From: Lytechinus pictus
Taxonomy: Eukaryota
DNA length: 64,000 bases
Direction of reading: 5' to 3'
Assembly (NCBI RefSeq): GCF_037042905.1
Contig: NC_087247.1
Coordinates: 29,202,001-29,266,000, forward strand
Positions 1 through 64,000 of the stretch are shown piece by piece; the first letter of the stretch is position 1; every line of letters starts with the position of its first letter. The translations under genes were made by a program, and so were the position numbers. The notes beneath the pieces were generated by a model, which was not told the origin of the DNA, made no database searches, and saw nothing but the letters and a program-made list of their open reading frames with translations.

Positions 1-219
1 GTTTTCTTGATATTATATTATTTCTTTTGAAACCGAATGAGACACGGTGAAATCATCCTAGTCCATGCTGGGATTCTGGGACGACCTCAGCGGGTACAAC
101 CTGCGTTACCAAACCACATTACATTGCAGTATGTTTAATACACACACCCTCACCCCACAACCCAACCCATGCACTTATACACAAACACCTTCTCTCCTCT
201 TCTCTCTCCGCCGCGGAGT

Positions 220-257
<38 letters not shown>

Positions 258-3026
258 TCGGTATATATATCTGAAAACCTAAGAAATGGGCCATCTGCAA
301 TATTTTATACGATTTGTAAAATTTGAACACGTATATTTTACTATTTTATACAGAAATAAATACAAACAAACAACCAAACATCTTTTCTCTGCGTTTTTTA
401 TCACTTGACTTCCTACGTATAGATACCTCTCTACACCATCAAAATTTTCTGGTACTTTCATTTCCTTTCGTTTTTATACCCCCCCCCCCCCCCCTCCCTC
501 TCTTTTTTTTTCTTTCTCTCTTTCTTTCTTTCTTTTTATCTTCTTTCTTTCTTTCTACACTTCTTTCTCTCTCCCTTTCTCCTTATCTCATACCCACCCA
601 CAAACAAGCACACACACACACTCTCTCTCTTTTGCTTTCTCCTCTCTCTTTATACCAATCTCTCTGTCTGTCTGTATATCTCTTCCTTTTTTCCTATTTC
701 ATTGTCTAACTTTTGATGGTAAGAATTAGGAACTTTGTGATGGATTGATTTCGATAATGGAATTTCAAAAACCATTGCAGCGCATGCATCCGTTTTATTT
801 TCTTTTCAAAAGGTGGTGACGATTTAATCGTCCACTAGCTTTTTTTCCTTCAATCTTAGAACAAAAGAATTTTAAAAGGGCTATTTTAAGAGAGAGTTTT
901 TATCAAAATTTAACAAATTTTTCCATGTATTAGTTCAATACAGAATAGTAAAAAAAATTCTGATACAATAAGACCCATACGATATACATTGAAATAAACG
1001 GAGATTAGCCTGTATTTTACTCTAAGCGGCATGCCCGAGTAATCTATAAGGTCATCCCACAGATTAATTACAAATTCACTCTTGTAGTCATTCGTATTTC
1101 AAAACTCATTCAATGGGTATATCTCACGATTATTTTGAATAAATATAGTTATTGAATGAAAAAGAAATAGCGACAATTGTTTAAAATGGCCAAAATGTAG
1201 AACTTTCTTTATTTGGTAAATATGGCAAAGCAGCGTTTATTGTACATTCAAATTATTTAGCTAATGATGTTGTATGCCCAGTTTTGTTTCCTTTTAAAAG
1301 ATGTTTTCAAAGATGAGCACGAATAAGCCTTCCATTACAATCAGGCACCTACCCATAAATATCATATTTTATATACATGTACTGTATATATTTTTATAAC
1401 GAAAAAGAAAAACAAATTTTGTTTCTAATCCAACTTTCAATAATTCATGCAATAGTTGGTGAAAGGATAGTGGCCTTTGACTGTGTCTCTGCCATTTTCC
1501 CGTAACCTATTGCATAAATCATGTTTAATCATATTTCTTCTTTATTTTTTTATTTATTGTTCTCGTTTTTGGGGGGGATATAGACCCCAAAACAATCTAC
1601 GTCGATTTAGTTGCCGGACTGAATTCTTTTTAGGTCCAAGGACCAACAGAATGTTTGGACTTTGTCTGATTTTTCTTTATCTGTTAAATCATATTATTTC
1701 AGCCTTGAGTACCATGTTAAGTACTTGTCCCCACCACTACCCGATTGTCCGATTTCTTTCAAACTTTCACCATTCTGTTCCTACTTTATTCTCACACAAC
1801 ATTTTATGACGAAGATTGGATTCTTCTTTAAAACAGAGACATTGTCCGCTCTATTTCAGTGAAGATGGGGTTCGAATTCCGTTACAGGTTCAGGGATTCC
1901 TATCAATGTTACCGGGAAGAAGGGTTCATTCTGCCATCAAGCTAAGGACATGGTAATCTCGCCTATTCATCTCAGTGCTTTTCAAGAATAGTAAGGACAG
2001 GGAAGACAAGAATTTTTCTTATTTAATGTGCAACAATGGACGCTCTCTAACCCAAACAATTGAGATAGACTGTACCTTTAGAAAGTAGAAAACCGGGCAG
2101 CTAACAGATGGTGGATAGGGGCTGGGGGGAGAGAAAAAAATAAAATGAACGGGAACAAACATGACAAATGTGGAATGAGATTGTATTTATTGGAATATAT
2201 GTTAAGATTGTACGAAATTAGAATTTTACTTGAAAAAGGTCAGGAATTTTCGCTTGCTCGAGACTTTTTAGAAACTTTCTTTCATTTGCCATGTTATGCC
2301 GCCCTCATTTTTTCATGGGGGGACTCATTAATTCTCTAAAACCTGACATATGGAATATTTCACACGACATTAATTTTAATTATAAAGCCAAAGTATGGAA
2401 TACTGTCCCATAATATATGGGCATCGATGCATCAGTACGAGCATATAATAATACAAAATAAAATACACATCGTAGTATTAGCATCCAATTTAACAATTTT
2501 GACACTGAATAGCATGAAGTATCTAGGATGAATATACATGTATCTACATATCAAATTGTACCAAATCACTTCCTATAGTTAATGGAAATATCAAATCTCA
2601 TTTTCAAGGAGAAAAACATTTCGTTTTTGTGATAAATACTGTAATATAAACTTTGATTGTATTCAAAAGCTTAAAACTTAATGTTAGAAAAAAATGTCAT
2701 TTTAACTAGCCAGTATTGAATATTCAGATTCGAATTCATATTACATTGAAGGTATATATATATATATATTTAGCATCCTCTACCATGGACACCAAAAATA
2801 TCTTTATTCTTCGTGCTGAAATCGAATCCTTTCACTCTATATACATGATAGTCTCGGTAATTCGTAAGTACCAAACCATTCTGTGCCCCATGCATTTTCG
2901 CAAACAAAGAAATCGGATCAAATAGGGAAGAGGTCCTGGGTATATTTGACGAGACTTTATTAGTTCAACATGTTATGAATGGGAACGGGTCACGGAGAGA
3001 ATTTTTGGTGTACGCCCTTGTCAACT

Positions 3027-4357
3027 ATTGGAGCTCAACCTACCAACATGACCAACGTGGTTAGTATATAGCAGGTCGGGACTTCCAGTGCACGGTTTCG
3101 TGCCACGGTTTTTCGTATCACCGGGTAAAGTTTGGTTGGATGCATGATGCCTTTGGACTATTCGATTTGAGGAATCGAGACTGTTAGCACATCGCTGTTG
3201 ACTAAATAAAAAAAGAAAGCGTTGAAAATCGGATTGTTTGAGGAGTAAACAAACCTTTTGAAATCACCATTGAGAAGGTGCTATTGTGATTTAGCTGGAA
3301 AGCTGGAAAGATATAATTTGGTATAATATCAGTGAGTCACAGTACCGGGATAACATCTTTTCTTTACCAGGTGACCAGGTCAGGTACTGAATGATTGTTT
3401 TTTTTTATTCGCTTAACTCTTATTTTTGGATCGTTGTTAAGGGGTTATTATGCTAGAAAGGAAATTGAAATTCTCTTGGTTCATCTGAATGCTAGTTGGA
3501 AAAGAGGCAGACGGTTGAATCGGAAGTATGCGATCACATTTCCAAGGAAACTCTGTCAGATCATGATTGTAAAGCGATATTTTCAGAACATTGGACAAAC
3601 CAACCCCAGACGGAAGAGTGGCGATCTGCGTAGGTTTCAGGAACGACCGGGTCCCGCTGCGTCCATCATCTCAACTTTAACCGACCCAAATCAGCATCAG
3701 GAAGGTTTAACGTGTGGGAATGTCTACCAAGCACGCACGATCATGAAAAGTCATGCGGGAAATATCAGCATCAGATGACTAACATCGACTGGTGACCATC
3801 AAAAATATTAAACAACAAAAATGCAAGAAGTTCATCAGCGGAAACAGAACTTCACAGGATTCTAACGATCTGATTCGTCGCTCTGTGGACGAACATTAGG
3901 CCTGCTATTGAATTCATCACCTTTGGTGAAAGTATATTAATCCTAAATAAACCATTCGTTAAATAATTTTTCATATTCACTTTTGGTGAAGTATTATTTG
4001 TCGTTTCTTCGTAATCCATTCGTGAGATAATTTGTTATATTCTTGTCCTGAAGTTACGATTAAGTGGTGTATAGCGAGAACATACCCATCTCCTTTCGGG
4101 ATTGGTCTGCAGGCGCACGTCTTGCAATTTAATATTTTGGCGTCTTGAGGTTTGGAGCCATCACTAATAAAGCAACCTTGGTTATAACCCCGGATCATAA
4201 TAATTTCTTTGAATGCTGACGTTCGGATTTCTGCTTATGAGATGGATTATTAAATTCGTCAATGAACCGCTTGTCTTGGATGGTTTCATTTCAATTAGAG
4301 GGCGACAGAACGTCATACGGATAAAATAACAAAATATCCAAGATCTTTCAATCTCAG
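3027..4357 (+). promoter_or_regulatory. Candidate Pol II promoter plus long non-coding first exon
   Basis: ATTGG 3027-3031, TATATAG 3065-3071, CpG-richer non-repetitive sequence, strong donor CAG|GTGAGT at 4357/4358; no long credible ORF. Confidence 0.4.
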
Positions 4358-6692
4358 GTGAGTTGTTAATTAATCAATTTATTTATTCATTTATTTACTA
4401 TATGTTTATTTTTTACCAATTCATGCATGTTTACAATGTCACAATGTGAATACAATGTATGAGGTTACATAGATAATATGTAAAAGTAGGACATATATAT
4501 AACACGAGTATAGCTTCAAGTCCTCTACTGTACGTCGACATATTCTATCAATTCTAATTAATTTCCTTAAAATTATGTTTCTCTTTTTCATGTTCGTGAG
4601 ACATGACAAATTTTACGAGTCGCTTTCATCCTCTTTTTTTATTCAATCACCTGTAACAGCGAATTCGTTGGCAGATATTCGAACTTAATTATGTCCGATG
4701 TCACAATGTGATTATGTCTAAAGTAATGTTGTTAACTTTTTTTCGGTTAGATTTATTATGTATTAAGGTTAATGTTGATGAATACAAACCGCTAATAAGC
4801 TCCTCTGGATTTTGGTATTAACCCCAAAATCATTCAAATATAATGTTAATCTCTTCATTAATTTTATAGCAATTGCTATTTCTTCAGCAAGCCTATGCAT
4901 AATACATTCATGAATATGTATATACATTGTGGTTTTGTTTGCACCTGGTTACTATCTGGATAAATAATGGAGCCGGTGGTCTGTGCTCATCTTTACCAAA
5001 TTTCCGCCCTTGCCCTAGATAATTAGAGGATACCTGACATATCAACATGCATGATTGCACATACTTAATAATAAAACAATTGCAAACCAAATTGAGCCCA
5101 ACCAACCCATCTGTTATTTTTGCTGACATTTGGGATGAGCTGGAACCAAAGAACTTGACATAATTTCCTTTTTTCTTGAAAAATAAAGGAAAGTCAACGA
5201 TATATCAAGGTGTATGTAACTGATCTTTTCGAAAATAATTATAATTGTCCTGCATGATATACGTTATTTACCAAATACGCAAACTTTTACATTCTAGACT
5301 CTCTGGGAGGGAGTCTCATGCTAAGATTTTTCTTTTCATTTTTCTTTTTCTATTTTGTGCGTTCGATATACGGAAATATATGGTGATGATAGCTAGTCGA
5401 GTTTCATAGCCCTGATTTTATTAATTTTAGTGTCAAAATGTATTTAAAGTGTAATATATGGGCGACTGTTTTGCCCTATTAAAATACTTCTATATAATCA
5501 TGCCATCTCTTATAATTACTTTTCCTTGTTTGTTTGTTATTTGCTCCATTACGCAAATAGATTTCAGCAATATGGACACCAACATATTCATCAAAATCAC
5601 TTTCTCATGGATCGTCACCTTCGTCATTATGACGTCATCAGTACGAGGTAAGATCCGCAATTTAATGCTATTGTTGTAGTGTTTAAGGTACTTCTTAATA
5701 ATACTTTGTTAAGCATGAGAACAAAAGACAAGGAAATAGCTGAAAGGAGTATATACAGATTGGAAAGTGGAAACGATTTTGAAACGAGACGAGATTTGGT
5801 TATATTAACCAACAAAACTTAATTCCCTGCTCGGAATGTAAGAATAATCTAGGAAATACTGCAGACATAGGTGAAATGTAAGAAAGCATGCCAATTGCAA
5901 TATAATTTTTAATAAATTATGTCAACGGTGTCTGACCTTTTGACACGCATTGTCGCTCTCAATTACTTTATGGGCTTGATTGTTTGTCCTATCGACACAA
6001 TAGACACAATCATTTTGTGATAAAAAAAATGTTTTTATGTTTTATGTATATACCCTGCGTAGTAGCATCGATTTAAGGTGTCCTAGTTGGGACTTTCATA
6101 TGTTTTTTTTTTCACAACGAACACAGTGATTTCATTTCTGTCCAGAACGTGGGTAGTTTGCTCGCTCGCGATTTTATATATCATTCACATTTTTTTTAGT
6201 GTTCAGTAAGTATAATCACAGGCAAGTCCTCCAGGGTTTTTTTTTTTAATCGAATTTCGTTCTCGTTGCCAACAATATCATAGTTTTCTCCTTTAAAAAA
6301 AACCTGACAAGCATCTCCCAAAAGTTAGTACTAAAAAGGTCATCATTTTCTTCCCTTAAGTGTATTTCGAAAGCCTACCCCAACCTCCTTTGAATTTCTA
6401 AAGCCCTGGTTCATCGCACGATCGGCACAAAACAACATTATACACAATACCACCCCTCCTATTCAAACGGATAGGTCTGATCATCAAGCAAATTGTATTA
6501 CTCCCATGAAAAATTTCATTTACCTAACTAGATGCAATTAAAAATGCAAAATGTTTTCTTCGTTTAGACCCTACTAATAAAACCCACCCATTCCTTTAAC
6601 TCCCCAGCCTTTACATAAGCATGCTAGCTAAGAATACAGCTGTTCAATCTATATAGTTACTGGTATATGAACACCAGTCAATGTTTCTTTAA

Positions 6693-7312
6693 AAGTCAAG
6701 TCCAACCCAGAAAAACGTTGATTTGAATAATCAGAGAAAAATCAAACTAGCATAGCAATGAAAATTTCATCATAATCGGATGTAAAATAAGAAAGTTATG
6801 AAATTTTGATATTTTGAAGTTTCGCCTATTTTTTCACAAAACATTGATATGCACAACTCATTTACATGCAAATGGCATGAATGAGACAGATGATGATGTC
6901 CCTCACTAACTATTTATTTTGTTTTTATTGTTTTAATAATACAATATTTCATTTTTTGGCAGATTTGACAATATAAGGACCAACTTGATTGAACCATATA
7001 GTATTAAACATTAAACAATGCTAATTACACATGTTCTGGGAGGAATTAATTGTTGTTTCACTTGACAATGATGAGAAAATTAGAATATTTCATGTAATAA
7101 AATACAACAAAAGTAATGAGTGGATGACGTCATCGGTCTCTCATTTGCATACCGATCAGGATGTGCATAGATGTTTTGTGAAATAAAGCGAAACTTTAAA
7201 ATGTAATAACTTTCTTATTTTACATCCGATTTTGATGAAATTTTCAGTGTTATACTTGTTGGATTTTTCTCTTTTTATCAAAGTCAACTTTTTGTTGGGG
7301 TGGACTTGTCCT
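6693..7312. mobile_element. Kolobok-like MITE
   Basis: TTAA|AAGTCAAGTCCAACCCA ... TGGGGTGGACTTGTCCT|TTAA, with subterminal inverted similarity (AATCGGATGTAAAATAAGAAAGTTAT). Confidence 0.8.
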
Positions 7313-8375
7313 TTAAATTTCGTTAACCCCCGGTGTGATTTATCAAGTGCAGCAATTGCGCACTTGATTATCATGTCTCATAATACTTAAAAATACATCT
7401 TGTTTAGTAAAGTTAACGTGTAATGGGTTCCGGTAGACACCAATGTATTTGGATGATCTGTGAGTGTGGTCCAAGTTCACGTGAAATATGCGTAGATCTC
7501 ATCCTAGAACCACCTGTATGTTTATTCACAACTTAACTGACACAAAGCTGAAATGATATGTTTCATAAAAATATCATAAATACAGAACTTCGGGGGGGGG
7601 GTGGCGCCACGATATTTTGATGGGGATGGGGCAAGAAGACATAGAGATGATGTCATATATTTTTCCATTGAAATATGGGGGCATGTGGGGATTAGATGAC
7701 CCCAAATTCTCTTCTTTTGAAGTCTTTTTTTTTTCTTTTCTCTTTTTCTTCTCTCATTCTTTTTGCATTTCTTGAAAAATTCTAAGCGGGTGGGGGGGGG
7801 GGGGGGCTTATTCCATTATGTCGATACCATGTCTTGATATAGAATGATTATGAAAATTTATTTTTGTAAGAGGTAATACATTTTCGAATATTATAGAGCA
7901 ATAATCAACAATACATATTTTGTTTGTTTTACACATCTGATTTTACCACAGGAAATGTGGCTTTATAAAGGAAGACCGCCACATCAAAATAAAAAAGTTA
8001 AGATGGCTAATGTGAATAGAAATGAAGAGAGAAAAAAAAACATATAGCATAACATGCTGAAAACCTTCATTAAAAATCGGGTGTAAAATAAAAAAAATAA
8101 TAAATTTCAAAGATGTTATTATTTTTTTAGTTATATACACAAAACAGGTAATAAGGAAAATTAATGAGAGAATCGAAGATATAATTCTTTGTTTTATTAT
8201 TATTGTTTTTATCATAAGAATTATAGAATATTCAAGTTTTTGCAAATATGACAATAGGAAGACTCTTTTTTGTACTACAATGCAATGGTAATTCCACATG
8301 TTTAGAGAAAAATCAAAATTGGTCTTACAACAAATGAGTATCCCATATTTAATACAAAATTAAATGCGAAATATA

Positions 8376-9720
8376 CAGTGCGTATAAAAAAAACGGGACA
8401 GATTTGAAAAGTCTATAATTTTTTTTTTCAAATTATGATGTATATATTTTAGTGTTAATAGGTGCTCTGAAGTCTTATCTATCAAATGCCTTTAAAAAAT
8501 AGTTTCGTTCATGCTTGAGCGAACACGGAATGTTTTTGTCAGGGGTTGAAAAGGAGGCTTGCGCCAAAATGGCATCAAATGATAAATATGATGATCTGAC
8601 TTCTTGCTAATCAGCAGACTTCCTCTAAACCTTTTCATTATCTTTGCCATAATTTTCAAATTATGCGGTCAAAATTCATTTTCAAATCTGTTTATTTGTT
8701 TGAATTGTTCTGCTGCTGTTACTTTTTAAAATGTTCTCTTTTAGCTTTGAATATTCTTTCTTTAAGCAAAAAAAATGAAAATAAACCGAAGTATGGGAGA
8801 GCGTGTATTTTTTTTCAAATCCTTTCATTGTATGCTACGAATGTTATGGTGCCTTTGAACCGTGGCATGCAGATGGGCGGGGGCTCGGGGGTGCTCCCCC
8901 CCCCCCCCCTTCAATAAGAAAAGGAAAAAGTGGAAAGGAAATAAAAGGAAAGATAGAAAGTGAAATTTGATTATTTTCTGAATATTATGTCAAAATCTAT
9001 CACAAAATTTGATATTTTTATCAAAGGTGAAAATTGTTGCTTGCTCGCTTCGCTCGCTCACAACTTTTTAATACATTTTATCCGATCTGCCATATCTAGC
9101 TCCTTCTACACCATTGCCATTGAAAGACATGGATCCTTTTCCGTTTGTCCTGTCAAGCACGTAATTAAACTTGGTCAAGGAATCAATAACCCCTTGAAAA
9201 TAGGATTCATGTTTTTTAAAGGTACCATAACATAATTCGTTTCACATAATAAAAGGATTTGAATAATTACAAGTTTTCCCAATTAATAATGCAAATCTTC
9301 TTGCTTGGGTTGACAAAAAGTCTTATTTTCTACTTGAAGAAAAATTCAAAGGTAAAAGAAGTTTAAATGAAAAAAATTATAATAATTCGAGTAAATAAAT
9401 ACATTTGTAAATGAAATTTGACAGCATAATTCGAAAATCGTGGCAAAGATAATTAAAAGGTTAAGATGAAGTCTGCTGATTAGCAAGAAGTCTGATCATC
9501 AAATTTCTCATTTCTGCCATTTTGGCGCAAGCCTCTTTTTGAACCCCCGACAAAAACGTCCTGTGTTCGCTCAAGCATGAACATAATTTATTTTTTTTAA
9601 TGGCATTTCAAAGATAAAATTACAGAGCATCTATTAACATCAAAATATAGATGTCATAATTTGAAACAAATTTTGCATAGACTTTTCAAAACTGTCCAGT
9701 TTTTTTTTAAATACGCACTG
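8376..9720. mobile_element. Tc1/mariner-like non-autonomous element with long TIRs
   Basis: TA|CAGTGCGTAT ... ATACGCACTG|TA; inverted similarity runs ~290 bp (8376-8660 vs 9430-9720); probable secondary insertion at ~8860-9120. Confidence 0.85.
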
Positions 9721-11231
9721 TATAGCTAGTTAAGCGACAATGACTCTGTCATTTGGAAACTGGACATACTGTTTGGTGAAAATGAGCGAAACTTTGAAAT
9801 GATTAAACCGTCTCTTGATTCTACATCAAAATTTTATTTTCCCAGCATTATGATTGCTTGCATTTTTCTCGTTTTTTTTTCCAAATCGACATTTTGGGGA
9901 TGGACTTCTGATCATTCAGGTCCTGTTCGGAGAAGGAAGAGATGAATGCTCATCAGCAGGGCGATGATTATTTCTTTGTCATTGTTATCATTTAAAGTAT
10001 ATTGACCGCTCATTACTGGAACACTCCCCAGGGAGTGGAAATAGTGCATACATTGTGTGCGCGAATGCCAGAATCTCATGACCGGGTGATCAGTAAAGCG
10101 CTTTTTAGAGACGATGTCATAATCATCATGTTTTCTTATATCAAATATATACCATTACCTACAATGTATCTCCAACGAATGCATTGTGTAGATGTATATG
10201 ATATTTTTATGAAATTTTCCTGAACTGAAAGTAACGAGATAAAGTGAAAGTACAATAAAGGCTGTTTCAGCCGTAGGATATGCTCGACAGTGAGTCACGT
10301 CTCTCGCATGGGTGCAATAAAATGTATTTAGATCCCCAGACGAAAATTCTTCTAGTCATACATCCTTGTTAAGTGCGTAAATCCTAAATACACACACGCA
10401 CACACACCCACCCTCACGCTTGCCCTCTTACATTATACTAGCTTTAATCATGGGCGGCGTTACCTGAGAGGTAGGGGCCGACCGCCCCCTCTATGATTTT
10501 TCAAGTATTAAAAAACGAAAAGAGGAGAGAAAAAGAAGAAAAGAGAGAAAAAAAGAAGAGCAAAGAAAATGGAGGTTTACGTACCCTCACTTGCCATATG
10601 CTGTATATTGTCCCACTTACATTTTTTTATACCGTTTTGTTGTGAATCATTAAAAAACTAATGTGGCCACTATATCGGTATAAAAGGGTGGTGGATACAC
10701 TCTTCCATGCCCCCTCCCTCGGTATTCTTAATTCTTCTCTCTTATTTTTAATTAAACGAAACAACTAATCATACAGTACACCACAGTTAATGCAATCAAT
10801 TCAGTAAATTAAAATCTGCGCTGATAAATGTTCATGATTAAATTCTCTACAAGAGGTGGAATTCAATAAAAATGGGTTTGCCCTTAAGCTCACAATCAAA
10901 GTCAATGGATTAAGAACACTGTTTATGTTATTAAAACGTGACTTCCTCATTGATATTGCCTTCGAATACATCCCTTCACTGTTTGGACAGGGGGAAACAA
11001 AAATCGTTATCAAACGTTATTATTCAATTGTTTTAATAAATCATGTCAAGTTGCTGAATGCTGTCCAAACAGGACTCCAGACACCATATCAATATACTGT
11101 CATTGTAACACCTCTTCCATCCGCGGCCCCTCCCCTCTTCCAGTTTTTTTTTCAATATATAGGCTACCGTCAATGTAACATATTTTTTATCCACAACCCG
11201 GCACCCCCCCTCCCCACTTTATCCCTCCCCT

Positions 11232-11267
<36 letters not shown>

Positions 11268-11574
11268 CTCTCTCCACCACAGCGCTCTTCTCATAATTAT
11301 TTTCAATAACGATACCAATATACCATTTTTTATATTGCGGTGACACGATATTTGCTCCAGTCTTAATATCTCACAGGGGATAGGGATAGAGTTATGATTG
11401 TAATAGAGTTTTTGGTTCGGAATTATGTAGAGATAAGGATTGGGGTTTATTTAGTTTTGGAGGATAGGTTTCATGTTTGGCTTAACGTGTAGATTTTCTA
11501 TCGGAGCAATTGTCGCTGGAGTATATACATTTCAGTATCTAATTTTATTTGTGTTTCCATTGCCCTATTCATCA

Positions 11575-11842
11575 CCGGGCATGATGGCTCAGTGGTAGAG
11601 CGTCCGTCTAATGAACGGGAGGTCGTGGATTTGGCCGAGTCATACCAAAGACTTATAAAAATGGGATCTTCTGCCTTCGTGCTAGGCGCTCAGCATTTAG
11701 ACTGGAGAAGGGTAATAATTACTAACATATTATGTTATGCAGGGCCCCGCTAGTAGAGCAGTTTCCTAACTGAGGTGGTTACCCTGGGTAGATAAAACGT
11801 TATTATTATTATTATTATTGTTATTATTATTATTATTATTAT
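11575..11842 (+). mobile_element. tRNA-derived SINE
   Basis: A-box TGGCTCAGTGG 11585-11595, tRNA-like head with deleted B-box, (ATT)n tail. Confidence 0.75.
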
Positions 11843-14800
11843 CACATGAAAATTTCCCGTGCCTTGTGCCTTTTAAAAATTTGATTTGAACACATGCAAT
11901 CGGCATCGTCGGGATTTGTCCTCCCTCACTCAATTCTTTAGGTTTTTGTCATTGAAACGGAAGTATACTGCGATGATTTTCATCCTAATAAAGTCTCCCT
12001 AACAGATAGTCTTGCTTGATTATTATGCTCCTACGTTTTGTATAAAACTTCCGCATAGTTTTCATGAACAGGCCTATGCATAAAACAGGAAATATTCAAC
12101 TGAGTTTCACCTTGCCTGAAACGTACTCTCATATTTTGTTCATTTTATTTTAAATTGAAGGTCAACATAAATATAGTCAATACAACAAATTATTTACAAT
12201 ACAAAACAATTATTGTTTTTCTATGATTTTTAATGAAATCAACGATCTTAGAAAGTGTTGAAATTATCAAGAGAAAATGATTTTTGATATATTTCTTTTT
12301 TTGTTTGCATTTGATGACACTTCGTCCACAGTGTTCACTCAGATGCATGGTCTATATTCACTTAGTCTATTCTCAGATAGTCTCATACCACACGGACTAT
12401 ACCCTTTGGTCTACTGTAAATTTTGATCATATTTTTGGTAAAGCGCTATATAAGTACATGTCATGTATGCCTGACTAAATTATTGCAGTTTGGTCTACAC
12501 TTAACAGGGGCCGCGGAACGATTTTGAAAGTGAGAGGGATAAACTCAAAGTGTGGGGGGAGGGGGGCTGACCATGCAAAAAAAAACAGAAGCAGATAGTC
12601 ATCTTTACGTTTTCGAACACGGTTTTAGACAAATTGTGGGGTTGGGTTGAAGCCCATCCACACCCCCTTCGGTTCCGCGGCCCATGCACTACGCTTTGCC
12701 TAATCCCCAATTAACCTAATCATAATTCAATCTAATGCACAGATGGCCTCATCTCTACTTCTAAGTCTTGTTTAATTTATCATGTAATCTAATCACATAT
12801 AGACTAAATGGCGTTAGACCAAGTGTATATTAGACGAAATAGGTACAACCTTACTGGAAATCAGACAAAATGGTATGTGCTTAATTGCATTTATAACAAA
12901 TGGATAGGAGACGATTTGATCGTAGACGAATAATGATAATAATAATAATAATAATTGACATTTATGTAGCGCCTCATCAATCTACGACTGCTCAAAGCGC
13001 TTCACAATTATTATTACCCGGTCACTGGATTCATAGCATTTCAAGCAGCCTGTTAGGCGCATGCACACTTGCTAAACCAACCACAATGACGAACTGGGAT
13101 TAGACCATGTGGGCTGAGACGAAACTAAAAGTAGACGAAGTGGGTATGGGTGCCTAACTTGAAATTAGACGAAATGATGAATGGGATAAATGGCAATTAG
13201 ACCATTGACTAATAGACTTTATTATAGACCAAACGGAAAATAGACTTAACGGGTATAGACCAAACGTAAAGTACCGATCGGATATCTGAGTGATCCTCGA
13301 CACCTTTTAATTATTTCCCCGTTATCTTATTGATGGGTATTTCATTGAATTTCATCCAGGAGCCGTGGCTATCCGATTCTCTCAATGCCGACCACATATT
13401 AAACATGAATCAAATCGATAGGTAAAATGCGGAATATTCCCCTTGTTTCTTGATTAAAATATTACTGATATTGTAAGAGTAATACATTATTCGGTTCATT
13501 CTACATGTGGATACCGCATGTGCTTTATGTATAGGTGTAATTAAACGCAATCGGCGCTATCTTATGTCATTTTTTCTGTGCTTTGTGGTAATGATAAAAG
13601 TAATAATAATAACAATGATAACAATAATAATAACAACAACAATAATATTAATAATAATAATGATAATGACACTNNNNNNNNNNNNNNNNNNNNNNNNNNN
13701 NNNNNNNNNNNNNNNNNNNNNNNNNNNNNNNNNNNNNNNNNNNNNNNNNNNNNNNNNNNNNNNNNNNNNNNNNNNNNNNNNNNNNNNNNNNNNNNNNNNN
13801 NNNNNNNNNNNNNNNNNNNNNNNNNNNNNNNNNNNNNNNNNNNNNNNNNNNNNNNNNNNNNNAATTAAAATAACAACAATAAACAATAACAATTATATTT
13901 GTTTTTCTTATTTATCGTTAATTTTCTTGTTGTTCTCCTCATTTCTTTGTTTTTTATTCCTTTTTTGTGGGTAGAGTAATTCTTGAAAATTTGTTTGTAC
14001 AAAGTATGGTACACCGCAAGAATGTATACGGAGAAAACCAAATTTACCTATGACCCAATGTCACAAAGGCTAGACCTACACAGCGAATATCTTGTCAGTT
14101 TACATTTTGAACAAAATATGTTGACTGAGGGGCTCTCACTCAGTCTGGTTAGTGCTCTCTCATCGTGACTTTACATGGCGGAGGCACAGGAATGTATGGG
14201 GATGGGGGCTTTCAGCTCAGAATATTGCATCGGTGGCGCAACGAACCAAAAAATTGAGGGGGCACACCATCGTTTACGTGGAAATGATCTGTATAAAGTC
14301 GAGAGCGAGCGAAAATGTTTGCCTTTTTAAAATTGAAAAAATTATTTTTGTGACATAATATCCAACAAATAATAATATACCCCCCCCCCTTTCCGGTTAT
14401 TTGGGCTCCATGATCATGAACTTGAGGGCACCTGAGGGATGTGTTCCAGAACTACTTTCTATCACCTCAAGCGATTTCATTACTCGCAAGAAAGGGCTAG
14501 AAGTCAGCTCCCATTAAAAAAAAGAAACATAGTACGCCCTAATCATATTAGATTCTGAATAGTAGACAATGCATCGTCTACTTGATCTCACGTTCATGTA
14601 TGCCAAGCAAATTTTCCAAATATTGCGAAACTCAGTTATCATTTAAGTTCATTGCTGTTAAACGAGCTTATCAATCGAAAAGACTGAAGCTTATCAATCC
14701 GGAAAATATTATGAAAAATCTATACCATCATAAAATCATTTATTTTCTTTAATACTAATTGATAAATGAAGACTGAATTTTTATGTTTTTTTTTTTTCTT

Positions 14801-15178
14801 GAAAAAGCGCATTCATCTGATGAAGAATCGAAATTTTGTGTTTCTTTCGCTAATGCGCATTAGTTTATTCGTGAAATCTTTATATCTGAATTCCACAAGA
14901 ACTTCAAGCTTTTGGAAATGACATCTCCGACTCATATACTATGACTAGGCTACCCTGTTTTCCTAACATTATAAGTTACACGCAATCGAAATTACTACAG
15001 CCTGATTTAATGATTGAGACGTCAGTTGTAATCATTACTCTTCCAATGAATTGATATTTACTCCCGTATTAATCTGATAAGAATTCCAAACATTCCTAAG
15101 TCAACGGGCGATCGTCTAATGAAGTTGTAAGGAGAACGATTGCTTGCTTTTTTTTCTTTCACAATTTTGTCTGCATAA

Positions 15179-15683
15179 AGGGGAAGTTCACCCTGAAAAA
15201 AGGGTTTGTTGTAAAAATGGCAGAAAATAAAAATAAAAACATTGGTGAAGGTTTGAGGAAAATTCATTTAAGATTAAGAAAGTTATTAGAATTTTAAGTT
15301 TTGGATTTGTGACGTCATAAACGAGCAGCTGCCCCATATGTTATTTAATATAAAATGCGTGAATTTCTTCTTCTTTTTCTTGTATTGTTCCTGATGGCTC
15401 ATTTTTTTTCTTTTCAGGGAACAGGTTTGAAATGATTTGTTTATTGGTATACTGAAGGTGCAGTAAAAAACATTTTCAATTTTCTGAGAAAATGACATTT
15501 GATTGATTATTTACCATATGAGATGTATGAAAGCTACTCGTATATAATGTCACAAATCAAATAATTAAAATTCGAAGAACTTTTTTCTTCTTTTATGGAT
15601 TTTTTCTCAAACCTTTAGCACTATTTTAAACCATTTTTCCTGCTATGTTTACAACAGTCTTTTTATCAGGGTGAACTTCTCCT
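15179..15683. mobile_element. Kolobok-like MITE
   Basis: ATAA|AGGGGAAGTTCACCCTGA ... TCAGGGTGAACTTCTCCT|TTAA. Confidence 0.8.
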
Positions 15684-16620
15684 TTAAGACTGGAACAAGA
15701 AGACTAACCACAGTTTCAAGGAAAGTTAGGACAAGCTCAAAATCAAATTTAACATGTAATCAATGTTATTATGCAGAGTAGATGCGGTTTTGTTTAGGTA
15801 ACTGTATATTCTTTCTGCGTCCCTTTTACGGTACCCTTTTGCTGGGTTTATTTCAATTTTTAATCTTAATTTCCAATTTCAACAATACATTTACAAAAAC
15901 AAAAACAGCAGTATGAATATAGAACATGGACATCAATATACATCTATACAGATAAATATAAAATGAACGAAGTTAATCTATTATTTTGCTTTATAAATTT
16001 AATTTGAATTATGATAATTGATGGGATGTGATTGGGACATAAATCAACGGCGAGATAATTGACCTAGTTTGTAGACAAAACAATTAAATCATACATTTTA
16101 AGCATTGATACCTAAATTAAAAAAATAAGACATTTAAGTACAAATATAAGTTTAAATCGGGTTGTATAAGATGTATACAATCTGGTTAATTTTGATAAGG
16201 ATTAAAAAGTAAAAACAAGCGAAATAAAACTTTTGAGCAACTTGATATTATTTTTAACGACAGAGACTACATAACATGGAGAGCCCTACCCCTCTCTACC
16301 GGTAGAGTCGTGGTAGCCTATACTATCTGTACCTCATACGCATACAATCAAGGGCAGCGCCTGTGTATTTCGAGGAGGGGGAGGCAAGACGTCCTAAAGA
16401 TGACATAATACAATTTTTTTTCATTGAATTACAGGGTTATTATGTCCAGACCAATCCTCTTTATACTCTTCGTCCTCCTTTCTTCTCTTTTTATCCTCTT
16501 TCCCCTTATTTTTCCATCACTTTAAAAATCGGGGGGGGGGGCGGGGGTCCTGCCCCTCTGTGTACAATAATACCTAGTATATGAGACAGACTCAATGTTT
16601 AGCGCGTCAATAGATCACTA

Positions 16621-16926
16621 GGGAGTTTTCGCTGAACGATGTATGGTGGGGTCAAGAACAGAATAAATGTATTGAAAAATGCCCGTCAAATGACAAAGAA
16701 CAACCGGGATGACTTTGTCGAAAATTGGTTAACCGGAAAAGCAGTTTCAGTCGTCCTAAGTGTCGGAGATGACGGGAAAAAATGCAAATGCGTCTTAAAT
16801 GCTGTTTTGATTCACCATTTCCTTTTTACAAAGACCTCCCAGCTATTCATTGTCATTTGGCGGGCATTTTCAATACATTTTCTGTGTTCTAGAATCCTCC
16901 TTACGTCTCTCTGAGTGAAAACTCAC
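16621..16926. mobile_element. Palindromic MITE (PIF/Harbinger-like); related copy at ~35515-35830
   Basis: GGGAGTTTTCGC...GTGAAAACTCAC termini with long internal inverted arms (AAATGTATTGAAAAATGCCCGTCAAATGACAA), shared with the 35.5-kb copy. Confidence 0.65.
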
Positions 16927-16974
16927 TAAGAACTCACAAAACAGACAGATCAGCGTAACGAAATATTCACGCAC

Positions 16975-17239
16975 CAGGGCCCCATTTTACCAAGAGTTGC
17001 GATTAATCCAATCAATCGTAGCTCTATGAAAATCCATCAGTGTCATAATTTTTTTTCCACAGGAAATTTGGACAATGTCCTTTGTAAACAAAAAGAAGCA
17101 CAGTGAATTTTTAAGAAAACAATGAATGCATGAATATAAATCATAGTTAGAAATATTTTGAACAAACATGCATATTTGTTTGCCGTCCATAGTTGTGATT
17201 GATCGGATCAATCGCAACTCTTTGTCAGACAGGGCCCTG
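16975..17239. mobile_element. MITE with CAGGGCCC termini
   Basis: CAGGGCCCC...AAGAGTTGCGATTAATCC vs GGATCAATCGCAACTCTT...GGGCCCTG. Confidence 0.7.
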
Positions 17240-18046
17240 AGCCTCCTCCTTAATTAAACGTCTCCATTGGAATTTGGAGGTTAGCAGTGTCGTGTTATAT
17301 CTTGAAAGAAGTGGTGTTATGTACACAGTAAGCACTTAAGGACGTTCCACAGTTATGTTTGTGCGCATTATGATCTGCGCATAGTTAAGGACGTTCCACA
17401 GTTATGTTTGTGCGCATTATGATCTGCGCATAGTTTACACTCTGCGCGCTGACGTCACAATGGATGAACAGGTGATTAATTAGCTGCGGGTATGTGCTGA
17501 TTTTTCTCATCTTCTGCACTTTAACTGCAGATCCGATGCGTTATTTCATGAAGCTAAAACATGGAATTATTCCATGGACCATTCAAAAAAAGATTCTCTA
17601 CAATTTCAAAATACTTTACTCTGCAGTGCTGCCAAGAATCACGAATATTACCCCGAGTTTGAATAAAAGGTAGAGTGGTTTTGATTTTTTCTTCACATAG
17701 ATACAAAGCATTCGGCGCATTTTTGGTGTTTTAAAAAGCACATTTGCTCTATTAAAAATACTGATAGTTTAAAAACAAGCACATGAACCCCTATTTTTTA
17801 ATGTTTGTTCCTCTTAGGTATACCTTCCTCTACAACTCTACAAATTTTGGTGAAAATGACATGGATTTTGAATAAAGTGCAGCATTTATTGTACTTTTGT
17901 AGTTTGTTACTGAAATTTCAAATTTTTTAGATTGGGATTTTGTTATATTTTACGCCATTTTTAAGAACTGACAGTGCTGTTAAACTTAAAATTGCAAACA
18001 AATAGCACTATAAATATATTCTCCATTCTAACGATACAATTATTAA

Positions 18047-21000
18047 AGGGATTGTTTCACTTTGTGAGCAATTTAAAAAATTATCATATTGCTTTTTGAA
18101 AATGGTATGAACATTTGACTAACAGCTCAAAAATACCCATGTGAAAGTTTGGGATCATAACATGTTCGGGAAGTGTTTTTAAAAACTGAAAATCTGAGGC
18201 AATGTTTGAAGAGAAAAATGCACTTCTCGACGGTTGATTCATGATTCTGTTTCAAATTTAAATCGATATTATATAGCGCCACCTTGTGATGTATGCAAGA
18301 AAGTAGGCGGAGCTTACCACGGGGAATTTCGCTTCTTGCGAATTGCGTGATCTGTGGGCGAAGTTAGTTTGTTTTGGGTTTTTTCTGTGTCTCCGCTCGG
18401 TGTGTGCGATAAGCGATCGATGCATGTGCGTTGCTTATTGCCTGTACTGTGTGAAAGGGTGTAGCTAGCTGTGTGTGTCGCTTGTGCATAACATTGGGGG
18501 AATATCATAGGTCTATGATCATACTGTCAAACTGTGTCGAACTCGTGAATGTCCATTCCGTCTGTGGTCTGTACATTTGAATATGCTACATGTATGCCTC
18601 ATAATGAACTTTGTAGACTTACAGACCATGGGATTTTGATGAATTTATATTTTGGCGACGTAAATTAGTAGCAAATAAAACGACAACAACAGAAAAGAAC
18701 GCGACAAACCGGGGCTACAAATACAATCTCGGATCTACAGTGTAGAGTAATAGTAGTTTTTTTTTTGGATCATGGGGGCCGGGGATGGAGCGTGATTTTC
18801 CAGAAGCTATATTGTGCCCCCCCCAAAAAAAAAAATCCCCTCTGTTCTTTTCTTTAGTTTACCTTTGCATGCACTACAAGATATATCCTTGTGGTTGTTG
18901 ATAATTCTCTTATACCTGGTCACGATATAGCAAACGTCCGTCGACTGATTCGAGAAGAGAATGCAATATAGCTCCATGTAATGCACTATCATGGAGCTGT
19001 AATATGTATCCGAACTCCACTCTGGTCATGTTACGTCCACGTAGTCACAGGCCTTCGTGTGTCATGTGCATGTTTACATGCACGGGGCATAGCTGGGTAG
19101 GAACTCGGAATAAAGGCAGTGACCTCTCCTTCCCCCCCCCCCCCCCTGGCATGGAAACATCCACCATCGTGGTTTTTTTTTTGCGTGTGTGTGTGTGTGT
19201 GTTTTTACGTTCTCCACGAGCTCCCCCAACAAAGATATTCCCATCCCGGATTTCCCATCCCATCAAAATCTTCGGTAGGCCTATCTCACGTAAGATGCTT
19301 ATGAGAAACTCCCGGGGAGAAACTATATGATCAACATGATCAACGTATTGCCCCCCCCCCCCCCCTCCGATCGATCGGGGCCGGCCTATCCGTTTTGGAC
19401 TTTATTTTGGAACGTGGTAGATAGGGTTGTTGCAAACCCAAAACATCTCAACTCCTAGACCCCGGACTATAATGACTATTAGACCTACAAATTATTATCC
19501 ATAAACTTTGTTGGTTTTTTATTTTTTTTATTTGAATGGTTTTTTTGTAAGGGGTAGGAATCGTATTTAATTTTATCCATGATTGGGGTCAATAATTCTT
19601 TCAGTTTCTCCGCCATATAATCCGCTCATGACATCTTTCAAATCATATCACTTTTCTTTTACATTTTCCATTTCTTTCGGCCGCTCTTTTCTTTTCTTCT
19701 GCTTCCCCTCTCTCGATCCTCCTTCCGTAAATTCTTTACAGTAAAAAAGAAGTCTGATTTTTTTTACACATCCCTGATTACTATATGAACCTTACGTGAA
19801 AATAGTGTTTTGTGTTCTTTTCTAGCTCGTTTACCTGAAAACCTGTAAATTGGTTATTGATTTTCTTCATACAATTTATATGAAACCTCAGCGTATATGA
19901 AGCATCCTTTACCTTCGATCTGGTATTGTTTATATTGGTTGGTTATATTCACGATTAAAAAAATGCATAAATATAAACAAAATAACATTACATAATCAAA
20001 TAATAAAAAAAAAACAATATAACAAATTAACAATATAACAGTAATGAAGCTTACAATGCATGTAATACATAATCGTAGGGATAGACCCGTTTCAGATTGG
20101 CTATTGATAGCCAACCTGTTCTTCCCCGGGTTCCCTAAAAATAAATTAATTAAATTAGCATTACAATATGAAAATTTCTAATAAATACGAGTATAACAAA
20201 TCAATATAAAACAAATGTAAAATAATATATCCTCATGATATCATTCATTTGGGGAAAATAATGAAAAATGAAATAGTGTAATTAGTCACACGTTATCAAT
20301 CACGAAAGTTCCCTTTTCTGCTCGATCCAATCACTGAAACATTCAAATTCCATGGAACAATTAGTCATACATCATCACCACAACTATCACATAACAATAC
20401 ACTTAAATTCGTGTATAATTCGTGTATAATTGTATTTCCGTCGATATTAAAAGGCCGTCTCTAACAGGGTATGACCCCCCCCCCTTCCCATGTCGGGGTA
20501 AGGGGGAGAGGGGGAAAATAGAAGTGAGAATGGAAAAAGTGAGAAAGAAGAAAAGTGGAAGAAGGAAAGAAAAAAAATGAAAAGAAAAGAGGCTGTCGGA
20601 CTGACGCCTACCGGAAAAATGATATAACTGTTGGGTCACGAAGGAATGTTCCATTACTCCGTGTATATATATGCTATACCGACAGTGATTAGAATATACT
20701 GTCACACAGGGCGGTTCTAATTAATTGCTTCATGTTCCGAGAGAGATTTGAATGTATATAGGTTTTAGGTCTAAATCGCGAAGCGCGAGATGATATTTTG
20801 TATATCCTCACCTAAAAATGTATAATGGAGAGTTTTTATCTCCCTCATCAAAATCAGAGCGTGGTGAGAAGCCTTTACAAACCAGAAAATTATATTTCTG
20901 AACTGTTTGCACAAGAATTAATGAAAAGAAAGGTATAAAAATAATGCAAACTCGTAGCTATAGATGAAAAGTTATGACATTTGAGTTTGAAAAACTATTT

Positions 21001-21379
21001 TTTTTTTATAAGGAGTGTTTGTTGGAATTCATGGAGAGAATATAAGTATATCACTAATTAAAAGTTGCACGAATATTCATCCCTGGGTAAAGACATGCAA
21101 GATTATTTTTTTACGTTGAAAAGTGCATTAATGGTACAGAGAACGGGGGTATTACCGTCAGCGGTATTCCTTTTTTCAGCGTCTTAATTCCTTTGCTTTT
21201 TCTATTCATTTTTTCCCTTTCTTTCTTTGCATCTATCTCCCGTTTTTGCACCACTGAAAGTAGCACCCGGGGCACGTGCCTCCATTGCCGCCCCGGCTAG
21301 ATACGCCATGTAATAAAGTCCACTTTTCATGTCGGAAGAAATATCAGCTTGCGCTCCGCGCTCTAATCGATTGTTGAGT

Positions 21380-21410
<31 letters not shown>

Positions 21411-24400
21411 AACATGTACATGTATATATGTATAACATGTACATGTATAACTTCACACATATATATATATATATATATATAGCCATTCTGTTCATGGTTC
21501 CATTGCTTTTTATGTCTTGTTTTAGGTCTAAATCTAGGGGGAAAATCACCTCGCGTCTAATTCTCTAATATGACGTTTCTTCTTTAAATAAAAAACGGAC
21601 TTGAACTTTCCAGTTTTTAGATCTGAATTAAAAAAAATAATAATCAGCTCGCGCTTCGCGCTCGCATTAATTGTTTGATTACATACTCATCCTGGTTATG
21701 ATTTCAAAACGTGGTTAACATGTTCAGTTCTCAATAATACTCATATTGTACATGACAGAAAAAGTGCTTAGATGGTCCGAGTTTCGGGCGGAAAATTAGA
21801 ATTTCTGTTCGCGCTTCATGCACGCTCGCATCATAAAGTTATGCTTATATATCCATCCAATTTATGGTTGAAAATGTGATTCGAATATACATTTTTTAGT
21901 CCCAGATATTGAAAATGTACAACTCGCTCTCGCATTTTATTGATTGGTGAGATTTGTATTACATGTACATTCATGAGTCACTGCAAAACGAATACTTTTG
22001 TAGGTGAGTATATTAAAAATTACTTCTGTGTTTCGCGCTCGCACGAATCTTTTCGTTAGATACGCATCTTCTTCATGATTACAATAACTGCCCAGAATAT
22101 TCAATTCTCAGTTCTAAATAAAAATATACAATAAATTTAGCTTGCATGTGATATATTTAGACCTCATGAGATAAGGTAAGATAAGACTGTATTAGAACTT
22201 CGATCTTTAGTTAGGTCAAGCCCTCTAATATAAAATGAATAAATAAATAAATAATAACGTGAATAATGCCCCCCCCCAAAAAAAAAAAAAAAAAAAAAAA
22301 AAATGATTTTGGCGGCCTATCGGGAAAGTGTGAATGATAATTCCCACCCCTACCTTTAACTGATGAAAGCCTGTACTGCCCTGGGTATGGTGGAAGAAAA
22401 TGTGACTGAGGAGAGTGTTGAACACTTCCAAGACTCATGACGTCGGTACACGTTACCGATATACATTTGTAGAATCAAGGGCTATACCGACAAACATTTT
22501 GAACATTTACGATGGAGTGTAGCTCGTGAGCAAAAAATAAAATAATATAATCACTTTTGAAAATGAACACCACTTCTCCCCCCCCCCTCTCCCTTGCATG
22601 GTTGTGGAAGTTCGTAGTGTTTTTCGTTTGCGCGGGGGAGGGGCTCAAATAAAGGATTATAGGTATGTTCGTTTTGATCACACGAATCAAGCAGTGATAA
22701 TAATACATGGGCACCTTGAGCACCTAACAAGATGGACACGTGTGCTATATATACATTATATTATTTTATTACTATTATTATCATTACTTAGAACTTATAC
22801 GCTACTCGCCCCTCCCACTTCCCTCGTCTCCATTTTTTTTTAGGGGGCCGCAGGTATAGGCATAATCTATAGCGTTCCCGCTCCCCCTTTCAATAATTTT
22901 AATTTTTTTTCATCGTCCATTCTGGAGATATATGATTTCATCTCTCCGATCCGCCTCGTCAGTGTGTAAATGCGCTAGCGTGAAGGGAGGGGGTCGCTAG
23001 CAACCAACCTCCAACCTTGGACAACACAAGAAATAGGAGAAAAAATAAAGGACATTTTAATATTAGAAACGAAAATGTCTGCTATGTTCTTGTTTGTCTT
23101 TTCCCCTGTTTATATTCCATAATGATGTAATGATTTTCATTTCAAGATTTCAAAAATCACATGTTCAGACCCCCCATTCCTCCATGTCCAGGGTTGCACT
23201 TTGTGAATAAGAGAATTCAACCTGGTCACACGTCGTTTTATTTTCGTTTTCAGATCCTTTCATTTTACTTCTCTCTCCCAATTTTCTTTCTTTAGTCATG
23301 TTCGTTGTGTTGTAGAACAATAGAGTGGACTCTTTGACGTCGAAATAAGGTTACCAGACTAACGAAGGGAATGGGAAAGGTAGCGATAAATGGAAGCGAG
23401 GGGAAGGGGCACGCCCTCCTAAATTTTAGATAAGTGGGGTAGTTACCCCCTTAAAAAGGAAGAGGGAAAGAAAGAAAGAAAAAAGAAAAGAAAGGAAAAA
23501 TGTGAAAATAAAAATAAGAAAAAGATGAATATCACATGTTTACTAAAACCAATAATACCAAAATAGCAGTTTTGACAAAGGAAAATACTTAAAATTTAAA
23601 GCAAAATAATCATACAATCAAAAATAAAAAGTTTGTTTTCCGCACCAAAATGAAGGTGTTTGGATCAAACCTGTACATCACCCCCATATAAATCTTGGAG
23701 GTGATTTAGCACCCCTGCTTACAAAGGCCATGTGCATCGGTGTTTCCACAGATCCAAAACAAACTTCTCGAATTTATAGACATTTCCTAGAATTTTTAGT
23801 TTGATTTTAACAAAAATTGTACAAAAATGTAGCCAGCCGAAACTTTCAGCAAACAATTTAAAAAATATAACATGAATGTTGACAGTTGCTATGTTTAATT
23901 ATTGTTTACTTGTAATCTTTGGATTTCCCGAAATTTCCTGCATGGATTTGTTTCATTCGGAACCTTTCCTGGAAAAGGTAAAATTTCCCGAAATTTCGGG
24001 AGGAGTGGAAACACTGATGTGCATCACGGGAATATCTATATATAACCCTTCATAATGCAATGTTATAAGGGGTTATAAGTAATATCACGAACATGCTATT
24101 GAAATAAAAATGTAGGATTTTAATATAAAATCGAAAAACTTTTCAAATTCAACTCTTTGCGTTTACTCGCATTTCTCTATTTTATTACTAAACTTTATAT
24201 GCCCTGTCGCCGAACCCTGCATGTGTCTTTCCACATTTTTTAAAATCGGATTAAAGTGACATTTTTAGATTGGTGACTTCATTTTTTTGTACAAAATACC
24301 ATCTGGACGTCTCAGGATTCTGGAGTTTCTTGGGGCTTTGCTATCTATGCCTAGAGAAAGGGGAAATAGAGAGGAACGATAAGAAAGGATATAAGAAGAA

Positions 24401-26732
24401 GAAAAGTGAATGAAATAAGAAAAGAGGAACGATTTGAAAACAGAAAAAGTAGAAATCATTATACAAAAAAAATCAATCGCGAATATACTTTTTAAAAAAT
24501 CAGCTTGCGTTTTACATGCGCTCTTATCATTATTCAGGAAAATATGCAGCAATATTCCAAAACAGTTTATACAATGTTTCGTATTAAGATCTTAATTTCA
24601 ACAAATATCAGCTCGCTTGGCGTATAAACTTTATACTTACCATAAGACCGTATTTGATTAGAATGACCCGATTCAGCTCTTCATGTCAAAATATTAATAA
24701 TTTTCAACTCGTTCTTCGTGCTCCGCGCACGCACCATTCTGTTGTATAATCAATGCAATTTAATAAGTTTGAATCTCGGGTTTTCAGTTATTTTTTTCCA
24801 AGCAATGTGCTTATAATGACAATCCTCGATCCTGCTAATTGTTAATATCATAATATGTTGGGTGTGGATCATTTGGTGTGTGTGGGTTGAATCATATTTT
24901 TAATAAGTACACTCTATTATTCATGCCAAAATTTTAAACGATATTATGTTTCTTTCGTTATGAAAATGCTAATACGCATTTACGAGAACAATAAATCAAA
25001 TCGAATTGTTTAAGATGAACATACCCTGCGTGATTACCAAAAGTGAGTAGAATGACCCGTTTAAGATGTTCATGTTCATAAAAAAGTTCGCGCTCCTATA
25101 TTTATTTTCAAGGCGAAATATAAAAATAAACATTACCTTGCGCGCTTCGCGCTCGCATCATTAATTTAGGCCATAGTAGGTCCATGATTGTAAGAATAAA
25201 GCTACGATGTACTTAAAATTTCAGACTTTAGTTGCATGGGACACCCCCCCCCCTAAATGATAATAATTAAGCATTTATCAGCCGATGTGGAAGAAATGTA
25301 GATGGAAATATTTCTTACCCCCCCCCCCCCCCCCGAAGTACGTAAAAATATACATTCTGGCACTGGCGGCGGAAGATCATGCTTCAACACCACCGGAACA
25401 CCGCCAATCCAGAATCTAATATGTTTATGCTTTCGCCGCCGGCCACAGAATAATGCAATTATTTTTATGTCCTTTTTATCCCCAGCATATACCTTTATAT
25501 TTTATATATTTTATGCTGCACCAAATCTTTTTATATAATTATTATAAAAATGTTCGTTATACATTGGTTGTTGGGCTGTGCAGTTATGTGTTGGAGGGGG
25601 GGGGCAGCTTTACGTTGTGCAGGGGTGGATCCAGGTTTTTCTAAAGGGAGGAGGCACAATTCATGAGAAAATTTTGAAAAGAAAAAAAAAGGTTTTCATC
25701 TAAAAATTTACAATCTAAAGGTATTTCGCCAAAAATTTGTCAAGCAAAAGAAGAAGAAGAAAGGACCTCGCGTTCAAAGGAAGGGAGTGCATACGTGAGT
25801 AAAATATGGCAGATTTACTACACAAGTTTTGACTACTGCTCTCAAAAAGGTGCTCGGCCCATTAGAGAAACAGTCTTGAATAAATGAAATGTTATAATCA
25901 TGTGACTGCACAATTAAAAATGAATGTCCTGTATTATGTTCATTTTTCGAGCGATATGGGAAGAGTCTTACGTAATACCAAGTAATTTGCATACCCACAT
26001 AAACAACGAAACGTTCACGCATGGGATAAAGCCATCCTTCCCTCAGCTAGCCATGGTCCATGCCTCAGCTCACGACACACGCAGAGCTCGAGAGACCACA
26101 TGTTCTTATTCTATTCTCAAGTACATGTATGATGTTCTGGATCGCACATATTTTATTCTGGTGCTACACTTTCGCTTTATCTTCATGTAATATTAAAGTA
26201 CATCGCCCCAAATTTGCCACGTTACTACCATCCCGGCGAGGAGTCAGTAAGTCTGCATTTTTCTTATCTTAGATGGTCTGTACATATCTTTCGTTGCGCT
26301 ATCAGAATCTGTTTTTCTTCTTTCATACTACTTTCTCTGCTTCGACTAGAACCGTCAAGGCACTATAGAAAAGAGCCAGCAGAGAACATGCGCTGCATGT
26401 AATGTTTACAATTCTCAGTGCATGCCGGCCGGAGCGGCCTTGCCCCCATTCACTATTGGTTGATTGACAGTTCTCGCTTGCGTGTCCGTTACGATCTCAA
26501 CGCAGAGGGAGGCATACAATTTTATTTTCAAATCGGGATGTCACAGTAATTTGGGAAATCGTCTAGTAGACGAGTTCTAATATAATCACATTTTCCTACC
26601 TACTAACAACTTTTCATTCAAAATAAAGATGATTTCTAGGGTTTCTTAGAACAAGTACATAAACTCATAAACATAATTCATCTTAATTTGAGAATTTTTT
26701 AAATCAGCTTCTCACAATGTTAAACGATCCCT
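18047..26732. mobile_element. Kolobok-like DNA transposon (inner, 8.7 kb, decayed, carrying secondary insertions)
   Basis: TTAA|AGGGATTGTTTCACTTTGTGAG ... CTCACAATGTTAAACGATCCCT|TTAA, imperfect TIRs; the flanks rejoin to match the empty site CAATTATTAACTCTCTTGCG at 27162-27181. Confidence 0.87.
21350..22150. repeat. Degenerate array built on GCTCGCGCTTCGCGCTCGCAT (again at ~24490-25160), plus (TA)n tracts
   Basis: The motif recurs at roughly 100-bp spacing; probably the interior of secondary transposon insertions. Confidence 0.55.
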
Positions 26733-27969
26733 TTAACTCTCTTGCGAAATTTGATGACTTTTTCATGTATTTTGACTGAGTAATACAGGTTTAAACTCAT
26801 TGTAGTAATCTTGGGCGGTCTAAAAATGCCAAATTCTTTTGAATGCACAATTCTTAAGAACATCAATTTGGGTGAACTTTGAAGCTCTATAGCAAAAAAT
26901 CAAGCACATGGACCTATGTTAATTTTTGCATATTTCGAATATTAAGGTTCTAAAGTATCTATGTGCAAATTTTGGTGAAAATGACATGGATTTTGAATAA
27001 AGTGCAGCATTTATTGTACGTTTGTAGTTTGTAACTGAAATTTCACATTTTTTAGATTGGGATTTTGTTATCTTTTATGCAATTTTTAAGAAATGGCAGT
27101 GCTGTTAAACTTAAAATTGCAAACAAATAGCACTATAAATAGATTCTCCATTCTAACGATACAATTATTAACTCTCTTGCGAAATTCGATGACTTTTTCA
27201 TGTATTTTGACTGAGTAATAGAGGTTTAAACTCATTGTAGTAATCTTGGGTGGTCTAAAAATGCCAAATTCTTTTGAATGCGCAATTTTTAAGAACATCA
27301 ATTTGGGTGAACTTTGAAGCTCTATAGCAAAAAATCAAGCACATGGACCTATGTTAATTTTTGCATATTTCGAATATTAAGGTTCTAAAGTATCTATGTG
27401 CAAAGTTTGGTGAAAATGACATGGATTTCACTTTAACTGTGGAACGTCCTTAAAAGACTGTAAGGACAAAGACTCGCTTATATAGCGCACGGAGGACTAC
27501 CTCCGCGCTTATGAAACGTCTTAGAAGACGACTGTCCCCATTTTAAACTTTTCAACCTGAAGCTTTCATGGTGTTTACGAAAATGAACCATGGGAAAAGA
27601 AAATGGACTTTACATTAAATTGAATTGTAAAAACAATCGTCGAATGAGACATTTTTTATTTGTGAAGAGTGTTGCATTCATACGATAAGGCAGTTGTATT
27701 ATGAATTTAATGATTAGGCATATATATTTTTTTAGTGATTGACCGGATTTGCATATTCTCTCATTATTTTTTTATGTGAAATGTTTTTTGTATCTTCCTA
27801 TTTCAACCGTGTTTTTTTTTATTTAGTAAACTACATGTGCGTATAGTTGAAATGAATATAATATGATCTACACTAATTGTATAATTGCATTCTGCCTAAC
27901 GTATATTTGTTAAGTCGAAATGAATATAGGTATTTCATACTAATATAGCATTCTGCCTAACTCTAACAG

Positions 27970-28173
27970 AATCTGAAGGAACGTGCACAGTGCCCTCCTA
28001 TTCGTTTCCTCTCAACACGACATCGCCTAACTATTGTGCAGCCGGGTCCGAGGTCGAACCCCTCACCGAGTGCACGTACGACTGCGATCAGACGGGGTAT
28101 ATTCTGGACGGCGAGGCCACGACGACGTGCTTGATCGTCGGAACATTCTCATCGAACTCACCGACATGCAGAG
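27970..28173 (+). CDS. aGPCR exon: Sushi/CCP domain (6-Cys type), phase 1-1
   Basis: ctaacAG|AATCT...AGAG|GTatga, 204 bp; [48 protein letters not shown]. Confidence 0.88.
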
Positions 28174-31100
28174 GTATGATTTAGANNNNNNNNNNNNNNN
28201 NNNNNNNNNNNNNNNNNNNNNNNNNNNNNNNNNNNNNNNNNNNNNNNNNNNNNNNNNNNNNNNNNNNNNNNNNNNNNNNNNNNNNNNNNNNNNNNNNNNN
28301 NNNNNNNNNNNNNNNNNNNNNNNNNNNNNNNNNNNNNNNNNNNNNNNNNNNNNNNNNNNNNNNNNNNNNNNNNNNNNNNNNNNNNNNNNNNNNNNNNNNN
28401 NATGGATACATAGACATATATATTGATTGATTAATATATGGGCATGATTGAACGGAGAGAGAATGCAGATAGATTAATGGATATACATGGTAGGGATTGA
28501 CATAAAGAAAGATGAGCAGGGTCGAAAAGAAAAGGGATGAAAATCTTTCATCATTCTATCCTCTAAATGCCTCTATTTATGCTTGCAAGCATGTAATATC
28601 GGAGTAACCCCCTCCCCTGCTCGTACCTATCCTTTTGCATGTTTTGTCGAATTTGTTCTCGACAACAGTCTCGTAAGACGGACAGAGAACAAGAGGCCAA
28701 CATGATGCCAAATGAAAATAATTGGCATGATTCGAAAAGCATTGTGGGAAATTGTGGTACTTTGAGCTGGCAAAAAAACGCATAACCTTCATTCTCCTGT
28801 AGTATTTGTCGCAAACCGCTTTTCCATGTAATTGCTTCTAGCAAAGTGAAGTTTCGAATGAAATTTAGAAATTACGAACGGCATGCATGACAGCATGAGA
28901 ATTTTGTAAAATTTTGTTTGATCAAATTTAAATGAAACTGATTTACTATTATGAAGTTACTTTAGTTGGTGTAAGACAACATAAAAACTAATATTTTATA
29001 GAGACAGTATATAGGGGTTGTCATTGTTATCATGACAATGACAATATTTTGTTGCCAAAATATGGGTTTGAAAACATCAACTTTTCACATTATCATAGCA
29101 GTCATATAAATTGAAGGATTTTCAAAAATAATATTAGCAAAGTTCGTGTTTGTTGAAAGTAGAGTACTAGAAATCATGCTGTTCTTTGCAGTGCAGTTGT
29201 GTTATTCAAGCTTGCATGCGCTTTTTCCCGCTTCCTGAAAGTATCACTTAGAGTTTTGCAAAATAGATGTTGTTGATGGATAATTTATATCACTGTCCGA
29301 ATGTGTATGATTTGTGGGCGTGGTAGCTTGAGCTTTCTATTTTCAATACTCCCCCCACACACACACACTCCTGCAACCCCACTCACCCTCACCGTCGTCG
29401 TCCAGATATCGACAGCCCTACGATCTCGTGCCAGGACAACATCACGACGTCGACCGACCCAGGGTTGAACTACGCCACCGTGATCATCGCCGATCCCGTT
29501 GTTGAGGATAATTCAGGGGACATCAAACTGAACCTACCCGACTCCTACCGTGTCTTCATCGGGGTGTCGGTCGTTCGCTTCGAGGCCGTGGATGATGGCG
29601 GGAATAGTGCTGCATGCTCTGTGTTTGTTACTGTCGAAGGTATTCTTGCATGCAAAAGCATCATCTTTTCTTGTCGCACAGACGTTGTTGATATAAGTAG
29701 GTTGCAAACTAAGGATAGAGAAAAAGAGAGCGAAAAAATACTTTGTGTTTAGTTTGAGACATTAGGCCAAATACAAAAAAAAAAATCGCTTGCAAGATTT
29801 TGCTTGAAAACCTATATACGCATGAGATCTGCAGTTGCTTACTTTTTCTTCAAGTATGTCATGTGAGCTTGAGCTCTTTGCTTGAGCGTTACATTAAGAA
29901 AAAAAATAGTCACAAATTTAAAGGTTCACGAAAGTAGAAGTGGACTTTACTTGAATAACTTTAAAAGAAAGTAATAATTTAACATTTTAAAAGCAATTCT
30001 ATACCCCAAGAAGATTGACGGCTTCCTCCTACCTGGGTGTATAAGGAAGCTATTTGATTCTGGTGGGGATCAAAAATAAAAATAAAGTATGTCACTATGT
30101 CTTTGGCTATTAAAAATGAAATCTATTCGCATTGACATGACCATGGCGACTGCTATTGTCAAATCCAAGGGCAAAGCTAGCTTATGGCAAGGGAAATACC
30201 TAAATTTACTAATCTAAATAGATTCTTTACGTGTACTCAGTACTCACTTAGAGCTAGCATTTGCTTTAGATTTTAGCATCAGATAAAATATTAAAGGTAT
30301 GTTACCATCTACCGTGGCTAACAAGAGTTTACTTTTCAAGCAATTACTTGATTTTATGGATACCGATTCAAGCAAGAGACGAAAAAGCATTGTTGTACTT
30401 TTTCAAAGAATATTCAATTGTTTGCACAACTTCCAATAATCCATTTTATAATGTTGAGAATCTTAAACTTTCGTTGTCATTTATAAGGACGGAATCAAAA
30501 TATAAATCAGTAAGAATGAAATTTCCGAACTCTTCTATCCAGAGATGAAAAGTCAAATATTGGGGGAAAAATCATTCTCTACAAATGTAAATCTGAAGTA
30601 CTATCGGTGTTCATAAGCGATAAGCAAATATGGATTGAGAAATCTCAAGTGCTAAAAAGGTTTTGACATACACAATTAATCTAGAGGCGGCGATCCGGGG
30701 GGCGGAGGTCACAGTGCCTCCCCCCACTTTTTGAAGCACTGAAAATGTGCCCTTTTTATGCAAGAAAGATGCCCCTCACGTACGTGTACTGTTGAACTGT
30801 GCCCCTTTCCCCTGAGAAGGACCCATTCTATGTGTCAGCAAGTGCCCCTTGCCTTCCTGTAAGTGCCCTTCTTGAATCAGAGCCCCTTTTTACCCAAGAA
30901 AAGTGCCCCACACGAACATGTTCTCTGCCCCTTTCACCTGAACGAGTGCCCCTTTGAAACAAGAAAACAATATTCTCATTTTTATATGTTACTACTTATA
31001 AAGGAAAAAAAACTTGTAAGAATAATCCTACGTGCCTTAAGTTTCATGAATTATGTGAGTTAGGTAAATAAGCAGTGGCGCACAGATAGAAAAAAAAGAG

Positions 31101-34100
31101 AAAAGGAAAGAGAGAAGGGTAAAATGTAATATTATTTTCTGAATATTATGTCAACATTTTTTTTGGCTCATTACACCACTGTAGATAATTCTTTTTTTTC
31201 TTTGTTTTAAGATAGTGCCCTTTTTGAAAGAAAAGGTGCCCTCTTTTCCCTGTGCCCCACACTTTCAACTTTGCTCCGCCGCCCCTGAGTTAATCATTAA
31301 AAAATATTGCTTTTTGAGTCCCAACTTGTGAGGATCTATTAGTTTAGTTTGTATACTTTCTGTTAGGCGTTTGCTTACAGTTTGCTTGATATCCCTTTAT
31401 ATTTTCTTCTTAATGTGTGTCTTAAAACGAAGATTGATAACTTAAACTATCCTTTTATTCCCTGTTTTATTGTTTTTTTTCCAAATTTACAAATACTTTT
31501 TCTTCTGTTTTATGTTAAAGAATTACACTTTGTATTTGAGTCATGCCGATTTGCAACCGTTTTTTGTTGTTGTTTTGCTACATATTGCATGTCTATACTA
31601 TTATTCCACCGGAAATTCATTTAAATGTCACAGAAATCCACTTGAAAGACTCTGTGGATCATAATATACCTAAATATATGATTTAAATTATTTATTTTTC
31701 TTATAGCCTTAGTGATTTTTAGGTATCACTGCATGTATTGGAATATAATTCTAATTGCATTTTTTCTGAAATAAATGACATCAAATATTGTTGGGCCTAT
31801 TCAGCATTTTTATCAAGTCGACCAATTATCGTTTCATTTGATATTATTAAGAGGTTATGCCGTATATATCCAGGGAAAAACACTTTCAAGAAGGAATCGC
31901 AAGTGTTAAGATTTCTCAAAATAATTTTAACAAGTGATTAACATTTTACATCTTAATAAACAGTAATAGATGGTATTTTGCTAAATCAAAAGCAACATAG
32001 TGAAGTTCTTATAGGGCCAGGCGTCCAGAAGTATGGTACCCCGCCCCTATCCCCTCCCCATCTACCCTTAATATTCTAAAGCATATCTATGATTCCCCTT
32101 CTTTCAGACACGGAGCCACCTAGCCTCTCCTGCTTAGGTACACTAAACGTCACCAACGATCCAGGACTCAACTACGCAGTGGTTACCTGGGATGACATTG
32201 AGATCGAAGATAATTCCGGACAGTTCGTCAGCAACGGTCCCAGCTACCCGTCGGGGACAAAGTTTCCCATTGGACAGACCACAGTGCAAGTCTCTGCTTC
32301 CGACTTGAGTTCCAACATCGGGACCTGCTCCTTCGTCGTCGTTGTTCGTGGTAATGTTTATATTCCTCAGTTATGTAGCTATATATAGCATCTACGTGAG
32401 GAGATGGCAATATATTTTATTGTCGACTTAACAACATTACGTGATATATTTATATTAGTGCCAAGTTGATTTAAAAGTTGACATGGCGAGATATTCCCTT
32501 ACCAGGTAGACTTGTAAAAGGTTACATGTCATCATAGGGAGTTACGTTATCTAGTGTAACTTGTCATATCAATTACATACACCGACTCCAGCTGGAAAAC
32601 TGGACTTCTTTCTATCAGGAATTTGTCAAAATAAACGGCCAGTCTTTAGATTAATTACAGGTTTTTACTCTGTACTGTTAATATATATAACCGAGAACAT
32701 GGTCATCATTGATCAGGCCAACACTATTGATAAGACCTACAAAGTCATCAGTATTTTTTTTCAAACACTTAGGCTTTCCTTTGCAACAACGAAGGAAGAA
32801 AAAATATGTTAATTAACAAAGTTGCAATTCTTTTAGCTCGAAGAGACCGTATCAGTAAGTGTCTTGTGTTATACTTTCACAAGTTTCCTCACAAATCAAA
32901 TTGTTGCATCAGGATAAAAGAAAAGAATCTCACAAAAATAAGACAATTAATGTTTAGTGATCCCTTCACTCTCCAGATGTCGAACCTCCTACTCTCATCT
33001 GTGCTGAGGACTTCACCACCCCCACCGATCCCGGTGCCTTCTACGCTGACGTAATGATCACCCCACCCACTGTCCAAGACAACTCCAACCCTCTTATAAA
33101 CCAGAGCGAGGCATACCCAGTCAGACTCGTTATAGGGTCCTCTGCCATCACTTTCAGTGCCAAGGATGGCGCGGGCAACCTGGCCGAGTGTACTGTGGTT
33201 ATCACAGTCTTAGGTAATTCAGAGAACTCCGAGAGAACTCCCTGAACGTAACTATTTACGAATATTTAGGAATACCTTTGACATCGAAAAATGTATTGTG
33301 ATTGTGATATTTCACTCTTTTCGCAGGTCTTTATGGTAATCATAATAGAATAGATTTGAGATTCTTTTAAAGTAATCGTTTTATTGCAAATCCACTATTA
33401 ATATTTATAAAAGAGAAACATTGAGTAGGGGGTAAAGCAAGGAGAGTTAGAGAGGAGAGAAGGGGAGGGAGGAGACAGAAGAAAAGAAAATAGTGGCTGA
33501 AAATTAAGCTGATGACACCGAAATACATGCATATGTATGTTTAATGTCTTATAGTAATTGCAATGGTGCCCACCTCAGTAGAAATTAATTTTCAAGTCTG
33601 AATTAGCTTCATATTATACAGCGCATTAAAATGACGACTAACGATTCTTTCTTCAACCAGACGTGGAACCTCCAGAGCTGGTGTGCCCAGATGACATCGT
33701 TGTCAGTGCTCAACCCAACCAAGATACGACAGCGGTGCTGTGGGTGGAACCCACCGCGACAGATAACTCTCAGAACCCCGTCTCCACACCAATCGGCGAC
33801 TTCCCCTCCGGGTCGGTCTTCTCGATCGGCACGACACCTGTGACGTTCACGGCCTCTGATGTCTACGGGAATATCGGGAGCTGCATCCTACAGGTGACCG
33901 TCCTTGGTAAGTCTTCTAAATTCACTCTTTTTGTCTGCGGAGTCAAATTTGACTAGGAATGGAGCCACCTCGGACTCAAAGTGACTCAGATTCCCAATGT
34001 ATTGGACATCAGCTGAAAATCTCAATTCTGAGTCAAAAAGCAAATCGGAAACGAGTCATTTTGACTCGGAACAGAGTTGACTCCCGTCTAACGTGTGCCA

Positions 34101-37100
34101 TATCTTATTCAAATTGAAATCATAAGAAAAAAAAGCGTAGAATTATTGTATTTTGCAGATTCATATTGTCTAGTTACGTTCCATATGGGGGATATTGCAT
34201 TTAAAGTAGATTATCATCCAAATAATAGGTCCTAGTTATTCTCAGAGCTGTTTGAATCAGAGATAGTGTACAACAATACTTAAAGAGCTTTTACTATCTA
34301 CCTCTTCTGAGCAGTGAAGCTTTTATTACGTTCAGTAGGCAATTAAAGTGACTCGACATATAGTCAGTGAATTACTGATAGAACAAGACAGCCGAAAGAC
34401 CAATGAGAGACCGTGAATATCTGAAACAGACTGGGTCCTTACAATAGCCTTTCAGTGAAATTTCAATGCTCTCGTATTGATCTTTGACGCTTCCAGACTG
34501 GGCTTTAGTGGTTATCGGGGTCTCTAATGGCTCGCTATTTTTGGAAAGACTCAAAATGGTCTTTTAGCGGTCTTTTGGCAAAACGGCATTTCAGTGGTCT
34601 TTTAGCAGCCTCTCAATGAACTGTCAAAAATCTTCTTTCTATGATCCTTCGACAGTCTTTCAGATGTTCTGTGGAAATCACTGAAAGGCTTCTGAGAGAT
34701 TCTTGAAAGATCACTGAAGAACAGTGAATTTCATCTAAAGATTGCCGAAAAATCTTTTGTTGCATACAAGATCTCCTAAAAACAATTGAAACTCTATTGG
34801 AAGACTATAAAGAACACTGTAGAACGAGTCTAACTCAGCAAGACGAAAAGTATCGGTCAGTCTTTTTTCTAGAAGTGCTTGGAAAGTCTTTCAGAGTTCT
34901 TTCATCAGTCTATCAGTTTTTCGGAGTTACTGCAGTTCCTTTCAAAGATCTCTGGTAGTGTGCCAGATTATCTTCCAAAAGTCTTATTGATCTCTCGGTA
35001 AACGTTCAGCCGTTTGCAAGATCCTAAGGTAATCTTGCTGAAAATGCTGGGGTTTTTTTTGTCTTTGAGCAGTCTTTCGGGGGTTTTCAGAGGCATTCCA
35101 CAGAGATTCAGTGATTTTGAGGACTTCTGAAAGACATTTAAAGTGTCTCCATCTTGTATAATATGGGCCTGATTTATAGCCTACACAAGGCCGTAAATTT
35201 TCCGTTGCAAGCTTAATCTACATCTACCTAAGACGTTCTATAGACACCTAAATAATGGACAAGATTTACATTTCATAATTTTCTAGGTACCCTTTATTGG
35301 AGTAATTATTTTTGCAAACATTTTGTAATTTTATTGAGTATTAAGGCTCGAATGAAGTGTATACCATCTTTCCCAATGCAGATTTTGACGAGTGTGAGAC
35401 TGTGTTTAATCAGTGCAATGGGAATGCCGAATGTACCAATACTCCAGGGGGCTACACGTGCCAGTGTAATGCTGGTTATAGCGGTGACGGGTTCACCTGC
35501 CTAGGTATGTAAAAAGGAGTTATCGCCCCGCCACGCACGACGGATTCAAGAACATAGAAAATGTATTGAAAATGTTTGTCAAATGACAATGAGCCGTTGG
35601 AGGTCTTTGTCAAAAATTATTGTGGAACCGGAACAGCAGTTTCGTCCTTAGTTTCAGAGCTGACGAAAAATTGTAAATATGCCGTTTGTCTAGAGTCCAG
35701 GACGAAACTGCTGTTTTGATTCACCGATTTTTGACAAAGACTTCGTGGTTGTTCATTGTCGTGCAGGGTATTAGACAATACAATTTCTATGTTCTTGAAT
35801 TTTTCGTGAGTCGTGGAGCTAAAACTTGCTAATGACTTAATATCTTATCTCCCACTTTCCTGGTATATAAGCAGATATCGTGAATACCCATATGCTCTGC
35901 TATCAATTTGATCTTAATGCCGTTTGGACTATAGGCTAATTCTCATTCAATCTAAACCCAAGATAACAACAACAACAACATAGTGCCTAATTGGTTCCAT
36001 GACATTTGCTCCAGCGACAAATGCTCCGCTCTAAATTCCACACACTACTGTAATCTAATGACCAACTTCAACCCTGGGTTTAACACTATACCCTACCCTA
36101 AACTGCTAAACCCAACCTTAAACTTAACTTAAAATCCTATTGCAACACTAACCCTACATTTTAGACGAAATGAAGCCCGGAGTAATTGTCAAAGGAGCAA
36201 ATTTCTTGTCACCTCCTAATTGGCCTAGTTTTATTACAAAATAACACGTAAATTTTGATAAAGAAAACATGAAATCAGCAACTTTATCTCTGAAATATTA
36301 TCTAACGATAAAAGAGAGTAATAAATCTTACTTTACTCCCTTTACTATGTTTACTTAGTACTATTAAGTGAGAGATATCATATATTCCTTTCGTTTCCTT
36401 CTCTCCGTCATTCTCTTTTATGCATGGGTGACTTGATTAGCATTTTTATATCATGTTTAATTTCTGGCAACATGGGAGGCTGCTGTAAACATTGTGATGC
36501 GCTTTTCGCCCAAAATTTATTTCTATTATCTACAAAATGACGATCACGAATTCTACTAAATCTTGATTATTCCCTTTGTAGAAATCGATGAATGTACAAC
36601 GAACGATCACAACTGCGACTCCAATGCTGACTGCGTCAACACAGACGGTAGTTTTGAATGTCAGTGCATGGACGGCTACTTGGGTGATGGATTTACATGC
36701 CAAGGTGAGATGATTAATGATAATATCAATGATATAACTATATACTTTCAANNNNNNNNNNNNNNNNNNNNNNNNNNNNNNNNNNNNNNNNNNNNNNNNN
36801 NNNNNNNNNNNNNNNNNNNNNNNNNNNNNNNNNNNNNNNNNNNNNNNNNNNNNNNNNNNNNNNNNNNNNNNNNNNNNNNNNNNNNNNNNNNNNNNNNNNN
36901 NNNNNNNNNNNNNNNNNNNNNNNNNNNNNNNNNNNNNNNNNNNNNNNNNNNNNNNNNNNNNNNNNNNNNNNNNNNNNNNNNNNNNNNNNNNNNNNNNNNN
37001 NNNNNNNNNNNNNNNNNNNNNNNNNNNNNNNNNNNNNNNNNNNNNNNNNNNNNNNNNNNNNNNNNNNNNNNNNNNNNNNNNNNNNNNNNNNNNNNTACTA

Positions 37101-37946
37101 CTACTTCTACTACTACTAATAATAATAATAAAAATAATAATAGTTATTATAATAATGATAATTGTAGGCATTTAGTATGGTCATGTGTATATAAATAATA
37201 TTTTCCTATTTGCACCATTAGGGCTACTGTTTATGATGCTATTGCGTTTTATTTATAGAATTACCAGGATTTTATATATCACATCTATTAATATTTTTTA
37301 AAACTTCGTGAATGGGATGAGATCAATGTATCAATCACGTAAATACAGAATTCACATTAAAATAGCGTTATTTACTTTAGGAAAAGAATAAGAAGACACC
37401 CTCTCGCGTCAATCAGAAAGTAATGCACAAAAATTTAGTTATATTTTGATTTTCTTATTATAGATATCAATGAATGTGACTTGGACCTATCAGATTGTCA
37501 TCCACTAGCTGAATGTAATAATACAATAGGGTCGTATACATGTACCTGTGTGTCAGGGTATACAGGAAATGGGATACAGTGCANNNNNNNNNNNNNNNNN
37601 NNNNNNNNNNNNNNNNNNNNNNNNNNNNNNNNNNNNNNNNNNNNNNNNNNNNNNNNNNNNNNNNNNNNNNNNNNNNNNNNNNNNNNNNNNNNNNNNNNNN
37701 NNNNNNNNNNNNNNNNNNNNNNNNNNNNNNNNNNNNNNNNNNNNNNNNNNNNNNNNNNNNNNNNNNNNNNNNNNNNNNNNNNNNNNNNNNNNNNNNNNNN
37801 NNTTGACTAATCGATTGATATCTTGATTGATTGCTTGCTTGATTGATTGATTGAATGATTGATTGGTTGGTTGTTGGATGATTGACTTATTGATTGATTG
37901 ATTGCTTGATTGATTGATCGGTTGATTGGTTGATTGGTTGATTGAT

Positions 37947-37986
<40 letters not shown>

Positions 37987-40900
37987 GGCGAACGGTTTTC
38001 AACCATCTTCCAAGAGGATACATTGGAAGTTGAATAAAGTAATTGGTTGAATAATTAGCTTCTTGATGATTTATTATCACGTATATGCTGAATATTTGAA
38101 TTGCATCTAATTAGATCTCATTCTTAAGAATAATGTATACGAAACAACAGAATCATACAAGTTAATAAATGATTAATTATACGTTCATAAGTTGACTGAC
38201 TGATTGATCAATAGTTCAAATATTGATGGATTGATTTGTTTGATAATAATATACCTATTCTTCATGTGCATGTCAGAACATACGGTCATAATCACATTTT
38301 CTTCCCATTTATCCCTATTTTAACTTTCCCTTAGATATTGACGAATGTACCACAGGCGACCACGGGTGCGACATCAATGCGGACTGCGTCGACTCTGATG
38401 GGGCGTTTGAATGTCAGTGTCGAGATGGTTATACGGGAAATGGAGTGACTTGTACAGGTATATAATACAGTATATCGGTTGGCATTTGATTGGCTATGTA
38501 TGTGTTGTGTACAGTGCTGTCAACAGAACAAAATATGTGTAAGAAATCATTTAGCCAAGGCGTTTCCTGTCTGTAATTTTCTTCAGCAGAATGAGTTTTT
38601 AGAGGGATAATTGTAAGATATTTTGAATGAAAGTCCGTGAATATTATAATTCAATCCAGTAAACTTGAAATATTAATTAGTTATAAATCTTTTACTGGAA
38701 TTTTGTGAATTGTAAAGCTGAAACTCACAATTCTCTGGAGTCGTGACATTTCNNNNNNNNNNNNNNNNNNNNNNNNNNNNNNNNNNNNNNNNNNNNNNNN
38801 NNNNNNNNNNNNNNNNNNNNNNNNNNNNNNNNNNNNNNNNNNNNNNNNNNNNNNNNNNNNNNNNNNNNNNNNNNNNNNNNNNNNNNNNNNNNNNNNNNNN
38901 NNNNNNNNNNNNNNNNNNNNNNNNNNNNNNNNNNNNNNNNNNNNNNNNNNNAAGAAGAATGAATATTAGTAATAATATGTATGGTCATGTATTTAGAAAT
39001 TATCTAATACGAGGTGCATCATTAGGCCTGCTGGTCATGATGTTATTGTTATTATAAATAACTTAAATCTATTACGTAAAAACAGAAAACATTGAAATTA
39101 TGTTATTTATTCTGGGAAAAGAATACGAACACGCCCTCTCTCGTCAAACAGAAAGTAGTGCACAAAAATTTAGTTATATTTTGATTTTCTTATTATAGAT
39201 ATCAATGAATGTGACTTGGACCTATCAGAATGCCATCCACTAGCTGAATGTAATAATACAATAGGATCGTATACATGTACTTGTGTGTCAGGGTATACTG
39301 GAAATGGGATACAGTGCACAAGTAAGTTTGATATTGATATATAAATTTAATGAGAAAAAAGTAGTAGAAGGAGCGGTTGATTGATAGATATATTGATTGA
39401 TAGATTGATTTATTTATTTATTCATTCATTGATATATTGAAAAAAATATTGATTGACTGATTAATTGCCTGATGACGAACGGTTTTCAACCATCTTTCAA
39501 GAAGATACTGATTTATTGATTGGTGGATTGATATACGTTTGATAATAATATACCTTTTCCAGATGCGCATGTCACAATCATAATAGGGTCATAATCACTT
39601 TTATTTTCGCCCCGTTTATCCTCCTTTCACTTCCTCAAAGATATTGACGAATGTACCACGGGCGATCACTTGTGCGACATCAATGCGGATTGCGTCGACT
39701 CTGCTGGGGCGTTTGAATGTCAGTGTCGAGATGGTTATACGGGAAATGGAACAACGTGTACAGGTAAATTTTGTATTATGGTCTGAAGTCCCATATATAT
39801 TGTAGGTAAGGAATTATTATGTGAATTTTTTTTACTACGATGACATGACAAGTTTTTAACCATTATCAGCAGAACAGGATTATAAACCTATCATTTTTTG
39901 TTTTGCCAACACATGTCCTGTCTGTCATTCTTATTTGTTTATCAGCAAATTAGTTTGAGTTTTAGAGGGATAATCAATAAAGATATGACAAACAATGAAA
40001 GCATTTTTTTAGTTAAAAATGTTTCCAAAGCTAATGAGGGGTGGATTATTGGACATAATAGGGACGAGGGTTGCATTTATTAAAAACATCGCATTATGCG
40101 GATGAATCAGGAAAAAAATCTATTCTTATCGGCAATGAAGGTAAAGGCGCCGTGGTCTAGTGGCTTTGATGCTCGTCTGTCAGTCACATGGTTGTAGGTT
40201 ACAATTGAAGCCACGTATTGCGATTTGGNNNNNNNNNNNNNNNNNNNNNNNNNNNNNNNNNNNNNNNNNNNNNNNNNNNNNNNNNNNNNNNNNNNNNNNN
40301 NNNNNNNNNNNNNNNNNNNNNNNNNNNNNNNNNNNNNNNNNNNNNNNNNNNNNNNNNNNNNNNNNNNNNNNNNNNNNNNNNNNNNNNNNNNNNNNNNNNN
40401 NNNNNNNNNNNNNNNNNNNNNNNNNNNNNNNNNNNNNNNNNNNNNNNNNNNNNNNNNNNNNNNNNNNNNNNNNNNNNNNNNNNNNNNNNNNNNNNNNNNN
40501 NNNNNNNNNNNNNNNNNNNNNNNNNNNNNNNNNNNNNNNNNNNNNNNNNNNNNNNNNNNNNNNNNNNNNNNAGTAGTAGTAAGCAGCGGTAGTAGTAGTA
40601 TAGTATCATAATTTCTTATTACTGATAATTATTATGATGATTATTAATTATTACTATTATTTTTATTATCATTATTATAAATTATCATTTATTGTTATTA
40701 TATTACCTTTATGATTAACATTATTATAATTTAATTTGTGGTTCTCTCTAGATATCAACGAATGTACTTCAGGTGATTCTAACTGTGATGAGAATGCAGA
40801 ATGTACAAACGCCGATGGTTCGTTCGTATGTCAGTGTGTAACAGGATTCTCAGGCGATGGGACTACATGCGATGGTGTGTGTCTTAGGGTCATTTGAGAA

Positions 40901-42039
40901 ATATGACTTTTGGTTTATGACATTATGAATATCATCAGCCAAGAATATTACATAATCATTATTGTTACATAGTAGCGGTAGTAGATAGGAGAATCCTTCA
41001 TCTTCTAAAATGTTAAAGCTGCTTCAAGATGTTGAGGATAAATGCAGGAGCAGTGGAACTGGGGAAAGGGGAGTGTACAGTGACCCCCCCCCCCCCCCTC
41101 ACACACAATTTTGCAATAACCATGTACTAAAGCGTGAAAATGTTAAAACGTTCTGGCTCTTGCAGAAAATGCATTTACAAGCACAAAGAAGATGTGAAAA
41201 TAAAAGGAATATATAAATAAGTAGGCGCTTACTTCCCGGGGGGGGCACTCAGTATATAATGCATAGTGGGTATGTGCCGCGGAGGGGACCCCCATTTTTG
41301 CACTCAAATTTCCGTTCCAAGGCATAGCATTTTTGTCTTTTTTTAGAAAAAGAACAAAGAAAGCCGCTCCAAGGCATAGCGTTTCCTTCTTATCGAGAAA
41401 AAAGAAGAGAGAAATCCGTTCCAAAGCTTCGCATATTTTTCGTTACGCCGTTCCGGTCGCATTGATCTGCTACGAGGAGCTGCAATTTTGGTGAAAAGCG
41501 GCCGTAGAGCGCTTTTCGACCATCGCCTAAGCCCGAGCGCACCCGGCGGAGGCCGCGCTAGCTGCGTCATGCACGATTGCCCGTTCCATAGGGATGCATA
41601 CGCACTCACAGAGATACGGAGATCCGTTCCGAGGACCCCCGTTTTCACAAACATTTGTAGTTCCGAAGCCCGTTCCGAGGGCCTCCTTTTTACAATAAGC
41701 CCGCTCCAAGGCCCCCGTTTTTGCCTCGCCCGCGGCACACCCCTACCACTTTTTTGGTCGAGTGCCCCCCCCCCCCCGGGGCTTACTTAAAGATTGTAGG
41801 TTGGGTGGATGTCTCAGAATCACTTACATTCTATTCCAGTTAACTTAAATTTTCACTTGTATTTATTTTTTTTTTCTTCAGATATTGACGAATGCAGTTT
41901 AGTTCAAGATATATGTGATGAGAATGCCGAGTGTACAAACACAGACGGCTCGTTTGTCTGTGAATGCCTAACAGGATTCACAGGCGATGTGACTACATGC
42001 GACGGTATGTAATCTTTTTTGGAATCATTACATATACAG

Positions 42040-42114
<75 letters not shown>

Positions 42115-45100
42115 TAGAGAGAGGGGCCTACTAATAGGCATGTGGTGTTTCATAAAGCTGTTCGAAAAATTACGCACAACTTTACGAACGACTGGTACAT
42201 GTTCTTATACATAAATCAGCTTCATAGTGATATATCATATAGCGCAAGAAAGGGTCACCAGTCGTGCGTAAAGTCATTCGAAACTTACGAACTACTTTAT
42301 AAAACGGGCCCCCAGTATATGTGGAGAGTGAAGAACTAATTGAGATGGTTTAGGTGTATACATACATGTATAAGATTTAACAATATTCATTGTTGCATGA
42401 CGGTTTTTCTCGTCAATTTTCAGATAATAATGAGTGCAATTCAGACGAGCATAATTGCGATGATAATGCAGAGTGTTTTAACATCGATGGTTCATTCATC
42501 TGCGAATGCTTACCAGGGTTCTCAGGAAATGGGATACAATGTGAAGGTAGGTCAATCATAAAAGAATATAATCAAAATTATCCCAAGAAACGTTGCTATG
42601 GAAACTGTAGGATGAAAGAGGTTTTGTCGGATAGAACGTCAAACAGGTCCTTTTATGGAAAGACTCACCAAAACTCTTCCCCATAAAAATGCTGTCGCAA
42701 AGTCCATAGAGGGTTTTTCCGTATACTTCGAATTGTTTGCAACACGAAAGGAATCAACCATGATTATTAGGTTATTTCACCTGTTTTCATTTACACAACT
42801 GTAGTACATGTTAACGATTTAATTACTCCACTTTTTTCTTTTTCAAAATAAAAAAAATCCTGAATTTGAACATTTGAACAAATCTCTTGTACATCGGCAA
42901 CTTTTCGATCTAAACTTCAGCTTTGCAAAAATTACCTCAATACTCTAAATATATGCACCTCTGATATGATCATGATAAGTGTCTTTTTCTTTTCTTTTAT
43001 CCTTTTTTTGTTCTAATCTTTTTGCATTTCAGATGTTGATGAATGTTCATCAGCGGAGGATGATTGTGATGAGAATGCAGAATGTATAAACACAGATGGG
43101 TCATTCATATGCGAATGTCTTCCAGGATATTCTGGCAATGGAACTACTTGTGGAGGTATGTCACTCTCTCCTCAATAAAAATAAAATCTTCCTTTATTCA
43201 AGTAAAAACAAAATTAAAAGTGCTCTAATGGAGTGATCGCTGGATATTTTCTAGAATTTACAAGTAATATACCGCTTTGAAATGTATTTAGTAAACCGTT
43301 TAGTATTTATTCTTTAAATTTCTCGATTTTATTTGTTCAATCATAATAGTATAGGTACACTGGTCTATGTTTGATAATATTTACTATCAGCTCTTTTGAC
43401 CAGGATAGACTTCTAGGAACTGAAACATGAAATAACCTTGTTGGGCGATTCCATGCTGTTTTGAACGGACATTTTGACTTCATTAAAAAAAAAATTGAAT
43501 GAAAATAGAAGAATAATTTCTTGATTGATGGTGATCCTCAAGTAGTACCAGCAGGGAAACAATGACCACGACTGTTTAACTTGACTCGATTACGTATCCT
43601 CTACATTTGAATTAAAAGCAATATATAGTACTGGTCGTACGGGACACAAAATATAAGAGAAAAAATAAAGAGAAAATACCATCAAAAGCATAGAATCAGC
43701 CAGATCAAAAGCTTCATTCTCTGTACAACTGATTGTCCCGCTGAACTTATCCCCAGAATGTTTATTCCAGTCTTGGAATCTCTCTATTAGTCCTGCAATT
43801 AGATTTAGCAAAAACAAAATAGCTTAAACAGGATAGATATTACGTTTAGTCTACAGTAACCAATAGTAAGTTGTCATGATCATAGAATATAACTTCTTGT
43901 GCTAGAAATTTTCATGAGTTGATTTTATCGACATGTGAAAATGACTGTGAAAACTTAGATTATGTTTATTATATATACATGTTTATATCCTTTTTCCTCG
44001 TTTTTTAATAACAATTTTCATTGTAGTTTTCGACATCTGCGAAACCCTCACTCCATGCCCCAGCGTTGCCGAGTGCATCAACGAGATCGACAGCTATACA
44101 TGTCAATGTCGTTCTGGTTACGAGACCGTCACATTGTCGACCGGCGTTGACGGCTCGGTCGTGTGTGCTGATGTCGATGAATGCAGCGCGTCGATCACGC
44201 CATGCGATGTCAATGCTGTCTGTATAAACACGGTTGGGAGCTACGAGTGCGTATGTGGTGACGGGTACGCCGGAGATGGCATTTCATGCGAAGGTGAGGA
44301 TTAGAGTTGAAAATGGATTAGCAGTAATAGCAATAATTCTGTCTACTTTCAATTTGGTCTAATTGCCATTTGGTCAACACTACACTTGTTCCAATTTTCA
44401 CTTAGTCTAATTCTCATTTATTCTGATGCCAATTTGGTATAAGTTATAATTTGTCTATTTGTATTTTTGGGGGTCTCACCTACATAGAAGAACGAGACTA
44501 TTGGCGCCGGTTTTCCGACGGCGTCAACATTGAAATCTTAACCAAGATAAAGTTTGTGAAATGTAGTAAAGTATATGTACCTAGTTCATGAAACTTGGAT
44601 ATAAAGATAATGGTGTATCACTAAACGTCCTGCCAAAGATTCAGGTCACATGACTAAGGTCAAAGGTTCTTTAGGGTCAACGAACAAAGTATTTAATTAT
44701 CATGTGATTTTTTTTTGTGTGTGTGAATAATTATTCAATTAGCATTGCTGCTATATTGAATCGTGTAGTGCAGGTGAGACTGCCAGAGGCGTTCCACTTG
44801 TTAACCTTTTCAAATGAAAATTCATCTCCCCATTATAGACTACGTGGTGTTAGGTCAAGTGAATCAACTGCAAATCATAAAGGATCTATTATATTAATGC
44901 TATTTCTTTAAAAAAGCAGACATGTCGCAAGAAATGTTAAAGACTGGTCACACTAAAAAAGGGCGGATCAAGAATTTCATAAGTACAGGGCACATTCTCC
45001 AGAATTGCCTTTACAACAAGCAATTGGCAAAAAATAGGAATTGAAAATTTCCCATTGAATCAAGGGATAACGTTGTCTTTTAAAGATATATGAGCAATAA

Positions 45101-48100
45101 TGACAATTAAAGATTCATAAATTGTTTTCAACTCTGAACAGGGTCTACAGAGAAACAATTCTCATTAAAAAGAGATGACACTCGGCCAATTTCCTGCAAT
45201 TTCCTGGGTACTTGTACCCAATTCCCAATTTTCTGGGTACTTGTACCCAGTACCCTCCCCCTCCCATTCCCTGCGGCGATCTTAAAGGTGTTTGTGACCG
45301 TAGCATAAGATATAACCTGCTATGTGCTATGTCATGTCTACACTAGCCGCCAAAGGTGATCATATTGGTTTCATTAAATTTATTTCAAAGCGTTCTTTAG
45401 AACAACTCGGCTTGGGTTTTCTTTCTATGGTTGTTTATAACTGGGGGCTTCGAGTATACTTAACAAAACATAATGTACGCACTGACATATCAACACACTT
45501 GGCTCATTGCATAATTCATTTAAACTGCTTATTTTCTTATTTGAAGCCCACCAGTTATCGCCGCCGTAAAATTACAGTGCCCTTTTTCATCTATAATGTT
45601 GAACATATTAAACTGATTATACCTTTAATACTAATTTTCCTCATTTTGCAATCAGATGAAAGTATTACACGGGGTATGTTAACATGAAGCATGAACGATA
45701 TTTATTATGCAAACATATATATTATGTTTATTATGGTATGGTATAGATAGATTACGTACACTTAATGCTTTGATTAATGCAGCTGTAGTTGTGTATTCCA
45801 AACTAATGTGTTTGTGAAGTGTCTGCCATTCAATGTGTGTTTTATAAGTGTTTTTGTTATGGCTCCTTCCGTTATCTGTGTATTAATGCAATATTTCTTT
45901 TATTCTCTTTAATAAAACTTGAATTTGGAATCATTATTGTTCATCATACACTTATGTGATTATTATGTTCGTTGAAATGACGTCATTACTCCCGGATGCA
46001 AACACGTTAACCATTTTTCACCACTTCAAAATTCATACGAATGCAGTAGTTCTTTGATAAAGGTTGTTCTTGACAAATTTGCTTGTCTCGATAATCAAAT
46101 TAGCTTGTTTTAATTGTCACCTGCCATCCCGAAACCAACAATAAATCATCCAAAAATTATTTTTTGAAATTATTAATGAGCTTATGAGACTTTTAATGAG
46201 CTGAAATTTGATCAGCAATAAACCACACGAGTACTTGCTCAAATGTAGAAGAAATTTAGCGAGAGCTTAAAAATGAGGAGATAACGAGGTTTGTAGTTCG
46301 TAGTTCAATCGATGTGCAAGCAGTTCGGGAAAATTGTGTTAAGAACCTGTGTTTCTATTTTTATTAAAATTTACAGCTTCAAATTTTGTCAGTATGAAGA
46401 AGAAAAATAATGAATCTTTTTACAGTGTTATTTTTAACTTTTAAAAGCGAAGCTATTTTGGGAGCATTTGCAGAAAAACCCCTCCCTTGCGTCTTATTGT
46501 TGGTTTTGAGGTGGCTAATTACATTTTTAAAACTTGATTTGCAAATAGGATATTCACAAATTGAATATCTTAGTAAATATGAATAAAACATCACTGTCGG
46601 CATTCTCAGTTAGCTTTAGGTTAACTTAAACCAACTCTTCATGGAGTGCTAGTTGTTCACTCTTTCACCAATTAAAAATATTTCTATCATGCGGCTGCAG
46701 CAAACAGTTTAAAAAAAATATGTTATGAAATGGGAATACTATGATATCATGGGTATACAAAGAATTCTAACAAAATTGTGGGGGTACATTATCTTTGCCA
46801 TGAATACGGAAGAAGTAATATGAGACCTAGCATTCCATAGAAGTTTGGACTAAATTAATATTTCTTGTTCTTGTTCTTGTTTAGTCTGAGGTTAAACCTA
46901 GGTATGATTATTAAGATATATCATGATCACCCCATTCATTAATCTGGGATAGCTGAAACAATGTCATTTGATAAAATATGATATCATTCTAAAGATTTTT
47001 TTTCTTCTTTCTTTCTTCGAAAGCTGTTGACCCTTGTCTCTCGTCGCCATGCCAGAACGGAGGGGTTTGTACTTCAGGAGACAATTCATATCAGTGTGAA
47101 TGCCCATCAGACTTTACTGGAATCAATTGCAATACGAAGGTGGTTCAAAATGGTTAGTACTTACAACATTACATTAAGAATGTCTACTACAGATATAAGG
47201 TGAACTCGAACTGTGTTTTGTCTTTTTTTATGTAAACTCTTTCCTTATCATGTGCCGAAGTTTATTCGCCAACGCATCGATTTAAAAGTTTAAAAGTTCT
47301 TGTCCTAATCATTTTCTAATTTTTACTGTTCCCCTCTCGTTTTTAACCCCATCTTTCCCTCTGTTTCCTTCGTTTTCTTCTTCCCTTCTTTCTCCTCCCC
47401 TTCTCTAAATCTCTCGCCTTTTCTGTATCTATATAATCTTTCTATTTTTCTTTCTCATTGGCTCTCCTTTCTTTCTTTTCTGTATTTTTCAATATTGCAT
47501 CTTTATAATATCTATCAATTGTGAGGCGACGTTTAATCTAGTTGCCTAGTCAACGGCGCTTCATGGCTTTAGCTCCTGCTCCTTAAATGCGCTTGGTGCA
47601 TTCAATAAATTAATAGCTCTGCGTGGTACCAATGAACTTCACCTGGGTTGAGTGCAAGTAAAACTTAGATCAATCTCTTGCCGAATGACGCCATGTCTTA
47701 GATTCGAACCCATGACCCTCTGTTTCAAAGGCGAGAGTTAGAACCACCAGACCACATCGCTCAGTATCTACCAAAATCTACCAATCTTCATTTCATGACA
47801 ATGATCCAATTCAAGTTTGAATTCATCTTATTTTTTCTGTTTTCCTTTATTCAAGAACCCATAGAGGTGATAGAGCACCCATCATCCCAGGAGATTGAAT
47901 ACGGCGACAGCATTAGCCTATCGTGTGCCTTCCAGAACGCTGAGAGCTTCACGTGGAAAAAGTCCGAGCAACTCCTCTTAGACAGTACTGACCGGTCGCC
48001 ACTTGTCATCTCCCCTGCCCTTCCCCGGGACCAAGGTTACTACTCCTGCATAGGTTACGGAGAAGATGGGGAAGAGTTGGAGACTGATGCAGCCTTGGTA

Positions 48101-51100
48101 ACAATGACAGGTATAGTGAATCTAGAAATAATTAGGTCATGAATGAAGAAAATATTTTTGTTTTACTTTAAATAACTATCTAAAGATTTCTTCGATACTG
48201 GATATATATAGAATTGGGTAACGCGACATTTGCTCCTCCTGTAAGTTCTCTGAAGATGTACAATACAAGAATTGAAGTTTGGGCTTAATTTTAGCTTAGT
48301 GTTAGGATTTTCCGGAGGAGCAATTGTCGCATGAGAAAATGTTATGAAATCATAAAATTGTCTAGTAATGTATGTACTCAAAGAATTAAATTTAATTAAT
48401 TAAATTTTGAAAACCGAAACAAGCTTTCTCTTCCATTATTTACACAGGATTAGTATCACAGGTTCTAGTAAAATATATTTTCCATGATTTATCAGGTGTT
48501 TCATCTTTCGTTGTAGTATCCAGGTTATATAGACCAGCTCTATCAAGCCTGCTTATGTTCAATCACATATTACGTTCTAATTTAATTTCAAGAGACCATC
48601 GATATCATTGGCAAACGTGAACGTTTTGAACGATTTTGAACGATCCTTAACCAAATATTTTAGATTTAATTTTTAATCAACATCACTATCCTTTAAATCA
48701 CCATTTCAATGATTTGATTTGTGTTATGCAGGTGTAACAAATTACATAGTTACCGCATCATTTGACCTCACATATGAAGACAGCTTAGCAGATCCTAACT
48801 CTGATCTTTTCGTCCAAACGGCAGCAACAATTCAGAATTTTGTGAGTATGAATTTTAAAACCATTTTTTATGTTAAAATCCACCAATGTAGTTGAATCTG
48901 GAACTTTCCAATCAAGTGACAATTCATTGCAAATATTGACGGATGTAAATAACAGAAAATGAAAGCAGAATAAACCATTCATTTTGAAAAAGAAATTGAT
49001 TTACAATTGGCAATATAAATTGCATCATAAGAATATAGGCCACTATAGGAATGAATAAATATGGGGTAAAACGTATACATCGTACATTAGAGAGAGAAAA
49101 TCTAAAGTAATAAATAAATCTATAATGTGTGTTAATAGATGATACTTTTTTTCTATCTAGGTGAATATAGGTCTTCAGAACACTGCCGGATTTTCTTCAC
49201 CACCAGAGGCAAAGGTTAATGCATTAACTTCCGGTAGTGTCATCGCCGAGATAGTCATCTTTGTGACAAACGGAACAGCCGATGAGGTCGGGCAGCTGTC
49301 ACTGGTGGAGACAGCATTGCTATCACAAGCCGAGAGTTCAGATGGGTTTATGGATCCAAGCTCAGTGTCCGTAATGAGTACAGGTTGGTGATGTCACAGT
49401 TGGTACTACTTAAAATCCACCAAAACAAGACCTTACCGTGTGAAAATGGTTGATGCACAGAAAAGAATAATAAGAAATGTTAATTTATTGTATGAAAATA
49501 AATGACATTGATGCGGCACTAAGGGAACAATTTGTTAAAGACCAACAGAACCATCAACAAATAAGAGATTCATGAAATAATTTCATGAATAGAAAACAAC
49601 CAATAGGGTGCCAAAATGATTTTAAATATAACTAATAGAGTGACGAAATGATTTCATGAAAAGACAGCTAACAGGGTGGCGAAATTATTTCATGAAATGA
49701 CAACCAATAGGTTGACGAAATGACTTTATGAAAAGACAACCAATAGGGTGACGAAATGATTTCATGAAATGACAACCAATAGGTTGGCGAAATGACTTTA
49801 TGAAAAGACAACCAATAGGGTGACGAAATGATTTCATGAAATGACAACCAATAGGTTGACGAAATGACTTTATGAAAAGACAACCAATAGGGTGACGAAA
49901 TGATTTCATGAAAAGACAGCCAATAGGGTGGCGAAATTACCTCATGAAATGACAACCAATAAGGTGACGAAATTATTTCATGAAAATACTGCCAATATGG
50001 TGGCGAAATGATTTCATGAAATGACAACTGATCGGGTGACGAAATGATTTCAAATACAACAAATAGGGTGAAGAAATAATTGCAACGACAACCAATAGGG
50101 TGACGATATGATATCAAAGACAACCAAAATGGTGACGAAATGATTTCATGAAAAGCGAATAATTGGGTGACAAAATAATTTCAAAGATAGCCAATAGGGT
50201 GACTCAATTATTTCTAAGACAACCTATAGGGTGACAAATGATTTCAAAGACGACCAACAGGGTGAAAAAATGATTTCAAAGACAACTAATTGTGTGACGA
50301 AATTATTTCAAAGATAAACAATATCACGACAAAATTATTTTAAAGACAAACAATAGGGTGACGATATGAATTTAAAGACAACCAATAGGGTGACTAAATG
50401 ATTTCAAAGACAACCAATAGGGTGACGAAATGATCTTATGAAAAGTGCACAATTGGGTGACAATATTATTTCATGAAAAGACAACTCATAGGGTGGCGAA
50501 ATGATTTCTTGAAATGACAACCAATAGGGCGACGAAACGGTTATATGAAAAGACAACCAATAGGTTGACGAAATGATTTTAAAGTCAATCAATTAAGTAA
50601 CAAAATAATTTCATGAAAAGACAACAACAAACATGATGACAAAATGATTTCAGATATAACTAATAGGGTGACGAAATAATTTCATGAAAAGACAGCTAAT
50701 AGGTTGACGAAATGATTTTATGAAAAGACAACCAATAGGGTGACAAAATGATTTCAAAGACAACTAATTGTGTGACAAAATTATTTCAAAGATAAACAAT
50801 AGAATGACAAAATGATTTCAAAGATAACCAATAGCATGACGAAATTATTTCAAAGATCACCAATAGGTTGACAGAATGATTTCAAAGGCAACCAATAAGG
50901 TGACGAAATTATATAATGAAAAGCGAATAATTGGGTGACAAAATTATTTCATGAAAAGGCAACCTATAGGGTGACGAAATTATTTCATGAAAAGACAACC
51001 AATAGGTTGACAAAATGATTTCAAAGACAACTAATAGCGTGACAAAATTATTTTAAAGACAATCAATATCATGACAAAATTATCTTAAAGACAAACAATA

Positions 51101-54100
51101 GGGTGACGAAATCATTTTAAAGACAACCAATAGGGTGACGATATGATTACATGAAAAGCGCATAATTGGGTGACCAAATTATTTCATGAAAAGACAACCA
51201 ATAGGATGACGAAGTAATTTCATAAAAGGACAACCAATAGGGTGACGAAATGATTTCATGAAAGTACAACCAATAGGGTAACGAAACGATTTAATGAAAA
51301 GACAACCGATAGGGTGCCAAAATGATTTTAAATATAACTAATAGGGTGACGAAATGATTTCATGAAAAGACAGCTAACAGGGTGGCGAAATAATTTCATG
51401 AAATAACAACCTATATGGTGACGAAATTATTTCATCAAAAGACAACCAATAGAATGACGAAGTAATTTCATAAAAGGACAACCAATAGGGTGACGAAATG
51501 ATTTCATGAAAGTACAACCAATAAGGTAACGAAACGATTTTATGAAAAGACAACCAATAGGGTGCCAAAATGATTTTAAATATAACAAATAGGGTAAGGA
51601 AATGATTTCAAAGACAACAAATATGATGATAAAATGATTTCAAAGACAACAAATATGATGATAAAATGATTTCAAAGACAACAAATATGATGATAAAATG
51701 ATTTCAAAGACAACAAATATGATAAAATGATTTCAAAGACAACAAATATGATGATAAATGATTTCAAAGACGACCAATAGGGTAACGAGATGATTTCATG
51801 AAAAACAGCCAATATGGTGGCGAAATGATTTCATGAAATCACAACTAATAGGGTGACGAAATGATTCCAAAGACGACCAATAGGGTGACGAAATGATTTC
51901 AATAAAAGCGAATAATTGGGTGAAGAAATTATTTCATGAAAAGACAACCTAGAGGGTGACGAAATGATTTCATGGAAAGACAACCAATAGGATGACGAAG
52001 TAATTTCATAAAAGGACAACCAATAAGGTGGCAAACAATTTCAAAAACAATCAATAGGGTGACCAAATGGATTTACACAAGACAAATAGGGTGACAAAAG
52101 AGATTTCAAAGACAAGCAATAGGGTGACGAAGTTATTTCAAAGACTATCAATGGGGTGACGAAATTATTAAAAAAACAACCAATAAGGTGACAGAATGAT
52201 TTCAAAGGCAGCCAATAGGGTGACTAAATGATTTCAAAAAACAACCAATAGGGTGACCAAATGGGTTTAAAGACGACCAATAGGGTGACGAAATGATTTA
52301 AAATACAACCAATGGGGTGACAGAATTATTTCAAAGGCAGTCAATGGAGTAACGAAATTATTTCATGAAAAGCGCACAATTGGGTGACGAAATTATTTCA
52401 TGAAAAGACAACCAATAGGGTGGCAAAATAATTTCAAAGATAGCCAATAGGGTGACGAAATTATTTCAAAGACAACCAGTAGGGTGAAGAAATGATTTCA
52501 AAGACAAACAATAGGGTGACGAAATAATTTTAAAGACAACCAATAGGGTGACGAAATGATTTCAAAGACAACCAATAGGGTGACGAAATGATTTCAAAGA
52601 CAAAAAATAGGGTGACGAAATGATTTCAAAGACAACCAATAGAATGACGAAATGATTTTACGATCAGTCAACAAATAGAGTGACAAATTTTTTTCATTGA
52701 TATTCAACCAATAATGCATAAACTGTTTAATATGATTTCATAAATAGTTAACAGCCAATACGGTGCCAAATGATTTCATGAAAAGACAATAACCAACAGA
52801 TTCACGAAATGATTTTATGAACAGTCACAACTTATAGAGTGACAAAATTATTTCAATAATATTCAACAAATAATGAATAAACTGTTTGATATTAGTGGTT
52901 TGATTAATGGTCTGCAACCATTAGAATGCGATTATGAATTTTTTATCGAAATAGATATACATATACATCCTTATTGTCCCGAGATGGTGAATGAAAATTG
53001 TTCTTTTATTTATGTTTCTAGTAACGTGTCCTTTTCTCACCTGGATGTCTCCATATGGTGCTGTCAACTTTATAACGGGTCCCGTCGACTCCGAAGCTCT
53101 CTCCACTGGATTGTGTCCTTCATATAAATTAAATCGTATGTACAAGACTCTCATTCCTCATTTCCTTTCTTTTTATACAAACTCAGTAAATCTCTCGAAT
53201 CCAGTATAGTAGCAGATTCTTTTAAATTACCTGCTTCCATCAATGTCTGCATTTAGCGATTAATATAACAAAAATATTTTTTTTCATTAAGCACACTTCC
53301 TTTTCATCCCTTTCTCAAATTGTAAAGATGATAGCCATGAATTAAAACCCGATAGATTCCAGATTAATAGAAGCATAATTACCCACCCAAAACTTTAAGC
53401 TTGTTCTTACACTACTACAGACTGATAGTAGATCATCAAGGAGGCTTTCTTTAAAAAAAAATGTGTTTAGATATATCCCCTGTTTGTTTTGCCGTGAGTT
53501 TGATATGGCCAAACTACACTTTCAAATAACAAAGAAAAGAAACAGTGATTGGACGGTCTTTTCTTGTTAGTTTTATTCATGTCATCATGTTTGGTTTTAT
53601 TATATGTCTAGATGGCCAGCCGATTGGTAGGGCTCTTTGTGTAGGAGATGGATTGTCACCGAGCTACTGGGATCCTGCGGATAACTGTGGAAGAAACCTG
53701 ACAGCCGACGAACAACTTATTCTGCTAGAAGAGGTAGATTTCTCATAAATGCCTTTTCTATTATTTCGGCGGTAGTATGTAGTTGTACTTTTCATTTGAC
53801 ATTTCACTATACATAAACGCTTTAGTAATGCAAACACATAGAATTAAGATTTTTTTTTATGACGAATATTGCAATTTGTCATGATTTCTTTCCACTAAAT
53901 TGCTTGAAGCACATTTACACGTTCACCCGTTTTCTATTTTCAGTGCATGTAGATAATTAAAGATTTAATTCGTTAGTTGCTTTCCAGTGGTGACAAAATC
54001 GGACAATATAAGCTACTATATACATTATTCTAATGCTGAGTAATGTATTGAAAATTAAAATGACTGTATCAGACATGTAATAGGAGGAAATGCTCGATTT

Positions 54101-57100
54101 TTTAATTTTGTACAACAGCCTATTGGAAAAAGTCGCCTCGATCGTCACCCCGCCTGCGAATAGCAGCGTAAAAATGGCAGATGACGTTGAGAACTCAACA
54201 ATATCCTTGACTTTCAAACCGTTATTAACATTGTGGAAGAAACATGAGCTATTCACGATGTGGTTTAATTTACTATTGTGATTTTAATTTAAGACTCCAG
54301 TAACGATCGATAACGTTGCCGACATCGCCGAATCTACCTCTGAGTTGACGTCAAGTAGCGAGTCATTGACGTCCGATGGAGTCGCTTCTGTATCAAGGTT
54401 GCTTGAAGACATTGCTGAAGCAAGATCACCAGAACCGGCGGTACGTGTTCCCAAACATGCATAGTGTTTATTTAGTTATTCATCTTTTTATTCATTTATT
54501 TTGGTTTTCTCTAGACTGTGTGGTCTCTTCAGTGCATATAAACTGTTTTTCCAGAGATCCCTGATATTTGTATTCGTTTTGAAAATAAATGGGTTCTGTC
54601 TAGGGTAATTTGCTGCAGATCGTTTGCTGTGGTACAGCTCCATGGGAATATTCATTTAAACGGCGCCAAGGAATGTGAAACAATAGGAGGAATGTCAAGA
54701 CGAAAGAAAGTACATTCTTTCTTCTAATCTGTGGTCTTATATGATCCCGTTGCATAACTGAATAAGTTCATTTTTCAATGACAAATGCCCATCTTGAGAA
54801 TTGCTTGACACTATACCACTTTTTGGGAATCGCAGATCAGACTTTATTTGCCAATTACGAGAGATATTTCTGAAATGCTGATGAATATAGTCATTCAAAC
54901 TTTCAATATCCCCAGTATACTTTTTCCAACTCTTTGTTTTATATGATCATAATGTACCTTTTTTTTTTCATATCATTGATTGGTGATATATGTCAAATGT
55001 TGTATGTAATTCAATTATTACATCAAATTAAAGATGCGTTTCTTTTCCAATAAATTTGCTCACTTTCATTTCTTATCGTTTCTTTCCACCGTCCTATATT
55101 TCAACAGGTATGTGGTTTTGTGATAGAAACAGTGCAGAATATTTTGAGCGCTTCACCAGACGAGCTTGCCGGTGCCCAGACTGAGAGCGGAGCGACCAGT
55201 CGTGCTGTAGCCTCCCTAGAGGAACAGCTCTTCATTGTAGATATCTCCGCTTCAAATGGTACATACAGGAGAGTCGAAGAAAATTTAGCTGTTGAGGTAA
55301 TCGTCACCAATATTGTACCCATTTATGAATGAAAAATGTATTGTAAAGAAATTCATAGATGCAAGTAAAAAAAAAAACATCTTTTCAATTCACGAGAGAA
55401 AATTTGTAGTTTCTAAATGCTTGATTTATGGGGAGCGTTTCATGAAAGGATCTGCCGGATATTTTATGCCATCAGGGGGGCGTTTCATCAATATTTTCGT
55501 CCGACAAGTTGTCAGATCTGACAACTTTCCTGGATTCTGATTGGTTGAGAAGCACTGTTACTATAGTAACTGTCGGATAAAATAGGACTTGTCGGATAAA
55601 ACGTCCGAAAAGTCCTTTCATGAAACGCTCCCCAGGTCCTGTTATATCCGACAGTAACCATAGTATGAGTGCTTCTCAGCCAATCATATTCTAGGTAAGT
55701 TGTCCGATCTAACAACATGTCAGACGACAAGTGTTGATGAAATGCTCCCCTGCCCTGTATAAATTTTACCTCTCCCTTTCCGTAAAAAAAATCTTCAAGT
55801 ATTTTAATAATAAGATGTTGATTTATGTTTTACAAGAAATTTTTTTTTCTTGTATTTCATAGTTTATTAATTTTCATATTTGATCTCAAAAGGTGGTTGA
55901 ACTGTCTCCCGAAATACTTCGATCTGGCCTATCCGCCTCCCTTACTGTCAGCGGGGGATCTGACAAAATAGCCGCAGACGACTTCAAACTTCTCGTCGGA
56001 GAAGAAACCGATGTCGATGACGAGCCCGATGCGCTCATCGATCTCCCATCCGAAATAGGCGACGTCATCTCTGCCGGTGACAATGTAAGGTGTTCGTTTA
56101 CCACATTCGCTGATCCCGCGTTGTTCCAATCGCCGAGTCTGGCCGTGAATGAGAATAGTACGGGTCCATATAGGACTGCGAACTCACCGGTTATCTCAGC
56201 AACTGTTGGCGGATCAGTCATTAACGGTTTAACTGAACCGGTTGTTGTCTCGTTCAAACCGCTCAACCCGGTAAGGGAGTTTGTTTGTTTTTTAGTTTAG
56301 TTTACTTCCGCCAATTGTATACATTTTCTTAATGTGATATCATTTTTTTAATGAAGTAAATAAATGAATCAAAGAATTTTTGAAAATAACATTACAAGTG
56401 TTTTCCATATTGCTATTTAATAATTGTTACATGTAGGAGCGTAATTCAATCAATGTAAAGACATAAATACATCACTTGTCAGGAAAGTCCATAGAATTTG
56501 TAGTTTGAAAATGGATATTACATTAACTTTACTCAGCTGAGAGATAAGCGTGTCTCTAAACAACATAATTCAAATATTTATATCCTTATACCCAGTATAA
56601 ACAAGTATAGCTTGTCAAAAAATTCTAGAAAAATGTTCTTGATATTTTGTGCCATAAGTTGAAGAGAGATCAATGAATACGCTGTATTTTGACCAATCCC
56701 GATGCTTCTCTTTTATGATACTAGAACGCTACCAATGCAACCTGTGTATTCTGGGATTTTGAAGCGAATAACGGGACTGGTGATTGGTCAACAGAAGGCT
56801 GCCGTCTGAGCAATACAAGCACTGATTCTAGACCAGTATGCCAATGCGACCATCTTACTAACTTTGCCGTCCTTATGGTAAGTATGGTGATAATTATCTT
56901 TAAACTGGTAGAATATACATGTCATTCAAAATGTATATAGTAGCTAGCCCAATGATCTTAATACAGGAACAGAGTATTATGCCTAATAATTCATTCATAC
57001 CTTTTCTAAAATCTATTTGTGTTAGGATGTATGAGCTCTACATGGAAGATGTGTTTTGTTATTGAAAGTAACATGTAATATAAAGGTTGTTATGTTTTTG

Positions 57101-60100
57101 CCTAATTTATTGTTTATCTATTTGGTGATTGTCGGTTTGTTTCGTTTTTATTTCTTTTATTTTTGTTTTACATTCTGTATTCTTTGTTTATATTCTTGTT
57201 CAGAATCTTATTGATGCATAAAATTCTGATAAAAAGCATGATAGATTATGGATAATGACTATTGCATAAATTATTTATTTTGGAATCACAATATCTCATC
57301 TTCATGTGCCCGACAATATTTCTTAATAATTCCCTATTTTCAATTCTATCCCAATTTCCGCTCTTCTTCTTACACTCTTTCCATACTCTTTCTATTTCTG
57401 CCTATCTCATTTTATGTTTCTTTCAATCTGTTAGGATATTTACGGTGGGTCTACATTGTCTGACAGAGAGGATTTCATATTGGAGATTCTCAGCTATGTT
57501 GGCTGCTCTATGTCTGTTTTTGGACTCGTCATCACCATGATAACGTACCTGAGTAATAGGTCAGTTGATTTGATTCTCATATAAAATAATATACATCATC
57601 GAGGGCATTAGTTGGAATTATACACACGCGGCACATTACCGGTCAATAGAAGTAGACATTAGTACAAGTCATAAGCAAAATTTTGCCTGGTATTACAGTA
57701 GTTATATTAAATGACTGGTGTTTTGATACATTTCAGCCAATTATTTTAATTAGGTTCTAAATCCCCATTTCATTAATGCCTTTCATTCCTTTCTTTATTC
57801 AACGTCATACCCTTTGTAATTTCTAGGAAAACATCGAAAGATCAGAAAGGCAAAACATGCTGATATCTTTTATTTCATCGCACTCTTCTAAAGTTTCAAC
57901 CAAGAGTATTTTTTGTTATTGGTGTTGTTCATCACGTATTATTCATCCGTCTTCTCTGATGAGCCCACCGCATGAAAAGCATGCCCTGTTTTATACAATT
58001 CTTCATATTTAGAGTTTCAGATCATATATTATAATTTATATTCGTAATAATTGATATTCATTAATAATATTGCTGATTTTCTATAGATGCAAATGGATCT
58101 TGACGTTCTGTTTTTTTCCATCATGTTCCATATTATTATCTTAGAAAATTCCGCATGAAGAATCCCAACCAGATCCTGCTGTGTCTCTGTTTCTCCTTGC
58201 TCGGTCTGTATGTCACGTTCTTGACCATGATCGCTCTCGACGCCGAACGAGGCGTGGTCGAAGTCAGTGTCATTCCTTGTAGCATAGTGGCAGGGTTATT
58301 ACATTTCTTCACACTCTCTTCGCTTGCCTGGATGTGCGTCGAGGGATTCAACATGTACCTTATGTTCGTGCGGGTCGTGGATAGTTACGTTTCAAATTTC
58401 ATCCTCAAGGCATCGTTTTGTGCGTGGGGTAAGTAGAAGGATCTAACCCCCCCCCTTAATTTTTCGAAATTTTGAATTTTTGGGGGCCATTAGCAATGTG
58501 ATGATACATAAATGAACTTTACCTTGTGTGAAAAGACCAACTTGCCTCTTTCAAAGTTAGCCCATTGGAGGTAGATTACTTTGCACGTGATTTTTTTTCC
58601 ACCAAATTCCTGATTGACATGAACCAATTAACCAGCATTGTGACATTGATGCTCATAATACTGTTTTTTTTTTTTTCAGGTCTACCTGCCGTGGTGGTGT
58701 TTATTACAGCAGGGGTCACAAGGGATACATACGCACAGACAGACTTGTAAGTCTTCATAAAATAGATGATGATGATTATGNNNNNNNNNNNNNNNNNNNN
58801 NNNNNNNNNNNNNNNNNNNNNNNNNNNNNNNNNNNNNNNNNNNNNNNNNNNNNNNNNNNNNNNNNNNNNNNNNNNNNNNNNNNNNNNNNNNNNNNNNNNN
58901 NNNNNNNNNNNNNNNNNNNNNNNNNNNNNNNNNNNNNNNNNNNNNNNNNNNNNNNTAATGACAATGAGAATAACAGTTATGATGAAGATGAAAAAGATGG
59001 TAGTGGCCAGTGGTAGTGATGATGGAGTTGGTGTTGGTGGCTTGAGTAATGATGGTTATGTCGGTGATGGTGGTCTTGTTGATGGTGGTAGTAGTGGTGG
59101 TGGTGGCGGTTGTGGTGACGATGGTGCATGGTTGAAGGTAATTTACTTAAAGCTAAATTACAGTAGTTGCAGTAAAACACTAATTTCGTGAGAAAGTCTG
59201 TAAAACCAAGGTTAAGTATGACTATATCATCGTGGATCTAGATCTGGTACAGTTACATAAACTGAACTTTGTGAAATCATAAAATCTAAGCTGAAATACG
59301 ATCGCACTGAAGATCGCCAACACAGATAGGCACACGTGGGACATTGTATTATTATTGCTGGAATAAAGACCCGACGGAAGTGACCGAATCCGCGCTTATT
59401 TTGCTTATTTTGCTTATTTCTCAGCAATTACACAATTTCTTCCAGAATCCTTTGGCACATATTTTTTATTCATACAAACAGACACTTGGGTGGTCATTAT
59501 ATTAGATTCTGTAAAAAGTCATTTTAAGATCGTTACCAGAACTGGAATTTACCTTTAACGGTGGTGCACTGGTAGTAATGATGGTATTGATGTTAATGCC
59601 GATAGTGGGTAAATGCGGTGATATCAATTATATATAGAATTTTTAAGGAAATCAGAATAATTTTATGGTAATTATCACAATGCTTGTGCTTGCTGCAATA
59701 TAAGCCTATCTACATTTGCTGTACATAGCTAACAGATTACATCAAACTTTCATCTGTGCATCTTCTTTTCGCAGTTGTTTTGTTAGTCTCTGGCCCCAGG
59801 TTGGTGGTCTTTTGATACCAATCGGTCTCATTCTCCTCTTCAACGTCGTCGTCTTCGCGCTGGTAATGAAACGACTCACCAAGACAGTCAGAGGTAAACA
59901 ACAGAACGAGAAGGCAGAGCGACGTCAACGAATACGACGATTCCAAAACGCCATAAGCATCCTCCTCCTCATGGGTAGGTGACGGGCATTTTAGAATCCG
60001 TCTCAATCATCATTCTCGTGAAACAGATTTTTTTGAGCGTATGAATATCTTTTTTTTTCCTACCCGGTGCATTACCTCATAAATCTGTTATGAAAGTACT

Positions 60101-60718
60101 TCTTTTCGTATTTATCTTCCTCTATTGTTGAGAAGTCTGTGCTTCATTTTGTCCCCCAGGACCTGTATTTTTTCTTTTTAGCTGACTTTTTAAATGTCTT
60201 CCGCACGTGGGACAACCATGTACACAGATGTTATAATTCGCTTTAACTTTGAACCGGTTGGCATGGAGTATTCAATGTTTCATTATACTGTTATATGGGG
60301 CAAGAACAATCATACGCAATTTCCTCGTTTTTTATTCTGTTGCACAGGACTAACATGGTCGGTGGGCTATCTGTCGTTGATCCAAGCAACCAGCGTGGTC
60401 GTCCAGGGAATCTTCACCGTGCTCAACTCCCTACAGGGTTATTTCATTTTCATGCTCTACTGCGTACGTCAACCTCAGGTTCGACGTCAGTGGCGAGCAC
60501 AATTCAGCTGCTGTCTGCCCGAGTCCCTGCGGGTCTCGCTCGATTCTTCGACGTCGCGGTTCTCGTCGACTGTGAACACGCGGACGACCACGACGTGGAA
60601 ACCAAACAACCAACCCTCCAAGAAAGGTGTGAATACGGTCTCCAAGTTCAATCCGAACTCGGTACCGACGTCGACGACGGAAAATCTAGGCAGTCGGATG
60701 TACAATGATAGGATCTAA
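27970..60718 (+). CDS. Adhesion GPCR (ADGRG/GPR126-like 7TM), Sushi-4xHYR-13xEGF-Ig-SEA-HormR-GAIN ectodomain; 31 spliced coding exons, ~1840 aa, 5' incomplete
   Basis: Exons (listed separately) have AG/GT boundaries with compatible phases and join into one ORF ending at TAA 60716-60718. GPS motif CVFW...W...GC...[13 protein letters not shown]. Family-B 7TM motifs LHFF..SSLAWM.VEG..MY, WGLP, LMGLTW, LNSLQG.FIF. Confidence 0.95.
29406..29639 (+). CDS. aGPCR exon: HYR (hyalin repeat) 1
   Basis: tccAG|...GAAG|GT, 234 bp; [19 protein letters not shown]...DNSG...IG...V.F.A.D..GNSAAC..FVTVE. Confidence 0.92.
30682..31287. mobile_element. hAT-like non-autonomous element with 8-bp TSD
   Basis: AATTAATC|TAGAGGCGGCG ... 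CGCCGCCCCTG|AGTTAATC; many internal GTGCCC(C/T) motifs. Confidence 0.75.
32108..32350 (+). CDS. aGPCR exon: HYR 2
   Basis: ctttcAG|...CGTG|GTaatg, 243 bp; DTEPPSLSC...VTW...DNSG...[31 protein letters not shown]. Confidence 0.95.
32977..33213 (+). CDS. aGPCR exon: HYR 3
   Basis: ctccAG|...TTAG|GTaatt, 237 bp; [20 protein letters not shown]...DNS...[27 protein letters not shown]. Confidence 0.93.
33661..33906 (+). CDS. aGPCR exon: HYR 4
   Basis: aaccAG|...CTTG|GTaagt, 246 bp; [13 protein letters not shown]...W.EPTATDNS...[34 protein letters not shown]. Confidence 0.95.
35382..35504 (+). CDS. aGPCR exon: Ca-binding EGF 1
   Basis: 123 bp, phase 1-1; [41 protein letters not shown]. Confidence 0.93.
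   Translation: MLTSVRLCLISAMGMPNVPILQGATRASVMLVIAVTGSPA
35515..35830. mobile_element. Palindromic MITE, same family as 16621-16926
   Basis: Shares CAAGAACA...AAATGTATTGAAAATG...GTCAAATGACAA and the matching inverted arm. Confidence 0.6.
35993..36213. mobile_element. MITE with GG termini, 8-bp TSD and CCCTAA-like core; decayed relatives at ~11340-11520 and ~48220-48340
   Basis: GCCTAATT|GGTTCCATGACATTTGCTCC ... GGAGCAAATTTCTTGTCACC|TCCTAATT. Confidence 0.65.
36582..36704 (+). CDS. aGPCR exon: Ca-binding EGF 2
   Basis: 123 bp; [41 protein letters not shown]. Confidence 0.94.
37464..37586 (+). CDS. aGPCR exon: Ca-binding EGF 3 (last 3 bp and donor fall in an N-gap)
   Basis: [40 protein letters not shown]; the end is inferred from paralogous exon 39199-39321. 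Confidence 0.88.
37805..37986. repeat. (ATTG)n microsatellite
   Basis: Direct inspection. Confidence 0.9.
38335..38457 (+). CDS. aGPCR exon: Ca-binding EGF 4
   Basis: 123 bp; [40 protein letters not shown]. Confidence 0.93.
39199..39321 (+). CDS. aGPCR exon: Ca-binding EGF 5 (near-copy of EGF 3)
   Basis: 123 bp, donor GTaagt; [41 protein letters not shown]. Confidence 0.92.
39641..39763 (+). CDS. aGPCR exon: Ca-binding EGF 6 (near-copy of EGF 4)
   Basis: 123 bp; [40 protein letters not shown]. Confidence 0.92.
40752..40874 (+). CDS. aGPCR exon: Ca-binding EGF 7
   Basis: 123 bp; [41 protein letters not shown]. Confidence 0.93.
41235..41780. mobile_element. Young GC-rich non-autonomous DNA transposon with a perfect 8-bp TSD
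   Basis: GCTTACTT|CCCGGGGGGGGCACTC ... GAGTGCCCCCCCCCCCCCGGG|GCTTACTT; internal CCG(T/C)TCC(A/G)AG motifs. Confidence 0.88.
41882..42004 (+). CDS. aGPCR exon: Ca-binding EGF 8
   Basis: 123 bp; [41 protein letters not shown]. Confidence 0.94.
42047..42111. repeat. (TA)n microsatellite
   Basis: Direct inspection. Confidence 0.95.
42424..42546 (+). CDS. aGPCR exon: Ca-binding EGF 9
   Basis: 123 bp; [41 protein letters not shown]. Confidence 0.94.
43033..43155 (+). CDS. aGPCR exon: Ca-binding EGF 10
   Basis: 123 bp; [41 protein letters not shown]. Confidence 0.94.
44027..44293 (+). CDS. aGPCR exon: EGF 11 plus Ca-binding EGF 12 (two domains in one exon)
   Basis: 267 bp, phase 1-1; [89 protein letters not shown]. 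Confidence 0.92.
47024..47152 (+). CDS. aGPCR exon: Notch-type EGF 13
   Basis: 129 bp; [43 protein letters not shown]. Confidence 0.92.
47590..47762 (-). mobile_element. tRNA-derived SINE
   Basis: Minus strand: A-box TGGTCTGGTGG and B-box GGTTCGAATC, followed by SINE body; left boundary approximate. Confidence 0.7.
47856..48110 (+). CDS. aGPCR exon: Ig-like domain
   Basis: 255 bp; [17 protein letters not shown]...FTWKK...[16 protein letters not shown] (Ig C-W-DxGxYxC signature). Confidence 0.93.
48732..48841 (+). CDS. aGPCR exon: SEA domain, N-half (phase 1-0)
   Basis: [37 protein letters not shown] (SEA-type Y...L.DPNS..F); donor GTgagt. Confidence 0.88.
49161..49383 (+). CDS. aGPCR exon: SEA domain, C-half with G|SVI motif (phase 0-1)
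   Basis: VNIGLQ...[17 protein letters not shown]...[11 protein letters not shown]. Confidence 0.9.
49570..52860. repeat. Intronic minisatellite of mixed 32- and 36-bp units, roughly 95 copies
   Basis: Consensus GACAACCAATAGGGTGACGAAATGATTTCA(TGAA)AA. Confidence 0.95.
53022..53135 (+). CDS. aGPCR exon: HormR-like domain, N-half
   Basis: 114 bp; [38 protein letters not shown]; phases fit both neighbours. Confidence 0.82.
53612..53733 (+). CDS. aGPCR exon: HormR-like domain, C-half
   Basis: [26 protein letters not shown] (R..C...W...C pattern) then [12 protein letters not shown]; phase 1-0. Confidence 0.85.
54294..54440 (+). CDS. aGPCR exon: GAIN subdomain A
   Basis: 147 bp, phase 0-0; [49 protein letters not shown]. 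Confidence 0.87.
55108..55296 (+). CDS. aGPCR exon: GAIN domain
   Basis: 189 bp; [41 protein letters not shown]...EENLAVE. Confidence 0.9.
55431..55749. mobile_element. Nested pair of same-family MITEs (inner copy 55476-55632, CAG TSD)
   Basis: GGG(A/G)GCGTTTCAT termini occur four times; the inner copy is flanked by CAG/CAG and is inverted relative to the outer. Confidence 0.75.
55893..56270 (+). CDS. aGPCR exon: GAIN subdomain B
   Basis: 378 bp; ...ALIDLPSEI...[10 protein letters not shown]...[23 protein letters not shown]. Confidence 0.93.
56725..56877 (+). CDS. aGPCR exon: GPS motif with HL|T autoproteolysis site and Stachel
   Basis: [51 protein letters not shown]; scissile bond between codons 56854-56856 and 56857-56859. 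Confidence 0.97.
57435..57559 (+). CDS. aGPCR exon: TM1
   Basis: DIYGG...[26 protein letters not shown]; phase 0-2. Confidence 0.94.
58145..58428 (+). CDS. aGPCR exon: TM2, TM3 and start of TM4
   Basis: [19 protein letters not shown]...[33 protein letters not shown]...FCAW; phase 2-1. Confidence 0.96.
58680..58746 (+). CDS. aGPCR exon: end of TM4 and ECL2
   Basis: [22 protein letters not shown]; phase 1-2. Confidence 0.93.
59151..59554. mobile_element. Kolobok-like MITE
   Basis: TTAA|AGCTAAATTACAGT ... ACTGGAATTTACCT|TTAA. Confidence 0.7.
59775..59974 (+). CDS. aGPCR exon: TM5, ICL3 and start of TM6
   Basis: [35 protein letters not shown]...[13 protein letters not shown]; phase 2-1. Confidence 0.95.
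60348..60718 (+). CDS. aGPCR last coding exon: TM6-TM7, helix 8, C-tail
   Basis: GLTWSVGYL...[28 protein letters not shown]...SCCLP...MYNDRI*. Confidence 0.95.
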
Positions 60719-61047
60719 CCTCGATATAATACGCAGTCGAGCGATAAATGCGCAGTATTTTAAGAATGTGCTTTTGGATGACGAAATTACATATAATGCA
60801 TTACACGCGATTACCAACAAATCTGACAATCAAGAAATGAATGTTTGTTATCATTTGATTATTTGATCATCCAAATGGATGGTATATCTTACAAAGCTCA
60901 ATATTCATGCTAAAATGTATTTACCATAATAATCTAAGGCTATTATAAAAAAGTGAAGTGATTATTGTGCATATTGCGTGGGAGAATTATTTCAACAAAA
61001 TGCATCGAAATAGGCATATCTACTTAACAAAAGTCAATCATTAAAAA

Positions 61048-61053
61048 AATAAA
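61048..61053 (+). promoter_or_regulatory. Candidate polyadenylation signal of the aGPCR (further AATAAA at 62023 and 62044)
   Basis: AATAAA ~330 bp after the stop, followed by T-rich sequence; weak evidence in an AT-rich context. Confidence 0.35.
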
Positions 61054-61967
61054 TTTTAACCAAAAGATATGTTCTTTTGCTCTCTCTCTCTCTCTTAAAA
61101 ATAATTTAATTTCTTTCCTTACGCAATATGTTTGTTTGAAAAAATAAGACGTATGTTATTTACCTGAGCTCTTTCGAAACCACACAAGGGCAGTGAGTAG
61201 GTTAAAATGTTTTATTATTTTTCATAAACTTATCACATTTTTTTGTGAATCATTTTTCCTTCCAGCTGTATGAAATTATAATTGTTTTGAGGATTTAATA
61301 ATTTACCTATTGGTATAATAAAAATTCCTAAAAGATTAGGTGAAAATGCCAACACTATGAAAGGGTAATTTTAAGTTCAATGCTGATGTTGGTTTTTGTG
61401 TTGAAAGCACAAACCTGATTAGAGTTACAAACATTTATTTGATAGCTCAACAACTAGAATTTTCCCACCACCAGTTGCGTGTTGTTGTTGTGTTGATGTA
61501 AAAATCGGTCCAACACCAACACTAAAAGGTCTAAAAAGGATATGAAATCATCCAAGTGTCAACATCAGTTACAGTAGTGCCTAATTGTTCTTCCTCTATG
61601 ATGATCTCCTACTACATACTAAAGGCTAAGGAAGGGGAAAAACGCGATAACACGAAACAGAATAGGTTCGAGATGAAAGCACATTGTGTTTAGAACCAAG
61701 TCTGTATACCTGAGAGAAAAAAAGAAAACCGTGTCTTTACTGCCCAACTCAATCATGTGATATTTTCGCTTTGATTAAGATCTGGAACGGAGCATTGTTT
61801 TGGCAGAACGTTTTACAGTATTTTTTTAGTATTCATGATCGAAATCTGTTCCTGGCGATTTTTAGCTTGCGAGGCAGATAAGCAATGTTGTATAGAGTGG
61901 ATTCTCCATTAATCTACATTCATAAGAATATTAACATAGGTATCTTGTTGCTATCTTGTTGGTATCA

Positions 61968-62010
61968 AGTTCTAGGAAATCAACACAGTCTGTGTTGATT
62001 TCCTAGAACT
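61968..62010. repeat. Perfect inverted repeat, 21-bp arms, 1-nt spacer
   Basis: AGTTCTAGGAAATCAACACAG-T-CTGTGTTGATTTCCTAGAACT. Confidence 0.95.
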
Positions 62011-62494
62011 ACACAGATTTGAAATAAACATACGTAGATAGGAAATAAAAACGTAGCTTTGAATATTCTAGTTCACTAGAATCTTATTAGGTTACTTTAA
62101 AATTAAGTTTTGTTTTCAACTGATGAATTTCTCAATGAAACAATTAAAATGATTCAATTTCTCAGCATTATATAGCCCGAGTTCGGTGTACAATCATTTT
62201 TTATTGATATATCAAATATATCTTATAATAACATCTCAAATCTGTATCATAAAAACATTATTTTTAAAGATTTATCTCTATGAAATAGTTTTGAATAAAA
62301 AATTATTTCTAAATTTAGTAAATTTATTAGGATGAGTGTTGTCATTATTTAAAATGAATATATTTTCAATAATGTATATTTTTGAGAATGTTAATCACAT
62401 GACCTTTATTATTTGAGGATGTAGCTGGTACTCTTCCTCGTAGTATTAGTATTTAAATTAAGTGTTTAATGATTGAAATCAAAGTATTTATTAG

Positions 62495-63095
62495 AGAGGT
62501 ACTGCAGGCTGAAAATAGTATGATTTTAACAGATAAACAGACTAAATCCAACAAACAAGACATTCAAAATAAAATCGGACAAGGAATAACAAAGTTATGA
62601 CATTGTAAAGTTTTGCAATATATCGGTGAAACGGTTCTATGCATGTCTCATGAATATTCAATGAGCAAGCTGATGATGGCATATCCCATCTTATTCTTTC
62701 GTAACGTTTTATATGAAGTTATATTTATTATTCAAATTTTGTCCTCCAAGATTAAAAAAAAATGATTTGACTATTGACTGACTGTATAAGGTAATCACTG
62801 CGGCAACCTATTTTTTGTTAAAAGGGAGACATTACCATAAACACATGTATGAAAATAATATTATGAAATAATTATGATTTCATGTAATAAATTAAGGAAA
62901 CGGGAAATTAGGGATGTGACATCATCAGCCAACCTATTACATAATCATGACGGCGTGCATATCACTTTGTCACAAAATATTGCTAAACTTAAAATTGCAA
63001 AAACTTCGCTATTTGTTATCAAATTTTGATGAAAATTTCAGTTGTTTGCTCAATGAATTTTGATCTATTAAGATAATTATTTTCATCCCGGAGCC
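62495..63095. mobile_element. Decayed Kolobok-like MITE related to 6693-7312
   Basis: Shared subterminal motifs AAATCGGA...AAAGTTATGACATT and GATGAAAATTTCAG; termini eroded. Confidence 0.45.
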
Positions 63096-64000
63096 ACGTA
63101 TTATTTTTAGCTCATTTATCAGTTTACGCTGATGTCAGTATTCAAGAGAGGTGCTCATACCTTGGGTGAGGTTAATTGAAACATATTGAATTGTAGAGAA
63201 AACCAGACAAACATAAAACTGAAAATGTCACCAAAACTGTGTGGTAAAGTAAAAAAATGTTACAGCCTTTTAAAGTTTCATTAAATACAAAAAGAGTTAC
63301 TATGTATTTAACAATGGTGATGTGCAAAATTGTTAAAATCAAGTTATAAGCTCACTCTTTTATTATGCAAACATATTTCAACAATATTTCAATAAATTTA
63401 CCCTTTAGTCAACTTCATTCAAAACAAATATCAACACTAAAGTTTCAAGTAAATAACACCGTTCAAATATTTATATATGTTTGAACATGCTCCATTTAAA
63501 TGTAAAGTATTTTCTTTTCTCCTTTATGATCTCATAAATGTAACATTCATCTGAATAGTACGTCTGTATTACCTTCTGTATTTTCGTAAATATCAGGCAA
63601 AATCTTGTTCAGTATCGAGAATGATATTGCTCTTTTACTACAGAACGAATTCAATTCAAATCACTATTTCGCTTTTCTTTGTTTTCTTATATTATGCAGA
63701 GTAAACTTAAGAGTAAACATACGATAAGTTATTCGCTTGTCTACTTTACTCCAGATATTTCTACTTAATGTACACAAAGTAAAAAGTAGTGTTCAAGTTT
63801 TTTCTTTACAGCATAATGTATACAGAAATAGATATTGTTGATCTTTAACTTTTAATAGCAAAATGTCATTCATATAGACAATCGTGTTGAAAGCTTGGAA
63901 ATATTTTAACCTAATATCAAATGTGAATCGAAAATTCATCCTATTAGAATCGAATATTTTAGTATAACATAAAATATGGTTTGATTTTTAACATAGTGAC

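What the first reader, a model, noticed from the sequence alone, without database searches (positions are those of the whole stretch)
27970..60718. Giant mosaic adhesion GPCR: Sushi-4xHYR-13xEGF-Ig-SEA-HormR-GAIN-7TM
Seen: 31 in-frame exons give this domain order. Known: SEA-HormR-GAIN on this type of 7TM is the ADGRG6/GPR126 layout; Ca-EGF arrays typify ADGRE; Sushi+HYR occurs in SRPX/SVEP1; HYR is the repeat of the echinoderm matrix protein hyalin. I know of no vertebrate aGPCR that combines these. Inference: a long, acidic, Ca-stiffened stalk presents a HYR/Sushi tip that could tether to the hyaline layer or apical matrix and convert tension into G-protein signalling. HYR-bearing aGPCR models may already exist in ambulacrarian genomes, so novelty of the exact architecture is unconfirmed.
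Basis: partly seen in the sequence, partly recalled or inferred. Interest (0 to 1): 0.85.

Follow-up and report, generated by a model that had tools for sequence, protein, structure and literature searches.

The report
Sea urchin HYR-EGF adhesion GPCR gene

Summary
From 27970 to 60718 (+ strand) 31 exons with AG/GT borders and matching phases give one open frame. A 32nd exon upstream (5572-5647) carries the signal peptide. The domain order is signal peptide, Sushi/CCP, 4 HYR, 13 EGF (11 with the Ca-binding consensus), Ig, SEA, HormR-like, GAIN/GPS (HL|T, Stachel TNFAVLMD), 7TM.

Five gaps are intronic. The gap at 37584 removes the last 3 nt and the donor of one EGF exon; all neighbouring exons are phase 1-1, so the frame holds.

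A 5137-nt RNA contig and stranded reads join EGF13-Ig-SEA-HormR at my exon borders, so this is one gene.

The protein matches Lytechinus pictus XP_063952015.1 (LOC129257488, "uncharacterized protein") exactly except at its N-terminus. Orthologues exist in L. variegatus, S. purpuratus and Diadema.

The GAIN+7TM part is closest to ADGRG6 and ADGRG2. A confident model of SEA-HormR-GAIN best matches the zebrafish Adgrg6 ectodomain.

HYR-bearing adhesion GPCRs occur in several echinoderm lineages and are reported in choanoflagellates.

The likely mechanism is an ADGRG-type, tethered-agonist mechanosensor. Binding to the hyaline layer is untested speculation. Verdict: a new variant of a known kind, of moderate interest.

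The parts
5572..5647 (+). Coding exon 1: start codon and signal peptide (MDTNIFIKITFSWIVTFVIMTSSVR), phase-1 donor G|gtaaga
   Evidence: tblastn with the S. purpuratus orthologue N-terminus, E 1.4e-7. Sequence read. 24 of 25 residues identical to L. variegatus.
13107..13143 (+). Alternative first coding exon used by the RefSeq model (MWAETKLKVDEV, no signal peptide), phase-1 donor
   Evidence: 100% tblastn match to the N-terminus of P0138. Donor G|gtatgg. Its use was not tested with reads.
27970..28173 (+). Sushi/CCP exon, phase 1-1. An alternative acceptor 9 nt downstream (27979) matches the S. purpuratus form.
   Evidence: Pfam Sushi 19.2 bits. AF2 model pLDDT 89.6 with CCP fold, TMq 0.73-0.84.
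29406..29639 (+). HYR 1 exon, phase 1-1
   Evidence: Pfam HYR E 3.6e-10
32108..32350 (+). HYR 2 exon, phase 1-1
   Evidence: Pfam HYR E 1.7e-14
32977..33213 (+). HYR 3 exon, phase 1-1
   Evidence: Pfam HYR E 1e-9
33661..33906 (+). HYR 4 exon, phase 1-1
   Evidence: Pfam HYR E 4.5e-16
35382..35504 (+). EGF 1 (cbEGF), 123 nt, phase 1-1
   Evidence: Pfam EGF_3 4.9e-11, EGF_CA 3.5e-9. cb consensus.
36582..36704 (+). EGF 2 (cbEGF)
   Evidence: Splice sites and frame. tblastn to the orthologue. cb consensus.
37464..37583 (+). EGF 3 (cbEGF). The last 3 nt and the donor are lost in gap 37584-37802.
   Evidence: 115 of 120 nt identical to exon 39199.
38335..38457 (+). EGF 4 (cbEGF)
   Evidence: 113 of 123 nt identical to exon 39641.
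39199..39321 (+). EGF 5 (cbEGF), tandem duplicate of EGF 3
39641..39763 (+). EGF 6 (cbEGF), tandem duplicate of EGF 4
   Evidence: The 5' end of the RNA contig falls about 43 nt inside this exon by length arithmetic.
40752..40874 (+). EGF 7 (cbEGF)
41882..42004 (+). EGF 8 (cbEGF)
42424..42546 (+). EGF 9 (cbEGF)
43033..43155 (+). EGF 10 (cbEGF)
44027..44293 (+). EGF 11 (no Ca-binding N-terminus) and EGF 12 (cbEGF) in one exon
   Evidence: Pfam EGF_CA 3.2e-18, 2 stretches
47024..47152 (+). EGF 13 (non-Ca-binding, Notch-like)
   Evidence: Pfam EGF 2.9e-8. RNA joint 47152|47856.
47856..48110 (+). Ig domain exon
   Evidence: Pfam Ig_3 3.6e-8. RNA joints on both sides.
48732..48841 (+). SEA, first half
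   Evidence: Weak Pfam SEA E 0.065. AF2 beta-alpha-beta-beta-alpha-beta fold and Foldseek MUC16 SEA TMt 0.63-0.67. RNA joints.
49161..49383 (+). SEA, second half, with G|SVI at the beta2-beta3 hairpin
   Evidence: RNA joint 49383|53022.
53022..53135 (+). HormR-like, first half (corrected exon)
   Evidence: tblastn to the orthologue. Sequence. RNA joint. Fold.
53612..53733 (+). HormR-like, second half
54294..54440 (+). GAIN subdomain A, part 1
   Evidence: Weak Pfam GPR128_GAIN_subdomA on the exon, E 3.2e-5 on orthologue P0001. Helices in the model.
55108..55296 (+). GAIN subdomain A, part 2
55893..56270 (+). GAIN subdomain B
   Evidence: phmmer on 1.84 billion proteins: 29 hits, best 5.6e-57. 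Aligned to the ADGRG6 GAIN.
56725..56877 (+). GPS motif with HL|T and Stachel TNFAVLM
   Evidence: Pfam GPS 2.1e-20. H, L and T invariant in 36 relatives.
57435..57559 (+). Linker and TM1
   Evidence: Pfam 7tm_2 weak. ADGRG6 alignment.
58145..58428 (+). TM2-TM3
   Evidence: Pfam 7tm_2 8.5e-11
58680..58746 (+). TM4
   Evidence: Splice sites. Continuous with orthologues across gap 58781-58955.
59775..59974 (+). ECL2, TM5 and ICL3
   Evidence: Pfam 7tm_2 E 0.001..
60348..60718 (+). TM6-TM7, C-terminal tail and stop codon
   Evidence: 96% identical to S. purpuratus.
60719..62186 (+). Inferred 3' UTR of about 1.45 kb; ATTAAA at 62143
   Evidence: Length arithmetic on the 5137-nt RNA contig and the poly(A) signal position.

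Best explanation
The window holds one expressed gene of Lytechinus pictus (RefSeq LOC129257488). It is the orthologue of S. purpuratus LOC583016. It encodes an adhesion GPCR of about 1865 aa from the echinoderm expansion related to vertebrate ADGRG2/G4/G6.

Shown:
- 32 coding exons.
- Domain order: signal peptide, CCP, 4 HYR, 13 EGF (11 Ca-binding type), Ig, SEA, HormR-like, GAIN with an intact HL|T site and Stachel TNFAVLMD, then a 7tm_2 domain.
- Transcripts join the EGF array to the SEA/HormR part.

Inferred from what is established for ADGRG6 and other adhesion GPCRs:
- The GAIN domain cleaves itself at HL|T, and the two fragments stay together.
- The long, acidic, Ca-stiffened ectodomain binds an as yet unknown matrix or cell-surface partner.
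- Pulling force or a conformational change exposes the Stachel, which activates the 7TM. The G protein is probably Gs, as for ADGRG6 and ADGRG2.
- All Sushi-to-Ig exons are symmetric phase 1-1 cassettes, so splicing can vary the stalk length. S. purpuratus isoform models X1-X9 differ by exact single EGF modules or by HYR1.
- L. pictus carries a lineage-specific tandem duplication of one EGF pair, giving 13 EGFs against 11.
For: - Continuous frame and canonical splice sites.
- Pfam domains.
- RNA: a 5137-nt contig in two runs lies with 0 mismatches on EGF13, Ig, SEA1, SEA2 and HormR1, with GT..AG joints at my borders. Stranded raw reads in two further runs agree.
- Contig length fits the modelled exons from EGF6 to a poly(A) signal at 62143.
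- 100% identity to XP_063952015.1 from 'SEGTC' to the stop codon. Orthologues in L. variegatus (94%), S. purpuratus (80%) and Diadema (66%) have the same architecture.
- Best PDB sequence hits: ADGRG6 5.5e-62, ADGRG2 1.2e-59, ADGRL3 2.9e-50.
- AF2 model pLDDT 88; top Foldseek hit is the zebrafish Adgrg6 ectodomain, 3e-27.
- 7TM tree: the echinoid orthologue clade has support 100/98. The echinoderm set groups with vertebrate ADGRG2/G4 (98/99), apart from latrophilins.
- GPS H-L-T invariant in 36 relatives.
- cbEGF consensus and acidity.
- S. purpuratus isoforms.
Against: - No functional data were found. Literature searches for the locus names gave nothing.
- Cleavage, ligand, G-protein coupling and expression site are all inferred.
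- The link from Sushi/HYR exons to EGF exons rests on the frame and on orthologous gene models, not on reads laid here.
- The RefSeq model starts at a different first exon without a signal peptide.
- The tree lacked ADGRG6, G1, G3, G5, G7 and the D, E and F families, so the subfamily placement is partial.
Confidence: 0.85

Rival explanations
1. The EGF count is inflated. Exons 37464 and 38335 would be redundant copies (alternative haplotype contigs placed in tandem between gaps) of exons 39199 and 39641, so the true gene has 11 EGFs as in L. variegatus and S. purpuratus.
For: - Both extra exons sit on short contigs (488 and 950 bp) bounded by gaps.
- L. variegatus and S. purpuratus isoform X1 have 11 EGFs.
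- The copies are 96% and 92% identical in the exons.
Against: - Flanking intron identity is only 78-90%, with an insertion of about 190 bp in one copy. That is far beyond normal allelic divergence.
- The RefSeq protein of this species has all 13 EGFs, though possibly from the same assembly.
- The RNA contig stops about 43 nt inside exon 39641. That is where 31-mers become shared with exon 38335, which suggests both copies are in the RNA (arithmetic inference only).
Confidence: 0.12
2. One reading: the HYR/Sushi tip binds hyalin or the hyaline layer (apical matrix) of the embryo, and the receptor reports tension in that layer.
For: - HYR is the repeat of hyalin, and four HYR domains are at the tip.
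- The ectodomain is acidic and rich in cbEGF, consistent with Ca-dependent extracellular interactions.
Against: - The HYR repeats are no closer to hyalin-like proteins than to bacterial HYR proteins, 30-40% identity in both cases.
- HYR occurs in many unrelated echinoderm adhesion GPCRs and in choanoflagellate ones. It therefore looks like a generic adhesion module.
- No expression or binding data exist.
Confidence: 0.1
3. Two adjacent genes (a secreted Sushi-HYR-EGF matrix protein and a separate ADGRG-like receptor) have been wrongly fused.
For: Long introns (2.7 kb and 3.6 kb) separate EGF12 from EGF13 and SEA from HormR.
Against: - RNA joints link EGF13, Ig, SEA and HormR.
- No stop codon or start/signal exon lies between them.
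- Four species' independent gene models keep the whole architecture.
Confidence: 0.02
4. The receptor undergoes two autoproteolytic cleavages in series (SEA G|SVI and GPS HL|T), both essential to its function, giving a three-piece receptor.
For: - The SEA fold is confident, and G-S-V sits at the beta2-beta3 hairpin as in cleaved SEA domains.
- GS[VI] is common in the family alignment.
Against: - The S. purpuratus orthologue has G-I-V-V at this place, with no Ser nucleophile. SEA self-cleavage is therefore not conserved even among orthologues.
- In ADGRG6 the SEA domain is cut by furin, not by itself (PMC10425801).
Confidence: 0.3

Closest known systems
ADGRG6 / GPR126 (vertebrates)
   Same: - SEA-HormR-GAIN-7TM core in the same order.
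- Best PDB sequence hit (5.5e-62 over GAIN+7TM) and best structural hit (6v55 ectodomain).
- GPS HL|T and a Stachel of the T-x-F-A/G-V/I-L-M type.
   Different: - The distal part is CUB-PTX in ADGRG6 (PMC10425801). Here it is CCP, 4 HYR, 13 EGF and Ig.
- The HormR-like domain has 4 rather than 6 cysteines and does not reach the Pfam HRM model.
- The SEA domain carries a G|S motif instead of the furin site described for ADGRG6.
S. purpuratus LOC583016, L. variegatus LOC121411452, Diadema setosum orthologue (RefSeq 'uncharacterized protein')
   Same: - Same architecture and 66-94% identity.
- Same signal-peptide exon.
- A clade with 100/98 support in the 7TM tree.
   Different: - 11 EGFs in L. 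variegatus and in S. purpuratus isoform X1, against 13 here (Diadema's 1725-aa protein was not counted).
- S. purpuratus lacks the Ser of the SEA G|S motif.
ADGRE family (EMR/CD97)
   Same: A tandem array of Ca-binding EGF domains on an adhesion GPCR, encoded by cassette exons that can be skipped.
   Different: - The 7TM of ADGRE5 scores far lower (about 108-130 bits against 213 for ADGRG6).
- ADGRE has no SEA, HormR, HYR, Sushi or Ig.
Other echinoderm HYR-bearing adhesion GPCRs (e.g. S. purpuratus SRCR-HYR 'GPR126' models; Amphiura, Anneissia, Diadema models) and choanoflagellate subfamily alpha aGPCRs
   Same: HYR repeats in the N-terminal fragment of a GPS/7tm_2 receptor (bioRxiv 10.1101/2025.04.15.649019).
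   Different: - Different partner domains (SRCR, LDLa, Ig).
- They fall in at least four separate lineages of the 7TM tree, so the HYR modules were acquired by shuffling.
SVEP1 / SRPX (Sushi plus HYR plus EGF matrix proteins)
   Same: Co-occurrence of Sushi, HYR and cbEGF modules.
   Different: These are secreted proteins with no GAIN or 7TM. No specific sequence relationship was tested beyond generic domain similarity.

Membership tests
Adhesion GPCR (class B2) | GAIN domain with a GPS motif immediately before the 7TM | tested here: met
   - Pfam GPS 2.1e-20.
- GAIN fold in the AF2 model matches the GAIN domains of ADGRG6, BAI3, latrophilin and CELSR1.
Adhesion GPCR (class B2) | Secretin-family 7TM (7tm_2) | tested here: met
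   - Pfam 7tm_2 on exon pieces.
- 4.2e-37 over profile positions 4-250 in orthologue P0001.
Adhesion GPCR (class B2) | Autoproteolysis consensus H-L|T/S and a hydrophobic tethered agonist | tested here: met
   The sequence CQCDHL|TNFAVLMD is present, and H, L, T and F are invariant in 36 relatives. Actual cleavage cannot be tested with these tools.
ADGRG subfamily (group VIII) | 7TM groups with ADGRG members rather than other subfamilies | tested here: inconclusive
   - PDB phmmer ranks ADGRG6, G2 and G4 above L, D, E and F.
- The tree groups the echinoderm clade with vertebrate G2/G4 (98/99), apart from latrophilins.
- ADGRG6, G1, G3, G5, G7 and families A-F and V were not in the tree.
ADGRG6 / GPR126 orthologue | CUB and PTX domains at the N-terminus | tested here: not met
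   No CUB or pentraxin hit in any exon or in orthologue P0001. The N-terminus is CCP-HYR-EGF-Ig.
ADGRG6 / GPR126 orthologue | SEA-HormR-GAIN order next to the membrane | tested here: met
   AF2 model pLDDT 88. Foldseek top hit 6v55_A with 490 aligned columns. SEA hits to MUC16 SEA with TMt 0.63-0.67.
Autoproteolytic SEA domain | G|S-V-V-V-type motif with a Ser nucleophile at the beta2-beta3 hairpin | tested here: inconclusive
   G-S-V-I is present at the hairpin in this species and in L. variegatus. G-I-V-V is at this place in the S. purpuratus orthologue.
Calcium-binding EGF array | D/N-x-D/N-E/Q-C N-terminus and the C-x-D/N-x4-F/Y-x-C consensus | tested here: met
   11 of 13 EGFs carry both; EGF11 carries only the hydroxylation consensus and EGF13 neither. 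Pfam EGF_CA.
Sushi / CCP | CCP beta-sandwich with conserved cysteines | tested here: met
   - Pfam is just below the cut-off.
- AF2 pLDDT 89.6. All top Foldseek hits are CCP modules, rmsd about 2 A.
- The conserved Trp is replaced by Phe/Leu, and there is an extra cysteine pair.

The most novel reading that the evidence does not exclude
The echinoid-specific CCP-HYR tip on a variable-length cbEGF stalk forms a dedicated tension sensor for an apical or extracellular matrix component (hyalin or another Ca-dependent matrix protein). Splicing, and in L. pictus exon duplication, would tune stalk length. In Lytechinus a second SEA self-cleavage would add a further force-sensitive break point.
Probability: 0.1. 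Interest if true: 0.65.

Novelty: new variant of a known kind. Interest (0 to 1): 0.35.

Why it matters
- It is a clean, conserved example of how deuterostome invertebrates rebuilt the outer part of an ADGRG6-like receptor by exon shuffling. Every module from Sushi to Ig is a phase 1-1 cassette.
- Stalk length varies by splicing (S. purpuratus isoform models) and by a recent exon-pair duplication in L. pictus.
- L. pictus is a genetically tractable sea urchin. The gene could serve to test how ectodomain length and distal adhesion modules affect tethered-agonist signalling in an embryo.
- It does not reveal a new kind of receptor. The gene is already in public annotation, though unnamed and unstudied.
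- A practical point: the RefSeq model for this species seems to start at an exon without a signal peptide. The conserved signal-peptide exon lies 7.5 kb further upstream.

Tried and rejected
- My first frame-only pick of a 66-nt exon at 52955-53020 was wrong. The orthologue and RNA joints place the exon at 53022-53135 in another frame.
- Pfam on single exons did not detect SEA, HormR or most of GAIN. PDB sequence search of the Ig-SEA-HormR part found only Ig hits. Structure prediction was needed.
- The haplotype-duplicate explanation for the repeated EGF pair is judged unlikely because of 10-22% intron divergence and an indel. It is not excluded.
- Literature searches for the locus names, for 'echinoderm adhesome', and for HYR plus adhesion GPCR in sea urchin found no description of this gene. 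Two hits for 'HYR' were false (hyrax, Hyriopsis).
- The search with the Sushi-HYR region returned mostly bacterial and hyalin-like HYR-repeat proteins. It gave no specific partner or relative outside the orthologues.
- No other gene was seen in the 22-kb first intron or in the flanks. ORFs of 90 aa or more there are low-complexity.
- A weak second match to the signal-exon start at 2785-2823 lacks a hydrophobic core and was not pursued.

Full report
**What is there.**
- The window is AT-rich eukaryotic DNA (35% GC) with seven assembly gaps.
- On the + strand, stop-to-stop ORFs between 27930 and 60718 carry recognisable Sushi, HYR, EGF, Ig, GPS and 7TM peptides.
- Choosing AG/GT sites that keep the frame gives 31 exons from 27970 to the stop codon at 60716-60718, with no internal stop.
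- All exons from Sushi to Ig are phase 1-1. Ten of the twelve EGF exons are exactly 123 nt.
- My first pick for one small exon (52955-53020) was wrong. The S. purpuratus orthologue aligns in another frame, the sequence gives exon 53022-53135, and RNA reads join 49383 to 53022.

**The 5' end.**
- The orthologue's N-terminus matches 5572-5647, MDTNIFIKITFSWIVTFVIMTSSVR, a typical signal peptide. It ends in a strong phase-1 donor.
It is 24/25 identical to the L. variegatus protein.
- The RefSeq model of this species instead uses a 37-nt exon at 13107-13143, which has no signal peptide. I could not test which exon is used.
- Acceptors at 27970 and 27979 are both in frame. The first matches L. variegatus and RefSeq; the second matches S. 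purpuratus.

**Gaps.**
- Five of the six gaps in the finding are intronic.
- Gap 37584-37802 removes the last 3 nt and the donor of EGF exon 37464. I kept these as N/X.
- All neighbouring exons are phase 1-1, so the frame is unaffected.
- The public protein of the same species has the same 13 EGFs.
- The gaps adjoin AT-rich simple repeats.

**Domains.**
- Pfam on exon translations gives HYR x4 (1e-9 to 4.5e-16), EGF_CA/EGF_3, Ig_3 (3.6e-8), GPS (2.1e-20) and 7tm_2 (8.5e-11).
- Sushi was just under threshold. Related modules in paralogues gave an alignment. The model (pLDDT 89.6) matches only CCP modules, with TMq 0.73-0.84 and rmsd about 2 A.
- SEA and HormR were invisible to sequence searches.
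- A model of the 485-residue stretch from SEA to GPS, built on 36 relatives, has pLDDT 88.
- Its best Foldseek match is the full ectodomain of zebrafish Adgrg6 (6v55, E 3e-27, 490 columns). HormR+GAIN structures follow, and the N-terminal 110 residues match MUC16 SEA domains.
- Eleven of 13 EGFs have the Ca-binding and Asx-hydroxylation consensus. The ectodomain has 238 acidic and 33 basic residues.

**One gene.**
- In two RNA runs the same 5137-nt contig lies without mismatch on EGF13, Ig, SEA1, SEA2 and HormR1, with GT..AG joints at my borders.
- Stranded raw reads from two further runs show the same joints, in the orientation expected for a + strand RNA.
- By length, the contig reaches from about 43 nt inside EGF6 to about 62186, just past an ATTAAA at 62143. 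This fits the modelled downstream exons exactly and leaves no room for a hidden exon at the 58781 gap.

**Identity.**
- A phmmer search with the GAIN-B exon found a 1745-aa S. purpuratus protein.
- Further searches gave L. variegatus LOC121411452, a Diadema setosum protein, and L. pictus XP_063952015.1.
- The last of these is identical to my model from 'SEGTC' to the end, so the window is L. pictus.
- All are annotated 'uncharacterized protein'. No paper mentions them.

**EGF duplication.**
- Exons 37464/38335 and 39199/39641 are a tandem pair duplication. They are 96% and 92% identical in the exons and 78-90% in the introns, with an indel of about 190 bp.
- L. variegatus and S. purpuratus X1 have 11 EGFs.
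- I judge the duplication real, with about 12% probability that it is assembly redundancy.

**Family.**
- GAIN+7TM scores best against ADGRG6 (5.5e-62) and ADGRG2, then ADGRL3.
- In a 7TM tree the four echinoid orthologues form a tight clade (100/98). It sits inside a large echinoderm expansion that groups with vertebrate ADGRG2/G4 (98/99), apart from latrophilins.
- HYR-bearing receptors are scattered over at least four lineages of that tree.
- HYR in adhesion-GPCR N-termini is also reported for choanoflagellates (bioRxiv 10.1101/2025.04.15.649019).
- The ADGRG6 layout is CUB-PTX-SEA-HormR-GAIN (PMC10425801). Here CUB-PTX is replaced by CCP-HYR-EGF-Ig.

**Mechanism.**
- Shown: an intact HL|T site and Stachel, invariant in 36 relatives.
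- Inferred: GAIN self-cleavage, ligand- or force-driven exposure of the Stachel, and G-protein signalling as in ADGRG6.
- The SEA G|SVI motif sits at the beta2-beta3 hairpin. The S. purpuratus orthologue has GIVV there, so SEA self-cleavage is not a conserved requirement.
- S. purpuratus isoform models differ by exact EGF modules or by HYR1. This points to splicing control of stalk length.
- Hyalin binding has no support. The HYR repeats are equally distant from hyalin-like and bacterial HYR proteins.

**Verdict.** This is a new variant of a known kind, already present as an unnamed gene model.

Noticed in passing
window 13107-13143 and 5572-5647: The public RefSeq protein of this species starts at a 37-nt exon with no signal peptide (MWAETKLKVDEV). 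The signal-peptide exon conserved in L. variegatus and S. purpuratus lies at 5572-5647. This is either a 5' mis-annotation or an alternative promoter.
   Followed up: partly
window 47690-47760: A short antisense tRNA-derived SINE-like fragment (GATTCGAACCC...) lies in the EGF13-Ig intron. RNA depth there is in the thousands, with many different flanking sequences, so the reads come from other copies in the genome.
   Followed up: partly
window 11578-11647 (+): Rfam tRNA match (37.9 bits) in intron 1 that ARAGORN does not call. It is probably a tRNA pseudogene or a SINE head.
   Followed up: no
window 13578-13673, 37096-37170, 58956-59010: Assembly gaps are flanked by AT-rich trinucleotide-type simple repeats (poly-Asn/Ile in translation). 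This probably explains why the assembly broke there.
   Followed up: no
window 2785-2856: An ATG-GAC-ACC-AAA ('MDTK...') stretch resembles the start of the signal-peptide exon but lacks a hydrophobic core. It may be a decayed duplicate of exon 1 or a chance match.
   Followed up: no
P0139-P0151 (S. purpuratus LOC583016 isoforms): Nine predicted isoforms differ only by exact removal of one to three EGF modules or of HYR1, as expected from phase 1-1 cassette exons.
   Followed up: yes
window 49161-49383 (SEA hairpin): The G-S of the possible SEA self-cleavage site is present in both Lytechinus species. It is G-I in the S. purpuratus orthologue.
   Followed up: partly
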